A stretch of 64,000 nt of DNA from an uncultured Methanosarcinaceae archaeon (GTDB lineage: Archaea; Halobacteriota; Methanosarcinia; Methanosarcinales; Methanosarcinaceae), in the NCBI GenBank assembly GCA_963833425.1, contig CAWHXP010000003.1, forward strand, positions 320,001 through 384,000. The letters are read 5' to 3'. The notes beneath the pieces were generated by a model. That model worked only from the letters and a program-made list of their open reading frames with translations. It had not been told where the DNA came from and did no database searches. How positions within the stretch are numbered: position 1 is the stretch's first letter; the number at the start of each line of letters is the position of its first letter. The position numbers and the translations under genes are program-made. This document shows, in pieces, positions 1-64,000 of this stretch.

Positions 1-203
1 TTTTTGATTTATTTCTTCAAATCATCGCTTCTTTGCTAAATAAGTTTGTTTTTGGTACCATGGTCAGAAGTAGTTCCCCCGCCTCTTTGAATGATGAGAT
101 ACACATTGAAAATTAGACGTCTGTAGCTATATATTGTCAGTTCACAGATAATATCGTGCGTGTTTTTGAGTATATAGTACAATAGAGTACGCCATACCAT
201 ATA

Positions 204-291
204 GAATATTTTGATAAACTCCTAAATTTATCATGTGATTAAAAACTATATATAGATGACTCTTGAAAATCAGAGATTTATAGAAGTATTA
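204..291. mobile_element. MITE family A copy (degenerate)
   Basis: gaatattttgataaac...tgactcttgaaaatcagagatttatagaagt matches the ~88-bp consensus with IS5-type ends GAGGATTTCGATAAAC / GTTTATCGAAATTCTC. Confidence 0.6.
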
Positions 292-344
292 ATCTTCTTG
301 GTTTATTTGGTAATACTTCATTAATCTTATTTGGAGATGCTTAA

Positions 345-797
345 TTAATTTTCTTCAGGACAACAACTGCTTTTATTATGCTTGATTCTCCCACAAATAC
401 CTATTCTTGGATGGCCTAGAGAACGACAAATCTTATTAACCACATTTCTTGAGATATACCCCTCAAACTTTAAAGCTTCATCACAAGCTTCACACCCCGA
501 AAGTCCATAGTGAGAGAGCATCAATTCTATAACTCTGTGACGTCTAACCAAAAACTCAGCATACTCGGTGCCCTTGCATGTCAGACTAATGCCCCTATAA
601 GGCAAATATTCTATAAGACCAGTGGAAGACATCTCTTGCATGGTTTTAGTTATTGTCGAAGGGTCAAGGTGAAAATTATCTGATATGTCTGTTGTACGGA
701 CAATACCTCCTTTCTCAAATATATATTTTAAATATTCACTTTTTTTAGGGCTTAACTCTAGACAATTATTGCATTTCATAATTTGGTGTATATGCAT
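345..797 (-). CDS. DtxR/MntR-family metal-dependent transcriptional regulator
   Basis: EYLKYI, wHTH (RTTDIS..LDPSTITKTM), LTxxG..A..LVRRHRVIE..L, EA..FEGYIS, LGHP; the true start may be the second Met (MKCNN). Confidence 0.9.
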   Translation of the reverse strand: MHIHQIMKCNNCLELSPKKSEYLKYIFEKGGIVRTTDISDNFHLDPSTITKTMQEMSSTGLIEYLPYRGISLTCKGTEYAEFLVRRHRVIELMLSHYGLSGCEACDEALKFEGYISRNVVNKICRSLGHPRIGICGRIKHNKSSCCPEEN

Positions 798-812
798 AAA
801 GTATTTAATATT

Positions 813-829
813 TTTGAGTATGCCCCAAA
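813..829. promoter_or_regulatory. candidate DtxR-family operator (TTTGAGTATGCCCCAAA)
   Basis: 17-bp imperfect palindrome just upstream of the regulator; a similar site TTTGGTATATAACCAAT lies at 1953-1969. Confidence 0.4.
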
Positions 830-1289
830 TTTATAGTGAATTCCATTTCTGAGAAAAAACATATCGAAAGTCTTATGCTTGCTTTTTCAATAATTCACTC
901 TCACAAATTAAAAAAATCAATATCATTAAAGATATAACTATTATAAAAAATGAACTTAATCACAATGTCTATTGAATTTGCTGTCGTCCTCTAAATGGGT
1001 AGATCCTATGATATAAAATGAGAATGCGATTCGTAAAAATAATGAGATCTATAGTTTATTGTTAAAAACTCCAGGAAGAGCGGCGATTTTTCTGTGAAAT
1101 CACAAAGAAGTTACTTGGTAGTAAATTTCAGATTGAAGAACAAATTACACGCAGCACGCAAAAACTTGACTTTGAATTTACAGCAAAACTCGACATTATC
1201 CAATTCCATTTTTTAAAAAGAAATTATTTTTTATAATGTTTTTATAAATAAAATCGGGATATCTACTGTAAAATGAGGGTGAAATAAAA

Positions 1290-1488
1290 ATGAGATTTAA
1301 TGAAAGAGGGGATTCTTACAGAAGTGCTTGTAGAGACTAACAACGGTGGTTTTAAAGCTTTAGTAGTGATTATAGAAAGATGTCAAATGTATTCGCTCTG
1401 ATTGCGGCGTTGAAACCGAAGTTCCTATCAAACCAATTGAAGGATGCTAGTTTACTGTAGAACTTGTCTACCAAAACAAAGGAGTGAT
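1290..1488 (+). pseudogene. CxxC-x17-CxxC zinc-ribbon protein pseudogene
   Basis: RBS gagggtga then MRFNERGDSYRS...NNGGFK...SDCGVETEVPIKPIEG..VYCRTCLPKQR spread over several frames with stops. Confidence 0.7.
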
Positions 1489-1952
1489 ATTTTCAAAAAT
1501 TCCTAATTTTCGGTTTTAATTATTCTCAATGAAAACCTTATGACAACATGGCTCTCAAATTTTTTATTATTCTCATATCCCATTTATGTATTGTCCATAA
1601 GTTATTGACCAATTGTGATAAAACAAATAATATACCCAAATTTGAGAAAAATTTAAGCCGATTATTTTGCTCACAGTTTTCAGTAATTTGCGAATGCTAT
1701 ATGAATTCATTCCAACAGTAAAAGCATATTTTAAAATATGTCTCTATATCATGATTTTAAAATTTGCATGGTGTACTAGATCTATTAACATGAATTGTCC
1801 ATGATGCCCGGATAATAAATATGGATATGAGCTTCGAAAACAAAATTGAATATTCTTTTATCATCTAGTTGATTTTTTCATTCAGTTTATTTTTGCATTT
1901 AAATAATTATTAATATAACTTTAATGTTTTATATTTTATATTGTACAAAACA

Positions 1953-1969
1953 TTTGGTATATAACCAAT
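1953..1969. promoter_or_regulatory. candidate DtxR-family operator upstream of the metal ABC operon
   Basis: near-perfect palindrome TTGGT-ATATA-ACCAA. Confidence 0.45.
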
Positions 1970-2152
1970 AATTTATCAATGGGTACTATAATGAGCTCAA
2001 ATAAAAAAATTCTATCTGAAACTTATTTGATTGAGGGACAAAATAAAAATGAATCATCAAAATTATTGATTTTTGAACAGTTGGATATTTAATGCTGTTA
2101 TCTTTCAGTTCGATTCCATAAAATCCTATTCATTTTTAATCATTTAGGATTC

Positions 2153-2267
2153 CAGGACTTTCACAGTTTAACTGAGAATTAATAGGATTTACCCTTTAAC
2201 TGCTGAAAATGCAATTTTAGCCACAAAGTTTATTGTGCTTTTTTGTACCTCAAATGCATAAGTCCTA
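2153..2267. mobile_element. MITE family B copy
   Basis: ends caggactttcacagtt ... aaatgcataagtccta, ~115 bp. Confidence 0.6.
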
Positions 2268-2391
2268 GATTTTTCATAATTATTTTTATGATAAGAATCT
2301 AGACTCTAGGCACAAAATACGCGATTCAAATAACGAATTTCGAGCCCCATAGCAGCTAAATAATTTATTCGCATCTATTAGGTAGAAAATT

Positions 2392-3342
2392 ATGAAATAT
2401 ACGACTTATATTGCCATAGGAGTGGTGATCCTTATTGCCCTCTTTTCTTTTATAGCAATAAACGGATCTCACCCAAGTACTTTTGACGCCAATAATAATT
2501 CCGTTGCTACCAATACTACAAAAACCATACAAATTGTTGCCGCTGAAAATTTTTGGGGTAGCCTGGCATATCAAATTGGTGGAACGCGTGTCAAAGTGTT
2601 GAGCATAGTTTCGGATCCCAATGCCGATCCACATGAATACGAAAGCAACACTGAAAATGCGCGTGCATTTGCCATAGCAGACTATATAGTTGTTAACGGA
2701 GCTGGATATGATAGCTGGGCTAACAAGCTTATTGGAGCTGGTGTTAAATCGAACTGCAAAATTTTGAACGTGGCAGAGCTTCTTGGAAAAAAAGAGGGTG
2801 ATAATCCTCATTTATGGTATAACCCTGATTATGTGAACCTGACCGCGAAACAGATGAAAGAGGATCTTATCTCTATCGATCCGACCAATGCTGCATATTA
2901 TGAACAGAATTACGTAAGCTTGCAATTATCGCTTTCAAAATACCAAAATAGAATCATTGAGATCAAACAACAATTCAGAGGCACGAAAGTAGCAGCCACA
3001 GAAAATATCTTTGCATACCTGGCAAACGCTACAGGTCTTGACCTTGTTTCACCTCCTGCGTTTACTCAAGCTGTTGCCGAGGTGAACGACCCGCCAGCAG
3101 AGAGCATTGTACAATTTGAGACACAGCTTAAGAGCGGAAATGTGAGTGTGCTGGTCTATAACCAGCAAACTGTAACGCCGATTACGAATAATATGAAGAA
3201 ACTGGCTACGGAAGAAGGCATACCACCAATTGGTATCACAGAAACTATACAGCCGCCAGATGTTTCGTTCCAAAAGTGGATGAACTCAGAATTAATCTCT
3301 CTTCAGAACGCACTAAATGCGAAAGCGCTAGGGAAAAGATAA
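2392..3342 (+). CDS. znuA: Zn/Mn ABC transporter substrate-binding protein (ZnuA-like)
   Basis: N-terminal TM anchor; DPHEYE, NGAGYD, NPHLW motifs. Confidence 0.88.
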   Translation: MKYTTYIAIGVVILIALFSFIAINGSHPSTFDANNNSVATNTTKTIQIVAAENFWGSLAYQIGGTRVKVLSIVSDPNADPHEYESNTENARAFAIADYIVVNGAGYDSWANKLIGAGVKSNCKILNVAELLGKKEGDNPHLWYNPDYVNLTAKQMKEDLISIDPTNAAYYEQNYVSLQLSLSKYQNRIIEIKQQFRGTKVAATENIFAYLANATGLDLVSPPAFTQAVAEVNDPPAESIVQFETQLKSGNVSVLVYNQQTVTPITNNMKKLATEEGIPPIGITETIQPPDVSFQKWMNSELISLQNALNAKALGKR

Positions 3343-4140
3343 ATGAACGCAAACTATTCTAACATTATTACAGTTGAAAACTTGGCGGCCGGATACCAGA
3401 ACAATATCGTTTGGCAGGACGCCAATTTTACTATAGACCACGGCGAGTTCGTAGCGATCATCGGTCCCAATGGATCGGGAAAAACAACCCTGTTTCGTTT
3501 GCTTCTCGGGATGCAACAACCTATTCGAGGCAACATTAAGATATTTAATACCCTGCCTAAACGCGGCAATCCACATATAGGTTTCGTGCCACAGAGACAC
3601 TTAATTGATCCAGAAATGACTATCGAATCCCTTGAATTGATAAGACTCGGATTTTCCGGAAAAAGGTGGGGTTTTAATCCATTTTCCCAAAAAGATCGCG
3701 AATACGCTCATGATGCGCTAAAAGCCGTTGGAGCAGAAGCTCTAGCTCATCGTTCCCTAGGCGTATTGTCGGGCGGAGAATTGCAGCGGGTATTTCTAGC
3801 TGAAGCGTTGGTCAGCGACCCCGATTTATTATTGCTCGATGAACCATTGTCAAACCTTGATATTAGAGCTGAGCAAGAATTGGTGCAGCTTATCGATAAT
3901 GTGGTTCGGGCGCGCAATGCAACAGCATTGCTTATCGCTCACAATATTAATCCCCTCCTGCAGGTTCTTGACAAAGTGATTTATATAGTCAACGGTAAGG
4001 TGGCGATCGGCAAGCCTAAAGAAGTCCTAACGTCGGAATCTCTATCAGCTCTATATGGGACCCAGGTTGAGGTCCTGCGTGGTTCTCAGGGCCAGGTCGC
4101 AGTGATAGGTATCGAAGAAAACCAGCATCATTATGATTAA
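3343..4140 (+). CDS. znuC: metal ABC transporter ATP-binding protein
   Basis: GPNGSGKTT, LSGGELQRV, LLLLDEP, H-loop; abuts znuA. Confidence 0.9.
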   Translation: MNANYSNIITVENLAAGYQNNIVWQDANFTIDHGEFVAIIGPNGSGKTTLFRLLLGMQQPIRGNIKIFNTLPKRGNPHIGFVPQRHLIDPEMTIESLELIRLGFSGKRWGFNPFSQKDREYAHDALKAVGAEALAHRSLGVLSGGELQRVFLAEALVSDPDLLLLDEPLSNLDIRAEQELVQLIDNVVRARNATALLIAHNINPLLQVLDKVIYIVNGKVAIGKPKEVLTSESLSALYGTQVEVLRGSQGQVAVIGIEENQHHYD

Positions 4141-4990
4141 TATGTCATTTAGTATTAATTTATTAGCTGACCTGCAGGAAATGTTGCAGTACAGATTTAT
4201 GCAGCATGCCTTCGAGGCTGGAACTATAGTTGCGATTATCGCAGGCATCGTAGGTTACTTTATAGTGCTTCGTCACTCATCGTTCGCAGCGCACGCCCTG
4301 GCTCACATTGGCTTTGCAGGAGCAGCAGGCGCAGTACTCTGTGGGATCACTCCTATAATAGGCCTTCTACTGTTCACGAGCTGTGGAGGTATTGCGATAG
4401 CATTACTTGGTCGTCACGCAGCTTCGCGCGACACTCAAATTGGGATAGTCCTTTCATTCATGCTTGGCCTTGGTGTTCTGTTCATTAACCTATATAGTGG
4501 CTATGCAACCCAAGCATACTCTATTTTGTTTGGAGAAATATTGGGTATTAGTAACAATGATGTCATTGTAACACTTGTTGCCAGCCTGGTGATTCTTATT
4601 TCAATCGGGATTGTATATCGACCACTCTTATTTTCATCTCTTGACGAAGAAGTAGCAGAAGTAAAAGGATTGCCTACGCTTTTGCTTGGAATGATTTTCA
4701 TGCTTATGGTCGCGGTTGCGACATCTTTCGCCGTTCAAGTAGTTGGTGTCCTTCTTATTTTCTCATTAATGATCACCACAGCAGCGATAGCTCATAGATT
4801 TGCAAAACGGCCCAAACAAGGTATAATGATCTCCATATTTATTGCTCTAATATCTACGTGGCTCGGACTTTTTATTTCGTTTTATGAGCCTTACCCAGTG
4901 AGCTTTTTTATAACTAGCATAGTATTCGTTCTTTACATTATTACTCTAATTTTTCAGAGAATTAAAGCCAATTCGAAATTCATCACTTAA
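4133..4990 (+). CDS. znuB: metal ABC transporter permease
   Basis: ABC-3 motifs (AHALAHIGFAG, SILFGEIL, VGVLLIFSL); overlaps znuC. Confidence 0.9.
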   Translation: MINMSFSINLLADLQEMLQYRFMQHAFEAGTIVAIIAGIVGYFIVLRHSSFAAHALAHIGFAGAAGAVLCGITPIIGLLLFTSCGGIAIALLGRHAASRDTQIGIVLSFMLGLGVLFINLYSGYATQAYSILFGEILGISNNDVIVTLVASLVILISIGIVYRPLLFSSLDEEVAEVKGLPTLLLGMIFMLMVAVATSFAVQVVGVLLIFSLMITTAAIAHRFAKRPKQGIMISIFIALISTWLGLFISFYEPYPVSFFITSIVFVLYIITLIFQRIKANSKFIT

Positions 4991-5649
4991 TAATGATTAA
5001 GTGTTAATTTTTTTTGATAATTATACCAGGATCGATAACTTCGCATTTAAATAAATTTATAGATATATATTAAATTTATAAATATAAATGTTCACAACCG
5101 ACTGCCATTGAGTACAAAGTATAGAAATTTGCTGCCTATTTCAACTATCTTATCCACTAAAAGTTAGATTAATTTTTAAATTACTTTTTCTTGAGAAAAT
5201 ATATGACATTCTGTATACATCTGCAGAAAGTGAGTTGAATTGGATTCTTAGAAAATGGGATTTTTCTATTCAATCATTTATTAAGAGTTACAACTTCATA
5301 AAAAAATTATGAATCCAACTGCCTAATGGAAGGAGTGAAGCTCTGGCTTAGTATGTAATCTTTTAATAGTAGTTTGCAGAAGGTACAAAGCTTTTTAGGA
5401 AAAAATAGATATTAAATAATGATTAAGTTTTAGCGATTTTAAAATCCATACTTTACTATAAAGAGCCTAGTATAATTATCTTTAACCTAGATATGAGGGG
5501 GTATACCCATATATGCCTATGGAAATACTACCATACTTTTTCAGGAGTGATACTTTAAAGTTTAGAGATCAGATCTTATTAAATAAAGATCTCGACAACT
5601 AAGACTGCAAATTGAGACAAAAAAATTAGGAAAGAAAATCTCTTAAATT

Positions 5650-7251
5650 TTAACGAGTAAGTCCTATCCTTTCATTCCTTTTCTTTTCAGTCTGCATGTC
5701 AAAAAGCATTCCGAAAAGAAGCATTTGAAGTCCTGCACCCAATACAAGGAAGCCAAGAAGAGGATAATAGGGGGGTAGGGAATTATGCAATAGCATCTGC
5801 AGAAAACCCCATAGTCCCAAAAAAAAGCCTACAGGTAGGGCAATCATTCCAATGAAGTAGAATAATACCAGAGGATGGAAATCTAGCACAGTATATTTTA
5901 TTCTTAACCTCCATAGAAAGCCCCTGAAAATCATGGGAGCTACTTTTTGAATAAACTTGCAGTATCGGATCTTGGATTTTTCTCTGCCGTAACGGGCGGG
6001 TATTACCACATCCATTACTCTCATTCCAAAAGCATTAAGCTTAATTAGCAAATCGTTACAATAACCATAATAAGGATAAACTGAATCTAGGTCTATAACC
6101 TCAAGGGCCTGCCTGGAAATAGCTGTATATCCGTTCTGGGGGTCCATAACCTGCCAGTAACCGCTGCTTATTTTTGTGATAAAACTAAGAAGAAGGTTTC
6201 CAAAAGATCTCCATTTGCTCATTCCGATCATAAAATTCTCGGAAAGTAGCCTATTGCCCTTTGTATAATCAGCTTTCCCCTCAATTATTGGGAAAATTAA
6301 CCTGGGGAGCTGAGCAGGATCCATTTGATTGTCTCCGGCCATAACAGCAACTATATCCATTTCATCTTTAAGGGCAAGTTTATACCCATCTATGATTCCT
6401 GCACCTACGCCTTTGTTAAACTCATGTCGGAGGTAAACTATCCTAGGATCTCCGAACTTTTTTACAATCTCACCAGTGCGATCTATACTACCATCATCGA
6501 TTACATAGATTTTATCTACATATTCAGGTATCCCTCTAAGAGTCTCACCTATGAGCAGTTCTTCATTATATGCAGGTACGACGACTCCTATACGCGTATT
6601 CTCAAGCTTTCTGAATATGGGATCAACATCGAAGCTCAGGTAATTTACTTTAAGCTTCTCAGTTTTCGCCGCATATAGCAGGGATTTTAAAGACAAATGC
6701 TCTTTGTCTAAACTTATTTGCTGCAGGGAATCTGAGGTTACGGCAAAGAAACCGATTTTCTCCTTAAAAGTATTTTTTCCATTAAGAAGCATCACTGTTT
6801 CTTGCTCACAGGATACACGGCAGGGCCAGGAGCCTACAGACAAATCAAAACCTTGCTTTATTGGCTCAAGAACATGTGAGAGAAGATCTATATCCTGCAT
6901 GCATTCGGGATAAATAAGGACTACAATATCAGAATCAATAGATGATTTATAAATAACTTGAAGCAGTGATTCCTCTCCGCCTGTTAGAGGAATAACTCTT
7001 GCCCCTCCTAGAGCCGCTACTTCCATAGTTCGATCGGTAGAACCGCGATCAAGTATGAGTACACGGTCAGCATAACTTGCCGCTAATAAGACTTTACTTC
7101 CAATGGAAGCTTCCTCGTTTTGAGTTGGAATCAAAACAGTAAACTCATGTCTGAGAAGCCTATCGATAAGTTGAGATCGTGAAGATGTCATACTAATTGG
7201 GTCGGAAATTAGCAAATTTGAATCAAGTGTAAGGACTGAAAACAAACCCAA
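5650..7251 (-). CDS. GT2 glycosyltransferase with a tandem, degenerate N-terminal GT2 domain
   Basis: VLIPTQNEE..DRGSTDRT, then VVVPAYNEE..IDDGSIDRT..AGDNQMDP..DPQNGY; two C-terminal TM helices. Confidence 0.88.
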   Translation of the reverse strand: MGLFSVLTLDSNLLISDPISMTSSRSQLIDRLLRHEFTVLIPTQNEEASIGSKVLLAASYADRVLILDRGSTDRTMEVAALGGARVIPLTGGEESLLQVIYKSSIDSDIVVLIYPECMQDIDLLSHVLEPIKQGFDLSVGSWPCRVSCEQETVMLLNGKNTFKEKIGFFAVTSDSLQQISLDKEHLSLKSLLYAAKTEKLKVNYLSFDVDPIFRKLENTRIGVVVPAYNEELLIGETLRGIPEYVDKIYVIDDGSIDRTGEIVKKFGDPRIVYLRHEFNKGVGAGIIDGYKLALKDEMDIVAVMAGDNQMDPAQLPRLIFPIIEGKADYTKGNRLLSENFMIGMSKWRSFGNLLLSFITKISSGYWQVMDPQNGYTAISRQALEVIDLDSVYPYYGYCNDLLIKLNAFGMRVMDVVIPARYGREKSKIRYCKFIQKVAPMIFRGFLWRLRIKYTVLDFHPLVLFYFIGMIALPVGFFLGLWGFLQMLLHNSLPPYYPLLGFLVLGAGLQMLLFGMLFDMQTEKKRNERIGLTR

Positions 7252-7993
7252 TCTACCCCCTTATGCATTTGCATATGCTATACCCCCTCTATGTGTATGA
7301 ATACAAAAATATTAAATGTAATCATACAAAAAATTATTAGACGCCGGACTATATAAAGTTAACACCTGACTTAATTTAATGTAACCAAAATATTATGAAT
7401 TAAATAAAAAGTAATATTTTGTCCCATCCAATGAGTTCTCATAACAGAAGAAAAGCTAAATCAATTGGGTAAGACTTTAATGCATATGATATTTGGAACA
7501 AAAGACCAACAATTCAATAATAAATTACAAATGATGACATTAATAAGCTTATTTGCGATTGAAGGTAACATTTGGCTAAGAGATACAGTATCCTTACCAA
7601 TAATTACTAAGATTTACTGAGCGAATTTAGGTCAGCTGACTTTAATTAACTCTCGGCTAGTTATAATTTTTTCAGATAGTTAGTAACCAGACTATATATA
7701 GGATCAAACTAGACTTTTGCTAACTTATTTATGGCAAGCTTAATAGCTGTATTAGAGTCTCTTAATCTACCTAAATCCATAGCTTAGATGCTATCTAGAA
7801 GAAGTTTTTTGTTCAAATTAGTTCTCCCTAACATTATAAATGAATTTTCGAGAGTTGATTATTTTGGTAAAATAAAAATCTAAACAGGAACATAATAAAT
7901 AGTGAAAATTTGATGTTCATCGAAATCTTCTTTACAGTTTAATCAGGGTTCTATGCACACATGTGAACTATAAAATCCATATTCACATGCATT

Positions 7994-8327
7994 CAGGGCT
8001 TAAAAAAATCTTCACATGAAAAAAACAATTGCGTATTCCATGAAGATAGGGAAAAAGAATAAAATAATAACATTTTCTCAGGTAACACAAATGTCATTAT
8101 CAAGAGCTTTTTTCCTAAATAATTCATAAAACCGAAAATTTAGATTGTGTCCTAGATAATACCAAGAACTTGAAAGCTATAACCCGCTTTGAACTTGGGG
8201 GGCGAAGAGTCCAAGGTATAAAACAAGTGAATTGATACTATAGAAAAAAAATATTAATATAGAGCTAAAAGTTTCGTTTGAAGAAGATTATTCATTAAAG
8301 GTAAAAATTATACAGTTTCAAGCCCTG
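7994..8327. mobile_element. possible internally deleted IS derivative
   Basis: inverted repeats CAGGGCTT...AAGCCCTG (10-bp perfect match including flanking bases) around ~330 bp with no ORF. Confidence 0.35.
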
Positions 8328-8967
8328 AACGATTTAGTTCTCAATTTATCAAATATTTAAATAAATTTTGGTTGTTTTTTTGTTTGTTTAGACATATAGA
8401 TGTTCTAACTCTGTTCATTTTTACTTAAATAGCCATCCAAAAAATCCAGTATTATTCTTAGCAATTCCAATCGATGTAAATCTCCAAATAAGTACATAAC
8501 ATATTTTATCTAAGACTTTTTTCCTTTTTGGTGTTTTTTAGCATCGAACAACTGTTCTATTTCCTGGCCTTATGCCTCAATTTTCCAGAATTTGTTAGCC
8601 AAGTTTCTCTTTTAAATTCATATTATCAATACATTTGGACCAAATGTTGCTGGTCTTCTTCTTTTGAAGTATCCTAAATTATTCTCACAAACCAAAGCTT
8701 TAATATAAACCACAATTACTCAATAAGGGATTTTAACTTTTTCGAGCGGCACATTTTTCGTATTATCCGGACTCAAAAATCTTGCTCATCTAATCTCAAA
8801 TAAGATAGCTATTGATATTGTTTTATCCAAAATAAATGATTACAAAAATACTATTAATTTCGCTATAGCATTAGTTAGAAAAGCTGGCTTGAAGTTGACA
8901 TAAAAAAGCTATTAAAAGGAATTAATAGAAATACCTTCATACAGAGATTTAACGAATGGGGTAAAAG

Positions 8968-9267
8968 ATGATGCCTACAAAAGAAGAGATCGAAGGCCAA
9001 ATTATGCAACTTTGGGATGAAATATTTACGCTCGAAGACAAATGTAAGGAAGAATTAGATATCAAATGTGCAGAATGGCGGAAAGTAGAACCATTATTGG
9101 ATAAAGGCATAGATGCAGTGTTAGTACATATAGAGTCAATGAAAGGAATTAGCTCTGAAAGTCTACTAATCTATAAAGAAGTCAAAGAAATCAAAGAAAG
9201 ATATAAACAAAAGATGGATGAAAAACATGCAAAAATAGATGCTCTGAATAAAGAGGAGAAATGCTAA
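8968..9267 (+). CDS. hypothetical helical protein (99 aa)
   Basis: open ORF with ggggt RBS and charged amphipathic composition. Confidence 0.65.
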   Translation: MMPTKEEIEGQIMQLWDEIFTLEDKCKEELDIKCAEWRKVEPLLDKGIDAVLVHIESMKGISSESLLIYKEVKEIKERYKQKMDEKHAKIDALNKEEKC

Positions 9268-10194
9268 AAGATATATTGGTTAGCTTTTTAAAAATATGAA
9301 GGAAAAAATCTAACCAATCTTCATTGTCTATATAAGGCATAGAAAAAATAAAAAAGAAAATGAAAATTTTTCATGATTCATGCATACACCATAGGCTCAT
9401 AAGGGTTTTTTAACATAGTAAGAACCTTAAAGAACTTTTGAGCATTTTTTTCATGAATTATTTTGACAATCCGAACATTATTTATCCTTTTTTAATAGAA
9501 AAAGTATTATTATGAAACATCAGCCTGAAAGATCTGTCTTTAGTAACTGTATCGTATGTAACTTATTATGGGTATAAACCGTGTTTGAAGACATAATAAA
9601 TTGGATCATCAGGAATTTTAAGATATATAGGAGCAAATAATAAATTACTCCTCAAATAAAAATTTGTGAATTTTTACTTTTTTCTCTGAAAAGGTAGTGT
9701 AGCTAAAGTTCTGTAAAATATAATTGGCTATATTTATCTTTTTCTTTCACAACAAAAAGTAGAATATAGGGACAATAGTTTTGCTGACCAGATTCTGTAT
9801 ATATTGGTTTTACTGATATTGGAATTTAAGGTAAAACCTAAGTATGTCCTCTACAACAACTTTCTTTTACCATTTTTTTTGCACTACTATTACGCTCACA
9901 AACCTGCAAGGATATAAAAACGCATATCAATAAATGTATAAAAAACTAGTTTATTTTCAGTCCAATTTGCGATTGTTTTGTAAGTCTGATATTAACTGTT
10001 GCCTCATTTTCATGATTATACCTGCCGAATGTTCACTGATTAAGATGTGGTAACTTACCTTATAATAGTGATATATAATATAACTAATTCCTTACATATC
10101 GATCTTATGAAATTTCTATAACTTCAATGCATTTGACCACATTTTGTTTAAAATTTAGGGAGAATCAGAACAAATTAAAAAGAGTCTGACATTC

Positions 10195-10865
10195 CAGCGA
10201 ATATCTAGCAGTTTATTTCCCTTCTTCTGGAATTGTATGCCATCTTCACTCCATCGCATCCCACTTCTTCACACTTAAAAAATTGATTACTGGCTCAAAT
10301 TATGTTGGCAAGTTGGCGTTTACGTCCATTAGTGGTGATATTCGGATTTCATTTAAATCCTGCTCAACTCTTCCACCGATTTCAGATGAAACCCCATAAC
10401 AAATTAGCCGTATAGAGAAATAGTAAATGAGAGCACAGTGCTAGATCGATCTCTTTGTCACCGAAAGGTAGCAAGAGTAGTTTCAGGGACGTATCTCTTC
10501 TGGATTGTGTCTTTTGTGAAATCTTCCAGAAATTTCGCCATAGCTAACATCCTGATCATCTCGAGCTTCTTAACCGAGCCGAATCTTGCCGAACTAATTT
10601 ATTACAGTTTCTTCAGGTCTGGTTAATAATTTAATCATGTTCTTCAACAATCCGCATTTAATCTGGTAAGCGCTGAAAATAGTAAACAAGATAGATAGAT
10701 ATGACATTTCCACCTCGCTCTATAAACTCTGACTTGAAACTTGTTGGTCTATATCAACAGTCCATTATCTTTCGTTTGAGATCAATAGGAGTCAGACTGA
10801 ACACCCTGAAGTACTCATCTAAAGATCTACCCATGAATTTTTATCACGGTATTTTATTATCATAC
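10195..10865 (-). pseudogene. SAM-dependent methyltransferase pseudogene
   Basis: fragments GRSLDEYFRVFSLT..RKIMDC*, IRMLAMAKFLEDF, GDKEIDLALCSHLLFLY, EIRISPLMDVN, FQKKGNKLL with stops and frameshifts. Confidence 0.8.
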
Positions 10866-11150
10866 AGTGCACTTTAATGCACTTAATTGCAGTTGATATC
10901 AAATTATTTTTACATTTGTTTTGAATAATTATATTTTGGAATTTGTAGTATAACTATTTAAATAAAAATAGATGTATTATTTTTTTTAAAATTTGACTAA
11001 AAATATCCTTTGATTTTGGCTGAAACTGGAAATAGGCTATATTTCACTTTGAAACTTATGCATAAAATGTGCATTTTTTTTCAATTTCTGGAAGAAAGAT
11101 TCGAATATCTCAGAGCCCGTCTTAAATTAGGTTTGATTCTACATTTTAGG

Positions 11151-11261
11151 TAGGAATTACGCATTTAACTAAAAAAGGAGCACTAAACCGTTAAATGTCT
11201 TAAATGTAAATGAAACATATGTCTAATGTTCTTAATTTTTACTTAAAGTTCGCAAGTCCTA
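11151..11261. mobile_element. MITE family B copy
   Basis: taggaattacgca ... ttcgcaagtccta. Confidence 0.65.
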
Positions 11262-11281
11262 TAGTACATAGACACGCCACT

Positions 11282-12133
11282 TTATTTCAATTCTCTAGGC
11301 CGTTTATGCATGGGTATCACTGGCAATTCTGTAATAGTTATCAAAATCGGGCTTTTGATATCTTTTGCTCTCTCAATCACAAGTTCTTTTCCTTTCTGCG
11401 TGATGACAAATAATGGGATCGCAGCTGCTACTTGAACTAATGGTTTCGCGAGTTCCCTTATGTGCTTAGAAGCGCAGCTGGTCACTAGATCTGAATTTTC
11501 CAGAAGACCTTGAGCTTCTTCCTTGCTGACGCCTGTAACATGTACAGCAATTACTATAAGATCAAGCTCGAGTTCGGCTTCGAGTTCTCTCAGTTTTTTT
11601 GCGGTTTTTGAATTAGCTACGGTTACTGCTATCCTTTTGTAACCAAGATCGGCAGCTTTTTGTACTCCACCGACAGAATCAATAGCTGCTGTTTTAGTGT
11701 TGAGAACAGTTCCGCCGAATTTTTGAATCCCATTTATAATATCTTCGATGGGCTCAGTTATTATCAAACCTGACATCCTGCCTCCTATACCCTGGACAAG
11801 ATCTGGATTATTAGATATGGACGGTGCCTGCTCCGTCGCAGGCAGTTACAGTTGCCTCAAGTGAACCACTGCGTAAACCAGACATCATCATTTCGGAGGC
11901 TCCAAAAGCCACAAAAGTATCATGTTCAAGAAGTTGGCGGTTGGCTGTGAACATTCCTAAGTTACTGATCTTGGACTCTACATTCTTTTTAACTTTTTCT
12001 GAAGTAATTTTCTGGACTCCACTTAACTTGGCAATGAGGGGCACCATTCGATTTCAGAATCTCCAACTTCGATGACTTCGCCATCCTTTATCACTACCCT
12101 TGTTTTCCCCATTATTTCCATTATATGAGACAT
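11282..12133 (-). pseudogene. methanogenesis marker protein 8 (DUF2099), frameshifted
   Basis: MSHIMEIMGKTRVVIKDG..WCP / LIAKL..FGASEMMMSGL..TACDGAGTV / ISNNPDLVQGIGGRMSGL..VHVTG..SCASK; -1 near 12040 and +1 near 11818. Confidence 0.85.
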
Positions 12134-12259
12134 GATTACACCTTTTAATTTAGCAAAAGCACGATTGTCAGGAAACTAAAATTCTATACGAAATTCAAGA
12201 ATCATGAGAATTCGATAAAAATAACATTTCAGGTTTATGACTGAGCCTATCCAAAACTT

Positions 12260-12374
12260 TAGGAGTATGCGGTAGAATAATAATATCAGGCACAAACAGC
12301 CTCATCTGAATACTGAGGTTTAAACATTTAAGCGTTTAAAGCTGCTGTTTTTCAGTTCAACCGCATAAGTCCTA
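12260..12374. mobile_element. MITE family B copy
   Basis: taggagtatgcggtaga ... tcaaccgcataagtccta. Confidence 0.7.
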
Positions 12375-12685
12375 AACTTGAAATTTGTTTCTTTAACATC
12401 TTATTTTGAATGATTGATCGAATTTCTTATCGTGAATGCATTCTGAAAGTCTCTAAGAATTAAAAATGAAAAAACTTTTAGGTAAAGCTTCCTAAATAAT
12501 TCTTCACTAAATTATCTGCTGCGCACTTTTGGATCTGATTTCAGCTTTGGAGGTAAGTTTGGTAGAATGCATAATTTTCTGTAAAATTTGCTCTGTACCT
12601 TTTAATCTTCTTTCTAGATAACTATTCTAGTACTAGCTTGTTTCATATGATCTAAGATGGATCTTAATTAAATATAACGATATAA

Positions 12686-13818
12686 GAGGATTTCGATAAA
12701 CTTCGGATTTTATTTCTTAGCAGGAATTTCTCAGATCTTCCCCTCAATTTCTCTATTTAATTCCTCTTTTTGGCTTTATTTATTCTCAATTCTTTGATTT
12801 TAAAGATAGCTTCCGCTATCTTCAATATACTTTTTTTATTTTCAATGTCCTCAATTGATGGGGATTATAACAAAAAGCCGTACACAACATTTTTAGATTT
12901 ACTCTTTTAACAGTAGTAACAAAAAATCTTCCTGCTTTGGAAATTTCTTTTGTTACTGAATAAACTCTTTCCCCTTGGACTCTTTTTGAGCTAATTCTCT
13001 TATTTCTTAATATATCCCTTATTCCCAGAGTATGTCTTTTGACTGCTCTTTTCATTGTTGCATTATACCCTTTCGTTTTTGCTCCAAAGTATCCTCTGTC
13101 CTTATAAACCACTTCATTTTCCTCTGTCAAATCTACATACGAATCATGTACTGACGCAGTTGTTGTTTGAATCTTCTGATCAGCTCACAATCTCTGTCTA
13201 TTATATTATGAAGCTTATATCCAAAGTGAGACTTACCTCCCTTCTTTGTCCATGTTCCTTCTCTGCTTCTTCTTGTTTTTGCCTCATCTCTCTGCTTTTG
13301 CATGTCCTGGATCTGAATGGATAAAAGTAGCATCCTGAATCATTCCCTGCTTTATCTGTAAACCCAGAGCAGCAAGTTGGCTTTGCAACTTTCCCCATAT
13401 TTTCTTTGAAATTCTCGATAATTCTTTCCCTAAATAGCCATACAGTAGTACTGTCAGGTACGTATTCCGGAAATCCAAGGAATTTCCTAAAAGAAATTCG
13501 ATCTATACACTGTTTCTCAAGTTCAAAATCAGAGAGACCATGCCATTGTTGTAAAACAAGCATTTTGAACATCACAATGACATCAGTTTCAGGTCTCCCT
13601 CTTGAAACGGTTTTGTTAATAGACATAGACTCAAGAATAATACGAAACTTTTTCCAATCAATTCAGGAAGCAATTTCAGCAAGCTTATCTCCAACAGATT
13701 TAAGACGTTTATACTCTTCTTTAAGAGCAAAATCAGTAAGAGTTTTCATGAATATAGATAAATATTGACAAATTTAAAGTCAACAATGCTCAAGAGCATG
13801 GAGTTTATCGAAATTCTC
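12686..13818 (-). mobile_element. IS5-family element copy 1 (frameshifted transposase)
   Basis: TIRs GAGGATTTCGATAAAC / GTTTATCGAAATTCTC; fragments GRP..MFKMLVLQQW..LSD, IQDATFI, FGYKLH, DRGY. Confidence 0.93.
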
Positions 13819-13935
13819 TACAATTAGCAGAAAATAAAATGGAAAGGAAATAAATTCTAGTAAAAATAAGTCGAGTTCGAATGAAAACACTTTTAATTCT
13901 TTAAGCATTTTATTTGAAGAGTTCCATATTTGCTT

Positions 13936-14583
13936 TTAAAAGAGCCCTTTGAAATGGTTATGATAAACCATCCAGAATCCAAATAGTATGATAACCATTC
14001 CAGCTCCCTTTTTAAGGATTTCGTCATACCTTGATATGAGACGGAGTTTTGAGGACGAAAAATGAGCTGAATATGCTAACACGAGCATTGGCACTGAAAA
14101 TCCAAGAGAATAAATTGAAAGGGTGAATGCGCCGTTTGAAGTGCTTCCTTCAAGAGCAACCATGGCCAGGATCGCACCCAGGATTGGTCCTATACAAGGG
14201 ATCCAAAGCACTCCGAGGGAAAGCCCAAGCAAAAGACCCGAGATAGATCCTTCTGCATTCATATCTGCAAAAAGAGGGAACTTCGAAAAAGTGTTGAATA
14301 GGCTTAGTTCAAAAAGCAATGAAAAGCCCATTAAGAGGATCAAAATCTCTGCCACAATCTTCAGTTGACCTATATGACTCTGGAAAGCCGCCCCAAAGAT
14401 GGAAGTTACCACTCCCATTAAAATGAAGGATATTGAGACTCCAAGTACAATTGCAAGAGGCCGTATTTTGCTTTTTCCGGCGGATGTTGCCAGTACAGCT
14501 GGTAGAAGTGGCAGAATGCATGGAGACAGGACACTGAGAATTCCTGCGCCAAATGCAGTTAGAGGGGGAATAGTTTCGTACAT
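13936..14583 (-). CDS. ccdA: CcdA/DsbD-type thiol-disulfide membrane protein
   Basis: LSPCILPLLP and WIPCIGPIL motifs; about six TM segments. Confidence 0.92.
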   Translation of the reverse strand: MYETIPPLTAFGAGILSVLSPCILPLLPAVLATSAGKSKIRPLAIVLGVSISFILMGVVTSIFGAAFQSHIGQLKIVAEILILLMGFSLLFELSLFNTFSKFPLFADMNAEGSISGLLLGLSLGVLWIPCIGPILGAILAMVALEGSTSNGAFTLSIYSLGFSVPMLVLAYSAHFSSSKLRLISRYDEILKKGAGMVIILFGFWMVYHNHFKGLF

Positions 14584-14702
14584 GGTTCTTTTTGATTTTA
14601 GTATATCATTTTTTTATATAGTGTGTATTCTACCCTGAATTATGGGTTGATCAGAGACTTTTGCTTCCGGTCTACATGCGTACTTAGAAATTAGTCCATC
14701 AT

Positions 14703-15212
14703 CTACATAATTTTTTTATGTAGACTTGATTTTTGGATAGCTAGATCAAGAATTTTTTTGAATTCTTCTTTGTCCCTGAGCCCGAGAATCCTGGATTTTA
14801 ATCTATTATTGCTGATGTTCCCATCTTCTTGAATGTAAACATATTTCCCGTTTTCAATACCTATTATCACAGAGGAGTCGGGAATAGAGTTTACTACGAA
14901 ATAATTTGCAAATTGAAAACTGTTGTCTGCGTCTACGGTCATTATCGTTGCTTTCCCGTCATATTCTGTTGCCAGTTCACTAAGTATTGGTTTCATTTCC
15001 TGGCATGGTCCACACCAATCAGCTCCGATTTTTAAAAGAACTGGACCTTTTTGAAGAGAGTTGTTTATCTGCTCCAGTTGGGTAGCTTCCACGACATGAT
15101 TTTTTTCCGAAATATTCTGGAGGTTCGGGGAGTTTTTCGGGCCTCCATCAGTACATCCTGCCGTAAAGAGCACAACAGATAGCAGGATTAAAAGTATAAT
15201 AAATTTCATCAT
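14703..15212 (-). CDS. exported thioredoxin (lipoprotein)
   Basis: signal peptide with TAGC lipobox; WCGPC; upstream of ccdA. Confidence 0.9.
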   Translation of the reverse strand: MMKFIILLILLSVVLFTAGCTDGGPKNSPNLQNISEKNHVVEATQLEQINNSLQKGPVLLKIGADWCGPCQEMKPILSELATEYDGKATIMTVDADNSFQFANYFVVNSIPDSSVIIGIENGKYVYIQEDGNISNNRLKSRILGLRDKEEFKKILDLAIQKSSLHKKIM

Positions 15213-16029
15213 ATTCTCAGCGTTAAAATTTATGTTGTAATTCTTTGTTTCTTCTGTATTAATAATTTTCCGTAGTTGTTTGAAATTTGACTATATGATT
15301 AATAATGCAGCTGAAAATATTTACTTAATGAGAAACAGAGTACGAAAATCAGATTTTATTATTTCTATCGGTCTTGCAAAGATGAACGATACTAGTGAGT
15401 TACCAAATAAAAGAAATAGAACTGATAAGCAGGAATATGAAATCTAACTTTCAATGAATCATAATGGACAAATAGGCAAACAAATAATACAGCTGTGTAC
15501 ATCTGCAGGATCCTTGACTTAATATAATTTTAAATAATTTATCAATTATATATAAGGTATTTTCGAATTTAGTCAGTCTAAAAAATATTTTCTGCAAATC
15601 AGAGGAATATATAATTATTCTTCAAGCTAGTGAGTCGTTGATAAAAGCAAAAAAAATAATTCTATTTCTGGTATAGAGACCGCCTGTCCACTGTTACATC
15701 GCCTGATTATTTAGTATCGCTGATAGACATATAATCGGCAGTATTCCATATTTGCAGTAAATACAAGTTAAATTTTAATATATTGTATTAAAATGAGTTC
15801 TTCCGAAATGTGATTCACTCCCATAATTTCTTGATATTTGCTAATTTATAGAAATAAACGTAGATATGAAATTCTTCGAGTAATGGGCTTAAATAAATAG
15901 AAAAATAATACTCTTCCTATTTTTGTGAAGATTGACGATCACTAGTTTGGGCAGGAAGTTAATTCTAATTTTAGTCTTCAATACTGTTCAAAAACGAATC
16001 AGTTAATTTTCATCTAGATCGCAAGACAG

Positions 16030-16117
16030 GAGAATTTCGATAAATCCCTGAATTATTTTCTATGCGTATAATTTGTGCATAGTGACTCTTGAAGATCAGA
16101 AGTTTTCGAAATATCCT
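16030..16117 (+). mobile_element. MITE family A copy
   Basis: gagaatttcgataaatccctgaatt...gactcttgaagatcagaagttttcgaaat. Confidence 0.8.
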
Positions 16118-16164
16118 TAGGATATTTATTTATGAATCCAGTGACAGACGTAAAATTTAAAATA

Positions 16165-16261
16165 TAGAACTTATACGTTTGATGAATAAATTCAAGTATA
16201 TGATCTCGTGATTATTTAGTATTTAATGCCGCAGTTTTTCGGCTCAACTGCATAAATCTTA
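16165..16261. mobile_element. MITE family B copy
   Basis: tagaacttatacgtttga ... tcaactgcataaatctta. Confidence 0.6.
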
Positions 16262-16651
16262 AATGAATATAATTTTGAAACTCCGTTGCAATCTTTTGGA
16301 CCTATCCATATCTATCCATATATTACTGTATGAGGGTATCAAATAATGAATTTACTTAAAGAATGATTCTCCCTGAAATATAATATTTTTATCAAAAATA
16401 TGGCGATCACTGGATCTTGGGATAAAGTCCAAAAATGCCTTAAATTAGACCTCTAGTCTCTCTATAACGCCAAAAATTTAAATAAATACGCATAAAGATC
16501 CCTGAAAGCATTCCTTATAGATTGAGATTACTTGTTTCCCGAGATATCAAAAATATATCCATGGGTTTTCCAAAGTGTGCCTTCCGATATCATGAAATTT
16601 GCAAGGTAAGGCTTGAGGTATAGTATTATCATCGATTAAGGATTATGATAT

Positions 16652-16741
16652 GAGGATTGTAGATAAACTTCTGATTATCACGAGTCATTACTACACAATT
16701 TATAAGCATAGGAAATAATTCAGGGATTTATCGAAATTCTC
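16652..16741 (-). mobile_element. MITE family A copy (inverted sister of 16030-16117)
   Basis: reverse complement closely matches the 16030 copy; ends gggatttatcgaaattctc. Confidence 0.85.
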
Positions 16742-16764
16742 TAGAAATTTCACGAGGTGAAACT

Positions 16765-17793
16765 TTGAAAAAACTACACATTATACTCATTTTATTGCTG
16801 ATTACCTCTGTCTTCGTATCCGGTTGTGTATCCAATAAAGGAAACGTATCCACTAATGAAAGCGAAGCTAAAGGAGTATCTCCAATTGAGGAACTGAAGT
16901 TTGGCTATCAGCCAAGCACCCACCATATTGCATTTATGGTTGCAGATGAAAAAGGGTGGTGGAAAACGAATCTTGCACCTTACGGAGTCAAGGGTATCAA
17001 AGGGCATGTATTCCAGACAGGACCTCCCGAAATGCAGGCTATGATGGCTGGAGATCTGGACGTGGCATATGTTGGGGCAGCCCCTGCTATTACAGCCCTT
17101 AGCCAGGGTCTTGACGCAAAGATTGTTGAGCCAGTAAATATAAATGGTTCAAGTCTTGTTCTAAGACCAGAATACAATTATACAGGTCCTCAGAACTTAA
17201 AAGGACTTAAAATAGCTACCTATCCACCAGGATCAATTCAGAATACGCTATTGAGAAAATGGCTCAAAGAAAACGAAATTGACCCTGAGAAAGATGTGAC
17301 AATCGTTGGAATGGCAGCAGCAGGAGATGCCATCAGCGCCATTTCAGCTAAAAAGGTAGACGCCGTATTCCTGCCTCACCCCTCCCCAACAAGTATAGAA
17401 AAGGAAGGAAATGGGCGTACTATCGTACAATCTGGACAGATGGAACCTAATCACGTATGCTGTGTTCTTTTGATAAGCGGAAAACTTATCCGTGACCATC
17501 CGGATATTGTAGAGCAGGTTGTAAAAACACATATTAATGCAACCAAATACACCACGGAGCACAAGGACGAAGCTGCTCAAATTTTATCAAATAAGACTTC
17601 AGAGAATCTTGAAGCTGTAAAGGCATCTCTAACAAACTGGGATGGTGAGCTGATTACAGATCCTGACCTGATAGAAAACTCAACTGTCGATTTCTCGAAC
17701 GTTTTATATGGGCTGAATTACACTCAAAAGCCTTTGACAAAAAATGATATATTTGATACGAGTTTTTACAAGAAAGCTATCAATGAGAAATGA
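16765..17793 (+). CDS. NitT/TauT/SsuA-family ABC substrate-binding lipoprotein
   Basis: VSGC lipobox; GYQPSTHH, FQTGPPEMQAMMAGDLDVAYVG, GSIQ motifs; RBS gaggtga with TTG start. Confidence 0.9.
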   Translation: MKKLHIILILLLITSVFVSGCVSNKGNVSTNESEAKGVSPIEELKFGYQPSTHHIAFMVADEKGWWKTNLAPYGVKGIKGHVFQTGPPEMQAMMAGDLDVAYVGAAPAITALSQGLDAKIVEPVNINGSSLVLRPEYNYTGPQNLKGLKIATYPPGSIQNTLLRKWLKENEIDPEKDVTIVGMAAAGDAISAISAKKVDAVFLPHPSPTSIEKEGNGRTIVQSGQMEPNHVCCVLLISGKLIRDHPDIVEQVVKTHINATKYTTEHKDEAAQILSNKTSENLEAVKASLTNWDGELITDPDLIENSTVDFSNVLYGLNYTQKPLTKNDIFDTSFYKKAINEK

Positions 17794-18291
17794 GGCAGAA
17801 GAAATATAGTAACTATTCGTCATACAAAAAATAATCTGGAAGATATCTATTTTGATCAATAGATTCTTCCGATTATTAACTAATAAAAAAATAAAAAATA
17901 TGATCAATAACCGACATTTAAATACAATCAGTCCGAAGAAATCTGCTTATAAAATTGTATTAAAGATGGTTAATGATCTTTTTTTTAAAGGGCTGGATAG
18001 CTACTAAAGAGATTATATAAATATAATCAAGATTTACAAATACCTCTGTTTTCATAAGGAGGGAATTAAAATTATTATTCTTTTCTGAAAAATGATGTAT
18101 GTGGAAGAGATCAAAAAGTAATAATTATTTGGAAATCTATTTTTAGCAGGTTGATGTTTTGAAGCATCTAAATGCCAGTAAATCCTTTATGTACAGTTTG
18201 ATTTCGCAATTTTTACCTCTCTTACAAGTATATTTTACATTTAATGCTTCTTCCATCTTCAGATGTTAATTCACATGCTTTCTGTAGAGTG

Positions 18292-18470
18292 TGAACTCCT
18301 CCCTATCGGCCGAGGAGGGGGCTTCCTTCGAGTAATTCCTTTATTATTGAAGTGAGGTCACAAGCATACCCCGTTTCCTGCACTGGGTGTGATACTGAAA
18401 TTTTGATTCCAGCAACAAAATTTTAAGGACCAATATCGAAAATAATTTCATCTTATCTAAACAATAATAA
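18292..18470 (-). mobile_element. IS200/IS605 right-end (omegaRNA-like) remnant
   Basis: minus strand ends gaagccccctcctcggccgatagggaggagttcac (hairpin plus TTCAC), preceded by a very decayed tnpB-like tail. Confidence 0.55.
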
Positions 18471-18701
18471 AATCCACAATATGTAAAAGTAAGTTAATAA
18501 TGTAGCGATAAAACCAATAAAAAGTTCCCAAAGTAATCTCGTATATTGCCAACAAACAACATAAAATGATATTAAAAAAATAATATTAATAATTCTAATA
18601 ATAATGATGTAAAGGCAATATTTATGCAAAAATGACTATTTTTAGTCTTGTTTAACTATATGCTAGTACAAAATTCCAGTTTCTGAACGAATTTATAAAT
18701 A

Positions 18702-19409
18702 TTATAAGTTTTGGCACTCAGCTACGAGCTTTTCCACCAATTTCTGCTGAATTGCAGTTTTTCTGTTCCCACCACAAACCATACCCCGAACGCCAATGAT
18801 GTCAGGTCCTATTCTTTCAAGCGCCGGTAGGTCATCAAATTTCAGAGAGCCAGCGATTGCATTCTCAAGTCCATATTCATGAGCAAGGTCAGTGAAAGTT
18901 TGAAGTATTTTCTCATCCATGAATTCGAAAGTAGATTTTCCATCCTTGATTGCGGTATCTACCATGACTACATCTGCCTTAGCCTTTGCTGCAATTGCGG
19001 AAAGCGATAAGGGTGGAATCGAATTAATTCGTTTATAGTCTGAATATCCTGAGGCGACTATTTTCTTTGTTGAGTCATAGTTCTTGACAGCTCTTATTAT
19101 GTTTATAAGAAGCTCGAGTGCTTGTGCTTGAGTTTGAATGTCGTAAAGGCCCACTTTAATGTAGTCTGCTCCCGCAACCGCCGCTCCTAAAGCTGCAAGA
19201 GAAGCGGTTCCGGGTTTGTAATTAAAATCTCCTATTGTTGCGCTTATAGGCTGTTTTCCATTTACAGCTTCTTCGACATCTCGAATTATCCATGGGAAAT
19301 TGGCTCCAAGGGAACCTTCTATTGGGTTTTTGACATCCACAATATCAGCTCCTCCTTTTGAAGCGGTTATAGCTTCCTCTTTATTAATTGCACTTACAAG
19401 CAGTTTCAT
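18702..19409 (-). CDS. mfnB: (5-formylfuran-3-yl)methyl phosphate synthase (methanofuran biosynthesis)
   Basis: MKLLVS..GGADIVDVKNPxEGSLGANFPW..SATIGD..DYIKVG..MVDTAIKDG..GVRG. Confidence 0.95.
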   Translation of the reverse strand: MKLLVSAINKEEAITASKGGADIVDVKNPIEGSLGANFPWIIRDVEEAVNGKQPISATIGDFNYKPGTASLAALGAAVAGADYIKVGLYDIQTQAQALELLINIIRAVKNYDSTKKIVASGYSDYKRINSIPPLSLSAIAAKAKADVVMVDTAIKDGKSTFEFMDEKILQTFTDLAHEYGLENAIAGSLKFDDLPALERIGPDIIGVRGMVCGGNRKTAIQQKLVEKLVAECQNL

Positions 19410-19489
19410 AGAAATCCTCTAAAGCAGTGCGGAATTAGAATCGTTATAATGAATATTGATTTTTGGTATGCAAGTACTGAAGGGGGGTC

Positions 19490-20030
19490 CTCTCAAGTAT
19501 TCACACTATCCTCTTTTCCCACAACTACGATTATTTCACTATTTATTTTTATAATTTTATCAACCGCGGACATCCCAGGCTCAATAAGTTTCTTCCTATC
19601 TAATTCTTCACTTTTGACATCCTATTTCATCCTAGTACATCTCATAATTGTAATAAGATTAATAATTGTTGCAATTTTCCTTGCTGTGGTACTAATTACC
19701 ATCTTGTGTCCATTTGATTTCATCTTCCAGTTAAAAAATTTTCTTAAATTATTGGTTTTCTTTTTTGCTGTAGCCTGAGCAATCTGTATTAGAATCTATA
19801 TTAATATTGTTGGTCCTCTTTTTTGATTTTCCTGTTGCGATTTTCCAATTATGGAAATGGATATGCAGATTGGACTAAATGCTGAATTACTCCAAACCAT
19901 GGAGTAAATGATCTCCTCAAGAAAAATTTATTAATTGCCTATTTAGCAATTAGATTTTCTGCCCCAATTCCCTCAATACCCGTAAAAGTTATTAATATAT
20001 CCATTTTTCCTTATGTTTTCAATAAGCATA
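19490..20030 (-). mobile_element. IS110-family transposase C-terminal remnant
   Basis: KHKEKMDILITFTGIEGIGAENLIA...ILIQIAQATAKKK..FFNWK....ARKIATII with many stops. Confidence 0.7.
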
Positions 20031-20193
20031 GTAGAATATTTCTACCTATGAAGTTTCGATTTAACCGTCAAAATGTTTTATAAGATTCTGGATTTTCTGC
20101 AGACTGGCTAAGAGCTGTGAAAAATAGGTCTCTATCATGAATATCTATAAGCTGAACATTTTTTTTACGAGAAGTTAGCAAAAGGCTTTCTAT

Positions 20194-20280
20194 GAGAATT
20201 TCGATAAACCTCCAATTTCAAATATTTTCTGAAACATTCATATCTATAACCAGCCAAAAATTAGGGTTATTGAAATCTTC
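20194..20280. mobile_element. MITE family A copy
   Basis: gagaatttcgataaacc...gggttattgaaatcttc. Confidence 0.75.
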
Positions 20281-20284
20281 TATA

Positions 20285-20990
20285 AGGAATTTTTATAAAC
20301 TCTATCATTCGCGCATTGTGGAGTCGAGATCTCTCAACATTAATTTACTAACGAAAAATATTACTGATTTTGCTCTTAGAACTAAATACAAATTTTTTCT
20401 CTCAGTTGATGACGAAATTGTTGAAATTGATTCCTGAATTGATTGGAAGTTTTTTCGTATCATTTTTGAGTCCATTCATTTTAACAAAACGGTTTTCTGA
20501 GGCAGACCTGGAGATGAAGTCATTATTATGTTCAAAATACTTGTTTTAAAATAATGGTATGATTTTTTTTTCCCGACTTTGAAATTGTGAAGCAATGAAT
20601 TTATCGGATTTCTTTCAGAAAATTTATTGATTTTTCCTTTGTACATACCATAAAATATCACATTCTGATCATTCAGGAAAAGAATTATTGATAACTTCAA
20701 AGAAGAATAAATCAATGAATAGTTGAAAAGCCACCTTGATAGCCTTGGGTTGAAATAAAAAAGGACAATTCAGGACGCTACTTTTATCCATCAGATCTTG
20801 TACACGTAAAAAGTAGATAAATATCAAAAAGCTGGAGCAAAAAAAGATGATCAGAGATTGAAATAAATGAAAAAGGTAAAAACCTTACTTTGGATCTAAA
20901 GTACATTGCATAATATACCGGAATTCTTAGCTGATAAGAAATAAAAACCGAAGTTTATCGAAAAAACGATGATGGTATTATCTAGAAAGG
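20285..20990 (+). mobile_element. old, decayed IS5-family copy
   Basis: TDFALRTKYK..EIDS*IDWKFFRII..RPGDEVIIMFKILVL..IQDATFIH; homologous to the young copies but far more eroded. Confidence 0.8.
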
Positions 20991-20999
20991 TAAAATAAG

Positions 21000-21090
21000 G
21001 AAAATTTCGATAAACCTTCGATTTCAACAAATCGCTTATCTATAATCATTATGAATAACGAGTCAAAAATTGGGATTAATCGAAATTTTC
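21000..21090. mobile_element. MITE family A copy
   Basis: gaaaatttcgataaacc...gggattaatcgaaattttc. Confidence 0.75.
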
Positions 21091-21199
21091 TACAAATAAT
21101 TCTTTGTTGCTAAGTTCTTTGTAATCTCCATGATGAAGTTTAAAGAAGTATATTTTGTAAGTTATCTATGTGAATAATTTGCCTAGCTTAGTCATTTCT

Positions 21200-21424
21200 T
21201 TATCTTATCATTTCTTTATCTTTTCGAATATCTACTATAGATTCTTTCGCTATCGAGATCCTTTTTTCCATATCAATTATTTTTAGTTCTATAAATTCTA
21301 TTGTTCTGTCCAGTTTTCTTTCTGTAAATTTCCTTTTCTGTTCTTCAGTTAGAAGTTCCAATGTCTCAGCCAGTGCAGTCTGCACCACTGGCCCTAGGTT
21401 TGTAAAGCAAATATCATCATTCAT
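21200..21424 (-). CDS. small coiled-coil protein, paralogue 2
   Basis: aggag RBS; DICFTNLGP..TALAETLELLTEEQKRK..IELKIIDMEKRI; clearly paralogous to the upstream gene. Confidence 0.8.
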   Translation of the reverse strand: MNDDICFTNLGPVVQTALAETLELLTEEQKRKFTERKLDRTIEFIELKIIDMEKRISIAKESIVDIRKDKEMIR

Positions 21425-21466
21425 GTTTAAATATCTCCTTTTACTTATTTTTGATAATTATTTTGT

Positions 21467-21491
21467 ATATCCTGGTAAAAAACCAGGATAT
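21467..21491. terminator. intergenic 10-bp stem hairpin
   Basis: ATATCCTGGT-aaaaa-ACCAGGATAT between the two paralogues. Confidence 0.45.
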
Positions 21492-21522
21492 CAACAAATT
21501 TAGATGGTATTCTCTGTCGAAC

Positions 21523-21756
21523 TTATTTACTTAGTGCAATCATTTCCTTAACTTTTCGAATATTTTCAATAATTCCTTTAGCTATCAAAATCCTCTGTTC
21601 CATATCATTTATTTTCAGCTCGATGCCTTTTATTACTGTATCCATTCTCATGTGTGTAACTTTCTTTTTCTGTTCTTCAGTCAGAAGTCCCCATGTCTCA
21701 GCAATTGCAGTTTGCATTGCTGGACCTAAGTCTGTAAAATGAATGTCCTGGTTCAT
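21523..21756 (-). CDS. small coiled-coil protein, paralogue 1
   Basis: start reassigned to MNQDIHF by alignment with paralogue 2 and a near-identical RBS context (aaaaggagatattt.aacATG). Confidence 0.8.
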   Translation of the reverse strand: MNQDIHFTDLGPAMQTAIAETWGLLTEEQKKKVTHMRMDTVIKGIELKINDMEQRILIAKGIIENIRKVKEMIALSK

Positions 21757-22787
21757 GTTCAAATATCTCCTTTTATTCATCCTTTTTTATCATTCAAAAT
21801 AATACATTTAATTTTTTAGAAACAATTCAACCTGAGAGAACAACATTAATAGCCATCTTTTCAAAAATCCACTAATGCATGAAGATTCGCGGAGCAAAAT
21901 TCGAGTGGGTTTATTTGATCCATTTGCCGGCTATCAATCAGTTTTTATCATCAGTTGATATTTAGAGGCATCGGTTGCATTAAAATCGCCGTTCATCAAC
22001 TGATTTTTATCTAGGCTGAGTGGTTATTCTTTTATTTCATGCCCACTTCGATTGTATGTTAGTGGTTACATACTATATACATATTAAGTATATATAGTTT
22101 TTGAGTTGATTTAGTACTTCACTGTTACAATTAATACATTTAAATTTTTTTAATAACTATTCCGCCTAGGAAAAGCAATAATGTTCTCCATTTTTATTAA
22201 TGTTTAAAAAAAGGACCCAATAGGCTTATTTCAGTTAATTATTGACTATTAATCCGTTTTTTATTTATCAATTAGTCGTTAATCAGAAATGTGCACCATG
22301 TCGAGATAAATGCCATACTATCATTTTTAGATAGCACAATAGTCGCTCCTTTTAGTTTATGTGGCCTCATATGTAAGTTAGTTATCACATAGTTAAATAA
22401 AGTTTTTGAGTCACTTCGAGACTTCACTAACCAGCAAGCGATAATTTCAAAACCATATCTTTTTGTTTTAACCTTATTAAAAAATGATATACAGCAAGCT
22501 GTATCTATTTTCTCTGCAATTTTAGGAGTATATGTGTATATGAGCGATTTGATTTGCTATTCACATCGGTAATCCACAATAAATAGTGGACAAATAAGCA
22601 AACAAATATACATATGTGCACCCCTGCAAGTGGCGAGTGGATTCAGAGATTACTCACATGACAAATAATCTAATTTTTTAGACGCTCGTTTTACACAGGT
22701 ATTATTCTCACTCAAAGCCAAATTACACAAAATTCTCATATTCGTTACTCAAAATCCTTAAATATATGTGAGTAACGACTTAACATT

Positions 22788-23495
22788 ATGAGAAACACTG
22801 AACAAAAAATATTGGATGCAGCCGTAAAGGTATTCTCCAGCGAAGGATATGCTGGTGCAACTACCCGCAAAATTGCACAAGAGGCAAATGTTACTGAAGT
22901 GACGTTGTTCCGAAAATTCCAATCAAAAGAAAACCTGTTGAAAGAGGTCCTCATCAAAAATAGGCATGCTATTTCATCACGAAATCAGTTGTTAAATATA
23001 AACAGAAAGGTAGACATTGAAAAAGATCTTAGTATGCTAGGCAAAGAAATTGCAAAGGATATGGAGGATGAAAAAAAGGATAGTATATCTTATATGTTTA
23101 TGTTCATGTTGTTCGAAGAAGGACGACGTAGACCCGAACTCGCTGAAATTTTAGCATCTGTTTTCCAAACTAATATGAATCATCTGATAGAATATTTTGA
23201 GCTGCAAATGAAAAATGGGAAAATACGTAATATAAATGCTCAATCAGCAGCACTAACTTTTGTTAGTTATTTCATCTGCTCAGCCTTCTTAAGAGGAATA
23301 TTTGTTGACTATAATTTTAGCTATAAAGTTGAAAATTTTATCGACATATTTACTAAGGGCATCTTGAAGGTCGAAGAAAAGGAGAAGGTTATGGAAAAGG
23401 AAGAGAAACTACAGAAGTTGAAAGAAGATATTGCCAAAAAACATGAGATGCTCAATCATCTGGAAGAGCAAGTCCGAGAGCTGGAAAAAGAGTAA
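22788..23495 (+). CDS. TetR/AcrR-family regulator with a C-terminal coiled-coil tail
   Basis: KILDAA..FS.EGYAGATTRKIAQEANVTEVTLFRKFQSKENL. Confidence 0.93.
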   Translation: MRNTEQKILDAAVKVFSSEGYAGATTRKIAQEANVTEVTLFRKFQSKENLLKEVLIKNRHAISSRNQLLNINRKVDIEKDLSMLGKEIAKDMEDEKKDSISYMFMFMLFEEGRRRPELAEILASVFQTNMNHLIEYFELQMKNGKIRNINAQSAALTFVSYFICSAFLRGIFVDYNFSYKVENFIDIFTKGILKVEEKEKVMEKEEKLQKLKEDIAKKHEMLNHLEEQVRELEKE

Positions 23496-23633
23496 TCTTT
23501 AGAATGAGATCTCGTTTCTCAACAACTACCAAATCATTTGTTATTGTTGTTAACTCTAAAGTGTGCTCTCATCACAATGAATTACTAAAAATATTTCGGG
23601 GCCCAATTTTCAGAGAAATCACTAAATGCCTAG

Positions 23634-23723
23634 GAGGATTTCGATAAATACCTTAATTTAGTTACGTAATTATGGATGATAAACAAATGATTCTTGAAAA
23701 TCAGATATTTATCAAAATTCCTC
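23634..23723 (+). mobile_element. MITE family A copy
   Basis: gaggatttcgataaatacc...tgattcttgaaaatcagatatttatcaaaattcctc. Confidence 0.8.
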
Positions 23724-24420
23724 TAGAGTCTTCACAATAAAAATTAAAAATCAACATTTTTTCAAATGATGAATTTGTATTGGATTTCGGAATTATTTCT
23801 TTTGCCCTGTTGATTCTACTAGATTTCTATACAAAAGTATTCTCTGCATATTTTTGTGTGAAAATCTGTGTATTTGCTGAACCCCTGCATCTGTAAGACT
23901 TTTAAAGTCCTCCAAGACTGACAAGGAATGATAGCTACCTTTATGGATGAATGTGTAGCTTGTGGGGCAATGCTATCGATTTTAGAGATAATGGGGGAAA
24001 AATGAGTACCGCTTTTGAATCAAACATACTGAAATTTAAAATCGTATAATTACTGTAAATGTATTAACAAAAATTAATAGAATCAGTAGATAATAGATAT
24101 TGTGAAACTTGTCTAGATTAATAAGATGTTCAAAATAAATAGCGAACGCTTGAACGCTCTCTAGATATTTCTTTTCTGCATTAGCGCATATTATATAGAT
24201 GTTGGTGAATTCAATGATGTGTGGTCGCGATGCCGATCTTTTAGGAGTTATATGCGATTGTAATTCTCAAAAACGGGCTATACTAGAGGAATAACTCGAC
24301 TCCGAGCTTTATGATCTTTACAGCTATTCAAAAGAGTGGGGTAGACACCCATCTACAATAAGACTGCAATTCTCAAACATTGAGCTTGAAAATAAACCAA
24401 TCTTCTTCTGATACCTACCC

Positions 24421-24719
24421 CATAAAAAACTATTCTTATGATAGGTAAATTTGAACCATCATCTAAAATCTTTCATGTTTATGGATATCATAACTCCGAG
24501 ATAACATCAAAAGATAGAAAATGGAAATGTTCTGACTGCAAGACAAAACATTGATAGAAACATTAATGCTGCAATTAACATCAAAAAATTCACTCTCATT
24601 AATCAAAACTAAATGAAATCTGATATTTGGAATTCGTGGGATGGGCTTGAGAACTTGTTCTCAAAGGAGAAAGGAATAAAACAAGAAGCCACTTAGTCTT
24701 CAGCTTAGTGGTAGTTCAC
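24421..24719 (+). mobile_element. tnpB: tnpB 3' remnant plus IS200/IS605 right end
   Basis: KTILMIGKFEPSSK...KDRKWKCSDCKTKH / DRNINAAINIKKF, then hairpin gccacttagtcttcagcttagtggt and a TTCAC end. Confidence 0.8.
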
Positions 24720-24746
24720 TCTTGTATTTTGTGAATTTTTTAATTT

Positions 24747-24863
24747 TAGAACTTAAGCATCGAAGTACAAAATCAACCAAAGTAAGAAGATACTTTTCTA
24801 CAATCCAAATTTTAAATATGACGTCTGATGTGTTGATTTTACATCAAAAATGCGTAAGTTCTA
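24747..24863. mobile_element. MITE family B copy
   Basis: tagaacttaagca ... tgcgtaagttcta. Confidence 0.7.
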
Positions 24864-24887
24864 AAAAAATAATGAAGATGTCAGCCT

Positions 24888-25379
24888 TTATGTATATTCA
24901 TTGTAAGCCACTATTTCTTCAAGAGCTTTCCTTGGCCTGGAAGCGGGCGATTCAGATGGGACTCCCACAGTCAATAAAGCGACGACTTTTTTGTCCTGCG
25001 GTATTTTGAGTATTTTTTTGACTTCGTCTTCGTCGAAAGCACCAATCCAGCAGGTGCCTAGACCTAGCTCTACGGCTTCCAGGGCAATGTGTTCTAGGGC
25101 AATGGCAAGGTCGACCTGGTGCCACTTTTGAGCAGAGTCTCCTATACCTGCGATTACGTGCGATGCGGCACCTACGAAGGCTTGGTTATTAGAAGCGGTA
25201 ACAAGCTGAGTTTTTATTTGTTCTTTCTCGACAACAATAAACTTCCAGTTCTGTCGGTTCCCTGCCGATGGCGCAAGTCTTGCAGATTCCAGTAGTTTCT
25301 CGAGCTTGTCCTTCGGTATACACTCTTCTTTATAAGCCCTTATGCTTCTCCTATCCTTTATCGTGTCAAATATGGCCAT
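24888..25379 (-). CDS. nitroreductase-family protein
   Basis: RRSIRAY, ARLAPSAGNRQNWKFIVV, LGLGTCWIGAF. Confidence 0.93.
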   Translation of the reverse strand: MAIFDTIKDRRSIRAYKEECIPKDKLEKLLESARLAPSAGNRQNWKFIVVEKEQIKTQLVTASNNQAFVGAASHVIAGIGDSAQKWHQVDLAIALEHIALEAVELGLGTCWIGAFDEDEVKKILKIPQDKKVVALLTVGVPSESPASRPRKALEEIVAYNEYT

Positions 25380-25551
25380 GTTCTTCTCACCTGCGGTCAG
25401 AGATTAATGAAGTACTTATATAATGATCGATATTACTTAAAACCCCTATGGAAGTATAATGCTATAGATATCTGCATAGCTCTCTATTCGATAAGTACGA
25501 GATTGAAGAGGTTCATTATCTATCTTTATTCCGAGAATTTTCTTTTGATCT

Positions 25552-25764
25552 TAGGACTTACGTAATTGTCTGCTTTGCAGACATGGGCTTCTACAACTTT
25601 TATAATAAGGAAGAATTTGTCTTTTTTAGAAATCGATTAACAGCATTTCTTGGAATCTACAATCTGATTTGATAAATCAGTTTTTTGTATCCGCTTCAAT
25701 TTAATGAATATAATCATATATGAAACATAATGCCAACTTTTCCCTACAATTGCGTGAAATTTTA
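25552..25764. mobile_element. longer MITE family B-like copy
   Basis: taggacttacgtaattg ... caattgcgtgaaatttta; right end degenerate. Confidence 0.45.
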
Positions 25765-26370
25765 CAGGGTCATAAGAGGGGCAGTATACTTATTATTTTA
25801 AAAGAGTAAAATTAATTAATTTTCAAGAAGTAACAAACGATGGCTGTGAACAGTATAGATATTTAGGCAGTTCTAACAAGACAGCATTCCTACAAACACC
25901 TAATTTTTTGCTGAATTTGTATCTCTTTTGTGTTGGTTTGTCAGGAGTAGGGTATTTGCTCTGGTTAGTTATCTCACAATATTATATCCTCTTTTTACAA
26001 AGTCCATCAGGAAAGTTACATAATGATCTTCAAGTTTAAAAATCTAGCATGATGATTCAAAGAAATTCACATCTTCTAATGATAACAAATAGTTAAATAT
26101 TGAGAAACTAAATAGAATAGAATAATATAATAATACACATAAAAATAACAGTTACGACTAAAATTATGAATCTGATCTGGCATAAATTTGGCAATTTTTT
26201 AACGGACTTGAAGTTCAATAATATCAAAATTTATGTGGAATTAACTCGAAATTTCATTTTTTGACATCATTACCGAGTAATTGAAAAATTTTAACCAGTC
26301 AGCCTAAGTGAACGCTTCAGGTCCATAACTAACTTTATCCAGACTATCCTCTGTAAAGAAGGCGCCTTTA

Positions 26371-26925
26371 ATGAAAATAGTGAAATTTATTTCAGGAATG
26401 CGATTCTTTGGGTTAATTCCGATTATCGGGTTGGCAATTGCAGCTTGCATTCTGTTTATCAAAGGCGGCATTGATCTGATTAACTTGCTGGTAGAATTGG
26501 TTGCCGAAATAACAAACACAGGTACAAAAGGTGTTATTATTGTTGGATTTGTGGAGACTGTTCATTTCTTTCTAATTGGTACAATACTTTTCCTCACTTC
26601 ACTCGGCTTCTATCAATTATTTTTTCAGGCGCTTCCTTTACCGGATTGGCTGAAGATGAATAACATTGAGGAGATGGAATTGAGTCTAATAGGACTTACT
26701 GTAGTCGTACTAGGGGTCAATTTCTTAAGCGTAATTTTTGAACAACAAGAAATCAACCTGGCGATCTATGGAATTGGCTACTCTTTACCGATATTATCAC
26801 TGTCTTTTTTTATGAAGATACGTTCTGGTATGGAACGAAATGAGAGTAATTACCCGATGACAATCGAGAATGCATTATCTAAAACTAGTGAACAAGATCA
26901 ATTAATGGACGAAAAGAGATATTGA
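26371..26925 (+). CDS. YqhA (UPF0114) family membrane protein
   Basis: VETVHFFLIGT..LGFYQLF..LPDWLKMNNIEEME; four TM segments. Confidence 0.85.
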   Translation: MKIVKFISGMRFFGLIPIIGLAIAACILFIKGGIDLINLLVELVAEITNTGTKGVIIVGFVETVHFFLIGTILFLTSLGFYQLFFQALPLPDWLKMNNIEEMELSLIGLTVVVLGVNFLSVIFEQQEINLAIYGIGYSLPILSLSFFMKIRSGMERNESNYPMTIENALSKTSEQDQLMDEKRY

Positions 26926-27342
26926 AGAATAAGGAAGTTTACCGAAGATTCAGTAAATTTTGAATGGATCTGTATCCTTCGTCTTCATCACAATAACAGG
27001 ATTTATTGATACCATTATGCCAAATTTTAGAAAAAGTTTGTATCATTTTTTTTGGATTTTATGTTTTACTTCAAAATATAGTTTTTTTTGGAATTGTATA
27101 GGAATTCGAATTAAAAATATTTTATCTTAATAGCGTTATGCAAATTAAAATATTGTTCTCATAATTTGTCTTTGAAAATTTTAATGAGTTAAATAATTGA
27201 TATTTATGCAATCATGTATTTATAAATTTAAAAATATATTTTTCTAGTAGAAAAGTTTACTTTGTAGAGTGAAGTATTATCCATTTGTATTTTTGAATTT
27301 ATTTTTTATCATTAATACATAAACCAAATCAAGAGGCAGATT

Positions 27343-27972
27343 ATGAAAAATTTGACAAATAATGACACAAACAAAGGGCGTATCTTCATTAAGGCTTTAG
27401 GGATCACTATTCTGGTGCTATTTCTACTAGTGAGTCTCGCATGCGCGACGCAGGATTCAGATGCCCAGTTTAATAAGGGAAGAGTCAATCTAGCAAAATT
27501 AGGTCATTCAGATGAAGCAATAAAAGCATATGAAAAAGCAATGACTCAGGATTCAATTGATTGGAAAAATGAAGGAGTTAATCTGTATAATTTAAATAAA
27601 ACCGATGAAGCATTAAATGCACATGAAAAAGCAATTGAAATAAATCCGAAGGATTCAGCAGGTTGGTACAATAAAGGACGTGTTCTATATAACTTAAATA
27701 AATACAATGAAGCTATAAAAGCATATGACAAAGCAATTGAAATTAACCCGCAGAATTCAGATGCTTGGGATCACAAAGGACGTGCTCTACATAAGTTAAA
27801 TAAATACGATGATGCAATAAAAGCATACGACAAAGCGATTGAACTAAACCCGTATAATTCAAATGCTTGGAGCAATAAAGGACTTGCTCTAGATCGTTTA
27901 AATAAAATTGATGAAGCAATGAAAGCATATGACAAAGCAAGTGAAATTGATCAGCAGAAATCAAAAGCTTGA
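27343..27972 (+). CDS. secreted TPR-repeat protein
   Basis: signal peptide plus repeated W.NKG..L..LNKY.EAIKAYDKAIEINP. Confidence 0.9.
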   Translation: MKNLTNNDTNKGRIFIKALGITILVLFLLVSLACATQDSDAQFNKGRVNLAKLGHSDEAIKAYEKAMTQDSIDWKNEGVNLYNLNKTDEALNAHEKAIEINPKDSAGWYNKGRVLYNLNKYNEAIKAYDKAIEINPQNSDAWDHKGRALHKLNKYDDAIKAYDKAIELNPYNSNAWSNKGLALDRLNKIDEAMKAYDKASEIDQQKSKA

Positions 27973-28035
27973 AACAATGAAGTAAAAGCTTTAAAAGAAT
28001 TTTGATAAATTTCAATATTTAATAATATGCTTATA

Positions 28036-29170
28036 GAGGATTTCGATAAACTTCGGATTTTATTTCTTAGCAGGGAGTTCTCATATCTTCCCCACAATTT
28101 CTCTATTTAATTCCTCTTTTTGGCTTTACTTTATTCTCAATTCTTTGATTTTAAAGATAGCTTCCGCTATCTTCAATATACTTTTTTTATTTTCAATGTC
28201 CTTAATTGATAGAGATTATAACAAAAAGCCGTACACAACATTTTTAGATTTACTCTTTTAACAGTAGTAACAAAAACTCTTCCTGCTTTGAAAATTTCTT
28301 TCGTTACTGAATAAACTCTTTCCCCTTGGAATCTTTTTGAGCTAATTCTCTTATTTCCTAATATATCCTTTATTCCCAACGTATGTCCTTTGACCGCTCT
28401 TTTCATTGTTACATTATACCCTTTCGTTTTTGCTCCAAAGTATCCTCTGTCCTTATAAACCACTTCGTTTTCCTCTGTCAAATCTACATACGAATCATGT
28501 ACTGACGCAGTTGTTGTTTTGAATCTTCTGATCAGCTCATAATCTCTGTCTATTATATTATGAAGCTTGTATCCAAAATGAGACTTACCTCTCTTTTTTG
28601 TCCATGTTCCATCTCTGATTCTTCTTGTTTTTGCCTCATCTCTCTGCTTTTGCATGTCCTGGATCTGAATGGATAAAAGTAGCATCCTGAATAATTCCCT
28701 GCTTTATCTGTAAACCCAGAGCATAAAGTTGGCTTTGCAACTTCCCCCATATTTTCTTTGAAATTCTCGATAATTCTCTCCCTAAATAGCCATACAGTAG
28801 TACTGTCAGGCATGTATTCCGGAAATTCAAGGAATTTCCTAAAAGAAATTCGATCTATACACTGTTTCTCAAGTTCAAAATCATAGAGACCATGCCATTG
28901 TTGTAAAACAAGCATTTTGAATATCACAATGACATCAGTTTCGGATCTCCCTCCTGAAACGGTTTTGTTGATATACATAGACTCAAGAATAATACGAAAC
29001 GCTTTCCAATCAATTAAGGAATAAATTTCAGCAAGCTTACCTCCAACAGATTAAAGAAGTTTATACTCTTCTTTAAGAGCAAAATCAGTAAGAATTTTCA
29101 TGAATATACATAAATATTGACAAATTTAAAGCCAACCATGCTCAAGAGCATGGAGGTTATCGAAATTCTC
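28036..29170 (-). mobile_element. IS5-family element copy 2 (frameshifted)
   Basis: near-identical to 12686-13818; both TIRs present; left flank (27996-28035) looks like half a MITE A. Confidence 0.93.
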
Positions 29171-29488
29171 ATAATTAAGTGTATCCTTATTCGATGATTT
29201 AAGTAAAACCTGTGTATTCATTCCAAATTCAGATCAAAATATCCCTACAATTTTGGATTAAACTGAAAAAAATACAGATATATTGTTATAAACCTATGCA
29301 CTAATAAAACTAGCAAATCTGAGTATTTTCCCTGTTTAGATAGTTCCCTCAGGAGTACTTGAAAAGGATCTCCATATATATCATACTGTTTTTTTTCACA
29401 ATAACCGTGATCTATTTCATACAATTTGATAAAGTCATCTCAATCCAAGTAATAAGTACGACCATAGCTAACAAAAAAGGAGAGTTTT

Positions 29489-30073
29489 TTAAGTCAAAAT
29501 TTTCTTTTGTTCAACACACCTTCCATAGAAGTTCGCAATGAATATTGAACTCGTTAAAATCGTTGCTGGAATACCGATAAGGACAATTGAGAGAATTGCA
29601 AAGACAATTTCAAGTGCAGATTGTTTCAGTACTGTTACGATATAATCTCTAATATTATCTTTAACAACGTTTAGTATATAAAATTCAAAGAAAGACTCAA
29701 TTGTCTGTTTCCTGAAGAAGTTAATCATGAGTAGCGGGATCACAAAGAATGCAAGCAGGAAGGCAATGAGATGTCCAAGAGCTTCACTTACATAAGTTAC
29801 GACAAAAATTACAATTGTATATGCGATATAGAAAGGAATAGCCTTCAGAAAAATAATGATCCCAAGTTTCAAGTCGTCTATTAAATCAAGATCTATAGGC
29901 TCATCATACCTTCCATCAACAAATTCATTTATAAGTTTTACAATATATCCAAAGAGTACAAGCCAGCCAAAAATCGGAATAAGAAGCAAAAGTGCATATA
30001 AAAGCTTTTTTGGTGCTTTAAAAGGATACTTAAAAGCTTCTAACAAACTTATAATTTTTATAATTATCACCAA
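29489..30073 (-). CDS. DUF4013-like membrane protein
   Basis: EAFKYPFK..LLLIPIFGWLVLFGYIVKL..LKLGI..FLK; multiple TM segments. Confidence 0.75.
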   Translation of the reverse strand: MVIIIKIISLLEAFKYPFKAPKKLLYALLLLIPIFGWLVLFGYIVKLINEFVDGRYDEPIDLDLIDDLKLGIIIFLKAIPFYIAYTIVIFVVTYVSEALGHLIAFLLAFFVIPLLMINFFRKQTIESFFEFYILNVVKDNIRDYIVTVLKQSALEIVFAILSIVLIGIPATILTSSIFIANFYGRCVEQKKILT

Positions 30074-30249
30074 TGCTTATTCTGCCTTTTAAATATATAG
30101 CGGTTATCCCCAAATTTTGTGACATATAAATTTTCGTTAAAGTTTGAAATTATTTAATAATTATTTTAAATTAACTATGCAAAAAATAGTTTCGGAATAA
30201 AGTTATTTTCTGATTGACTCTGTATAATTTAGTTTCATCATAAAAATAG

Positions 30250-31175
30250 AATGTTAGTCAGTAAACCTATTGACTTCCCATCAATTTCAACAAAAGACAA
30301 AATAATAAGCTGTTGGAGCCTCAAAAAAGAAGTCGGTATCAACATCAGATTAACAACAATAAAATATTGCATGTGTAAGTAGTGAGATGATCAATTCGAT
30401 GCTTTAAAGCGTATTTATCCCTAACAAATTGACTTGTTCTGCGAACTGGCTGAGCAATTCTTATTTTTTGGTGCTGCTGGGTTTAGCTTGCTGTGCTAGC
30501 ATAGAAACATAAGCTTTGACCATAAAAATCATTGCTCTACATCCTACTTTTTGTAGTAAAAAATCCATGAAACTCTTACCCATTCCATCCGATTATTCCA
30601 CCAAGCGAACTCCCTGCGAAGTTCAACTGCTCCAACTATTTTCCTTCTACACTTCCATCTATTAGTTTTTTAGGTCTGCATTCGAAAACTAATTGTATCT
30701 TCAAGAAGACCATCAATTAACTCATAGCGACCTCTCCCAAGTACTACCAGCATTTCGAAAAAATTCCTTTAGACTTCGTCTATGATCCTTTTAGCCAGTT
30801 CCAATAAAAATATTTGCTTTTTCTCCCACATCTCATAGCTGCAAAAGCACACTATATCCCCAAGAGCTATTTCATCCCCTTTGCTAGATTGTATGTTGAA
30901 CTCAGGAGGGAGGGAATGACTGCTATGTACTTTCGCACTGACGGCTGTAATTTTTTTGTTTTACTATATTTTTCAAGGCAGCTAGAGTGTTTCAATCCCT
31001 AATTTGTAAGATACTCATAAAGTTCCTCAAACTTTTGGTTAACCATTATATCTGCTTTATATAAGTAGAACTCTTGCTTCTTTTCCCCTAAAGATTTTCA
31101 TACCTATGGCTTCTTCAAAAGATTCAAGATTTTTTAATTCCTCTAATACACCCTGATATACGCTCTTCGTACCAT
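30250..31175 (-). pseudogene. heavily degraded unidentified gene
   Basis: ggaggt RBS and ATG at 31175, then protein-like fragments (LLELAKRIIDEV; LEQLNFAGSSLGGIIGWN) broken by many stops. Confidence 0.35.
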
Positions 31176-31451
31176 TACCTCCCTAAAATATCTAACTACC
31201 AGCTATCTCTATTTAGAATTTTTTAATTTTGTTCCAATTTTATCTCCACTTTTGAAAGAATAATGGAATTTTATTCAATCATGAAAGTACTATTCTCATT
31301 TGGAAAAGTTGATCCACTTATATATAAATCAATTCTCTTATTAGGAAGGGACGTTTTATCATTTACTGCGTTATTGATCGATTGAATTCGCTTGCCAATA
31401 GAATTAATGGTGAATTTTAGTGATCTTAGAGGATATTAAAAATCTCTTACT

Positions 31452-32105
31452 TTAAGGTTTTTTAGAACCCTTTTTAGTTTCCTGCTTTTTTTTCTTTTTT
31501 TCTGAATGTTTACTAATTTCTTCCTTTATAGTTTCAGAAGATCCTTCAAGCCCAAAGATGTCGTAGATATTATAGGGCGTTTCTAATATTGTGATATTTT
31601 CCATCTGTGCAAGTTTTTCTGAGTTTGTAACATCTACTTCACGCATAGTCAACTCAAAAGCTCTGCCACTAGGTGCAGCAGTTTGTACAGTCCCCCTCTT
31701 CTGGTCTACAGGCAAAATAAAGATAGGTGTCTTCCCCTTTGCAGTCTGGGAAACGGTATTTGTAACAAGAGTGTCTGCAATCCCGTATACGATCTTTGCG
31801 ACGGTATTAGCGGTTGCAGGAGCTATTAGCAAGAAATCGTAGTGCCCCATCTGCAGTGGGCCTGCAATGAAAGGGGAATTAGGGCCGGCATCTACTTTGA
31901 AATTAGGGAAATCATCCTGGATTTTGTCCCACAGGTGATACCATTTCATTACAGTCTCACCCTCTTTGGAAAGGAAAACCATTGTATCAACACCTGTTTT
32001 TTCCTTGATATCCACAAGAACGTTATAAGTCTCAATCATTTGGTCTCCGGAACCTGTAATTCCCCATGCTATGCGTTTAATTTTTTTTCCTAACGGTTCT
32101 ACCAA
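31452..32105 (-). CDS. afpA: archaeoflavoprotein AfpA
   Basis: RIAWGITGSG, FLSKEGE.V.KWY, PFIAGPLQMGHY, APATANTVAKI; TTG start after ggag RBS. Confidence 0.9.
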   Translation of the reverse strand: MVEPLGKKIKRIAWGITGSGDQMIETYNVLVDIKEKTGVDTMVFLSKEGETVMKWYHLWDKIQDDFPNFKVDAGPNSPFIAGPLQMGHYDFLLIAPATANTVAKIVYGIADTLVTNTVSQTAKGKTPIFILPVDQKRGTVQTAAPSGRAFELTMREVDVTNSEKLAQMENITILETPYNIYDIFGLEGSSETIKEEISKHSEKKKKKQETKKGSKKP

Positions 32106-32189
32106 AATAACACTCTCCTGAAAAAGTTTCAATCTAAACTTTGGATGGATTTATTATCCTGATTAATTTGATTTTTAATTTTATTTCTG

Positions 32190-32860
32190 AAACTCATAGA
32201 TTTTTCTGTAGCCCTCCTGAATTTAATTCTCATCTACCTCCTTCATATTTCAGATTTTTTGGCCTCAGATTTCGAAGCCACTTTATACTATAAGGTTTTC
32301 CTGTGCTAGCTTCTTCAATGTTTTTCTAAAATATTCAATACGCTCCTGATCCCAGTAAATTCCTTATGTTCTGTTATCTTTCACCACAATTTTTCTCAGA
32401 TTTGCTCCGAAAGAGCCACCTCCAATAGAGTTAATTTCATTGATTACATAATAATTTAGAATAATCTGGATGACGATAACTTCTAAGCCCATTTGGCCTC
32501 ATAAATCTGTAATTCACATCCCTAATATAATGAAAATTTAATCATCTAACATAATAATCGAATAATTTTTCATCTGCATAAATGATCAGGAATTTATTTG
32601 TTGATCAATAATTAAATATTTTGGGCATAAGTTTGCTTAGAAAAATCTTGTAGCCTTTGACAACAACAGCTCAGTAGATTACCACGATCGGTTTTGTATG
32701 ACCATTAATTTTTCGCTGATATACAGAATTTCCTATTATTCAGGCATCAAGCCAATTATTTTGCCTTACGGCTCGGTTGAGATATAATTCCTGTTAATAA
32801 AGCTTTTTTGTCCTAACACAGAAAATCACAGTGAATAAAAAAATTCATCGTTTTTCCTTT
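32190..32860 (-). pseudogene. possible ATP-grasp (RimK-like) pseudogene
   Basis: fragment MGLEVIVIQIILNYYVINEINSIGG resembles the ATP-grasp D..E.N tail; many stops. Confidence 0.35.
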
Positions 32861-33130
32861 TGAGAATAATTAATAATTTCAACACCTTATTCTTCATTTG
32901 AAACCTTCGGACTTTCTTGAATCAGATAAATGATCATCTTATTCCGAGGATTTTTTGATATTCCGTGAATTTTGGTAGGTGTTGCTTCTATTTATTATAT
33001 ATCCCCTTCGAAAGTACCAGTAAAAATTACTAGTGTGCCAGTAAAGTATCTCGGATACTAGAATATATCTGTATGGTTAATATTTCAAAATTCGATCATT
33101 TCGAACCCATTTGTATAACACAGATGTATA

Positions 33131-33217
33131 GGGGATTTCGATAGACCCAATTTTGTCATATGCTTATAAGTGGTACATAAAATAACTCATGAGAATCAGA
33201 AATTTATCGAAATCCTC
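33131..33217 (+). mobile_element. MITE family A copy
   Basis: ggggatttcgatagaccc...aactcatgagaatcagaaatttatcgaaatcctc. Confidence 0.85.
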
Positions 33218-33430
33218 TTCAGAAGACACAAACAGGAAATTGGCATTATCTAAACAAAAATATAATCAGTTTTCATTTAAATAATCAAGTACTTAATTAC
33301 TTTGAGTAACTTTTTGATATTATCCTACCTTTGATGAAATTAATCCGTAGCTGACTAAATTTAGAATTATTATTGGACAGAAAAAGGATATAAAGCCGTA
33401 TAAACTCATTAGTTGTTAATGGTGAGTTAA

Positions 33431-33637
33431 ATGCCTTGTGGATACTGTGGGGAGAGGATAGAGTGGCTAGCATTCAAGTGTCATCAGTGCGGGATGTCTC
33501 TTTGCGTAAATTGCCGCTTACCAGAGAATCACGAATGTACGCCAGTTACTCGATGTTTAGGAACATTTGTATATAAAACAGTGGAGAAACCCAAAAAAAG
33601 GGAAAAAGATGACGCACATGCGAGCATAGATATTTGA
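33431..33637 (+). CDS. AN1-type zinc finger protein
   Basis: CxxC..FKCxxC...CxxCRLPENHxC; ggtga RBS. Confidence 0.85.
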   Translation: MPCGYCGERIEWLAFKCHQCGMSLCVNCRLPENHECTPVTRCLGTFVYKTVEKPKKREKDDAHASIDI

Positions 33638-33886
33638 ATATTTTTAATCTTTTCGAGATCTTATAAGACAATGTATTTGCTGGGGAGAGTAACTGTGAAC
33701 CTGATTAGTGTATAAAAAGATTTTAAATCGTTCCAATAATGCTACTTTTTAGGTCCTGCTGACATATTGTATAGATGCACGTTCCGATCCTGTACCGTAC
33801 AAGGAAGCTCCACTCATATATTATCCTACAAAATATATTATATTATAACATGGAGATATAATGTTTCCTGGCACTCGTAACTGACA

Positions 33887-34200
33887 ATGAAACTCCATCA
33901 GATACACCTTTCTAGACTCGTTCGGTTATATATCATCGAGGAATATCAGCGATTGCAGATCTACATTCTGAACGGTCAAGAAGTCGACAACCTAGTCACC
34001 GAACGTATTGACTATGCTCTATTTAGGAATATCAAGAACGGTGACCGCTATTTTGAAGGAATCCATGTCAAGAAACTGCGGTATATGCTCTGTCGCGTGC
34101 AAGAACTGAAATGACATGTTGCGGTCCCCCTACGACATCCTATCTGCAAAACGAATGCCATTCTGGAATCGCTGCTTCACGACAGATACACTGGGTAAGA
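33887..34200 (+). pseudogene. degraded ORF, weakly LysR-effector-domain-like
   Basis: EEYQRLQIYILNGQEVDNLVTERIDYALFR; GC above background. Confidence 0.3.
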
Positions 34201-34312
34201 GCATATTGGAGCCGGAGCAGCAAAAAATAAAAGACCAAAATGTATCCCAGCGAGAAGGTGGAAGCGTGGCAAAAATGAGCATAAGATACCGAATTTGGAG
34301 GAGCGAGAACAG

Positions 34313-34489
34313 ATGACCGAGAAGGAGAACCAAGCAATAAGCTATCTTGCAAATAAGAGAGCATGCCTCGCTTGGCTTCGGACAGCGATTGCCTTAATCA
34401 GCTTTAGCCTCGCAGTAGCCCAGTTTCTAGAACGCAAAGTCGTACCCTGTGTACCCCTCGGAGCACGTCAACCATCATGGTGGAGATGA
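34313..34489 (+). pseudogene. truncated DUF202/YidH membrane protein
   Basis: YLANKRACLAWLRTAIALISFSLAVAQFL; similarity stops near 34430 at the edge of the frh block. Confidence 0.7.
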
Positions 34490-34492
34490 ATT

Positions 34493-35368
34493 TTAGGCGT
34501 AAGGATCCCGCAGAGCCTTGTTGAATCCGAAAGTCTTGCGCTCCTCGACCGTCTTCCGATTCTTGTCGATCTTTTCCTTCGCGAGCTTCGTGACGAGCTC
34601 GAGGCCGGGCTTGACCCCCTCAATAGGCTTCGTCTCGAACATGCCCGCAGCTACCGCCTTGGACCAGACGTCATTCCCCACCTTAGTGCGAACGAAGACC
34701 GTGGACCAGCCGTCGGGGCTCCCGACCGAGCCGGTCGAGATGTCGGCGAGGTTGGAGACGTAATCGAGACATACGTGGCAGCCAGGCTGCTCGTACTTGT
34801 GAGTCACCTTGAGTGGCAGGGCGACAACTTTACCGCGCTCTGTGTAGACCCAGTACTTGCCCTTCCCGATTTCCATCCTCTTCACGGAGCTAAGGCTCTG
34901 GCCCGCATGATCCTCAACAATGGTCTGCATGGACTTGTACGGGAAGTTCTCCATGCAGAAGAGCCCTACGGCAAGGGCGATCTTGTCCGGGACATCCCGC
35001 AAGTTGATGGGATAGAGTTGAGCCTTCCTGACCGCCTGCATCTGGCAGCAGACGCCTGTGACCCCGACCTTGTCGAGGCCGAAGGACCGAGTAGCCTCCT
35101 TGAGCCAGGAAATCTGGGGGCTGATGTTGTATTTCGTCCCTCGTGCCTTGAGGATGTCCTCGCGACTCATCGCGACAAACGGCCTGGGCTGCCAGGGCCG
35201 GTCGCCCTCGCCTGCCACAATGGCCCCGTCGATGATACCCTGCTCTAGGCCATAGACTATGAGTGTGGTGGCAATGCCGCCGTCCTGTGCCTTCTGTAGG
35301 ATCTCCTTGTCCGTGCTCCGTGCCGAGACGCATGTCGTGTATTTGCCGAGATATGGATCTGCAACCAT
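34493..35368 (-). CDS. frhB: F420-reducing hydrogenase beta subunit
   Basis: AQDGG, GTKY, GVCCQ, GLFCMENF, GCHVCLDY, DISTGSVGSPDGWSTV; gaggtga RBS. Confidence 0.96.
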   Translation of the reverse strand: MVADPYLGKYTTCVSARSTDKEILQKAQDGGIATTLIVYGLEQGIIDGAIVAGEGDRPWQPRPFVAMSREDILKARGTKYNISPQISWLKEATRSFGLDKVGVTGVCCQMQAVRKAQLYPINLRDVPDKIALAVGLFCMENFPYKSMQTIVEDHAGQSLSSVKRMEIGKGKYWVYTERGKVVALPLKVTHKYEQPGCHVCLDYVSNLADISTGSVGSPDGWSTVFVRTKVGNDVWSKAVAAGMFETKPIEGVKPGLELVTKLAKEKIDKNRKTVEERKTFGFNKALRDPYA

Positions 35369-35378
35369 TTTTCTCACC

Positions 35379-36140
35379 TCACTTGAGCGCTTCAGCGATG
35401 ATCTCGCTGATGCACTCGAATTCAGGAATCACATCGAAGTTGAAGAACGACCGTGGGCAGGCACCGTAGCAGGAACCACACTTGATGCAGAGGTCACGCT
35501 GACCCTGCGGCTTCCCGAATTCGTGTGTAATCGCCCGCACTGGGCAGGATGCAGCGCAAGTGCCGCAGCCTATGCAAAGGCCCTGGTTGATAACGTCATT
35601 CATCAGGTCGCAGAAACATGCAGTTGTGCCGCGCTTCGCAAGGTCCATGAGAGGTTTTAAGTACTTGCCCGCAAGGACCTTCTGGTCTGCGTCCCCCTGC
35701 ATGAGCAGGTATGACATGACGGTGACGTTCCTTATGAGCTCCGGGCTCGGGGGGCATCCGGGGATATAGACATCCACGTCGATGAGATTCCCGATGGGGA
35801 GGAAGGACTCGTGCTGGGGCTGATTGTGCTGCCCACCACGGCAGAACCGGGTGATGTTCCCGTAACTCGCACAGGAGCCGAGGGCCACAACGACCTTGGA
35901 CTTCTTCCGCGTCTCCTTGATCTCCTCAACCGATTCATGGTCCTGGATGCAGACCGATCCCTCGACGAGCGCCACGTCCATCTCTGGGATCTGCCGGACG
36001 TCTGCGAGCGTGAGGCAATATACGAGGTCGGCGTAGTCGTCCAGAATCTTTATGAGTCCCAAGTAATTGTCGGCCACGGACACGAGGCAGCCGGTACAGC
36101 CGCTCATGTGTACATGCCCAAGCTTGATCTTGTTTGCCAC
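35379..36140 (-). CDS. frhG: F420-reducing hydrogenase gamma (Fe-S) subunit
   Basis: SGCTGC, GSCASYG, PGCPP, two CxxCxxC ferredoxin motifs; GTG start behind aaggagg (the frame extends further upstream). Confidence 0.95.
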   Translation of the reverse strand: MANKIKLGHVHMSGCTGCLVSVADNYLGLIKILDDYADLVYCLTLADVRQIPEMDVALVEGSVCIQDHESVEEIKETRKKSKVVVALGSCASYGNITRFCRGGQHNQPQHESFLPIGNLIDVDVYIPGCPPSPELIRNVTVMSYLLMQGDADQKVLAGKYLKPLMDLAKRGTTACFCDLMNDVINQGLCIGCGTCAASCPVRAITHEFGKPQGQRDLCIKCGSCYGACPRSFFNFDVIPEFECISEIIAEALK

Positions 36141-36228
36141 TGGTTTCGCCTCCTTTATAGCTTCCACCTTATTCTCCGTCTCAACCGGAGCGGGCTTGGC
36201 TTCCCCGCCCATGGATTTCTTGATGGAG

Positions 36229-36702
36229 TTAAGCAGTCCAATAGTTCATACCGATTTCCTTCAATATCTCGGATACAGCTCCGGGAATAGCTCTCTGTAC
36301 CTCGTCTGTAATCCCGATGACCATCTCTGGGGCAGAAACGTACTTCTTTTGACATGCAAGGACCCGGATCCGGATATCATCCTTGATGCGCTGGAGCGGC
36401 TCGGTCAGATCCCAGGAATGCGCGTCCCGGTAGCTCCCCACAGGGAGCTCGTCAACGGTGAGCCATCTGAGAGCGCCGGGTTCTCCCCCGAAGTCCGCGA
36501 TGTCCACGATGATAAGAGTCTTCGTGGACTCGGAATTAAGGAGGGTAAAGATGAAATGTGGACCCCCTAGACCCGCGTCAACGACTGTAACGTTTTCGGG
36601 GAGTTCAAGGCCCTTGAGACTCTCCACTACTGCAGGTCCGAACCCATCATCCGCATATAGCGGATTGCCGCAGCCTGCCACCACAATTTCGGAGTATAGC
36701 AT
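36229..36702 (-). CDS. frhD: hydrogenase maturation endopeptidase
   Basis: IVVAGCGNPLYADDGFG, DAGLGG, IIVDIADFG, DAHS. Confidence 0.95.
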   Translation of the reverse strand: MLYSEIVVAGCGNPLYADDGFGPAVVESLKGLELPENVTVVDAGLGGPHFIFTLLNSESTKTLIIVDIADFGGEPGALRWLTVDELPVGSYRDAHSWDLTEPLQRIKDDIRIRVLACQKKYVSAPEMVIGITDEVQRAIPGAVSEILKEIGMNYWTA

Positions 36703-36713
36703 TTCCATTCCCT

Positions 36714-38081
36714 TCACTCGATGAGCTTCTGAGCGACTATCTTGTTCTCCTCGTCCACCACGATCATATGGGTTGCGCACGAGACGCATGGGTCATAGGC
36801 CCGAATGACCATTTCGGCGATCTGCCAGGGTGCTCCCGTCAGACTGCGGCTGCATGTTGGGAGGTTCCACGTTGTAGGCACAAGCATCTCGTACCACAGA
36901 ACCCGACCGTCCTTCACCCGTGCGATGTGGACATCAGTACCGCGCGGTGCCTCGTTCGCGGCCCAGCCCATGGACCCATCTCCCTGGGGGATGGTGTCCG
37001 CGAGAACCTTGCCCGAGGTATCCAGGTTGTCAAGGCACTTGAGGATGGAGTAGCAGCAGTCGGGGTACTCCAACTGCCTGGCGATGTGCTGGGCGAAGGT
37101 GCCCTTCTCAGTGAAGCTCTTGAAGGTTGCGAGCCTTGCCCTCGGGCCGACTTCTACCGGCTGGCCATCGTAGATCGGAACACCGGTACAGGCCTCCATC
37201 TGGGGGTTGGCCTTGGTGCCGACCTTCGTGGTGCCGCCGGTTGGATAGTTTGGATCCTCTAGATCAATGGTTACCTCATCCATGTACCAGTCCCATGGCC
37301 GAGTCTCCGTCCACCTGGCGAAGTCCCACATGGGATTCTCGTCCAGACTGGAGGAGCCGTACATTGGGGATGTAGCCATGACCCCCTGGTCATGGTACCC
37401 GAGCATCTTGGGAATCGGGATCTTCTTGCCCGCGACATCGGTGAATTCCCGGTTTTGCATGTTCTTGATGACCGCGAGCATGAACTCCATTTGCTCGTGG
37501 GCAAGGACGAGGCCTTCCTTCGCAAGGTCGGCCATTTTCTGCTTTGCCAGGTGGCTTACGTTGCGGTACATCCCGCCGACCCTCGGGTTAGAAGGGTGGA
37601 TAGCCTCTCCGCCTGCGATGGCTCCAATGGTCTGTCCGATCTCGCGGATGCGGATGATCCTCGCTGCAACGCTCCTGACAGACTGCTCCTTGCTGAACGG
37701 GTTGATCTTCGTCTCCGTCCCCGGTATGTAAAAGTCAGGGAGGATAAGGATGTTGTGCAGGGCGATGCTGTGGAGGCGGTTCGCAGCATGGAGAATGACC
37801 CGCAGGAGCTTTGCATCCGTTGGGATCTCGCAGCCGACAGAGGCCTCCATGGACTCGATGCCCGCCAAACAGTGGGCGATGGGACATATACCGCAGACCC
37901 GAGAAGCGATCTTCGGGACCTGGTCCATCGTCTTACCTATGGCGAGCTTCTCAATACCCCTAACCGGTGTGATGGAGAGCCAGTCTCCTCGCTCGACGAT
38001 GCCCTGATCATTCACCTTCAGGGTGAGCTTGGAGTGGCCTTCGTGTCTCGTGGTTGGAGAGATCTCTACAACTTTCGACAA
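36714..38081 (-). CDS. frhA: F420-reducing [NiFe]-hydrogenase large subunit (group 3a)
   Basis: TRHEGH, RVCGICPIAH, APRG, YDPCVSCATH plus a cleavable C-terminal tail; TTG start. Confidence 0.97.
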   Translation of the reverse strand: MSKVVEISPTTRHEGHSKLTLKVNDQGIVERGDWLSITPVRGIEKLAIGKTMDQVPKIASRVCGICPIAHCLAGIESMEASVGCEIPTDAKLLRVILHAANRLHSIALHNILILPDFYIPGTETKINPFSKEQSVRSVAARIIRIREIGQTIGAIAGGEAIHPSNPRVGGMYRNVSHLAKQKMADLAKEGLVLAHEQMEFMLAVIKNMQNREFTDVAGKKIPIPKMLGYHDQGVMATSPMYGSSSLDENPMWDFARWTETRPWDWYMDEVTIDLEDPNYPTGGTTKVGTKANPQMEACTGVPIYDGQPVEVGPRARLATFKSFTEKGTFAQHIARQLEYPDCCYSILKCLDNLDTSGKVLADTIPQGDGSMGWAANEAPRGTDVHIARVKDGRVLWYEMLVPTTWNLPTCSRSLTGAPWQIAEMVIRAYDPCVSCATHMIVVDEENKIVAQKLIE

Positions 38082-38723
38082 TAGTATCGCCTCGTTTTCG
38101 ATTCGGTGTTCTTCAGGCTGTACCGTGGTTAATGCACTCTGTGCGATTAATCTAATGATAGTTACCCGTACGTAAAGTACGTTAACCCCTTACTTTCTCC
38201 AGCGCGTTAGTTATAGTTTTCGTTTTGGAACCAACGTCAGTTTTTGGAATATACGAATGGAAAAAAATGTACAATTCGAAGCGAGAGAAGTCTTGTGACT
38301 TGGAGAACATTCCGTCTTTGGAACCCGGCCCTGAAAGATCTGATTTTTCAGCCTCCTCCGAAATAGAGCTTCGTGGGTTCTTTCCGGAGAATAAGGTGTT
38401 TCATAGCTATGACTAAAATGAAATAGATTCTAAAAGAAATAAAAATACAAAAAAATTTTGATCGATTTAAATTTGACCATGTAGATGTTAGTAGGAGCGT
38501 ATATCTTTCAAAGAGCGTAAATAAGACAAAGGTTATCCTAGAATATTAGTAATTTTTTGAGAAATCAATAGTATTAAAATTTTTACACTAATCTACATTC
38601 AAGCGAAATATATTATTTTTATCGATACTTTGAAATATTTGAAATATTAAAGTTTTCAGCTAACTTCGAACCTTAAAATTATCCATATTCCTTAGACTTA
38701 ACAGAACCGTACTAAAACTATTG

Positions 38724-38840
38724 TAGGACTTACGCGGTTGAGCTAATAAATGATAACAATAGACCTTTAGACTGTCCAAAACATAATGTTTATGATAAAC
38801 TTGCTCGTCTTGAATTTGGTCTTTAAGTGCGTCAGTCCCA
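38724..38840. mobile_element. MITE family B copy
   Basis: taggacttacgcggttgag ... aagtgcgtcagtccca. Confidence 0.7.
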
Positions 38841-39363
38841 TATTGTTAACTATACAGCACTGCGAGCATTAAGTACGGATAATTTATTATATAACATAAA
38901 GCTAATTTTACAAATGTTCACTGGAATTAAAGAATCTGAATAGACCTATACTGATAAATTAGAAAGCATGTAATGTGGTTTACTTTGTGCCCATGGGTAA
39001 TTGTAGTTTGAAAAGGATATTAAAAACAGACAAATTTCGTTGTTCATAATCATTTTGCACCTTAGTGGATTATATAAAACAAGAGAATAATTCTAGACAA
39101 GAGTTCGTAGAATCTTCTCGGATTAAGTCTTGTATAGCTAGCTTCCAACCTACCAAATTGTCTATCCCCAAAGACTTACGATCTGGTTTTACAGTATATA
39201 CATTTATATAGAGATTCTATTTGCCAACGATGAATTAAAATTTAGTTATTACCTAAAAAATTGAAATTATAATAAAACAATAGCTACAGACAACATTCAA
39301 AGAAAAAGATATGTTCATGAAAACATAATCAATATCTAGCATCTAATATTCGAGGTGACTAGT

Positions 39364-39641
39364 ATAGCTGGTGCGAGAAATTTTGTTTTATGAACCGAAT
39401 ACGGCAATAAGAGTGGTTTTTCCACTAGAAAACATCTCTTCAGGCTGCACTAAAAGCTGCAAACAGGAGCAAAGGGACAAAATCCAAACGGGAAATTATC
39501 CGCCTCAGGAAATGCGGAACAAAGAAGGTACACATTTGCAGAGCATGAAAACAAATTGTAAAAGCTCCCGAAAAGAGGCCGAGCTGGTGCCAGAGAAAAT
39601 TAGCAAACCCTTTGTCAAAAAAAATCGAAATAATCGAATAA
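39364..39641 (+). pseudogene. chromosomal protein MC1 pseudogene
   Basis: gaggtga RBS, ATA instead of ATG, RNFVL*..QAALKAANR.KGTK..IIRLR..GTKKVH..A*K..VKAP..RPSW / PEKISKPFVKK. Confidence 0.9.
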
Positions 39642-40415
39642 AAAGAAGTAAAAGCTTAATACAATAAAAAGAAGTAGTAGAGTATTAAGGACTTCTATTA
39701 TATTGCACCTGCTCTAATTTATCCAGAAAGTTGTGTGTGGCGTAGGTACTATATAAATCAAAAAATAAATGTATTGTAGTATGTAGTACTACACAAAATA
39801 CTAAATTTGTTGATAACTAAATTATTATCTACTTCTCAAAGTTTAAAGTAAATTATAAAATAACAAAATTAATTTCTTGATGACTTCTTAATATTTTCAA
39901 AAATTTGTCTAAAATTAACCATTAAAAACCAAAATCAATGAAATGAACCACAAAATAATATTTTGTATAATATTCACTTTAGTATAACTGATATAATATA
40001 ACTTTCCCTTTAATATACTCTTCATAAACTTATTAATTAAAGAATAGATATTAAGAAGTAAAATGAACAAATGTAGCCTTTATTCATACACTTTACTACA
40101 TTCTGACTAGTAGAAAAATATTTTAAGTATGAAATAAATTAGATGTTTAAGTCACTCGTTTTAATTACTTATGAGTTCAAGCATGCATAAGATCTAAGCT
40201 GGGGGTGATCTAAAAAAGATGGATTACAGTTCTTTAAGGTCAGATTTCCATAAACTATACAGGACCTAAAGAGAAATATTTTTGTTCGTACCGTTAATCT
40301 GGAGGCATGAAGCAAAAACCGGGAATTTGAATAATTTTTTTTCAAGTTGGAAAGCTAAATTTTAGAAAATATGATTCTACTTTTGGTATTTCAAGATGAT
40401 TATATAGAAATTATT

Positions 40416-40504
40416 GAGAGTTTCGATGAACATCTTATTTTCACGAGTCATTTACATGCCATTTACAAGCATATGACAAAATTTAGGGATTTATGTAAAT
40501 CCAC
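40416..40504 (-). mobile_element. MITE family A copy
   Basis: gagagtttcgatgaac..ttttcacgagtcattt..aagcatatgacaaaatttagggatttat. Confidence 0.8.
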
Positions 40505-40758
40505 TATCGATGGCGAAATTCCTTTTCAACAACTTGGGGCCAGAATTATAAATATGAATAAACTGATAGCAAATACCAACATACCCGTATTACTGTACAT
40601 TTAGAGAGAATAAATAAATTACATATCATCGATCACATGATAATTACCGCGTTAACCGCAGGAATGAAAACATGCTTGAGAAATTGGTCTTAATAAACAA
40701 AGGAAGCTACACATTGAACAACATATAAAAAATAACGTAAAAAAGCTGGTAGAACCGA

Positions 40759-40920
40759 ATGAAAATTAATGATAACTGTGTAGGATGCGGACAGTGTGTT
40801 TCTTTTTGCGATCAGGGAGCAATAGAGGTAAAAGGAAAAGCAAAAGCAACTTCTGCCTGTATAGGATGTGAGACATGTTTTTGGTACTGCCCGGTTAAAG
40901 CAATAGAGGTATCGATGTGA
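40759..40920 (+). CDS. 2[4Fe-4S] ferredoxin (53 aa, below the ORF-track cutoff)
   Basis: MKINDNCVGCGQCVSFC..AI..CIGCETCFWYCPVKAIEVSM; stop overlaps the GTG of the next gene. Confidence 0.9.
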   Translation: MKINDNCVGCGQCVSFCDQGAIEVKGKAKATSACIGCETCFWYCPVKAIEVSM

Positions 40921-42194
40921 AAGCAATTATTATTGGCGCCGGTTTAGGAGGGCTCTTAAGTGCCGCCAAACTTTCGCAGGTAGGATACCAAGTAGAAGTT
41001 TTTGAGAGACTTCAAATCATTGGAGGGAGATTTACAAATCTCAATTACAGAGGCTTCCAGCTTTCCAGCGGAGCTTTACACACACTTCCTCATGGACCCA
41101 CAGGTCCTCTAGCCCAATTTTTAAATGAAGTAAATGCTGATGTGCAGATTATTCGATCAGACCAGCCAACCATACGCATGCCTCTAGAAAAAAGTAATCC
41201 TAATTACAGAAAAGGCTTCAAGGACATTTATTTCAACGAATTTTTCATACCTCTTTCCAACAAAGACCGCCTGAAAATTGCTCTCCTTATCGTGAGTACA
41301 AGAAAAAACCGCCCTACAGGAAGCAATTTGAATGCATGGATCAGAAATCAATTTAAGGATGAATGGCTTTTGAGATTTGCAGACTCCTTCTGCGGCTGGT
41401 CCCTTAGCCTGAAAAGTGACAGTGTCCCCTTGGAAGAATATTTTGAAATGATTGAAAACATGTATAAATTTGGTGGCCCAGGCGTCCCGATTGGAGGCTG
41501 CAAAGGAATTATAGATGCCTTAGAATCTGTAATTGTTGCAAATGGTGGGAAGATTTATGATAAGACCGAAGTATCGAAAATTCTTATGAAAAACGGAAGA
41601 ACAGCAGGTATTATTGCTGGAGACAGAGTATATGAAGCAAATCTGATCATCAGTAATCTTGGGCATGCAGCAACTGCCTTTCTTTGTAGTGAATCTCTGC
41701 TAGATAAAACATACTCCGACTACCTCAAAATGCTTGAGATCCTAAAGCCCTCTGCTGGAATAAAAATTTGCCTTGCAGCAGATGAGCCTTTAATAGGGCA
41801 TTCCGGGATCTTGCTAACTCCATATGCAAAAAGGGTAAATGGAATTAATGAAGTTACGCATATTGACCCAAACTTGGCTCCACCTGGCAAACACCTTACA
41901 ATGACCCACCAGCAAACAGCCCCTGAGAATCTGAAAAATCTAAGTGTTGAAATCGAATTAGGTCTTGAAGATCTTAAAGAAATATTCCCAGGCAAAAAAT
42001 ATGAAGTTTTACTCATTCAATCATATCATGACGATTGGCCTGTGAATAGGGTAGCCTCAGGTATGGATCCAGGCAATGAGACCCCGATTACTGGACTTTA
42101 CGTAGTAGGAGATGGCGCAAAAGGTAAAGGAGGCATCGAAGTCGAAGGAGTGGCATTAGGAGTAGCCGCAACCATGAAGAAAATACTCTGCTAA
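40917..42194 (+). CDS. phytoene desaturase-like FAD oxidoreductase
   Basis: IIGAGLGGL..E....IGGR, SSGALH, LYVVGDG. Confidence 0.88.
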   Translation: MKAIIIGAGLGGLLSAAKLSQVGYQVEVFERLQIIGGRFTNLNYRGFQLSSGALHTLPHGPTGPLAQFLNEVNADVQIIRSDQPTIRMPLEKSNPNYRKGFKDIYFNEFFIPLSNKDRLKIALLIVSTRKNRPTGSNLNAWIRNQFKDEWLLRFADSFCGWSLSLKSDSVPLEEYFEMIENMYKFGGPGVPIGGCKGIIDALESVIVANGGKIYDKTEVSKILMKNGRTAGIIAGDRVYEANLIISNLGHAATAFLCSESLLDKTYSDYLKMLEILKPSAGIKICLAADEPLIGHSGILLTPYAKRVNGINEVTHIDPNLAPPGKHLTMTHQQTAPENLKNLSVEIELGLEDLKEIFPGKKYEVLLIQSYHDDWPVNRVASGMDPGNETPITGLYVVGDGAKGKGGIEVEGVALGVAATMKKILC

Positions 42195-42230
42195 ATTTAA
42201 GGATGAAACAAATTCAACAGGTGTTTTACC

Positions 42231-43256
42231 ATTCAAACAAAAAAATCCTACCTCGTTACCTACACAAAAAATGTTTTCATTCCTGTAACCAATATGTGCA
42301 GAAACTGCTGTGCATACTGTGGCTTCAAACGAGAACCAGGACAATCAGACGCCAGACTAATGAGACCCGAAGAAATTATTCTTATCCTAGAACGTGGGGT
42401 AAAAGCAGGGTGTACTGAGGCTCTTTTTACTTTTGGGGAGTATGCAGATGAGGTACCAGGGTACGGAAAATTGCTTAAAAAACTCGGTTATTCCTCCACG
42501 TTGGAATACTTACTCTTTCTTTGTGAAACGGCAATAAATATAGGTATTCTTCCACATACGAATGCGGGGATTATGAACCGCTCGGAACTTAAGACATTAA
42601 AACCTCTGAATGCTAGCATGGGGCTGATGCTTGAGAGTATGGCAACCCTTGATGCCCATGAAAACTGTTGTGGAAAAGTGCCAGAACGCAGGCTTCATAC
42701 AATCCGAGAAGCCGGAAAACTGCGAATTCCCTATACTACTGGCCTCCTAGTAGGGATCGGAGAAAAGCGGGAGGACAGAATTAAATCGCTAGAGGTTATT
42801 GCAGATCTTCACAGGGAATATGAGCATATCCAAGAAGTCATTATCCAGAACTTTGTCCCAAAACCAGGGACACCCATGGAAAACTTTCCAGAGCCTACAA
42901 TCGAAGAAATTATTGATACGGTGTTCCTTGCCAGGCAGATACTTCCACCTGCTATAGCAGTTCAGGTGGCTCCAAACCTCATTGATCCAAAATCCCTTAT
43001 CGAAAAAGGGGCAACGGATCTAGGAGGCATATCTCCTTTAACCATAGACTGGATCAACCCTGAAGCCAAATGGCCGGGATTAGATGACCTACAAGATAAG
43101 CTGGGGAACATTCTGCTAAGGGAACGCTTACCAATTTATCCACAGTACATAAAAAAAAGATGGTACTCAAAAAGGATAGGAAAGTTGATCGGACAACTGT
43201 CGGACACGCAAGGTTACCGAAAAGAATCCTTAACAAATAGCCTGGAGAGGAATTAA
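42231..43256 (+). CDS. cofG: FO synthase subunit CofG
   Basis: VTYTKNVFIPVTNMCRNCCAYCGF, PHTNAG, SMGLMLE, QEVIIQNF, DLGGISP; start inferred at ATT after AGGTG. Confidence 0.9.
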   Translation: MQTKKSYLVTYTKNVFIPVTNMCRNCCAYCGFKREPGQSDARLMRPEEIILILERGVKAGCTEALFTFGEYADEVPGYGKLLKKLGYSSTLEYLLFLCETAINIGILPHTNAGIMNRSELKTLKPLNASMGLMLESMATLDAHENCCGKVPERRLHTIREAGKLRIPYTTGLLVGIGEKREDRIKSLEVIADLHREYEHIQEVIIQNFVPKPGTPMENFPEPTIEEIIDTVFLARQILPPAIAVQVAPNLIDPKSLIEKGATDLGGISPLTIDWINPEAKWPGLDDLQDKLGNILLRERLPIYPQYIKKRWYSKRIGKLIGQLSDTQGYRKESLTNSLERN

Positions 43257-43259
43257 AAA

Positions 43260-44411
43260 ATGAACAACAAAATTCCAGAAGATCTCATAGAACGTGTATA
43301 TCAGGGAAAGAGCACAAAAGAAGATGCACTTCTTCTCCTTAAAGCACCTCACTTAGAACTCTTCATGTTTGCGGACGAACTTCGCTCTCATACTGTAGGA
43401 GATACAGTTACCTACGTAGTAAACAGGAACATCAATTTTGCCAGCAAATGTTTGGGAACGTGTGGATTCTGCGCTTTTAAAAACAAGAATGGATATGTCC
43501 TCACCATTGAAGAGATTATGGCAAAGGTTAGAGAAGCAAAGCAGGCTAATGCGACTGAAGTTTGTATCCAGGGAGGACTCCTTCCTGATCTAGGCATCGA
43601 CTTTTACCTCGAGATCGCAGAATCCATAAAAGCTGAATATCCAGAAATGCACATTCATTCTTTTTCACCAATGGAAGTGCACCATGCCGCCCGCATCAGT
43701 GAAATTACGGTAAAAGAAGCCCTTTCCAGACTAAATAAAAGTGGTCTCGACACTATGCCTGGGACTGCAGCAGAAATACTTTCTGAAAGGGTGCGGAAGA
43801 TTATCTGTCCCACTAAACTTGGAACAAGAGAATGGATCGAAGTGATCAAGCAAGCGCACGCTGCAGAAATTCCTACTACTGCAACAATGATGTACGGACA
43901 TATTGAAACTCCTGAGGAAAGAATAGAACATATACTGATCATCAGGGATATTCAGAAAGAAACAGGCAGGATTACAGAATTTGTTCCCCTACCATTCATG
44001 CCCTATAACAATCCATTGGGGAAGAAATTAATGGAAGAAGGCAGATATGCCACCTCAGGCCTTGAAGATTTAAAAACGTATGCTATTTCTCGAATCCTCT
44101 TAAATGGGCACGTGGATAATATCCAGGCAAGTTGGGTAAAGTTAGGGAAAAAACTTGCCCAATTTGCTCTTTGCTGCGGAGCTAATGACCTGGGTGGTAC
44201 CCTCATGGAAGAGAATATTTCAAAATCTGCAGGAGCCTCTAACGGAGAACGGATCTCAAGAGAAGAACTTGAATGGATGATACACGAAGCTGGCAGGATT
44301 CCAAAAGAGAGGACTACATTATACAGGGGAGTTCATGAACTGGCTTTGGCAAATCAAAAAAATGCCAAGTTGTCGAATCTCAGAATGAGCTCATCTATCG
44401 GGAATAAATAG
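43260..44411 (+). CDS. cofH: FO synthase subunit CofH
   Basis: VTYVVNRNINF..CxxxCxxC, MPGTAAEIL, TATMMYGH, NIQASWVKLG, GANDLGGTLMEE. Confidence 0.95.
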   Translation: MNNKIPEDLIERVYQGKSTKEDALLLLKAPHLELFMFADELRSHTVGDTVTYVVNRNINFASKCLGTCGFCAFKNKNGYVLTIEEIMAKVREAKQANATEVCIQGGLLPDLGIDFYLEIAESIKAEYPEMHIHSFSPMEVHHAARISEITVKEALSRLNKSGLDTMPGTAAEILSERVRKIICPTKLGTREWIEVIKQAHAAEIPTTATMMYGHIETPEERIEHILIIRDIQKETGRITEFVPLPFMPYNNPLGKKLMEEGRYATSGLEDLKTYAISRILLNGHVDNIQASWVKLGKKLAQFALCCGANDLGGTLMEENISKSAGASNGERISREELEWMIHEAGRIPKERTTLYRGVHELALANQKNAKLSNLRMSSSIGNK

Positions 44412-44445
44412 AAAGTCATCGACTAAAACAGGAATGAGCATAATG

Positions 44446-45400
44446 TACATGAAAAAAGAGGTGGCCATCCCTATGACGTCTTTGACAGAGCAATATAAGG
44501 AAAAGTGTACTAAAGAAAATACTCTTTTATACTGCTTTAAAAAAGTCCATTTGAGCTTTTTGAACTCGCAGATACACTGTGATATCAGGCATCTGCGATG
44601 TTGTTAGTCGTGCTTCATACAGAAACATACACATTTGATAAATGAAGGAAACTGTGAATTTTATGCTTGCAGAACAGAAAAATATTATTTATACTTATGT
44701 TGGAAGATATGCGCACAAACGTGAGTGAAGCAAGAAAAGTCGGTGTTTTGGAGATATTTATGGGAGGAGAGGATATGACATTGACATGGAATTCTATCTT
44801 AAGATGGTGAAAGCGAGTTTCAGCCCCTCACAGGTATCTCAGCTAGATTTTTTCCAAGAGGAGTAAAAAATTAATTGTCCTGAAAAAAAAATCAATACCC
44901 AGAAATGAATTGATACCATAACTTTGAGGCATAAGATTGGAATTTTCACTTTGTGATCATCATGTAAGGGCATTTAGAGACTGTAGAATAATGTCTGGGC
45001 CATGTAATTATCATTCGCGAAATCAGAAAGAGACTAAGAGGATTCAGAAATGATCCACATGTCTTCTTTTTCTAGAATAAACGAATAGATGAAAAGATTC
45101 TGGTATGGAGAAAGCTCACCAGTGCCGGACTTAAAGATTTGCACATCATAACCATTTCCAACATAATCCCTACATATATTTGAACAATATCAGGACTCAT
45201 GGGTTAAGCTCGGGAAAAATTTGCTTAGGTAGCCTTGAAGTATGGAACGAATCATAAAAATTACGCTTATGGTAGATCAGATCTCAACAACACTCTGAGG
45301 AATTCATTGCTAATGTTTATTCCTACGAGCTTAAATAGTTGATAAAAAGTGTAGGAAGAATTTCTATTTATAGAGAGACCCTTTACAGGATATCTAACAC
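44446..45400 (+). pseudogene. cofH: second cofH paralogue, pseudogene
   Basis: fragments KCTKE, FELADTL, YRNIHI, GNCEFYAC, DSWVKLGK, TLMVDQIS, RETLYR with many stops and frameshifts. Confidence 0.85.
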
Positions 45401-45522
45401 CAATTTTCAGAGAAGGAATTAACTTTCGAATCGCTGAAGAACCAGAGAAAGTACTGGGAAGTAAGAAAGATCAAAAATAAATGTTTTCCGAAGGTTAAAA
45501 GATCCCAATTTAAGGAGTCAAG

Positions 45523-46149
45523 ATGAAAGTGGTAGTACCCTATAAAAAATCCAGTGCAAAGTCCCGATTGTCCTCGGTCCTAAGCCAGGAAGAAAGAGAA
45601 GAATTTGTGGAAATCATGTTGAATCAGGTAATAGACACAGTACTAGCAGCTGGAATAGAAAATATCGATATCCTCAGTCCTTCAATATATGGCCTTGAGA
45701 ACATGAAGAATGCCAGAGTCCTCCTGGATAAAAGCGACTTGAATGAGGCTGTCAACAGGTATCTTGGACAAGTGGATGAACCAACACTGATTGTTATGGC
45801 TGATCTGCCCCTTCTTTCTCCAAGCCATATAAAAGCGATAATCTCAACAAAAGAGGATGTCTGTATAGTTCCAGGAAAGGGGGGAGGAACAAATGTCCTT
45901 TTTGTCAAAAACCCTTCATGCTACAGGGTCGAATACTACGGCTCAAGCTTTCTGGCACACTGCTCTATAGCTGCTGAAGAGAGGCAAAATATTGGAATAT
46001 ATGATTCTTTTTTAGTGAGTACGGATATAGATGAACCGGCGGATTTAGTCGAACTGCTTATACACGGAAAAGGATATGCAAAGAAATATATAAGCAAAAA
46101 GTTCAGGCTTGAGATCAGCAGAGGAAGAGTGGAATTGTCTCAAATTTGA
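45523..46149 (+). CDS. cofC: 2-phospho-L-lactate/PEP guanylyltransferase
   Basis: VVPYK..AKSRLS, MADLPLL, GKGGGTN, YYGSSF..H, DIDEPADL. Confidence 0.95.
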   Translation: MKVVVPYKKSSAKSRLSSVLSQEEREEFVEIMLNQVIDTVLAAGIENIDILSPSIYGLENMKNARVLLDKSDLNEAVNRYLGQVDEPTLIVMADLPLLSPSHIKAIISTKEDVCIVPGKGGGTNVLFVKNPSCYRVEYYGSSFLAHCSIAAEERQNIGIYDSFLVSTDIDEPADLVELLIHGKGYAKKYISKKFRLEISRGRVELSQI

Positions 46150-46255
46150 AGCTTTTTATAAATTTAATCCTCAAATAAATGAAAAGAGAAAAAGGTTAAA
46201 TTAGAGCTAATTTCGATATGCACTAATTTTAATAATTGAGTATGTACTCATTATA

Positions 46256-47199
46256 GAGGATTTCGATAAACTTCGGATTTTATTTCTTAGCAGGAATTTC
46301 TCATATCCTCCCCTCAATTTCTCTCTTTAATTCCTCTTTTTGGCTTTACTTATTCTCAATTCTTTGATTTTAAAGATAGCTTCCGCCATCTTCAATATAG
46401 TTTTTTTATTTTCAATGTTCTCAATTGATGGAGATTATAACAAAAAGCTGTAAAACAACATTTTTAGATTTACTCTTTTAACAGTAGTAACAATAACTTT
46501 CTCCTTTGAATACCCTTTTAGTTTCGGCATAAACTCGTTTCCATTGAGCTTTTTTGAGATGATATTCTAGTTTTTTAATACATCACACATCCAAGAGAAT
46601 ATCCATTTACTGCTCTTTTCACCGTTACACCACTGACTTAGCCACAAAGTATCCTCTGTCCCTATAAACCACTTCATTTTCCTCTGTCAAATCTACATAC
46701 GAATCATGTACTGACACAGTTGTTGTTTTGAATCTTCTGATCAGCTCATAATCTCTAGCTATTATATTATGAAGCTTATATCCAAAGTGAGACTTATCTC
46801 CCTTCTTTGTCCAGGTTCCGTCTTTGCTTCTTCTTGTTTTTGCCTCATCTCTCTGCTTTTGCATGTCCTGGATCTGAATGGATAAAAGTAGCATCCTGAA
46901 TCATTCCCTGCTTTATCTGTAAACCCAGAGCATAAAGTTGGCTTTGCAACTTTCCCTATATTTTCTTTGAAATTCTCGATAATTCTCTCCCTAAATAGCC
47001 ATACAGTAGTACTGTAAGGTACGTATTCCGGAAATCCAAGGAATTTCCTAAAAGAAATTCGATCTATACACTGTTTCTCAAGTTCAAAATCAGAGAGACC
47101 ATGCCATTGTTGTAAAACAAGCATTTTGAACATCACAATGACATCAGTTTCAGGTCTCCCTCTTGAAACGGTTTTGTTGATATACATAGACTCAAGAAT
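46256..47199 (-). mobile_element. IS5-family element copy 3 (5'-truncated, mosaic)
   Basis: one TIR at 46256; matches the other copies except a divergent patch at ~46495-46645; homology ends near 47199. Confidence 0.9.
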
Positions 47200-47529
47200 G
47201 AAACCATTTTCAAAATTATTACTTGATTTTGATGGAAATATGAAAGTAAATATATTTTCTTTACTGAACCGGCTTCATAGCATAAATCAAGAGACAGAGG
47301 AATTTGATCAAAACAACAAGCTTAGGTTGCAAATAACATCTTTACCTAAACTTCCTCTAGATAGAAAATCAAATGAATATTATTGGAAAAAGATAGATAA
47401 ATGTTAATGTCAATAAAATCATTAAAGAATACTGAAGTATTATCGAAACTTAGTGGATTAATTTCAGGAAAACATAAGTTTGTGCATAAAATGTCGCATT
47501 ATTCAAAATGATGACTATACCTTTGTGCT

Positions 47530-47890
47530 ACCGGAAGTTGTCCATCATCAGTAGTTCCAAAATAATCTCCATCGTTCAAAAGTTCATAACTCAAAATCTG
47601 TTTTTTAATTTCATGATATTCTTTTAAAGATTTTTTTTGCTGTGATACATTTTATAATCTCATCACTTTTGAAGGATAATATTTTGGGTCAACACCAACG
47701 AGAAAATGTACATGATCATCATCAGTATAGATTGCATCTAATTTAAAACAACACATTTCACCAATTTTAAAGAATATATTTCAAATAGTTGATGATGTCA
47801 CTGTTTGAAATAAATTTTCTCGATTCTTAGTAAATATTCAGCCTGGAAAAACAATATCAATAACCATATTTACTCAGATTAAATGAGCAA
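47530..47890 (-). mobile_element. tnpA: IS200 tnpA (HUH) remnant
   Basis: FKLDAIYTDDDHVHFLVGVDPKYYPSKVM..KEYHEIKKQ..DGDYFGT. Confidence 0.75.
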
Positions 47891-48652
47891 ATTTTGGTTG
47901 TGGATTTTTTATCACTATCGACTATAGACAATGTTTTTATTTTCCCATACAGTAGCAATCAGAAGTATCTACGGCATCAAAGCAGATATCGCTCAATTGA
48001 TTTTTGGTTGGCTAATAGTTACAACACCCCATACAAAAAAACATGCGAGATTTCATAAACACAATGATTGTATGCTACGATTTTATTTCGTAGTACAAAA
48101 GTATCTTAAGTATTAATCAGTTGGTTAATAACCGTTATTGAGAAGTTTTTATCCCTGTCGCAATATATAGAGTACCCGACTGGAGTAAAAATTCTCTAGT
48201 TTAATGCATTGGTTTATTAGAGTACTACAACTGTAAATGGTCATTTTTCGAATATTTAACAGATATAAAATGAAATAAAGACATTGTGGTAATCAATAAA
48301 CTTCGAAACTGCTTATGAGGTTTCATTTTAAAATAGAATTCAAGACGCTTTTCAGAAACGTATTTTTTGCATTAATATTCTTTTTACTTGAGGAAGTTTT
48401 GGTAATTTTTAATCACTAATTAAAATTTATGAAGATAAAATTATATTTTAATATGGAATTGTAAAGGACGTGACAAAATAAAGGTAAAAAATCTTTTTTA
48501 GATTTATATAAATTTAATGGAGAAGACCAGTAGAATGATTGTCAGAAATTACAAGCTTTGGAAAGCAGAAGCAACTACACCATGTTTACTCTCAGTGTTA
48601 ATTATTTCAGAGCTGCATTAAGTATAATTGACATAAATTCATTTTTATTCCT

Positions 48653-49225
48653 ATGTTAATAGGACTCACCGGTACACCTGGCACTGGAAAAACCTCCGTT
48701 AGCATGTTTCTTGAAAAAAAGAGGCACTGGAAAGCAATCCACCTCAATGACTTGATTAAAGAGAAGCATCTATATACTGAAATTGATGAGAAAAGAGATA
48801 CCATTATCGCTGACATGGAAATTATCCAGGAGTACCTTCTAAAAACTATTGATGAAGAGAAACATAAAGTAGAGCATGGAAAGAAAAGAACTGTAATGAT
48901 TCTAGAAAGTCACCTCGCTCATTATATCGCGGAAATCGTTATTGTGCTCAGGGCATATCCTCCTGAATTAAATATAAGACTGAAAACACGTTGCTATTCG
49001 GAAGAGAAAATAAATGAGAATATCGAAGCTGAAGCCCTCGACGTGATCCTAATTGAGGCTTTTGAATGGTGCAGAAATATTTTTGAAGTAAACACTACAG
49101 GAAAAACAATTGAAGAAGTAGGACAAGATATTGAAAAAATCATAGACAATATTTTAGATGGAACTGAAGAAAATTTGCTGGAATATAAGCCTGGCTCCAT
49201 TGATTGGATTGACCTGATTCCGTAG
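48653..49225 (+). CDS. archaeal AK6/Fap7-type adenylate kinase
   Basis: GLTGTPGTGKTSV, ILESHLAH, RL..R.YSEEKI.EN.EAE. Confidence 0.92.
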   Translation: MLIGLTGTPGTGKTSVSMFLEKKRHWKAIHLNDLIKEKHLYTEIDEKRDTIIADMEIIQEYLLKTIDEEKHKVEHGKKRTVMILESHLAHYIAEIVIVLRAYPPELNIRLKTRCYSEEKINENIEAEALDVILIEAFEWCRNIFEVNTTGKTIEEVGQDIEKIIDNILDGTEENLLEYKPGSIDWIDLIP

Positions 49226-49313
49226 AGGAGATCGATAAACCCCTAAATTTTGTCATAGCATAGAAATGATGAATAAATGACTCGTGAAAATCAGAGATTT
49301 AGTCGAAATTTCC
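49225..49313 (+). mobile_element. MITE family A copy overlapping the kinase stop codon
   Basis: gaggagatcgataaacccc...tgactcgtgaaaatcagagatttagtcgaaatttcc. Confidence 0.8.
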
Positions 49314-49525
49314 ATAATTTGTGAAGTTAAAAGGATTATGGGAAATTAGAGTATTCGTCGTATAATGTATCCTGGCAGCGTTCAAGGATTACGCTGATAA
49401 TTTCCTGCATAGGAAAAAAAGAATGAAGAAATAGTGGAAGAAAATAGATAAGATGAAGATATAGGATCTTCATCCCGTCTTTTTTCTATAATGAAATTTT
49501 TCGATCTACTTTTCTATTTTATGCT

Positions 49526-51667
49526 TTATCTTTTTCTACAAAGGAATACAGCTAACAGGGCAGTTATACCACAAATAATTTCGAAGCCAGGAATGCTCGT
49601 CGTCTTTCCTGGATTGATTGGATTTTCTTGTTGTCCAGACGGCTGTTTTGCAGTTGTTGTTGCACTTCCAGTGTTTTGTTTAGGAATCGGATTATTAGTT
49701 TTAGACTTTGTTTCATCCACAGCTTGCTTTGCCGTTGTTTTACCTATTGAGCTGCTACTGCTGCTTAAGCTGCTTTCGCCGCTGCTACTTTTAAAACCAC
49801 TGTTTCCACTGCTACTGCTACCGCTGTTTCCACCCATGGTATTATTAGTGTTGAAACTTGTTACAGGAAGAATTTTTGAGGCGTCAGTCTCAGGAGCTGG
49901 GGCAGTCTCAGGAGTTATTACAGATGGCATACGGCTTTTCGGCAGTTTGCTACTGGTTTTATCAGTGAGCTCGCTGTGTTTAACAGATTCTTTATTTTTA
50001 GTAATTCCGTGATCATTGCAATTATCGTCTAGTCTCACATTGGTTAAGTTGAAGTATTCGATCGGTACTATAGAGCTGACTGATTTAGGACCAAGCTGAT
50101 CACAGTTAACAATTACAGTGTCTTTGATAAACCCATTTTCATTACTGCTTATGTCTGCTGGAGGGACAGTGTAATTACCGACATAGGTCTTTGTTTCCCC
50201 TACTTTTAGAATTCCATCCTTGATCTCAATATTAGTGGGATTCTGATCACTTGCTGGGACTGCAATCTCAGCCAGAGCATCGTTAACTGTTACATTGGAA
50301 AGGTCAATTTTCCCATTATTTGTCACGTCAATCTGGTAACTGATTACATCTCCAGCTTTCGTTACACTTCCTGATGGTCCTCTTCCGGCAACATCAGCGA
50401 CATTTGCGGAAATAGAGCAAGAAGGATCTATAGGTACTGCGATACTAACTGATTTAGGATCCAACTTAGGAGAGTAGACAGTAACAGTGTTGATGAACCC
50501 TCCACCATCGTTATTGGTTATGTCTGCACGAGTAACCGTATAATTTCCGGTATAAGTCCAATTTTCTCCTACGTTGAGAACTGTATCGTTACTGTTTGAA
50601 GCTGTAGGTCCTGTTAAAGTCACCAGGGGATCATCAACAGTTACATTGTTAAGGTCAATGTTTCCGTTATTCGTCACATCAATATGATAGCTGACTACAT
50701 CTCCCTCTTTGGTAATATTTTCTCCAGGTCCGTTTCCGTTAACATCTGTAACTATCATGTTAACTACATATGAGGGAACCTGAACCACAGATGTTTGGTA
50801 ACTATAGTTTTCCGCTCCTAGTTGATCACAATCAACAGTTACATTATTGGTAATGAATCCAGTTCCGTTACCATTACTGTTCATATCATCCTGAGTAACC
50901 ACATAATTACCAGTATAAGTCCTGTTTTCTCCTACGTCGAGAACTGAATCATTACTATTTGACTCCATAGGTTCTATTAGGTTCACAAGAGTACTATTAA
51001 CACTTACATTACTAAGGTCAATGTTTCCATCATTCATCACTACAAACTGATAATTGATTACATCCCCTGCTTTTGTTACATTTTCAGCAGGTTCGTTAAT
51101 GGTTTTTCCTGTAACATTAATAGTTTTATCAATTGTGTATGAAGGATTTTGGATTATAGGCGTTTGAATACTGCTACTTTGGTTTTGAGGTACCTTCCCC
51201 TTTTCATAAACTATCGCTGTGTTGTTGATGAATCCTGTCCCATGTCCATTACTATTTAAGTCATCCTGAGTAACCTCGTAAATACCAGTATAGGTCTTTG
51301 ATTCAAATAGGTTAATCATGGGATCAGTAACTTTTACATTTGCTAAGTTACCGATTTTAACAGGAGTTGTCACATTAATCTGATAGCTGATGATATCGCC
51401 AGCTTTCACTACACTTCCTTCAGGCCCTTTTCCTGCAACATCCGTAACTGTTTTTGTAACTGTGGTTCCTGAAGATAGTATGCCCGGAGTAGAGGTCTGT
51501 GGTAAAGGTGATGCCTCTCCTGCTAGCACAAACGGTGAAAGAACTATAGTAATCATCACTAAAGAAATAAATGAGAGCATCTGATGCTTCATAGCTTTGT
51601 CCATTCTTGGTATCGAAGCAATCAAGAGATTGCTTACAACCGCAAGTTTTGTTTTCTTTTTATCCAT
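49526..51667 (-). CDS. cell-surface protein with DUF11/DUF7507-like Ig repeats and PGF-CTERM
   Basis: four repeats of KAGDVISY.I.VTN.G.IDL.NV..VGE..TYTGNY.VT; Ser/Thr-rich linker; IPGF + TM + basic tail; true start probably a later Met. Confidence 0.9.
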   Translation of the reverse strand: MDKKKTKLAVVSNLLIASIPRMDKAMKHQMLSFISLVMITIVLSPFVLAGEASPLPQTSTPGILSSGTTVTKTVTDVAGKGPEGSVVKAGDIISYQINVTTPVKIGNLANVKVTDPMINLFESKTYTGIYEVTQDDLNSNGHGTGFINNTAIVYEKGKVPQNQSSSIQTPIIQNPSYTIDKTINVTGKTINEPAENVTKAGDVINYQFVVMNDGNIDLSNVSVNSTLVNLIEPMESNSNDSVLDVGENRTYTGNYVVTQDDMNSNGNGTGFITNNVTVDCDQLGAENYSYQTSVVQVPSYVVNMIVTDVNGNGPGENITKEGDVVSYHIDVTNNGNIDLNNVTVDDPLVTLTGPTASNSNDTVLNVGENWTYTGNYTVTRADITNNDGGGFINTVTVYSPKLDPKSVSIAVPIDPSCSISANVADVAGRGPSGSVTKAGDVISYQIDVTNNGKIDLSNVTVNDALAEIAVPASDQNPTNIEIKDGILKVGETKTYVGNYTVPPADISSNENGFIKDTVIVNCDQLGPKSVSSIVPIEYFNLTNVRLDDNCNDHGITKNKESVKHSELTDKTSSKLPKSRMPSVITPETAPAPETDASKILPVTSFNTNNTMGGNSGSSSSGNSGFKSSSGESSLSSSSSSIGKTTAKQAVDETKSKTNNPIPKQNTGSATTTAKQPSGQQENPINPGKTTSIPGFEIICGITALLAVFLCRKR

Positions 51668-52329
51668 TTATCCACTTCCTGTTACAAATATGAGCATTTG
51701 TTGAAATTAGAGCATAAGCTAAACAAACGCCAATATTCCCCCATTAACGGAGTATTTGTATCCTCTTCAAATTCGATGAAGAATTTTTCAAACCAAAAAA
51801 ATTATATGAAATTTGTATTAATTATAAAGTTGAATGTGCTTTTGAGTATATTTTTCAGACTTGGCAGAACTTTATAAATTTCCAACATATGTCTGAAATT
51901 CACTTATTCCCACACAATTCAAGGAGGATATTAATACCTTAACCGTTAAACTTTCTGTATTTTATGAGGCGTAACTTTATCAATATTCATAATAAGATAT
52001 CTTCCAATATAAATCTTGTCATCTATTTGATTCAATTATTTTTGTTTGCTTACTAAATTAGTTTGCTTTTCTTTTGCATATTTTGAGCTTTGTAGTTTAA
52101 TTTATTTCACAACCATATTAACTTCACAAATTATTATAAAAAAAATAAATTGTTAATAGACCTTATAATAAAATAATATTTAAGAGTTTTTTGAAATTTC
52201 ATTTCTACGAACAAGAGTCCCGATAGTAGAAGCACTTAACATTATATTTCAAATCAAATACATATTGATTCAATGTGAAATTAGACACAAAACAAAAATA
52301 TCGATATCATTTACCCCAATAAGCCTTTT

Positions 52330-52850
52330 ATTATAATCCTACCTTGTTACAGTGTCAGGAAACTTTTTCTTAATGAATACTCACCGAATAGACAAAACGA
52401 ATATCTAAAGGTACCTCTGTAGTAGTTGCAGCAGAGCCTTTTGTAAACATACCAAGACGTTAGCTCATGATCATCGTATTGATGAAGTTACCACTGAGTT
52501 AGCCATTAAAATAGCAATTAAGAACATAAGTTATCAGGTTATTGCAGATGTTTTAGAAACGAAAAAAATAAATGTAAGCAACTGATTGACCCGCGATGCT
52601 GAAAAATGTAAAAAAGTGAACAAAGCAAAAATAAAAATGTATATTTACCCAAGATGGGACTGAATGAATTTGGATTATGATCCAAAAAGAATAGTTCCCA
52701 GGGTGAGAGAAAATGAAAACGAAAGCTTGTGGAGACGTGTAGCTTTTGCAACAAGTTGTAGTTGATATTCCATCTGCCATAAGTCCAAGAAAAAAAGTAT
52801 ATTGAGGACAGATTGGTGAAGTTAAAATTTGAATGCGTCTATGGACTAAA
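52330..52850 (+). mobile_element. IS1-family-like transposase remnant
   Basis: CSRAFCKHT..ELAIKIAIK.ISYQVIADVLE..VSN*LTR.AEKC.KVN..NEFW..GPRK-like fragments. Confidence 0.6.
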
Positions 52851-53824
52851 TCACAATTTTTAGCAGGGTACTAAAAGTTCCATAAAATTTGATTGACTCT
52901 ACAGTCTATTTCGTTCACCACAAAAAGTCAAGGTTCAAAGTCAATGGTTGAAGTCATCTAATTCATAAAAAATTAATATTGTAGATCTGGAAAATGGAAT
53001 TCTTCAACCAAAACTTTGTGGTAGGAAAGAATCTTTTTTTAATTTGGTGTAAAAAGTTATGAGAAGACTAACTACACGAAAGCCAGCAGAAACAACTAAA
53101 ATCCCATAACCCTGAGAACAAATATAGGTAATTCGAATTATTGAAGCCTCAATTCAGTGGGTTCTTTTTTAAATAATATATTTGGTAAAAATTTAATATT
53201 TGTAAGATAGATCGTAACTTCTGTAACTGAATCTTAGATGCAAGGTATCTCTAAAGTGTGGAAAAGAGTATGATTTATTTAGATATGCAAAATTTCTCCC
53301 AAAATGAAAATGATGTTTTTCAAATTAAAGGCTGAAATAAATTAAAGCTTATCCCTCCTGAATCTTTTTGGAACATTCAATGCATCGCTATTTTGAGTAG
53401 AAAATTTGCTCTAATCTTGGTTTGCAAAAACATTGTGAGGAACTTCCAACCTCCCATAAATCAGTTGGATATCTATTTGATCAATATATACTCATGATTA
53501 TTAATGATAGAAAAATAAAAAAATATCATAACAAAAAGTGAAATAAAATCAGTCCACCAAAGTTTGTTTACTGAATCATTGTAAAGATGGCCATTTGTAT
53601 CATTTTGCCAAGCTAAATTATTACCCTGTAGCAATATTGCAGGAAATAAGCTACAGGAAAAATACTCACAGGATAGCCCCTTTATTTGAATTCAACAAAA
53701 TATATTCCAAAAGAGGTTCTTGCTGGAAAATATCAAAAAAATTCTGTCAAAACTTTTAGAATTTCATCACGAAAATAAAAATAGTCTGTATTTTTACTTG
53801 AAAGGATATTCAAAAAGTTATTAA

Positions 53825-53896
53825 TGCGACTGCCGGGATTCGAACCCGGGTTCTAAGCTTGGGAAGCTCAGGTCATAGCCACTAAACTACAGTCGC
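53825..53896 (-). tRNA. tRNA-Gly(CCC)
   Basis: GCGACTG/CAGTCGC acceptor stem, anticodon loop TTCCCAA, GGTTCGAATCC T-arm. Confidence 0.95.
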
Positions 53897-54156
53897 ATAT
53901 AGATATGAGGAACTGTGATAAATTCATCTCATGAATCTTTTAGATATTAAAGGTTTCGGTAGCAATAAAGGGATAACTTAGAGAATTTTTGTATTTTGCC
54001 AAAGAAAATAGAGATTTCCATCACAATCTAAGAAGCTTCATAACGCCCAGATAGATAAAAAAATGTTATGAAAAGGATCCGATCCACAAAGATGGAAATT
54101 AGCTTAAAGCTCTTTAAAAGCAGCATTTACGAGTTGCTGTAATTCAAATAAGTACT

Positions 54157-54243
54157 GATGATTTCGATAACCCCTCAAATTAAATCGTATGCTTAAATTG
54201 GTATATAAAAGACTCATGAAATCATAGGTTTATCGAACCCCTC
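54157..54243 (+). mobile_element. MITE family A copy
   Basis: gatgatttcgataacccc..tatgctt..gactcatgaaatcataggtttatcgaaccctc. Confidence 0.8.
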
Positions 54244-54435
54244 TTAAGTTTCCAGTGTTACGAATTTTATGTTTTTATACATTGAAGCAGGGATGTTTAG
54301 TAGCTTGAAGTGTTGAATAAAACAACTAAGGTAATAAAAAAATCGTGAAATATAGTCCTCACCTACTTTTTGCAGATATGCACACGAATACTATCTCTGT
54401 TCTCAATATAATAGTAGCTTAAGAATAATAATTGA

Positions 54436-55568
54436 GAGTATTTCGATAAACTTCGGATTTTATTTCTTAGCAGGAATTTCTCATATCCTCCCCTCAATTT
54501 CTCTATTTAATTCCTCTTTTTGGCTTTACTTATTCTCAATTCTTTGATTTTAAAGATAGCTTCCGCCATCTTCAATATACTTTTTTTATTTTCAATGTTC
54601 TCAATTGATGGAGATTATAACAAAAAGCTGTAAAACAACATTTTTAGATTTACTCTTTTAACAGTAGTAACAAAAACTCTTCCTGCTTTGAAAATTTCTT
54701 TCGTTACTGAATAAACTCTTTCTCCTGGGACTCTTTTTGAGCTAATTCTCTTATTCCTGAATATATCCTTTATTCCCAGCGTATGTCCTTTGACCGCTCT
54801 TTTCATTGTTGCATTATACCCTTTCGTTTTTGCTCCAAAGTATCCTCTATCCTATAAACCACTTCATTTTCCTCTGTCAAATCTACATACGAATCATGTA
54901 CTGACGCAGTTGTTGTTTGAATCTTCTGATCAGCTCATAATCTCTGTCTATTATATTATGAAACTTATATCCAAAGTGAGACTTACCTCCCTTCTTTGTC
55001 CAAGTACCGTCTCTGCTTCTTCTTGTTTTTGCCTCATCTCTCTGCTTTTGCATGTCCTGGATCTGAATGGATAAAAGTAGCATCCTGAATAATTCCCTGC
55101 TTTATCTGTAAACCCAGAGCAGCAAGTTGGCTTTGCAACTTTCCCCATATTTCCTTTGAAATTCTCGATAATTCTTTCCCTAAATAGCCATACAGTAGTA
55201 CTGTCAGGTACGTATTCCGGAAATCCAAGGAATTTCCTGAAAGAAATTCGATCTATACACGGTTTCTCAAGTTCAAAATCAGAGAGCCCATGCCATTGTT
55301 GTAAAACAAGCATTTTGAACATCACAATGACATCAGTTTCAGGTCTCCCTCATGAAACGGTTTTGTTAATACACATAGACTCAAGAATAATACGAAACGT
55401 TTTCCAATCAATTAAGGAAGCAATTTCAGCAAGCTTATATCCAACAGATTCAAGACGTTTATACTCTTCTTTAAGAGCAAAATCAATAAGAGTTTTCATG
55501 AATATAAATAAATATTTACAAATTTAAAGTCAACCATGCTCAAGAGTAGGGAGTTTATCGAAATTCTC
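54436..55568 (-). mobile_element. IS5-family element copy 4 (frameshifted) with TTGA target duplication
   Basis: both TIRs; TTGA at 54432-54435 and 55569-55572. Confidence 0.93.
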
Positions 55569-55746
55569 TTGAGTTTAAAAATGTCAATTTATTAAAAAAT
55601 ATAATTGATCCGTGAGTAGATTAAACAACAATTAAATTCGGAGGACAAAAAAGATAATCATCTTCCAGAAGCTACAACTTTAAATCACATCCCTCCCTTT
55701 TTATCCCATAATAGAACTCTTGTAAATTTCATTCGGTGACCTTTTT

Positions 55747-58614
55747 ATGAAACATAGGATTTACAAGTATTATCCTGAGGACTTCGGAAAGCTTACATTT
55801 GAAGTTTTGCACATGGACCTTATTTTTGATGTCTATGATGACAAGACTAATGTGAAATCCATGCTAAGGGTAAGGACCAAAGATGAGCCTATAGAGAAAC
55901 TGGAATTAAACTGCAAGGACCTTGAGATTAGAGCCGTAAGCTGCATACAGTATGAGGTCTCTTACAAATATAGGAAACATGATGCGATTCTTGAAATTAA
56001 TTTTATGGATATAATCCCCCCACATACTGAGATCTCGGTCATTACGGATACAGTTTGCAGGCCAACCAAAAATATCCTTGAGGGTCTGTACTATGACGAG
56101 ACTCCAGCAGGAGCTCCGCAGCAGCAGATCACACAATGCCAACAGTGGGGTTTCCAGAGGATCGTGCCCTGCATTGATGACATGAGAGCAAAGTGCACTT
56201 ATAAAACTACCATAATTGCAGACTCAAGGTATACTAACCTTATCACAAATGGAAATATCCTGGTCAATCGGCGAACCTTAAAGCCTGGAAGGGACAAAAT
56301 AGTTTATGAGAACTCGATCACTCCAATGGCTACATATCTCTTTTTCCTTGGGGTGGGAACTTATTCGACCTTTACTAGGAAGTTTGAGTACCCTGATGGA
56401 GGAACCTTCATGATTGAGCTGCTCGTGCCACCCGGTTCAAGCGCAGAAGCTGCAGAAAAAGCCCTCAGCATTCTGCATGATGCAATTATGTGGGTGTACA
56501 TCTTTACAGGGCCTGAGCAGTTCGACGAAGAAAAATTGCCGATCAGGAAGAAAGTCTGGGAACTTGTCCGCAAGCAAGAGAAAATAAAACTTGAGACAAA
56601 GTCCGAATCCATGCTAAGAGAATCCGCGAAGGTCAGGAATGATCTTACAGAACTTGTCAAAAAAATCAATCACGGGTATAAGTATACAGGTACCATATAC
56701 AGGGAAATAGGGATGCAGAATTCGGACTTTGGGGGCATGGAAAATGTGGGAAACACCACAATTACAACAAACCGCATTATGCCTTCCCCTTACACAACTG
56801 ACCCAGCTTTTGAGTATATGATTCGGGTCAAGTTACATGAATATTACCACAACGAGAACGGATCCGAAGTCACAGGAAAAAGCCCATTTGAGATTTGGTT
56901 GAATGAAGCTGTGACTGTGCACGTAGAAGAGCAGTATCACGCCTTACTCTTCGGCGAAGATTACCAGAGACTGAGCAGGGTGCTAGATCTCCTCGCGCCT
57001 GCATCTGGTACTCTAGCCCTGGACTCTGGAGCCGCTTCCATGCCAATTATCCCTGATGGTTTTAATGATCCTAATGATCTGATCACTGCAGTTACCTACA
57101 TAAAAGCCCCGGAATACGTGGGCATGGTCGAAACCTTGATCGGAAAAGATACATTTGCAAGGGGTCTAGATCTTTACTTCAGGAAATTCAGGCACTCTAA
57201 TGCAGGTACGCAGGATTGGATAGAAGCAATGGAAACAGAAAGCGGACAGCCCTTAAAAGAAATGTCTGAGACCTGGCTTAGACAGATAAAATTCCCCATA
57301 GTGGAGGTTTCAACTAAATACGAAAAAGCCTCACGAAAGTTCACTATCCTCCTGAAACAGAATGTTTCTGAGGGCGCAAAGCCATGGGAGTTTCCTTTCA
57401 GAGTGGCACTTGTGGATGTAAATGGAAATGACCTTGTAGAAGTTCTGGAAAGGGTCAGTGGAGAGACTGCGAAAATAACTGCTGAAAACGTGGACATTCC
57501 AGCCTTTCTCTCCCTGAATAGGGGTTATTCTTTTTATGGGAAACTTGTTTACAAAGCCAGCCAAGATGAGCTTTTGTTGCAGGTAAGAAAAGACAGAGAC
57601 ATAATAGGCAGATTTACAGCTTTTTATACCCTAGTTGACAGGGAAAAGATGAATCTCCTAACAAATTCTGAATCAAAGCCTTCAGAAGACTTTATTGAGC
57701 TCTACTACAGGCTCTTGAATGATCGACAACTTCTCGAAAAGGCAGGAGGCCAATTTTTGACCATCTTTGAGTCCGTGGAAGACGAGGAGTTTGCCCACCG
57801 TTACCAGGCACTCTATGATGTAAAGCAGAAGCTATTAAAGGCAGTTGCCTGGAAATACAAAAATTCAGTTGTTTCAGCCTACCGTTTTTTTGAAAATTCC
57901 TCAGTTATGAGGGATTCGACGTTAGAAGAAACAGCAAGAGTAATCAAAAGCAGACAGGCAAAAAATATATGTCTAGGCACCCTTGCAACCCTTGATACTC
58001 CTGACATCCATTTCCTCATAAAACAGCAGTTTGAGAATGCAACCTGCGCAACTGATAAGCTTAACGCATTTACTGCATACCTTAACAGCTCTGTATCTGA
58101 CAAAATTGAAGTCCTGAAAGCTTTTGAAGCAGAATCAATGCAAAATTTCGTTGCCTGGGAAGCCTTCCTCGCAGTTATAGGAAACAACAGCAGTGCTGAT
58201 GCTGTCAAACTGATTAGAGAAATGGGAAGATCAAAAGCTTTCAGAATTGAGCAAACAAATGACCAGCGAGCCCTTTACGGAAGCTTTGCTCGCAATCGCA
58301 AGAAGTCTCTCCAGACAGAAGAAGGCAGAGAGCTCTTTGCAGAAAGCCTACGAAAACTGGCATCGGTAAATGAGTATAGTACGGTCAATATGCTCAACGC
58401 TTTTGCAAATATAGACAAGATGGAGTTGAAGTATCATATCCCATTGATAAAAATCTTAGCAAATCTCATTGAAGAATTGGACTACCAGAAGTTTCCTAGC
58501 GTCCATAACCGGATTCGGAAACTCCTTCTTGGAGCTCCGAAAGCTGTCAAATCATATAGTATAGCTCACGGAGAAATTCAGGCTATGCAGCTGGAAAATG
58601 CTGAGAAGAAGTAA
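55747..58614 (+). CDS. pepN: M1-family aminopeptidase N
   Basis: TQCQQWGFQRI, GGMEN, HEYYH-x18-E, VTY.KA. Confidence 0.93.
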   Translation: MKHRIYKYYPEDFGKLTFEVLHMDLIFDVYDDKTNVKSMLRVRTKDEPIEKLELNCKDLEIRAVSCIQYEVSYKYRKHDAILEINFMDIIPPHTEISVITDTVCRPTKNILEGLYYDETPAGAPQQQITQCQQWGFQRIVPCIDDMRAKCTYKTTIIADSRYTNLITNGNILVNRRTLKPGRDKIVYENSITPMATYLFFLGVGTYSTFTRKFEYPDGGTFMIELLVPPGSSAEAAEKALSILHDAIMWVYIFTGPEQFDEEKLPIRKKVWELVRKQEKIKLETKSESMLRESAKVRNDLTELVKKINHGYKYTGTIYREIGMQNSDFGGMENVGNTTITTNRIMPSPYTTDPAFEYMIRVKLHEYYHNENGSEVTGKSPFEIWLNEAVTVHVEEQYHALLFGEDYQRLSRVLDLLAPASGTLALDSGAASMPIIPDGFNDPNDLITAVTYIKAPEYVGMVETLIGKDTFARGLDLYFRKFRHSNAGTQDWIEAMETESGQPLKEMSETWLRQIKFPIVEVSTKYEKASRKFTILLKQNVSEGAKPWEFPFRVALVDVNGNDLVEVLERVSGETAKITAENVDIPAFLSLNRGYSFYGKLVYKASQDELLLQVRKDRDIIGRFTAFYTLVDREKMNLLTNSESKPSEDFIELYYRLLNDRQLLEKAGGQFLTIFESVEDEEFAHRYQALYDVKQKLLKAVAWKYKNSVVSAYRFFENSSVMRDSTLEETARVIKSRQAKNICLGTLATLDTPDIHFLIKQQFENATCATDKLNAFTAYLNSSVSDKIEVLKAFEAESMQNFVAWEAFLAVIGNNSSADAVKLIREMGRSKAFRIEQTNDQRALYGSFARNRKKSLQTEEGRELFAESLRKLASVNEYSTVNMLNAFANIDKMELKYHIPLIKILANLIEELDYQKFPSVHNRIRKLLLGAPKAVKSYSIAHGEIQAMQLENAEKK

Positions 58615-58727
58615 GTTCGCAATTATACCTCTTTTCTGTTGTGGAAAAATAAGATACAGGAGAGAAATTTTGATCAAAATTTTTAATTGTGAGTATTTTG
58701 ATAAAACTTCTATACATTTGAGCATTG

Positions 58728-59420
58728 GAGAATTTAAATCTCTCAACAATAATTTTTACTCATGAAAAATCCGACCGATTTCGCTCTCAAAGAAGATTTC
58801 AAACATCTTAATTCAGTTGGAGACAAACATTGTGAGATTAGCCCCTTAATAATTGAAAATCATTTCGTATCAGTTTTAGGTCCATACTTTAATAAAACCG
58901 TTTTCTGAAACAGACCTAAAGCTGAAGTTATCGTTATGTTTAAAATGCTTGTTTTACACTAATGGCAGGGTTTTTTTTCGACTTTAAACTTGAGAAAAAA
59001 ATTAATTAATCGAATTTTATTCAAAATAGTTCTTATTTTTCCTGAGTACTTACCAGACAGTACCACAGTCTAATAATTCTGAAAAGATTTATTGGTAATA
59101 GTAAAGAAGAACAAATATGGGAACAGTTTCAAAGCCAAATTTGTTGCCTTGGTTCAAAATAGAAAAGGAACTATTCAGAGAACTACTTTTATCCATTCAG
59201 ATTCTGGACATACAAAAGCAGATAAACCTCGAGAAAATGAAGCAGGAACGAAATTTGAACAAAAAGATACTAAGTAACACTTTGGATATAAATTTCATAT
59301 TAATAATAGATAAGGATTATGAGATGATCAGAAATTCAAAACAATAACCGGATAACTTTTAATTCTCAGATAGATTTATCCGAAAAATAAGTGGTTTACA
59401 GGACCAAAAGGAGTATTTTA
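58728..59420 (+). mobile_element. old, decayed IS5-family copy
   Basis: MKNPTDFALKEDFK..VGDK..RPKAEVIVMFKMLVL..PDSTTV..KEEQIWEQ..FIHSDSGHTKADKPR..FGYKFH. Confidence 0.85.
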
Positions 59421-59879
59421 AAGATAAATCAATCTATTTTTAAAATGAAAGAATAATAAACCAGAAAAATAATGAGGTCAAATATAAAAATTAGAAGGAC
59501 AGAATTTCCGCGAAGAAAAAAATTAGAGTAAATCCAAATCTTCTAAAAATATAAACTTCTAAGGCGCTCAATCTTAAATTCTTATGATTTCAAACATGCT
59601 TACAATTTAGGCTAGAGATCATATAAAAAATGAATCACATTCTTTTAAGATACGATTCCCATAGACAACAAGAGGCTGAAGATAAATATTTTTGTTCATC
59701 TATTACTTCTTCCGTTATTAAGTAAAAAACGGAAATTCTGAAAATATACTTTTTACACGGTTATAGCTATTTTGAGTAATTTTTGTAACAAAAACTTGGT
59801 TTTTAAGTGAGGACTTTCCGAATTTTAGAGATTTGTGATAAATGAAATAACATGTTCAGTATAAACCCTTGTTTACAGA

Positions 59880-60821
59880 CTAAAAATCGAGTCTCTTAAA
59901 AGCATGATAAGAACCCAGTACTTTTAAAGTATCAACTTTGCCTTTCAGTTCTTCTAAGACATATTTTATAACCGCATTGCTTGCATACCCTTCAAAATCG
60001 ATATAGAAGTAATAATCTCCTAAGCCCCTTTTCGAAGGCCTTGACTCAATTTTTGTCAGATTAATTTTTCTTTTTGCAAAAGCCCCAAGTATATCATATA
60101 AAGCCCCTTGTCTATTTTTTTCAAGATATATAATCAGGGAAGTTTTGCAAGCTGAAAGGCTAAGCTTCTCGGGTTCTATTCCAAGTTCATACTGGAACTT
60201 AGATCCTGATTCCAATCCTAACTGTAATTTCCTTTTGGTATTTGAAGCAAGTGAAACCTGTTCAAATGAATTGGCTTTCCCGGCTTTCAAAACAATGAAA
60301 CGAGTGTAGTTTTCTTTCTGGTCTTGTATGTTTGAAAGAAGAATTTTCAGCCCATAACACTCTGCGGCCTCAGGTGACGCTATTGCTGCCATTTCTTCGA
60401 ACTCTCCTGCGAGTCTGGCTGCATGGGAAGTACTGCCTGTGCTCCGGAGTTCTGCCTTAGGGAGATATTTTTTTAGGAAATTTCTACACTGAGCAAGCCC
60501 CTGTGGATGCGAGAGAATGATCCTGACATTATCGAGCCTACCTTTAGAGAGTAAACAGTGTTCTATTTTGAGAACAATCTCTCCAACTATTACAGCTTCA
60601 TTTTCGAGAAAAAGGTCAAGAGTGATACCTACTGAGCCTTCAATAGAATTCTCTACTGGTATTATGGAAATATCTGATTTTCCTTGGACCGCCGCCAAAA
60701 ATGTATCCTCTATGTCTGCAAAGTATTGAATTTCTGCGTCGATCAAGCCACATTTTAGAATCCACAACTTTGCAGCTTTTTCTGAGTATGAGCCTTCAGG
60801 CCCCATTACGCCTATGATCAT
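59880..60821 (-). CDS. pheA: prephenate dehydratase
   Basis: GPEGSYSE, PVENSIEGSV, SHPQGLAQC, N.TRF, ACT domain with IESRPS. Confidence 0.95.
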   Translation of the reverse strand: MIIGVMGPEGSYSEKAAKLWILKCGLIDAEIQYFADIEDTFLAAVQGKSDISIIPVENSIEGSVGITLDLFLENEAVIVGEIVLKIEHCLLSKGRLDNVRIILSHPQGLAQCRNFLKKYLPKAELRSTGSTSHAARLAGEFEEMAAIASPEAAECYGLKILLSNIQDQKENYTRFIVLKAGKANSFEQVSLASNTKRKLQLGLESGSKFQYELGIEPEKLSLSACKTSLIIYLEKNRQGALYDILGAFAKRKINLTKIESRPSKRGLGDYYFYIDFEGYASNAVIKYVLEELKGKVDTLKVLGSYHAFKRLDF

Positions 60822-62238
60822 CTAAGAAATTAATTGGGGTTGATAGTAATAGTATTTTTTGATGATCCGAAATTCTGGTGTTTCAATGGTATATTTGGTC
60901 GTGCCATATTAGATATAGCCGTGCTGATTTCTATTTATTCAAATTTATTTCTTCGCGGTGATCCTGTCCAAATCGTTCTCGTTAATTTTTATATTTGACC
61001 CTAATAAGAAATTGATTAAATGTTTAAAACAGTCTTTGAGGAAATTAGGCACCTTTATGGGTAGATAATAAATCTGAAAAAACATGCATTAAAAAGCCTA
61101 CCCGTGTTATGGATAAGATTTCGTCTAAAGATTTCGATATAAACTGCACAAAAGAAACCGGAAATCAGTAAGAGAATATAAACATTAAATTAAAAAGGTC
61201 TGTAATTAAGCTTTTAGAAGCTTGTTAGGCAAATGTTTAACTGCTTCCGATTAACAGTTAAAATTTACTGAATGCACTAATATCTAGTTTATCCCACAGC
61301 TTACTTTACACTAAAAAATATGATATCATAACTTAGAAGTTACTTTTCATATCTTATATTCCGAATAACCTAACAAATTCTGGATCATAAAATCAATTCG
61401 GAAATATTACAACTATCAAAAAAGAATGGTTTTGAAGATGAGCTTATTTAGAAGTATTCAGTATTTATGTATTTACTAATTATATTGTGGGATGAAATAG
61501 GACTTGTATTCAAATAAAAGGATATATACAAGCAAGCAACATCAACATAGACTTGTAATGATAAATATACTGTTCTTATCGTAGAGTTTACTCCAAAAAT
61601 AGCTATTTGAATTGATTCCGCAAAGAATATCGATATTTTCAAGGAAATCAGCGATTATGCAATTGATAGGCCGTTCTCCTCTAGCTAAAGTATTTTGAAA
61701 AAAATTCTAATTTAAATAGATAAAGATCTTCGCTATTTAGAGTGGAAAATTTAAAATCATCCTCCAAATAGGATATAACATATTTAATATTTGAAAAAAT
61801 TTTGTTTGAAAAAAACATTACGAATCGACAATTCCTCTTCGGTTTAGTTACTTCAATTGAAAAATTATTTTCAAACAATACAAAACATCGAGAGCCATTT
61901 TCTGCATGTATATTACCTGGATATTCGCAATAAACTGCGTATTTGCCATTTGGTTTATGCACATTTAGCTCAAAGCCCACCCTTAGCATAGCTCGTCTTT
62001 CCTAAGATCCTTACTACTAAGCCCAAAAGATTTCTACTCGCCAAACATTTACTTTTTACAGTCAAACTGTCTGCGAGTTAGATCTATTAATACCCGAACA
62101 CACCATTGTTTCGGATATATATATGAACAAATAAAAATATTAATAACTTAGTTAAAAATGCTGAAACTCATAGATTTTTTGATGCAAAATTCGGTAATCA
62201 ATGATATAAAGCAAATCGGATTTAAAAGAAAAAATTAA

Positions 62239-62325
62239 GATGGTTTCAATGAACCTCATATTTTCACGAAATAATCACACTGATTAAAATCACATAATAA
62301 AAATTAGATATTTATCGAAATCATC
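62239..62325 (-). mobile_element. MITE family A copy (degenerate)
   Basis: ends tatttatcgaaatcatc; internal ttttcacgaaat. Confidence 0.6.
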
Positions 62326-62361
62326 CTTATTTTTCAGACACAACTTTTTTACATGCCACAG

Positions 62362-63334
62362 GGCTCTGTAGAAATGCTCTAAATTCAACTTTTACACTAT
62401 AGTATTATAACTACTCAGTTATAATATTCCCCTTATTTTTTCGCTAAAAACGAAGGAACGTTCAATATTTAAATTTAATAAGTACATTAAATTTGTTGAT
62501 ACTAGTTTTGAAAGTTCAGTCTTCGAGACTAAAGCTTTATTCCTGCAAGTATTCAAAATACGTTTATACCCAGCACCAGCTTCTCGAACTGTTTTTATTG
62601 AAAGAGTAGATTAGTATAGCCTATCGAAATTTTGTAGAACTTATTAACCTTATGAGCGATATAAAAGAAAAGCTCGCTCTTGATAAGATTCCACATTTTA
62701 TTACCCTTCAAAAATTTGTAACCATATTCCCTCCTCTCTGTTTAACCTCTTCTGCCAAGGATTCTAAAGCTGTTTTATTCATATGGATAAAGGGTCTCTG
62801 TTGCAGCGATTGATGCAACAGGATTTACGAGTTCATATGCAAGTTATTATTATTCCAGAAAAACAGGGAGCTTCAATATCATTAGACATAAGTAATAAGG
62901 TAATATTGGGATGGAAAATTAGTCAAAAAACAGACCATGAAATCAAACATGCAAATGCTTTGAAAGGCAATCAAATAAGATGTGAAAGTCTGATTGTTAT
63001 GTAATGGATAAAGGATACGATTCAGAAAAAAATATATTCTATAAGTAGATAAGAAATCAAAGCAGATTCAATTATACCTGTAAGAGAGAGAAAAAGGAAG
63101 AAAAATAAGAGGAAAATATAGGAAACAATCAAACCTAGTCTTTGACAAAATTAAATATAATCAAAAAAATATTGTGGAGACAATGTTTTCTGTAGTAAAA
63201 AGAAAATTAGGAGAAATACTAAGGACAAGGATATTCCTTATCAAGTAAAGGAGACTAAAATTAAATTAACAGTATACAACACGAACAAAAACGTTATAGA
63301 AATAATTTACATCAAATTAAGGATTTCTGCAGCC
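62362..63334 (+). mobile_element. decayed IS5-like DDE element of a second lineage
   Basis: TIRs ggctctgtagaaat / atttctgcagcc; MDKGYDSEKI..IIPVR..Y.QKNIVETMFSVVKRKLGE. Confidence 0.8.
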
Positions 63335-63784
63335 TGCATCAGTACCATTTAATAGCACAAATGGCTCAAAATATAAATCAATTATTCAAGAACGTACCAA
63401 AAAGAAGATTTCCATCCCACAGCAAGATACTGGTTATTAGCTAAATTTAAAATCCCAACATTTCACACCCATCTAGTGGATAAGTTACTTAAAATTAGAT
63501 CTAAAGTAATGATTCCAAAGTATAGCCAAAAAAGCTGTAAGAGACCTATTTAATTAGATGTGATCAAACTTATCACCAATATATCCTAATCAGCGAATGG
63601 AAAACAAAAAGGTACTTGAAAAATAAATCAAGTAAAAAATATGAGAAATTTACGCCGTTTGCAGCACTCGAGCATTCTGGTTACACAGCCAGAAACTTTG
63701 CCAACTGAGTTAAAGCGGTTTTCTGATGAAAACTGTTGAGATCTGCAGTTATTCTTATACAAATATCCTAGAGTATAAAATTCA

Positions 63785-63859
63785 TGGGCCTGACCGGATT
63801 TGAACCGGTGACCGCTCGGTTATGAGCCGAGCGCTCTAACCTGACTGAGCTACAGGCCC
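63785..63859 (-). tRNA. tRNA with CAT anticodon, probably tRNA-Ile2 (agmatidine type)
   Basis: GGGCCTG/CAGGCCC acceptor, CTCGG-CTCATAA-CCGAG anticodon arm; G1-C72 GGGCC start is Ile-like, not initiator-like. Confidence 0.85.
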
Positions 63860-64000
63860 TTATTGAATCTATACATCTTAAGTGATTAGTTAGCAGCTAG
63901 TATGAAGCTATAACCCTTATTATAACAGTTAAAGGGGCTTGTATTCTTCGAGAAAAAGTGAACTTTAGATTGTACAAAAGTCTTACGCCGCTTGCAGGGC

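Follow-up and report, generated by a model that had tools for sequence, protein, structure and literature searches.

The window, by which is meant the whole 64,000-nt stretch of DNA analysed, belongs to a 4.07 Mb assembly (G000) and was compared with the nearest relative (G031) and with four congeners (G004, G006, G007 and G013). Intact coding sequences, counted as open reading frames (ORFs) with family support or conservation, make up 26,005 bp or 40.6% of the window, in agreement with the 26.4 kb and approximately 41% given by the first-pass annotation. A further 19% is dispersed repeats, and the remainder is made up of pseudogene remains and of unassigned DNA rich in AT (31% GC). For about one third of the window no origin can be recognised, and there the DNA is fossil only presumptively. 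Two Rfam matches were obtained, both tRNAs. The following genes are intact.

345–797 (−): DtxR-type repressor (Pfam)
2392–4990 (+): metal uptake operon of ZnuA, ABC ATPase and ABC-3 permease genes (Pfam)
5650–7251 (−): GT2 glycosyltransferase (AglJ-like), 94% amino acid identity to the G031 orthologue
13936–19409: block of DsbD-like, thioredoxin, NMT1-like binding protein and MfnB genes
16765–17793: the NMT1-like binding protein gene
18702–19409: the MfnB 4-HFC-P synthase gene
22788–27972: TetR regulator, nitroreductase, UPF0114 and TPR protein genes, with unassigned DNA and a 305-bp repeat between
31452–32132 (−): archaeoflavoprotein AfpA
34493–38081 (−): frhA-frhD-frhG-frhB, 57.5% GC
40753–44411 (+): ferredoxin, FAD oxidoreductase, cofG and cofH
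45523–46149 (+): cofC
48653–51667: kinase-like AAA_18 gene and PGF-CTERM surface protein gene (Pfam)
49526–51667 (−): the PGF-CTERM surface protein gene
53824–53897 (−): tRNA-Gly(CCC) (Rfam)
55747–58614 (+): M1 aminopeptidase
59880–60821 (−): prephenate dehydratase
63785–63859 (−): tRNA-Met (Rfam)

Pseudogenes and mobile DNA in the window

Seven pseudogenes were located among these genes.

10249–10881 (−): 232-aa protein with no Pfam family, in three frames with at least 9 stops (tblastn with an intact G007 ORF)
11285–12175 (−): methanogenesis marker 8 (TIGR03275/DUF2099), three pieces, the middle one out of frame
30673–31167 (−): rubrerythrin-like, 38% identity to a G007 ORF, 9 stops
32286–33036 (−): FMN reductase (flavoprotein), two frames, 9–11 stops
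34199–34486 (+): DUF202 fragment, profile positions 3–32 of 68 left
39417–39632 (+): MC1 chromatin protein, one TGA and one TAG in frame
44412–45522 (+): second cofH paralogue, a full-length fossil, three frames, at least 8 stops

The MC1, marker 8, second cofH and DUF202 genes had already been called as broken, and their lesions bear this out. Two other calls were not confirmed: a SAM methyltransferase pseudogene had no match in a Pfam scan that took in 300 of 309 six-frame fragments of 40 aa or more (all but the 9 at 63025–63896), and the sole candidate for a decayed CxxC-x17-CxxC protein, a 68-aa zf-AN1 ORF at 33431–33637, is apparently intact. The rubrerythrin-like, FMN reductase and family-less 232-aa pseudogenes are additional to those called earlier. 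The second cofH paralogue is intact in G006, G004 and G013. Elsewhere in G000 there are three intact MC1 genes and one of marker 8 (C13:4035–4802), and the first cofH, in the window, is likewise intact. The decayed conserved methanogen genes of the window are thus spare paralogues of which intact copies persist.

The window also holds mobile DNA and repeats.

12558–13837 (−): dead IS5-like element (DUF772 and DDE_Tnp_1), two frames, 6 stops
19496–20205: IS110-family remnant
20277–20942: degraded IS5-like copy
24424–24728: 305-bp multi-copy repeat
27029–29192 (−): repeat block with a dead IS5-like copy (28176–29101, three frames, 2 stops)
46246–48008 (−): dead IS5-like copy (46395–47202) and IS200 Y1 transposase fragment (47655–47780)
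54419–55584 (−): dead IS5-like copy, 17 stops
58676–59506 (+): degraded IS5-like copy
62361–63332: unclassified dispersed repeat with up to 42 other copies

A total of 28 segments, 12,205 bp together, have at least three other genomic copies, close to the previous estimate of about 30 mobile-element pieces. The block at 46246–48008 has no counterpart at the same place in G031. Expansion of insertion sequences (IS), one mark of genome erosion, is seen across G000, where 13.6% of bases have at least three other copies and there are 145 IS5-like and 90 IS6-like loci, figures taken from G000 alone. None of the IS5-like loci has an intact transposase, with a mean of 8.2 stops in the 70 near-full copies, and the family survives only as dead copies. 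In the IS6-like family, 15 of 49 near-full copies are intact.

Coding share across the genome

Coding share was compared through a proxy, the share covered by ORFs of at least 100 aa, which is an ORF measure and not the output of a gene caller. By this measure the window stands at 45.7% and the whole assembly at 50.1%, the window being the 48th lowest of 191 genome windows. It is typical of its genome. The congeners give 74.5% (G006, 7 loci), 72.5% (G013, 13 loci), 65.6% (G004, 10 loci) and 76.0% (G007, 10 loci), a range that comes from 40 sampled 20-kb stretches in four genomes, 140–260 kb in each, with the G006 sample being a single contiguous block. Coding density far below that of relatives, a second mark of erosion, therefore extends over the whole genome. 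The separate assembly G031 is as sparse, at 47.0% over 27 loci. G000 has fewer and shorter ORFs (619 per Mb, median 217 aa) than the relatives (655–773 per Mb, medians 254–271 aa). Its coding GC of 40.5% is near the 41.7–43.8% of the relatives, its non-coding GC is 31%, and the larger non-coding share thus accounts for an overall value as low as 36%.

With its 28 repeat pieces and at least six dead IS5-like copies, the window might be taken for a local IS graveyard in an otherwise normal genome. However, 47 of the 191 windows are sparser, the genome mean is 50.1%, and both broken orthologues and IS copies are spread over many contigs. The local reading is refuted and the decay is genome-wide, as the first-pass annotation had proposed.

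Lesions in conserved genes

At 180 conserved orthologue loci the scores were 142 intact, 10 with a frameshift only, 11 with a stop only, 10 with both and 9 partial. Conserved genes broken by nonsense or frameshift lesions, a further mark of erosion, are thus seen at 31 of 180 loci, 21 of them with in-frame stops. The broken loci are more diverged than the intact ones (68.5–75.4% against 78.6% identity). The 57 in-frame stops comprise 24 TAA, 19 TGA and 14 TAG, lie opposite varied residues and are mostly one substitution away from the codon of the relatives. An alternative genetic code or pyrrolysine read-through was rejected, since all three stops are used opposite many residues and pylS was not found.

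In a genome assembled from a metagenome, base and indel errors could break reading frames and so mimic pseudogenes. The marker-gene completeness of just 80% despite 21 large contigs would fit such an artefact, as would the 10 loci with a frameshift alone, which could include consensus errors as the checks on G000 rest on assemblies. It is nevertheless very unlikely as an account of the whole. Most lesion-bearing loci have in-frame stops, their divergence is raised, and the ackA pseudogene carries two insertions outside homopolymer runs together with a GGA-to-TGA change. The independently assembled G031 is as sparse and as broken, with 7 lesion-bearing loci among the 24 orthologues found in its sample, and shares stops in the cofH fossil. 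Contigs from other metagenomes (4 runs, 2 studies), matching the window at 92% identity or more and mostly below 99%, span 27–30 of 30 bins and are collinear through the pseudogene regions. Among the matches listed, which do not extend to 72 further indels, these contigs differ in coding parts only by an in-frame 3-base gap and by indels no more than about a dozen bases from annotated starts. The lesions look real, and the view that they are not the consensus errors of one assembly stands.

Age and course of the decay

The cofH fossils of G000 and G031 are 78.6% identical over 1,119 columns and have three stops in common (query positions 199, 256 and 308). The low coding share of both genomes and at least one pseudogene are older than the split between the two, which lies at about 0.2 substitutions per neutral site. 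The suggestion that the reduction is 'early' is not supported. Other events are confined to one side: ackA and uvrA are dead in G000 only, the NMT1-like gene is split in G031 only, and of 19 orthologues common to both, 4 have lesions in G031 alone and 1 in G000 alone. The best reading is that the decay is ancient and ongoing, separately in both lineages.

Between G000 and G031, divergence is 17.7% in non-coding DNA, 20.6% at 4-fold sites, and 6.5% and 5.1% at codon positions 1 and 2. The non-coding DNA thus diverges close to the neutral rate. In the gene for the PGF-CTERM surface protein, codon positions 1 and 2 also diverge at the speed of 4-fold sites.

It could be argued that much of the non-coding DNA is functional, as long untranslated regions, small RNAs or regulatory DNA, and is maintained by selection. 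This has reportedly been argued for Trichodesmium erythraeum, a free-living cyanobacterium said to have an unusually low coding share and non-coding DNA that is conserved and expressed. In the window, 9.7 kb of non-coding DNA can be aligned with G031, its divergence is slightly under that of 4-fold sites, and contigs from an RNA library, which may contain DNA, match some non-coding bins. In contrast to Trichodesmium, the non-coding DNA of G000 is largely recognisable as dead genes and dead IS copies, its divergence is near neutral, gaps are six times as dense in it as in coding DNA, and Rfam yields the two tRNAs alone. A functional role for much of this DNA is thus quite unlikely.

The earlier proposal of relaxed selection is plausible, in that spare paralogues die and a repair gene is broken: uvrA has one TGA and a frame change in G000 and is intact in 23 of 23 other genomes with a match. 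The repair gene mutS is intact. Also in line with it, dN/dS against G031 is 0.135–0.23 (5 genes) compared with 0.03–0.14 in other pairs, a rise that is confounded by saturated dS and by the time-dependence of dN/dS.

The hydrogenase and methanogenic pathways

The window hydrogenase is an ordinary coenzyme F420-reducing [NiFe] hydrogenase, FrhADGB, in operon order, with scores of 594.5 bits for frhA (cut-off 392.5), 222.1 for frhD (134.95), 360.7 for frhG (245.5) and 446.3 for frhB (331.5). Its frhA is the sole one in G000. The operon is present in G031 at 89–90% nucleotide identity, in inverted orientation, and FrhA is 86–94% identical in named Methanosarcina records. It had been described as an imported H2-uptake hydrogenase, but in each of the 16 Methanosarcina-group loci measured, every named Methanosarcina record among them included, a frh operon of 54–61% GC is flanked by low-GC DNA. 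A lineage-specific import was rejected on this ground.

The genes mcrA, mtd, fwdB and frh are intact in G000, and mtaB is a truncated stump. Neither pylS nor mttB was found in the assembly, which is 80% complete. The gene cdhA is missing from the assembly, but its expected place runs past the end of contig C4, so it was not scored as a loss. Of the H2-scavenging symbiont proposed earlier, the drift towards dependence on H2/CO2 is consistent with the ackA pseudogene, the mtaB stump and the absence of pylS and mttB from an assembly of this completeness; the symbiont role is not borne out.

Habitat and the question of a host

Near-identical words of the window were found in metagenomes from peat, wetland and soil, across 15 studies. 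The run labels and the matching contigs suggest an environmental organism, with which a protist host would be compatible.

A host-associated or intracellular methanogen had been envisaged, in which confinement shrinks the population and relaxes selection, so that IS multiply in bursts and genes decay in large numbers while H2 scavenging is kept. The low coding density, the many pseudogenes, the load of IS and the broken uvrA do match early symbiont genomes, and the retained frh, mtd, fwdB and mcrA, together with the dead ackA and truncated mtaB, fit H2 dependence. Host-bound H2-consuming methanogens have been proposed in Methanocorpusculum and Methanobrevibacter (bioRxiv 10.64898/2026.05.13.724943; PMC12662959). 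However, the portions of these two sources that were available offer no precedent for this decay syndrome, and the ciliate-endosymbiont genera named in the available part of PMC12662959 do not include Methanosarcina. A 2026 preprint and a 2018 review, as far as their accessible text goes, describe archaeal symbionts without extensive genome reduction or with few pseudogenes. Nothing in G000 signalled a host, the environmental matches and the collinear contigs from 4 runs point elsewhere, the 4.07 Mb assembly is not reduced, and the decay is old and common to two species. A host is therefore unlikely.

Interpretation

The preferred reading, with a probability of about 0.75, is a long-running decay of the genome of an environmental (peat, wetland, soil) Methanosarcina lineage, the window being a typical part of that genome. 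Nonsense substitutions, small indels and IS insertion would kill genes faster than deletion clears the dead DNA, and full-length fossils of genes, together with dead IS copies and AT-rich remnants, would accumulate until about half of the genome codes. The process would have started before the split from G031 and gone on separately in both lineages. Spare paralogues and optional pathways of a metabolically versatile ancestor would have gone first (MC1, marker 8 and cofH copies, ackA, the methanol methyltransferase and the pyrrolysine system), while the core CO2-reduction pathway and the F420-reducing hydrogenase would stay under purifying selection. The genome-wide sparse state, the kinds of lesion and their age, and the identity of the dead genes are shown by the data; the cause is probably relaxed selection and drift, with deletion bias weak and repair perhaps impaired by the loss of uvrA.

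Among bacteria, a few pathogens and symbionts are known in such a state. Mycobacterium leprae reportedly has about half of its genome coding, with old multi-lesion pseudogenes near their original length. As in G000, catabolic versatility has gone and core functions are under selection; unlike G000, an archaeon from environmental metagenomes with no known host, it has few active IS and lives as an obligate intracellular pathogen. With Sodalis glossinidius and other bacteria that became host-restricted recently, G000 shares a large genome, approximately 50% coding, and many pseudogenes and IS, but theirs are recent events in insect hosts, whereas the state of G000 precedes a species split and no host is indicated. 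Closer in kinship, Methanosarcina barkeri is reported (Maeder et al. 2006) to have low gene density in part of its chromosome. It belongs to the same genus and shows a tendency to more transposases and lower gene density, and the sparsest congener sampled here was G004, at 65.6%; G000 and G031, in contrast, are at 47–50% across the whole genome, with core catabolic genes inactivated. A literature search returned no report of such genome decay in archaea.

It is somewhat favoured that this is decay in the style of the leprosy bacillus in an archaeal clade, the Methanosarcina of peat and wetland, with neutrally evolving fossils of genes and transposons amounting to about half of the genome since before the species diverged, no sign of a host, and one member that has lost the use of acetate and methanol and the pyrrolysine system and become a specialist on H2/CO2 in the most versatile of methanogen genera. 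Prokaryotic genomes are expected to be kept compact by deletion of dead DNA, with host-restricted bacteria as the known exceptions. If the reading is true, a genome with about 50% coding and old full-length pseudogenes needs no host, and the lineage would be a natural system in which to measure deletion bias and drift in Archaea. Caution would also be called for with peatland methanogen genomes, where gene fragments can mislead as to metabolic potential (ackA and the methanol methyltransferase being present only as wrecks) and affect the assignment of methane-producing pathways in peat. The low marker completeness of a large, contiguous assembly would be explained in the same way.

Extent of genome erosion

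The erosion proposed in the first-pass annotation is confirmed, and it extends to the whole genome of this uncultured wetland Methanosarcina (G000; 4.07 Mb, 21 contigs, 36% GC) and to its sister species (G031). Within the window, positions C3:320001-384000 of G000, 26,005 bp (40.6%) lie in ORFs that either match a known family or are clearly conserved, in agreement with the 26.4 kb and approximately 41% coding share estimated from the sequence alone. ORF cover, the share of bases in ORFs of at least 100 aa, is 45.7% in the window and 50.1% in the genome, with the window 48th lowest among 191 overlapping 64-kb windows. This rules out a local graveyard of insertion sequences; G000 is sparse throughout, as is G031.

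ORF cover in G000, its nearest relative G031, and other genomes of the genus
G000: 50.1% (whole genome)
G031: 47.0% (27 loci, 534 kb)
G005: 64.6% (3 loci)
G004: 65.6% (10 loci)
G013: 72.5% (13 loci)
G006: 74.5% (7 contiguous loci)
G007: 76.0% (10 loci)

There are 619 non-overlapping ORFs per Mb in G000, with a median of 217 aa, versus 655 to 773 per Mb and medians of 254 to 271 aa in four congeners. Coding GC is 40.5%, compared with 41.7 to 43.8% in relatives, and non-coding DNA stands at 31%; G000 is therefore low in GC overall because its non-coding share is larger. Split core genes are also seen in two other genomes of 81 to 84% completeness and few contigs, G005 (ackA, pylS, mtaB, and the M1 peptidase) and G032 (cdhA and pylS), reflecting either wider decay in the genus or errors in those assemblies.

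Genes and pseudogenes of the window

The features below include four of the pseudogenes noticed from the sequence alone. ARAGORN and Rfam identified two tRNAs in the window and no other RNA genes.

Intact genes and pseudogenes in the window
Intact: metal-uptake operon
Intact: mfnB, afpA, cofG, cofH, cofC
Intact: M1 aminopeptidase and prephenate dehydratase
Complete: frhADGB, the coenzyme F420-reducing hydrogenase operon, 57.5% GC against a background of 31-40% GC
11285-12175: pseudogene of methanogenesis marker 8 (TIGR03275), in three pieces
34199-34486: DUF202 stump
39417-39632: MC1 pseudogene, one TGA and one TAG in frame
44412-45522: fossil of a second cofH, same length as the gene, in three frames with at least 8 stops

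Most pseudogenes surfaced only through comparison with the intact ORFs of relatives, with Pfam searches of 300 of the 309 six-frame fragments of at least 40 aa revealing few. The comparison added three more, a rubrerythrin-like gene, an FMN reductase, and a 232-aa protein of no family. Two pseudogenes in the first-pass annotation were not confirmed: that of a SAM methyltransferase was not located in the window by Pfam in those fragments, and for the CxxC-x17-CxxC protein the sole candidate seen, a zf-AN1 ORF at 33431-33637, looks intact.

The annotation also read these losses as decay of conserved methanogen genes. The broken copies are real, but in the window they are spare paralogues. Three intact MC1 genes are present elsewhere in G000, and marker 8 has an intact copy at C13:4035-4802. 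The second cofH is intact between cofH and cofC in G006, G004, and G013, where it encodes 388 to 421 aa. In the marker 8 pseudogene the first and last pieces are in the same frame and the shift affects the middle 77 codons alone, which points to two compensating indels.

A PGF-CTERM surface protein at 49526-51667 has many in-frame indels between G000 and G031, and its codon positions 1 and 2 diverge by 11.4% and 12.3%, with 12.6% at 4-fold sites. This would fit either diversifying selection or no constraint.

Authenticity of the lesions

Lesions were surveyed with 525 congener ORFs, each 120 aa or longer and drawn from four genomes, as queries against G000. Matches at 55% identity or more were found for 196, weaker matches only for 129, and none for 200. 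The 196 matches collapse to 180 loci; the classes below add up to 182, two loci having apparently been counted twice.

Orthologue loci in G000 by class
Intact criterion passed: 142
Frame change only: 10
In-frame stops only: 11
Frame change and stops: 10
Partial: 9

Identity is 68.5 to 75.4% at lesion-bearing loci versus 78.6% at intact ones. The 57 distinct in-frame stops (24 TAA, 19 TGA, and 14 TAG) stand opposite many residues, mostly those one substitution away from a stop (E, Y, C, W, G). With all three stop codons opposite varied residues, recoding is excluded.

Consensus error may account for a minority of the loci with frameshifts only. The ackA copy of G000 has 92.8% nucleotide identity to its intact counterpart in G031; it differs by a GGA-to-TGA change and by two insertions of 1 base each, both outside homopolymers. 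Lesions also occur in G031, a separate assembly of 120 contigs that is 83 to 90% identical to G000 in syntenic DNA: of 24 orthologues found in a 534-kb sample, 9 are intact, 7 bear lesions, and 8 are partial. Further DNA comes from the contigs of four public runs in two studies, three labelled metagenome and one peat metagenome. These contigs match positions 30001-50000 at 92% identity or more, cover 27 to 30 of 30 bins, and are continuous across the pseudogene regions. One metagenome form has a further 261-bp replacement within the cofH fossil.

Mobile and repeated DNA

The approximately 30 mobile-element pieces noticed in the window correspond to 28 segments, 12.2 kb in total, each with at least three other genomic copies; one IS5-like element is represented among them by six copies, all dead. 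Of the bases in G000, 32% recur at least once elsewhere in the genome at 75% identity or more, and 13.6% recur three times or more. Two integrase families are intact.

Principal transposase families in G000
IS5-like (DUF772 and DDE_Tnp_1): 145 loci, 70 near-full, 0 with intact transposase
IS6-like (DDE_Tnp_IS240): 90 loci, 49 near-full, 15 with intact transposase

Near-full IS5-like copies have a mean of 8.2 stops against the intact G004 transposase. The IS6-like copies listed are 86.6 to 96.1% identical to the query copy; the family was considered as a gauge of assembly error and dropped, its copies being old (87-96% identical) and few of the near-full ones intact. IS5-like copies at window positions 12685-13830 and in at least 13 other places in G000 share 95 to 97% DNA identity with one another, and each is ridden with stops against an intact transposase from a congener. 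A copy that was already defective may have been mobilised in trans and so multiplied.

Repeats of approximately 100 bp at 33124-33219 and 40398-40507 have 25 to 29 other copies. At or near them, metagenome contigs are joined in alternative ways (33169, 39820, 40454, 46250-46274, and 49273), and the repeats resemble small elements that are mobile or prone to recombination.

Age and tempo of decay

The early timing implied by a burst of insertion sequences is not borne out; the decay is ancient and ongoing. The cofH fossils of G000 and G031 are 78.6% identical and have stops in common at query positions 199, 256, and 308, therefore the second cofH was dead before the two lineages split. Other lesions are confined to one lineage: ackA and uvrA are broken in G000 only, and an NMT1-like binding protein is split in G031 only. 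Of 19 orthologues common to both, 8 are intact in both, 4 have lesions in G031 only, 1 in G000 only, and 1 in both, with 5 partial in at least one. Such lineage-specific lesions indicate that decay goes on.

In syntenic blocks, coding DNA is 90.1% identical between the two (19,597 ungapped columns) and non-coding DNA 82.3% (9,748 columns); gaps are six times as dense in the non-coding DNA. Of 2,540 4-fold sites, 524 (20.6%) differ, against 6.5% at codon position 1 and 5.1% at position 2. The non-coding half is thus evolving near the neutral rate and the intact genes are under purifying selection. Relaxed selection, as the annotation had it, is a reasonable reading; dN/dS against G031 is 0.135 to 0.23 for five genes and 0.03 to 0.14 for other pairs, where dS is saturated, so the comparison is weak and the rise only suggestive.

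Genes kept and lost

Status of selected genes in G000 and in other genomes of the genus
mcrA, mtd, mutS: intact
fwdB: two intact copies; 3-4 matches in eight congeners
frhA: one intact copy; present in named Methanosarcina
ackA, C2:57031-58220: pseudogene; unbroken in 21 of 22 genomes with a match, including G031, and split in G005
mtaB (methanol methyltransferase), C3:66493-66939: 150-aa C-terminal stump; usually 2-4 matches, one in G031, none in G009
uvrA, C3:415182-417929, outside the window: three pieces, one TGA and a frame change; intact in 23 of 23 other genomes with a match

The ackA pseudogene is recent, and the broken uvrA may add to the mutation load. No mttB was found in G000, and no pylS in either G000 or G031, the latter gene being present in 21 of 24 others. 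The gene cdhA, which every one of the 15 genomes with a completeness of 90% or more carries, was not found in the G000 assembly; its place expected from synteny with G031 is past the end of contig C4, so it is not counted as lost. The overall pattern of kept and lost genes, in an assembly 80% complete, would fit a versatile ancestor whose metabolism has been narrowing towards H2/CO2 methanogenesis.

Lifestyle and the hydrogenase

A host-associated methanogen had been proposed to explain the erosion. Window words occur in 19 runs, drawn from 15 studies, whose labels read peat, wetland, soil, or plain metagenome, at shares of at most 0.23. The four runs aligned to 30001-50000 contain long contigs collinear with the window; habitat labels were relied upon for these four only, and per-contig depths were not used to rank genes. 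No account of genome decay in Methanosarcina, or of such a state in other archaea, emerged from the literature searched; the closest known cases are bacterial, M. leprae and Sodalis. The terms 'pseudogene', 'coding density', and 'transposase' do not occur in PMC10805028. In the available portion of a survey of ciliate endosymbionts, Methanosarcina is not among the endosymbiotic genera named (PMC12662959), and an excerpt of a 2018 review credits DPANN symbionts with 'very few pseudogenes'. Host association is therefore without positive evidence or precedent, although a protist host in peat is conceivable.

The hydrogenase, taken in the annotation for an imported H2-uptake enzyme, is the standard F420-reducing one, with all four subunits above curated cut-offs. 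Nor is it particular to this lineage: in 16 of 16 Methanosarcina-group loci measured, frhA has 54 to 61% GC and its flanks 32 to 50%; at the five Methanomicrobiales loci measured, the flanks are themselves rich in GC. The pattern looks like either an acquisition made long ago at genus level or a composition that has been maintained, and the operon is uninformative on symbiosis. FrhA is 86 to 94% identical in Methanosarcina-titled records (sp. Ant1, sp. T3, M. spelaei, and several MAGs), 72 to 81% in most records titled Methanomicrobiales, Methanoregulaceae, or Methanolinea, and 87 to 91% in a few Methanomicrobiales-titled MAGs. The whole frhADGB block (34484-38522) shows this GC contrast with its flanks in each named Methanosarcina record measured, and its relatives outside the genus are mostly Methanomicrobiales, at 72 to 81% FrhA identity. 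Both would fit a transfer long ago, after which the composition has not relaxed.

The G031 operon is 89 to 90% identical and inverted relative to G000. Inverted repeats were considered as the cause and dropped; the sole pair found (33149-33181 and 40451-40483) is within blocks whose orientation is unchanged and hence does not mark the breakpoints. Four frh-bearing records (L101, L108, L134, and L135), contigs under an Acidobacteriota MAG and Methanomicrobiales MAGs, have FrhA 88 to 91% identical to the G000 protein and are likely binning errors or recent transfers.

Follow-up and report, generated by a model that had tools for sequence, protein, structure and literature searches.

A GC-rich frhADGB operon in an AT-rich Methanosarcina genome, probably of old Methanomicrobiales origin

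The window (the whole 64,000-nt stretch of DNA analysed, from the genome G000 of an uncultured Methanosarcinaceae archaeon) harbored a GC-rich frhADGB operon in AT-rich surroundings, and the question raised by this locus was whether the operon is foreign and, if so, where it came from and when. The answer that we hold to be likely is a working operon that stems from an old transfer from Methanomicrobiales to Methanosarcina, has been inherited mainly vertically since, and is losing its GC content.

Gene identities were assigned with NCBIfam equivalog models, and all four ORFs of the operon (Table 1) were intact and exceeded the curated cut-offs: 596.3 bits for FrhA against TIGR03295 (cut-off 392.5), 222.1 bits for FrhD against TIGR00130 (134.95), 360.6 bits for FrhG against TIGR03294 (245.5), and 446.3 and 473.7 bits for FrhB against TIGR03289 (331.5) and NF006807 (269), respectively. 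The matches began at residue 28 of FrhG and residue 31 of the 186-aa FrhD ORF; the true frhD start is probably M28, 5 nt past the frhA stop, and the orthologous ORF in the nearest relative G019 had 159 aa. FrhA residues C63, C66, C432, C435, and H438 were invariant in a 13-sequence alignment (A1), and C63/C66 and C432/C435 (the C-terminal CxxC then His) are presumably the Ni-Fe ligands. The operon shared gene order with Methanosarcina Frh (6qgt_A and 6qgr_A), and FrhA aligned end to end with it (residues 1–438 with 1–438 of these solved 437- to 438-aa chains, 889.7 bits), the frhA ORF running 17 residues beyond the chain end at residue 437–438; FrhA was also 87% identical to proteins named FrhA of M. 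vacuolata and M. barkeri. The TTG start was kept in 17/17 aligned loci. By family score, cysteines, and gene set and order, the island is predicted to encode an F420-reducing hydrogenase (Frh, group 3a [NiFe]), in which FrhA and FrhG would oxidize H2, FrhB would pass the electrons via FAD to coenzyme F420, and FrhD would trim the C terminus of FrhA. The dN/dS value of ~0.08–0.10 against G019 indicated purifying selection, in line with the preliminary description.

Table 1. Features of the frhADGB locus and its surroundings (window positions)
Feature	Position	Strand	Description
frhADGB operon	34493-38081	-	Four intact ORFs, gene order A-D-G-B
frhA	36714..38081	-	F420-reducing hydrogenase [NiFe] large subunit, 455 aa, TTG start
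frhD	36229..36708 (ORF to 36789)	-	Maturation endopeptidase; likely start M28
frhG	35379..36212	-	Iron-sulfur small subunit, 277 aa
frhB	34493..35377	-	FAD/F420-binding subunit, 294 aa
Putative promoter/5' leader	38082..38277	-	Conserved; probably moved with operon
Upstream spacer	38278..38522	-	Common only to nearest Methanosarcina relatives; end of block flipped between close relatives
Truncated native DUF202 gene	34295..34489	+	Abuts frhB stop; PF02656 positions 3-32 of 68; outside the putative imported block
Flavoprotein gene	31452-32132		Intact, conserved with nearest relative
Ferredoxin/oxidoreductase/cofG/cofH/cofC genes	40759-46149		Intact, conserved with nearest relative

The GC-rich block in AT-rich surroundings was confirmed: GC contents of the four successive kilobases of 34001–38000 were 0.527, 0.583, 0.558, and 0.584 (0.46–0.67 in 100-nt windows of the operon), versus 0.347 and 0.349 in the kilobases next to them, 0.28–0.45 in the remaining window, and 35.8% in the whole genome. 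The 8110 one-kb windows of the genome had a mean of 0.358, a standard deviation of 0.057, and a 99th percentile of 0.527, and 140 of them, located in 29 regions, had at least 0.50. GC3 was 0.758 for frhA, 0.744 for frhG, 0.779 for frhB, and 0.556 for frhD (as the long ORF); the first three values (0.74–0.78) ranked 3rd (frhB), 5th, and 8th among 1065 ORFs of at least 250 aa, which had a median of 0.359 (bulk ORFs 0.355). Native highly expressed genes did not share this GC3 (mcrA 0.526, the maximum; EF-1alpha 0.455; thermosome 0.43), and the compositional oddity is therefore genuine; as in a horizontally acquired island, the operon was unlike the host genome.

A native Methanosarcina gene without any transfer, its GC-rich codons reflecting selection for high expression, would agree with the GC3 enrichment of mcrA and EF-1alpha over bulk ORFs and with the abundance of the Frh enzyme given in the accessible part of PMC3591093, but frh exceeded mcrA by 0.22–0.25 and a vhtA-like gene had just 0.374. 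Moreover, G3 was raised like C3 in frh (C3 0.425 and G3 0.335, compared to 0.486 and 0.370 in the donor type and 0.269 and 0.204 in native core genes), whereas the native core of another Methanosarcina genome, G007, raised only C3 (0.38 versus G3 0.19). Substitutions in frh ran ~8- to 34-fold towards A/T (~10-fold with three of the four outgroup sets), so nothing maintains its GC content. Selection on a native gene thus has a slight probability.

A bad join or mis-binned fragment in the contig was also considered, since three contig-end blocks of G000 (64–72% GC, with bacterial-type genes) could be such joins and no reads of the source sample turned up for the junctions. The frh block, however, sits 354 kb into a 624-kb contig, and the junction on its upstream side, which includes 440 nt of AT-rich spacer, recurred in separate records (G019/L042, L043, and L044); the same GC step around a GC-rich operon with AT-rich flanks was seen in 11/11 relatives checked, single-contig genomes included, and contigs of other runs spanned frhA into the leader (X3, 37909–38267; X5, 38052–38263). 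An assembly chimera is very unlikely, with a probability close to nil.

Sequence comparison with the Methanomicrobiales genome G257 gave identities of 91, 90, 94, and 92.5% for FrhA, FrhD, FrhG, and FrhB, versus 66–69, 70, and 65% for McrA, EF-1alpha, and thermosome; synonymous sites were unsaturated in frh (0.49 of saturation) and saturated in core genes (1.01). This difference also speaks against a native gene, as does the lack of Methanosarcina-type Frh in 15 other genera of the family (118 genomes, of which two had an FrhA of a different type at 43–46% identity). FrhA was present in 67/67 genomes of six families of the phylum sample (f8, f18, f20, f28, f29, and f30; 69–91% identity for full-length copies), and families f11 and f15 had FrhA of only 43–49% identity. 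Methanomicrobiales Frh (Methanoregulaceae, Methanoculleus, and wetland/soil MAG lineages) resembled that of G000 in FrhA identity (69–91% for full-length copies across all six families sampled), TTG start, leader motifs, and similar GC3, but there the operon fits its genome (flanks of 45–65% GC) and follows AIRS, KARI, and GCHY-1 genes, while in G000 it has surroundings of 34% GC and unrelated neighbors. The other methanogen Frh (3zfs_A, 4omf, 4ci0_A, and 9r51_A; f11 and f15; two gut-type Methanosarcinaceae) belonged to the same family with the same subunit set, but they differed in having 43–49% identity and proteins of ~405–424 aa, and they rooted the tree outside Methanomicrobiales plus Methanosarcina.

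All tree supports were SH-aLRT values from quick searches. In the FrhA tree (88 rows, including six outgroup rows from other families), the 28 Methanosarcina-type rows made up one clade (98); this clade grouped with four high-GC loci of Methanomicrobiales (100), and the joint group sat within a ladder of Methanomicrobiales sequences. A concatenated FrhA+G+B tree (40 rows by 1027 columns) had the same topology (98 and 100). Frh therefore branched with other Methanosarcina, the position expected of a native gene, but the whole group lay inside Methanomicrobiales. In a reduced 49-row FrhA tree, the four loci were placed inside Methanosarcina beside the G000 clade (96), leaving Methanosarcina copies monophyletic in two of three trees, and the AU test failed to reject this placement (p 0.137, lnL difference 20.1), so that the sister relation and a single transfer rest partly on synteny. 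Both results would suit a two-step or reverse history, in which Methanosarcina took frh from older Methanomicrobiales (like L072–L077), and the 90–91% identical high-GC Methanomicrobiales L047, L049, L051, and L068 later regained it from a Methanosarcina near G000. Against this, the AIRS, KARI, and GCHY-1 genes that make up the upstream frh flank of L051 were found in 46/52 other non-Methanosarcina loci and 0/27 Methanosarcina loci, and frh of L051, L049, and L047 lay behind these same ancestral neighbors; a return would demand exact in-place replacement. The frh GC3 of these loci (0.86–0.88) equaled that of their own core genes (0.88), and the 88-row and concatenated trees kept Methanosarcina as one clade, which leaves the reverse history with a low probability. 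The high-GC Methanomicrobiales donor put forward earlier was upheld by identities, trees, and donor-side synteny, and the transfer between archaeal classes is well supported; tree conflict together with patchy distribution points to an acquired island.

The leader contained a TATA-like CTATAAC at 38210–38216, two short hairpin-like palindromes, and GAGG ahead of the TTG. It was 77–85% identical over 145–197 nt to the regions upstream of the Methanomicrobiales loci L051, L049, L047, and L068, and 79–92% identical over ~95–146 nt to the remaining Methanosarcina loci with a match. G000 and its nearest relatives retained the Methanomicrobiales-type TATA region, unlike L052, L056, L060, and L063, in which it was replaced. 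The leader had no match in Rfam and a weak predicted structure (14 pairs, two with compensatory change); it probably acts as the promoter. Under the favored old transfer, the ancestor of frh-bearing Methanosarcina would have gained one ~3.8-kb piece, composed of the operon plus ~195 nt of its own promoter/leader including the TTG start, from a high-GC Methanomicrobiales lineage, probably in a single event; its nearest known donor relatives would be MAGs titled 'Methanomicrobiales archaeon' with flanks of 60–65% GC. Inheritance within the genus would then have been mainly vertical, under purifying selection.

The operon had also been called recently acquired, and this was not supported. The same GC-rich operon, set in AT-rich flanks, was present in 39/58 other Methanosarcina genomes (FrhA at 84–94% identity); the remaining 19, some of them 99% complete, gave no FrhA match. 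In G019, an ortholog of the block, inverted relative to G000, lay between the same flanks; the blastn block (34484–38522 of the window) had 89.3% nucleotide identity compared to 82.5–87.2% for the flanks, and L043 and L042 aligned to 38084–38522. The operon was thus present in close relatives, from which a recent arrival should be absent. Recent acquisition by G000 alone from a high-GC methanogen would account for the frh GC3 of 0.76 near the 0.86 of the donor type, for a downstream junction that is unique to G000 and cuts the DUF202 gene, and for the flip against the nearest relative; it is contradicted by orthologs of the block in G019, L043, and L044 and by the congeners carrying the operon, the closest Methanomicrobiales copy differs by 9% in FrhA (91% identity) and by 0.49 of saturation at synonymous sites, and the borders have neither integrase nor tRNA. 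Its probability is very slight.

As described earlier, the block ended at the truncated DUF202 gene, which matched only part of its family model (Table 1). DUF202 paralogues elsewhere in G000 had 72.5–75% nucleotide identity, and homologues were present in 10/58 congeners at 68–76%, none of them at frhA places. The previously given block start at 33850 was wrong: the stretch 33850–34492 lies outside the block and matched no other frh locus. The borders lacked mobility marks, in agreement with the preliminary description: no tRNA was found within 15 kb of the operon and no integrase among 31 scanned flanking ORFs, the best direct repeat flanking the block was 34 nt at 71%, and the nearest IS remnants (28173–28978 and 46762–47187) were 5.5 and 8.7 kb off.

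The loss of GC was traced by a correlation and by counts of branch changes, with the caveat that the sequences are related to one another and that changes were polarised by parsimony. Across 20 Methanosarcina copies, frh GC3 dropped with protein distance from L051 from ~0.83 to 0.565 (Spearman -0.83), and G000 and its close relatives had the most GC-rich copies, nearest to the Methanomicrobiales type in protein distance. On the G000 branch, frh had 63–87 S-to-W versus 2–8 W-to-S synonymous changes, implying an equilibrium GC3 of 0.22–0.39 (bulk ORFs 0.355), while core genes had 34 versus 28. The high frh GC would accordingly read as a donor remnant worn down by AT-biased mutation, with the least eroded copies held by G000 and its close relatives. 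This series of copies may serve as a natural one for the rate at which foreign DNA adapts to host composition. For annotation, a strong GC island need not be recent; the signal here is genuine but old.

As a further sign of an old arrival, FrhA and McrA similarities to G000 were correlated (r 0.69, 30 genomes). Synonymous divergence of frh from G000, as a fraction of saturation, was near-flat (0.40 for G019, 0.43 for G006, 0.46 for G007, and the above 0.49 for G257), whereas that of core genes was 0.29, 0.57, 0.62, and 1.01, respectively; the frh pattern is hard to reconcile with strict vertical descent, unless divergence is masked by parallel change from GC to AT. The unrelated operon neighborhoods in G006 and G007 and the 19 congeners that gave no FrhA match likewise weigh against the favored reading. 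A second reading, unlikely yet with an appreciable chance, would make the operon plus promoter/leader a self-contained cassette that entered after diversification of the genus began, spread between lineages, and moved or flipped within genomes. It would explain (i) the near-flat frh divergence against core genes ranging from 0.29 to full saturation, (ii) the abrupt ends of the block, one at the frhB stop and the other upstream of the leader, (iii) these neighborhoods in G006 and G007 and the in-place inversion between closest relatives, and (iv) a composition still near the donor's. In that case, the conserved ~125-nt leader would constitute a portable regulatory element.

Within Methanosarcina, a parallel to the favored old transfer is found in bacterial imports such as ackA-pta from Clostridia, likewise a metabolic module gained at the genus level, with altered substrate/energy options; the frh donor, unlike that one, would be a methanogenic archaeon of a different class rather than a bacterium. 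Work on transfer into Methanosarcina has centered on bacterial donors (PMC4455057, the source for ackA-pta); that paper contains 'frh' and 'hydrogenase' 0 times, and a literature search found no description of frh transfer into this genus. According to the accessible parts of 10.1101/335794 and 10.1101/334656, Frh feeds H2 electrons into F420 in Methanosarcina for growth on H2/CO2 and hydrogen cycling. If the transfer is real, an archaeon-to-archaeon import partly separates H2-using Methanosarcina from strictly methylotrophic relatives.

The neighboring genes had been described as pseudogenes, which applies to the truncated DUF202 gene and the IS remnants but not to the intact flavoprotein and ferredoxin/oxidoreductase/cofG/cofH/cofC genes. 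The view of a decaying genome has support: ORFs of at least 150 aa covered just 43% of the genome, a single 1.14-kb IS gave 143 blastn matches at ~94% identity, and genes in the other GC-rich islands were fragmented. GC-rich DNA commonly carries long antisense ORFs, and those reported opposite the operon were present, e.g., 37392–38084 (230 aa) and 36067–36570 (167 aa), both on the plus strand.

The source assembly, G000, in which the window spans C3:320001–384000, comprised 4.07 Mb in 21 contigs (35.8% GC, completeness 80%, contamination 1.35%), and the four genes of its frhADGB operon (F420-reducing hydrogenase), taken as intact in the preliminary description, were indeed complete (see the table). 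The family match of frhD started at residue 31 and the orthologue in G019, the nearest relative, had 159 aa, so the real start was probably M28. Solved Frh chains (437–438 residues) aligned to FrhA residues 1–438. This was the single FrhA in the assembly, the remaining matches being a Vht-like 596-aa frame and FpoD. The dN/dS of frh against G019 was 0.08–0.10, and strong constraint at the protein level is indicated; intact, constrained genes amid a degraded genome agree with the proposal that the operon was kept by selection.

Features of the frh block and its borders (window coordinates)
Feature	Coordinates	Strand	Remarks
Leader	38082–38277	minus	Non-coding, ~125–195 nt; conservation extends through Methanosarcina to the nearest Methanomicrobiales
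frhA	36714–38081	minus	Intact; TTG start; above NCBIfam equivalog curated cut-off
frhD	36229–36789 (ORF); 36229–36708 (probable real extent)	minus	Intact; above NCBIfam equivalog cut-off
frhG	35379–36212	minus	Intact; above NCBIfam equivalog curated cut-off
frhB	34493–35377	minus	Intact; above NCBIfam equivalog curated cut-off
DUF202 N-terminal fragment	34295–34489		Profile positions 3–32 of 68; ends 4 nt before frhB stop codon

The GC content per kb was 0.527–0.584 at 34001–38000 and 0.347 and 0.349 in the neighbouring kilobases, the genome-wide 99th percentile being 0.527 (8110 one-kb windows). When the 1065 non-overlapping ORFs of at least 250 aa were ranked by GC3 (median 0.359, 99th percentile 0.678), frhB (0.779), frhA (0.758), and frhG (0.744) took 3rd, 5th, and 8th place. 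Another 17 ORFs reached at least 0.65, and 16 of these sat inside GC-rich islands with bacterial-type genes where annotated, the exception being C13:208038–209192. Native highly expressed genes had far lower GC3 (mcrA 0.53, EF-1alpha 0.455, and thermosomes 0.365–0.44), so the compositional anomaly of frh, for which this comparison had been proposed as a test, was real; the Vht-like large subunit had 0.374. Third-position C and G frequencies were 0.425/0.335 in frh, 0.269/0.204 in native core genes, and 0.181/0.174 in bulk ORFs.

Across 15 other genera of the family (118 genomes), only two FrhA matches were found, both of a different type (43–46% identity). Within a 401-genome phylum sample, six families harbored FrhA in 67/67 genomes, with full-length copies 69–91% identical, while two other families had FrhA at only 43–49%; the titles of matching loci placed the six families in Methanomicrobiales (Methanoregulaceae, Methanolinea, Methanoculleus, and others). 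The closest genome outside Methanosarcina was G257 from Methanomicrobiales, the frh operon of which was taken from locus L051 (identical contig coordinates). FrhA, FrhD, FrhG, and FrhB of G257 were 91.2, 90.1, 93.9, and 92.5% identical to those of G000, and the core proteins McrA, EF-1alpha, and thermosome were 66.0–69%, about 70.1%, and about 64.9% identical, respectively; synonymous difference between the two genomes was 0.49 of saturation for frhA+G+B and 1.01 for three core genes. GC3 in G257 was similar for frh (0.856) and its own core genes (0.883), and thus the operon matched its genome there.

A FrhA tree of 88 rows, rooted with 6–7 outgroup rows from other families, grouped 28 Methanosarcina-type rows into one clade (SH-aLRT 98), which was joined at 100 with the four high-GC Methanomicrobiales loci L047, L049, L051, and L068 and was nested with them in a Methanomicrobiales ladder. 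The concatenated FrhA+FrhG+FrhB tree (40 rows and 1027 columns; rows picked from 68 loci with all three genes) agreed with it (supports 98 and 100), and therein the G000 copy branched first inside Methanosarcina. A reduced 49-row FrhA tree (quick search) conflicted with these two: the four high-GC loci fell inside Methanosarcina beside the G000 clade (support 96), a topology pointing to return transfer from Methanosarcina to Methanomicrobiales, and such placement was not rejected by the AU test on the concatenated data (p 0.137). Synteny favoured a Methanomicrobiales source. In L051, the 4.75 kb located 5′ of frhA encoded AIRS-domain, ketol-acid reductoisomerase, and GCHY-1 proteins; 46 of the 52 further loci from outside Methanosarcina shared this flank upstream of frh, against none of 27 Methanosarcina-type loci, so that the G257-lineage copy occupies the ancestral Methanomicrobiales position and the Methanosarcina copies lie elsewhere. 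The high-GC Methanomicrobiales origin put forward in the preliminary description was thus supported by Frh identities of ~90–94% to G257 against 65–70% for core proteins, with trees and synteny concurring.

The acquisition had also been called recent, which did not hold: G019 harbored an orthologous block between conserved flanks, 39 of the 58 congeners carried an FrhA of 84–94% identity (whole-family search; two split or partial copies among the matches), and at 11/11 same-genus loci frhA and its downstream DNA had 50–63% GC with AT-rich flanks. The closest loci carried record titles naming the genus Methanosarcina. The frh block (34484–38522) was 89.3% identical to that of G019 at the nucleotide level, and the flanking blocks, in identical order, were 82.5, 87.2, and 83.6% identical. 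Identities of G000 to G019, G006, and G007 (the latter two being other Methanosarcina genomes) were 94/91/88% for FrhA, 97/93/92% for McrA, 96/92/94% for EF-1alpha, and 96/92/91% for thermosome. FrhA and McrA similarities to G000 were correlated across 30 genomes with full-length matches to both (Pearson 0.69, Spearman 0.56), a relation that is descriptive only because these genomes are related. Synonymous divergence of frh from G000 was nearly flat, at 0.40 (G019), 0.43 (G006), and 0.46 (G007) of saturation against the 0.49 of G257, and that of core genes was 0.29, 0.57, and 0.62 against 1.01. The flatness could come from faster GC-to-AT change off equilibrium plus parallel changes in both lineages; alternatively, it could come from later spread of the operon as a cassette within the genus, and the frh neighbourhoods in G006 and G007 were unrelated to that of G000.

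It is a textbook phenomenon that a transferred operon slowly acquires the composition of its host. The GC3 of frhA+G+B dropped from ~0.83 to 0.565 with protein distance from L051 in 20 Methanosarcina copies (Spearman −0.83; descriptive because the sequences are related). Synonymous third-position changes were polarised by parsimony, which is imperfect under skewed composition, with four different outgroup pairs. On the terminal branch of G000, frh displayed 63–87 GC-to-AT against 2–8 AT-to-GC changes (asymmetry about ten-fold for three outgroup sets and stronger for the remaining one), while the three core genes displayed 34 against 28; the G019 branch had 37–54 against 0–4 in frh. The implied equilibrium GC3 of frh was 0.22–0.39, bracketing the bulk value of 0.355. 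Given this GC-to-AT excess, nothing was holding GC up in frh; the operon is losing GC, and the loss is smallest in the G000 clade.

Similarity of the block to distant Methanosarcina and Methanomicrobiales loci stopped at the frhB stop codon, and at the opposite end it extended ~195 nt past the frhA start codon into the leader; these limits outline the piece that was probably transferred. The leader was 77–85% identical to L051, L049, L047, and L068 across 145–197 nt and 87–92% identical to six Methanosarcina loci (L052, L056, L060, L062, L063, and L067) over 120–127 nt, and when set against the synonymous differences of frh and core genes it looked constrained. It contained a TATA-like CTATAAC at 38210–38216, two short palindromes, and GAGG, and the TTG start of frhA, already pointed out in the preliminary description, was kept in 17/17 aligned loci. 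An Rfam scan of 33500–38800 (E up to 1) gave zero matches, and the consensus fold had only 14 pairs with little covariation (covariation term −0.13). The leader would serve as promoter plus 5′ UTR. Contigs 93–99% alike from X3, a run with its library recorded as metatranscriptomic RNA, spanned most of frh (34706–38267), and one of them continued beyond frhA through 186 nt of leader; these contigs were those of relatives, and they attest to presence in an RNA library only.

The frh block was flipped in place between the closest relatives, with G000 and L044 in one orientation and L042 and L043 in the other, and the flanking blocks retained order and orientation. The spacers adjoining the block were not alignable, a search for inverted repeats at the block borders gave none convincing, and a search of 33640–34236 against the genus gave nothing except one 24-nt match. 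DUF202 paralogues or homologues (68–76% nucleotide identity) were found elsewhere in G000 and in 10/58 congeners, none of them at frhA sites, and thus the fragment beside frhB is a native gene cut by local rearrangement. A split of DUF202 by island insertion was rejected: there was no DUF202-like ORF beyond the far end of the block, and the fragment had no link to frh at any other locus. An assembly chimera was also considered. In the search for source reads, no run exceeded 24% of the words sampled from the stretch; contigs from four runs (X1, X2, X3, and X5), 93–99% alike and derived from relatives, covered 34513–38267, and none of them bridged the downstream junction at 34493. The upstream junction was common to three other records and the GC step was present in every relative examined, making a chimeric origin of the island very unlikely. 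A 33-nt sequence at 33149–33181 had an inverted copy (85% complementary) 7.3 kb off at 40451–40483; contigs of other runs matched those 33 nt only, with unrelated sequence on both sides, which makes a short dispersed repeat probable.

The neighbours of frh had been described as pseudogenes, which applied to the truncated DUF202 but not to many others: the flavoprotein gene, ferredoxin, FAD oxidoreductase, cofG, cofH, and cofC were intact and conserved with G019. F420 biosynthesis genes (cofG-like and cofH-like radical SAM genes, and cofC) together with the ferredoxin and FAD oxidoreductase genes occupied 40759–46149, 2.7–8 kb from frh; this cof cluster had native GC (38–43%) and lay beside frh in G019 as well. 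As for other hydrogenase-related loci, G000 had HypD (C6:66385–67422) and the Vht-like large subunit (C6:59791–61404), and no Ech-type large subunit was found by PF00346 in this 80%-complete genome, the sole match being FpoD (C9:106662–107390). Published accounts place frhADGB in Methanosarcina and describe most other Methanosarcinaceae as devoid of hydrogenases (PMC3017947, PMC2686161). The literature searched, with most subscription journals outside its scope, contained no statement of a Methanomicrobiales origin or foreign composition of Methanosarcina frh; owing to that scope, its silence is no proof that the claim is unpublished.

The genome did look degraded, as had been suggested: ORFs of at least 150 aa spanned 43% of it, copies of one insertion-sequence family had diverged, and genes in two other GC-rich islands were fragmented. 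An IS of ~1.14 kb (DUF772 and DDE_Tnp_1 ORFs, split into two frames) gave 143 blastn matches at about 94% identity, and copies or remnants lay in the window at 28173–28978, 13201–13626, and 46762–47187. Most copies were 93–96% identical mutually, with 43–70 mismatches against 1–6 gaps per 1140 nt; differences mainly by substitution suggest an old burst now decaying. The suspicion that long-read indel errors had broken the genes and spared GC-rich ones was rejected on the same pattern and because ORFs intact in G019 were intact here. L008 (C7:35501–41500) and L009 (C8:145501–151500) had 52–55% GC, no long ORFs, and pieces of cobW, sulfatase, NADH:flavin oxidoreductase (old-yellow-enzyme), lyase, and TPP-enzyme genes; unlike the intact frh, they look like decayed imports. 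Three contig-end blocks with 64–72% GC may reflect misjoined contigs, contamination, or import from bacteria: (i) C12:1–12500 and C15:184001–198816 with bacterial-type genes (sigma-54 activator, type II/IV secretion ATPase and platform protein, prepilin peptidase, S9 peptidase, and amidase) and (ii) C3:617001–624181, in which a NUDIX domain alone was recognised. Further internal GC-rich islands, C10:109747–111957, C18:9402–12945, C9:53673–56738, and C2:245960–249745, carried a catalase-peroxidase-type gene, an MCRA-family (oleate hydratase-like) gene split between two frames with an additional third fragment, fumarase and malic enzyme genes, and a gene for a 1261-aa protein with a multicopper-oxidase domain.
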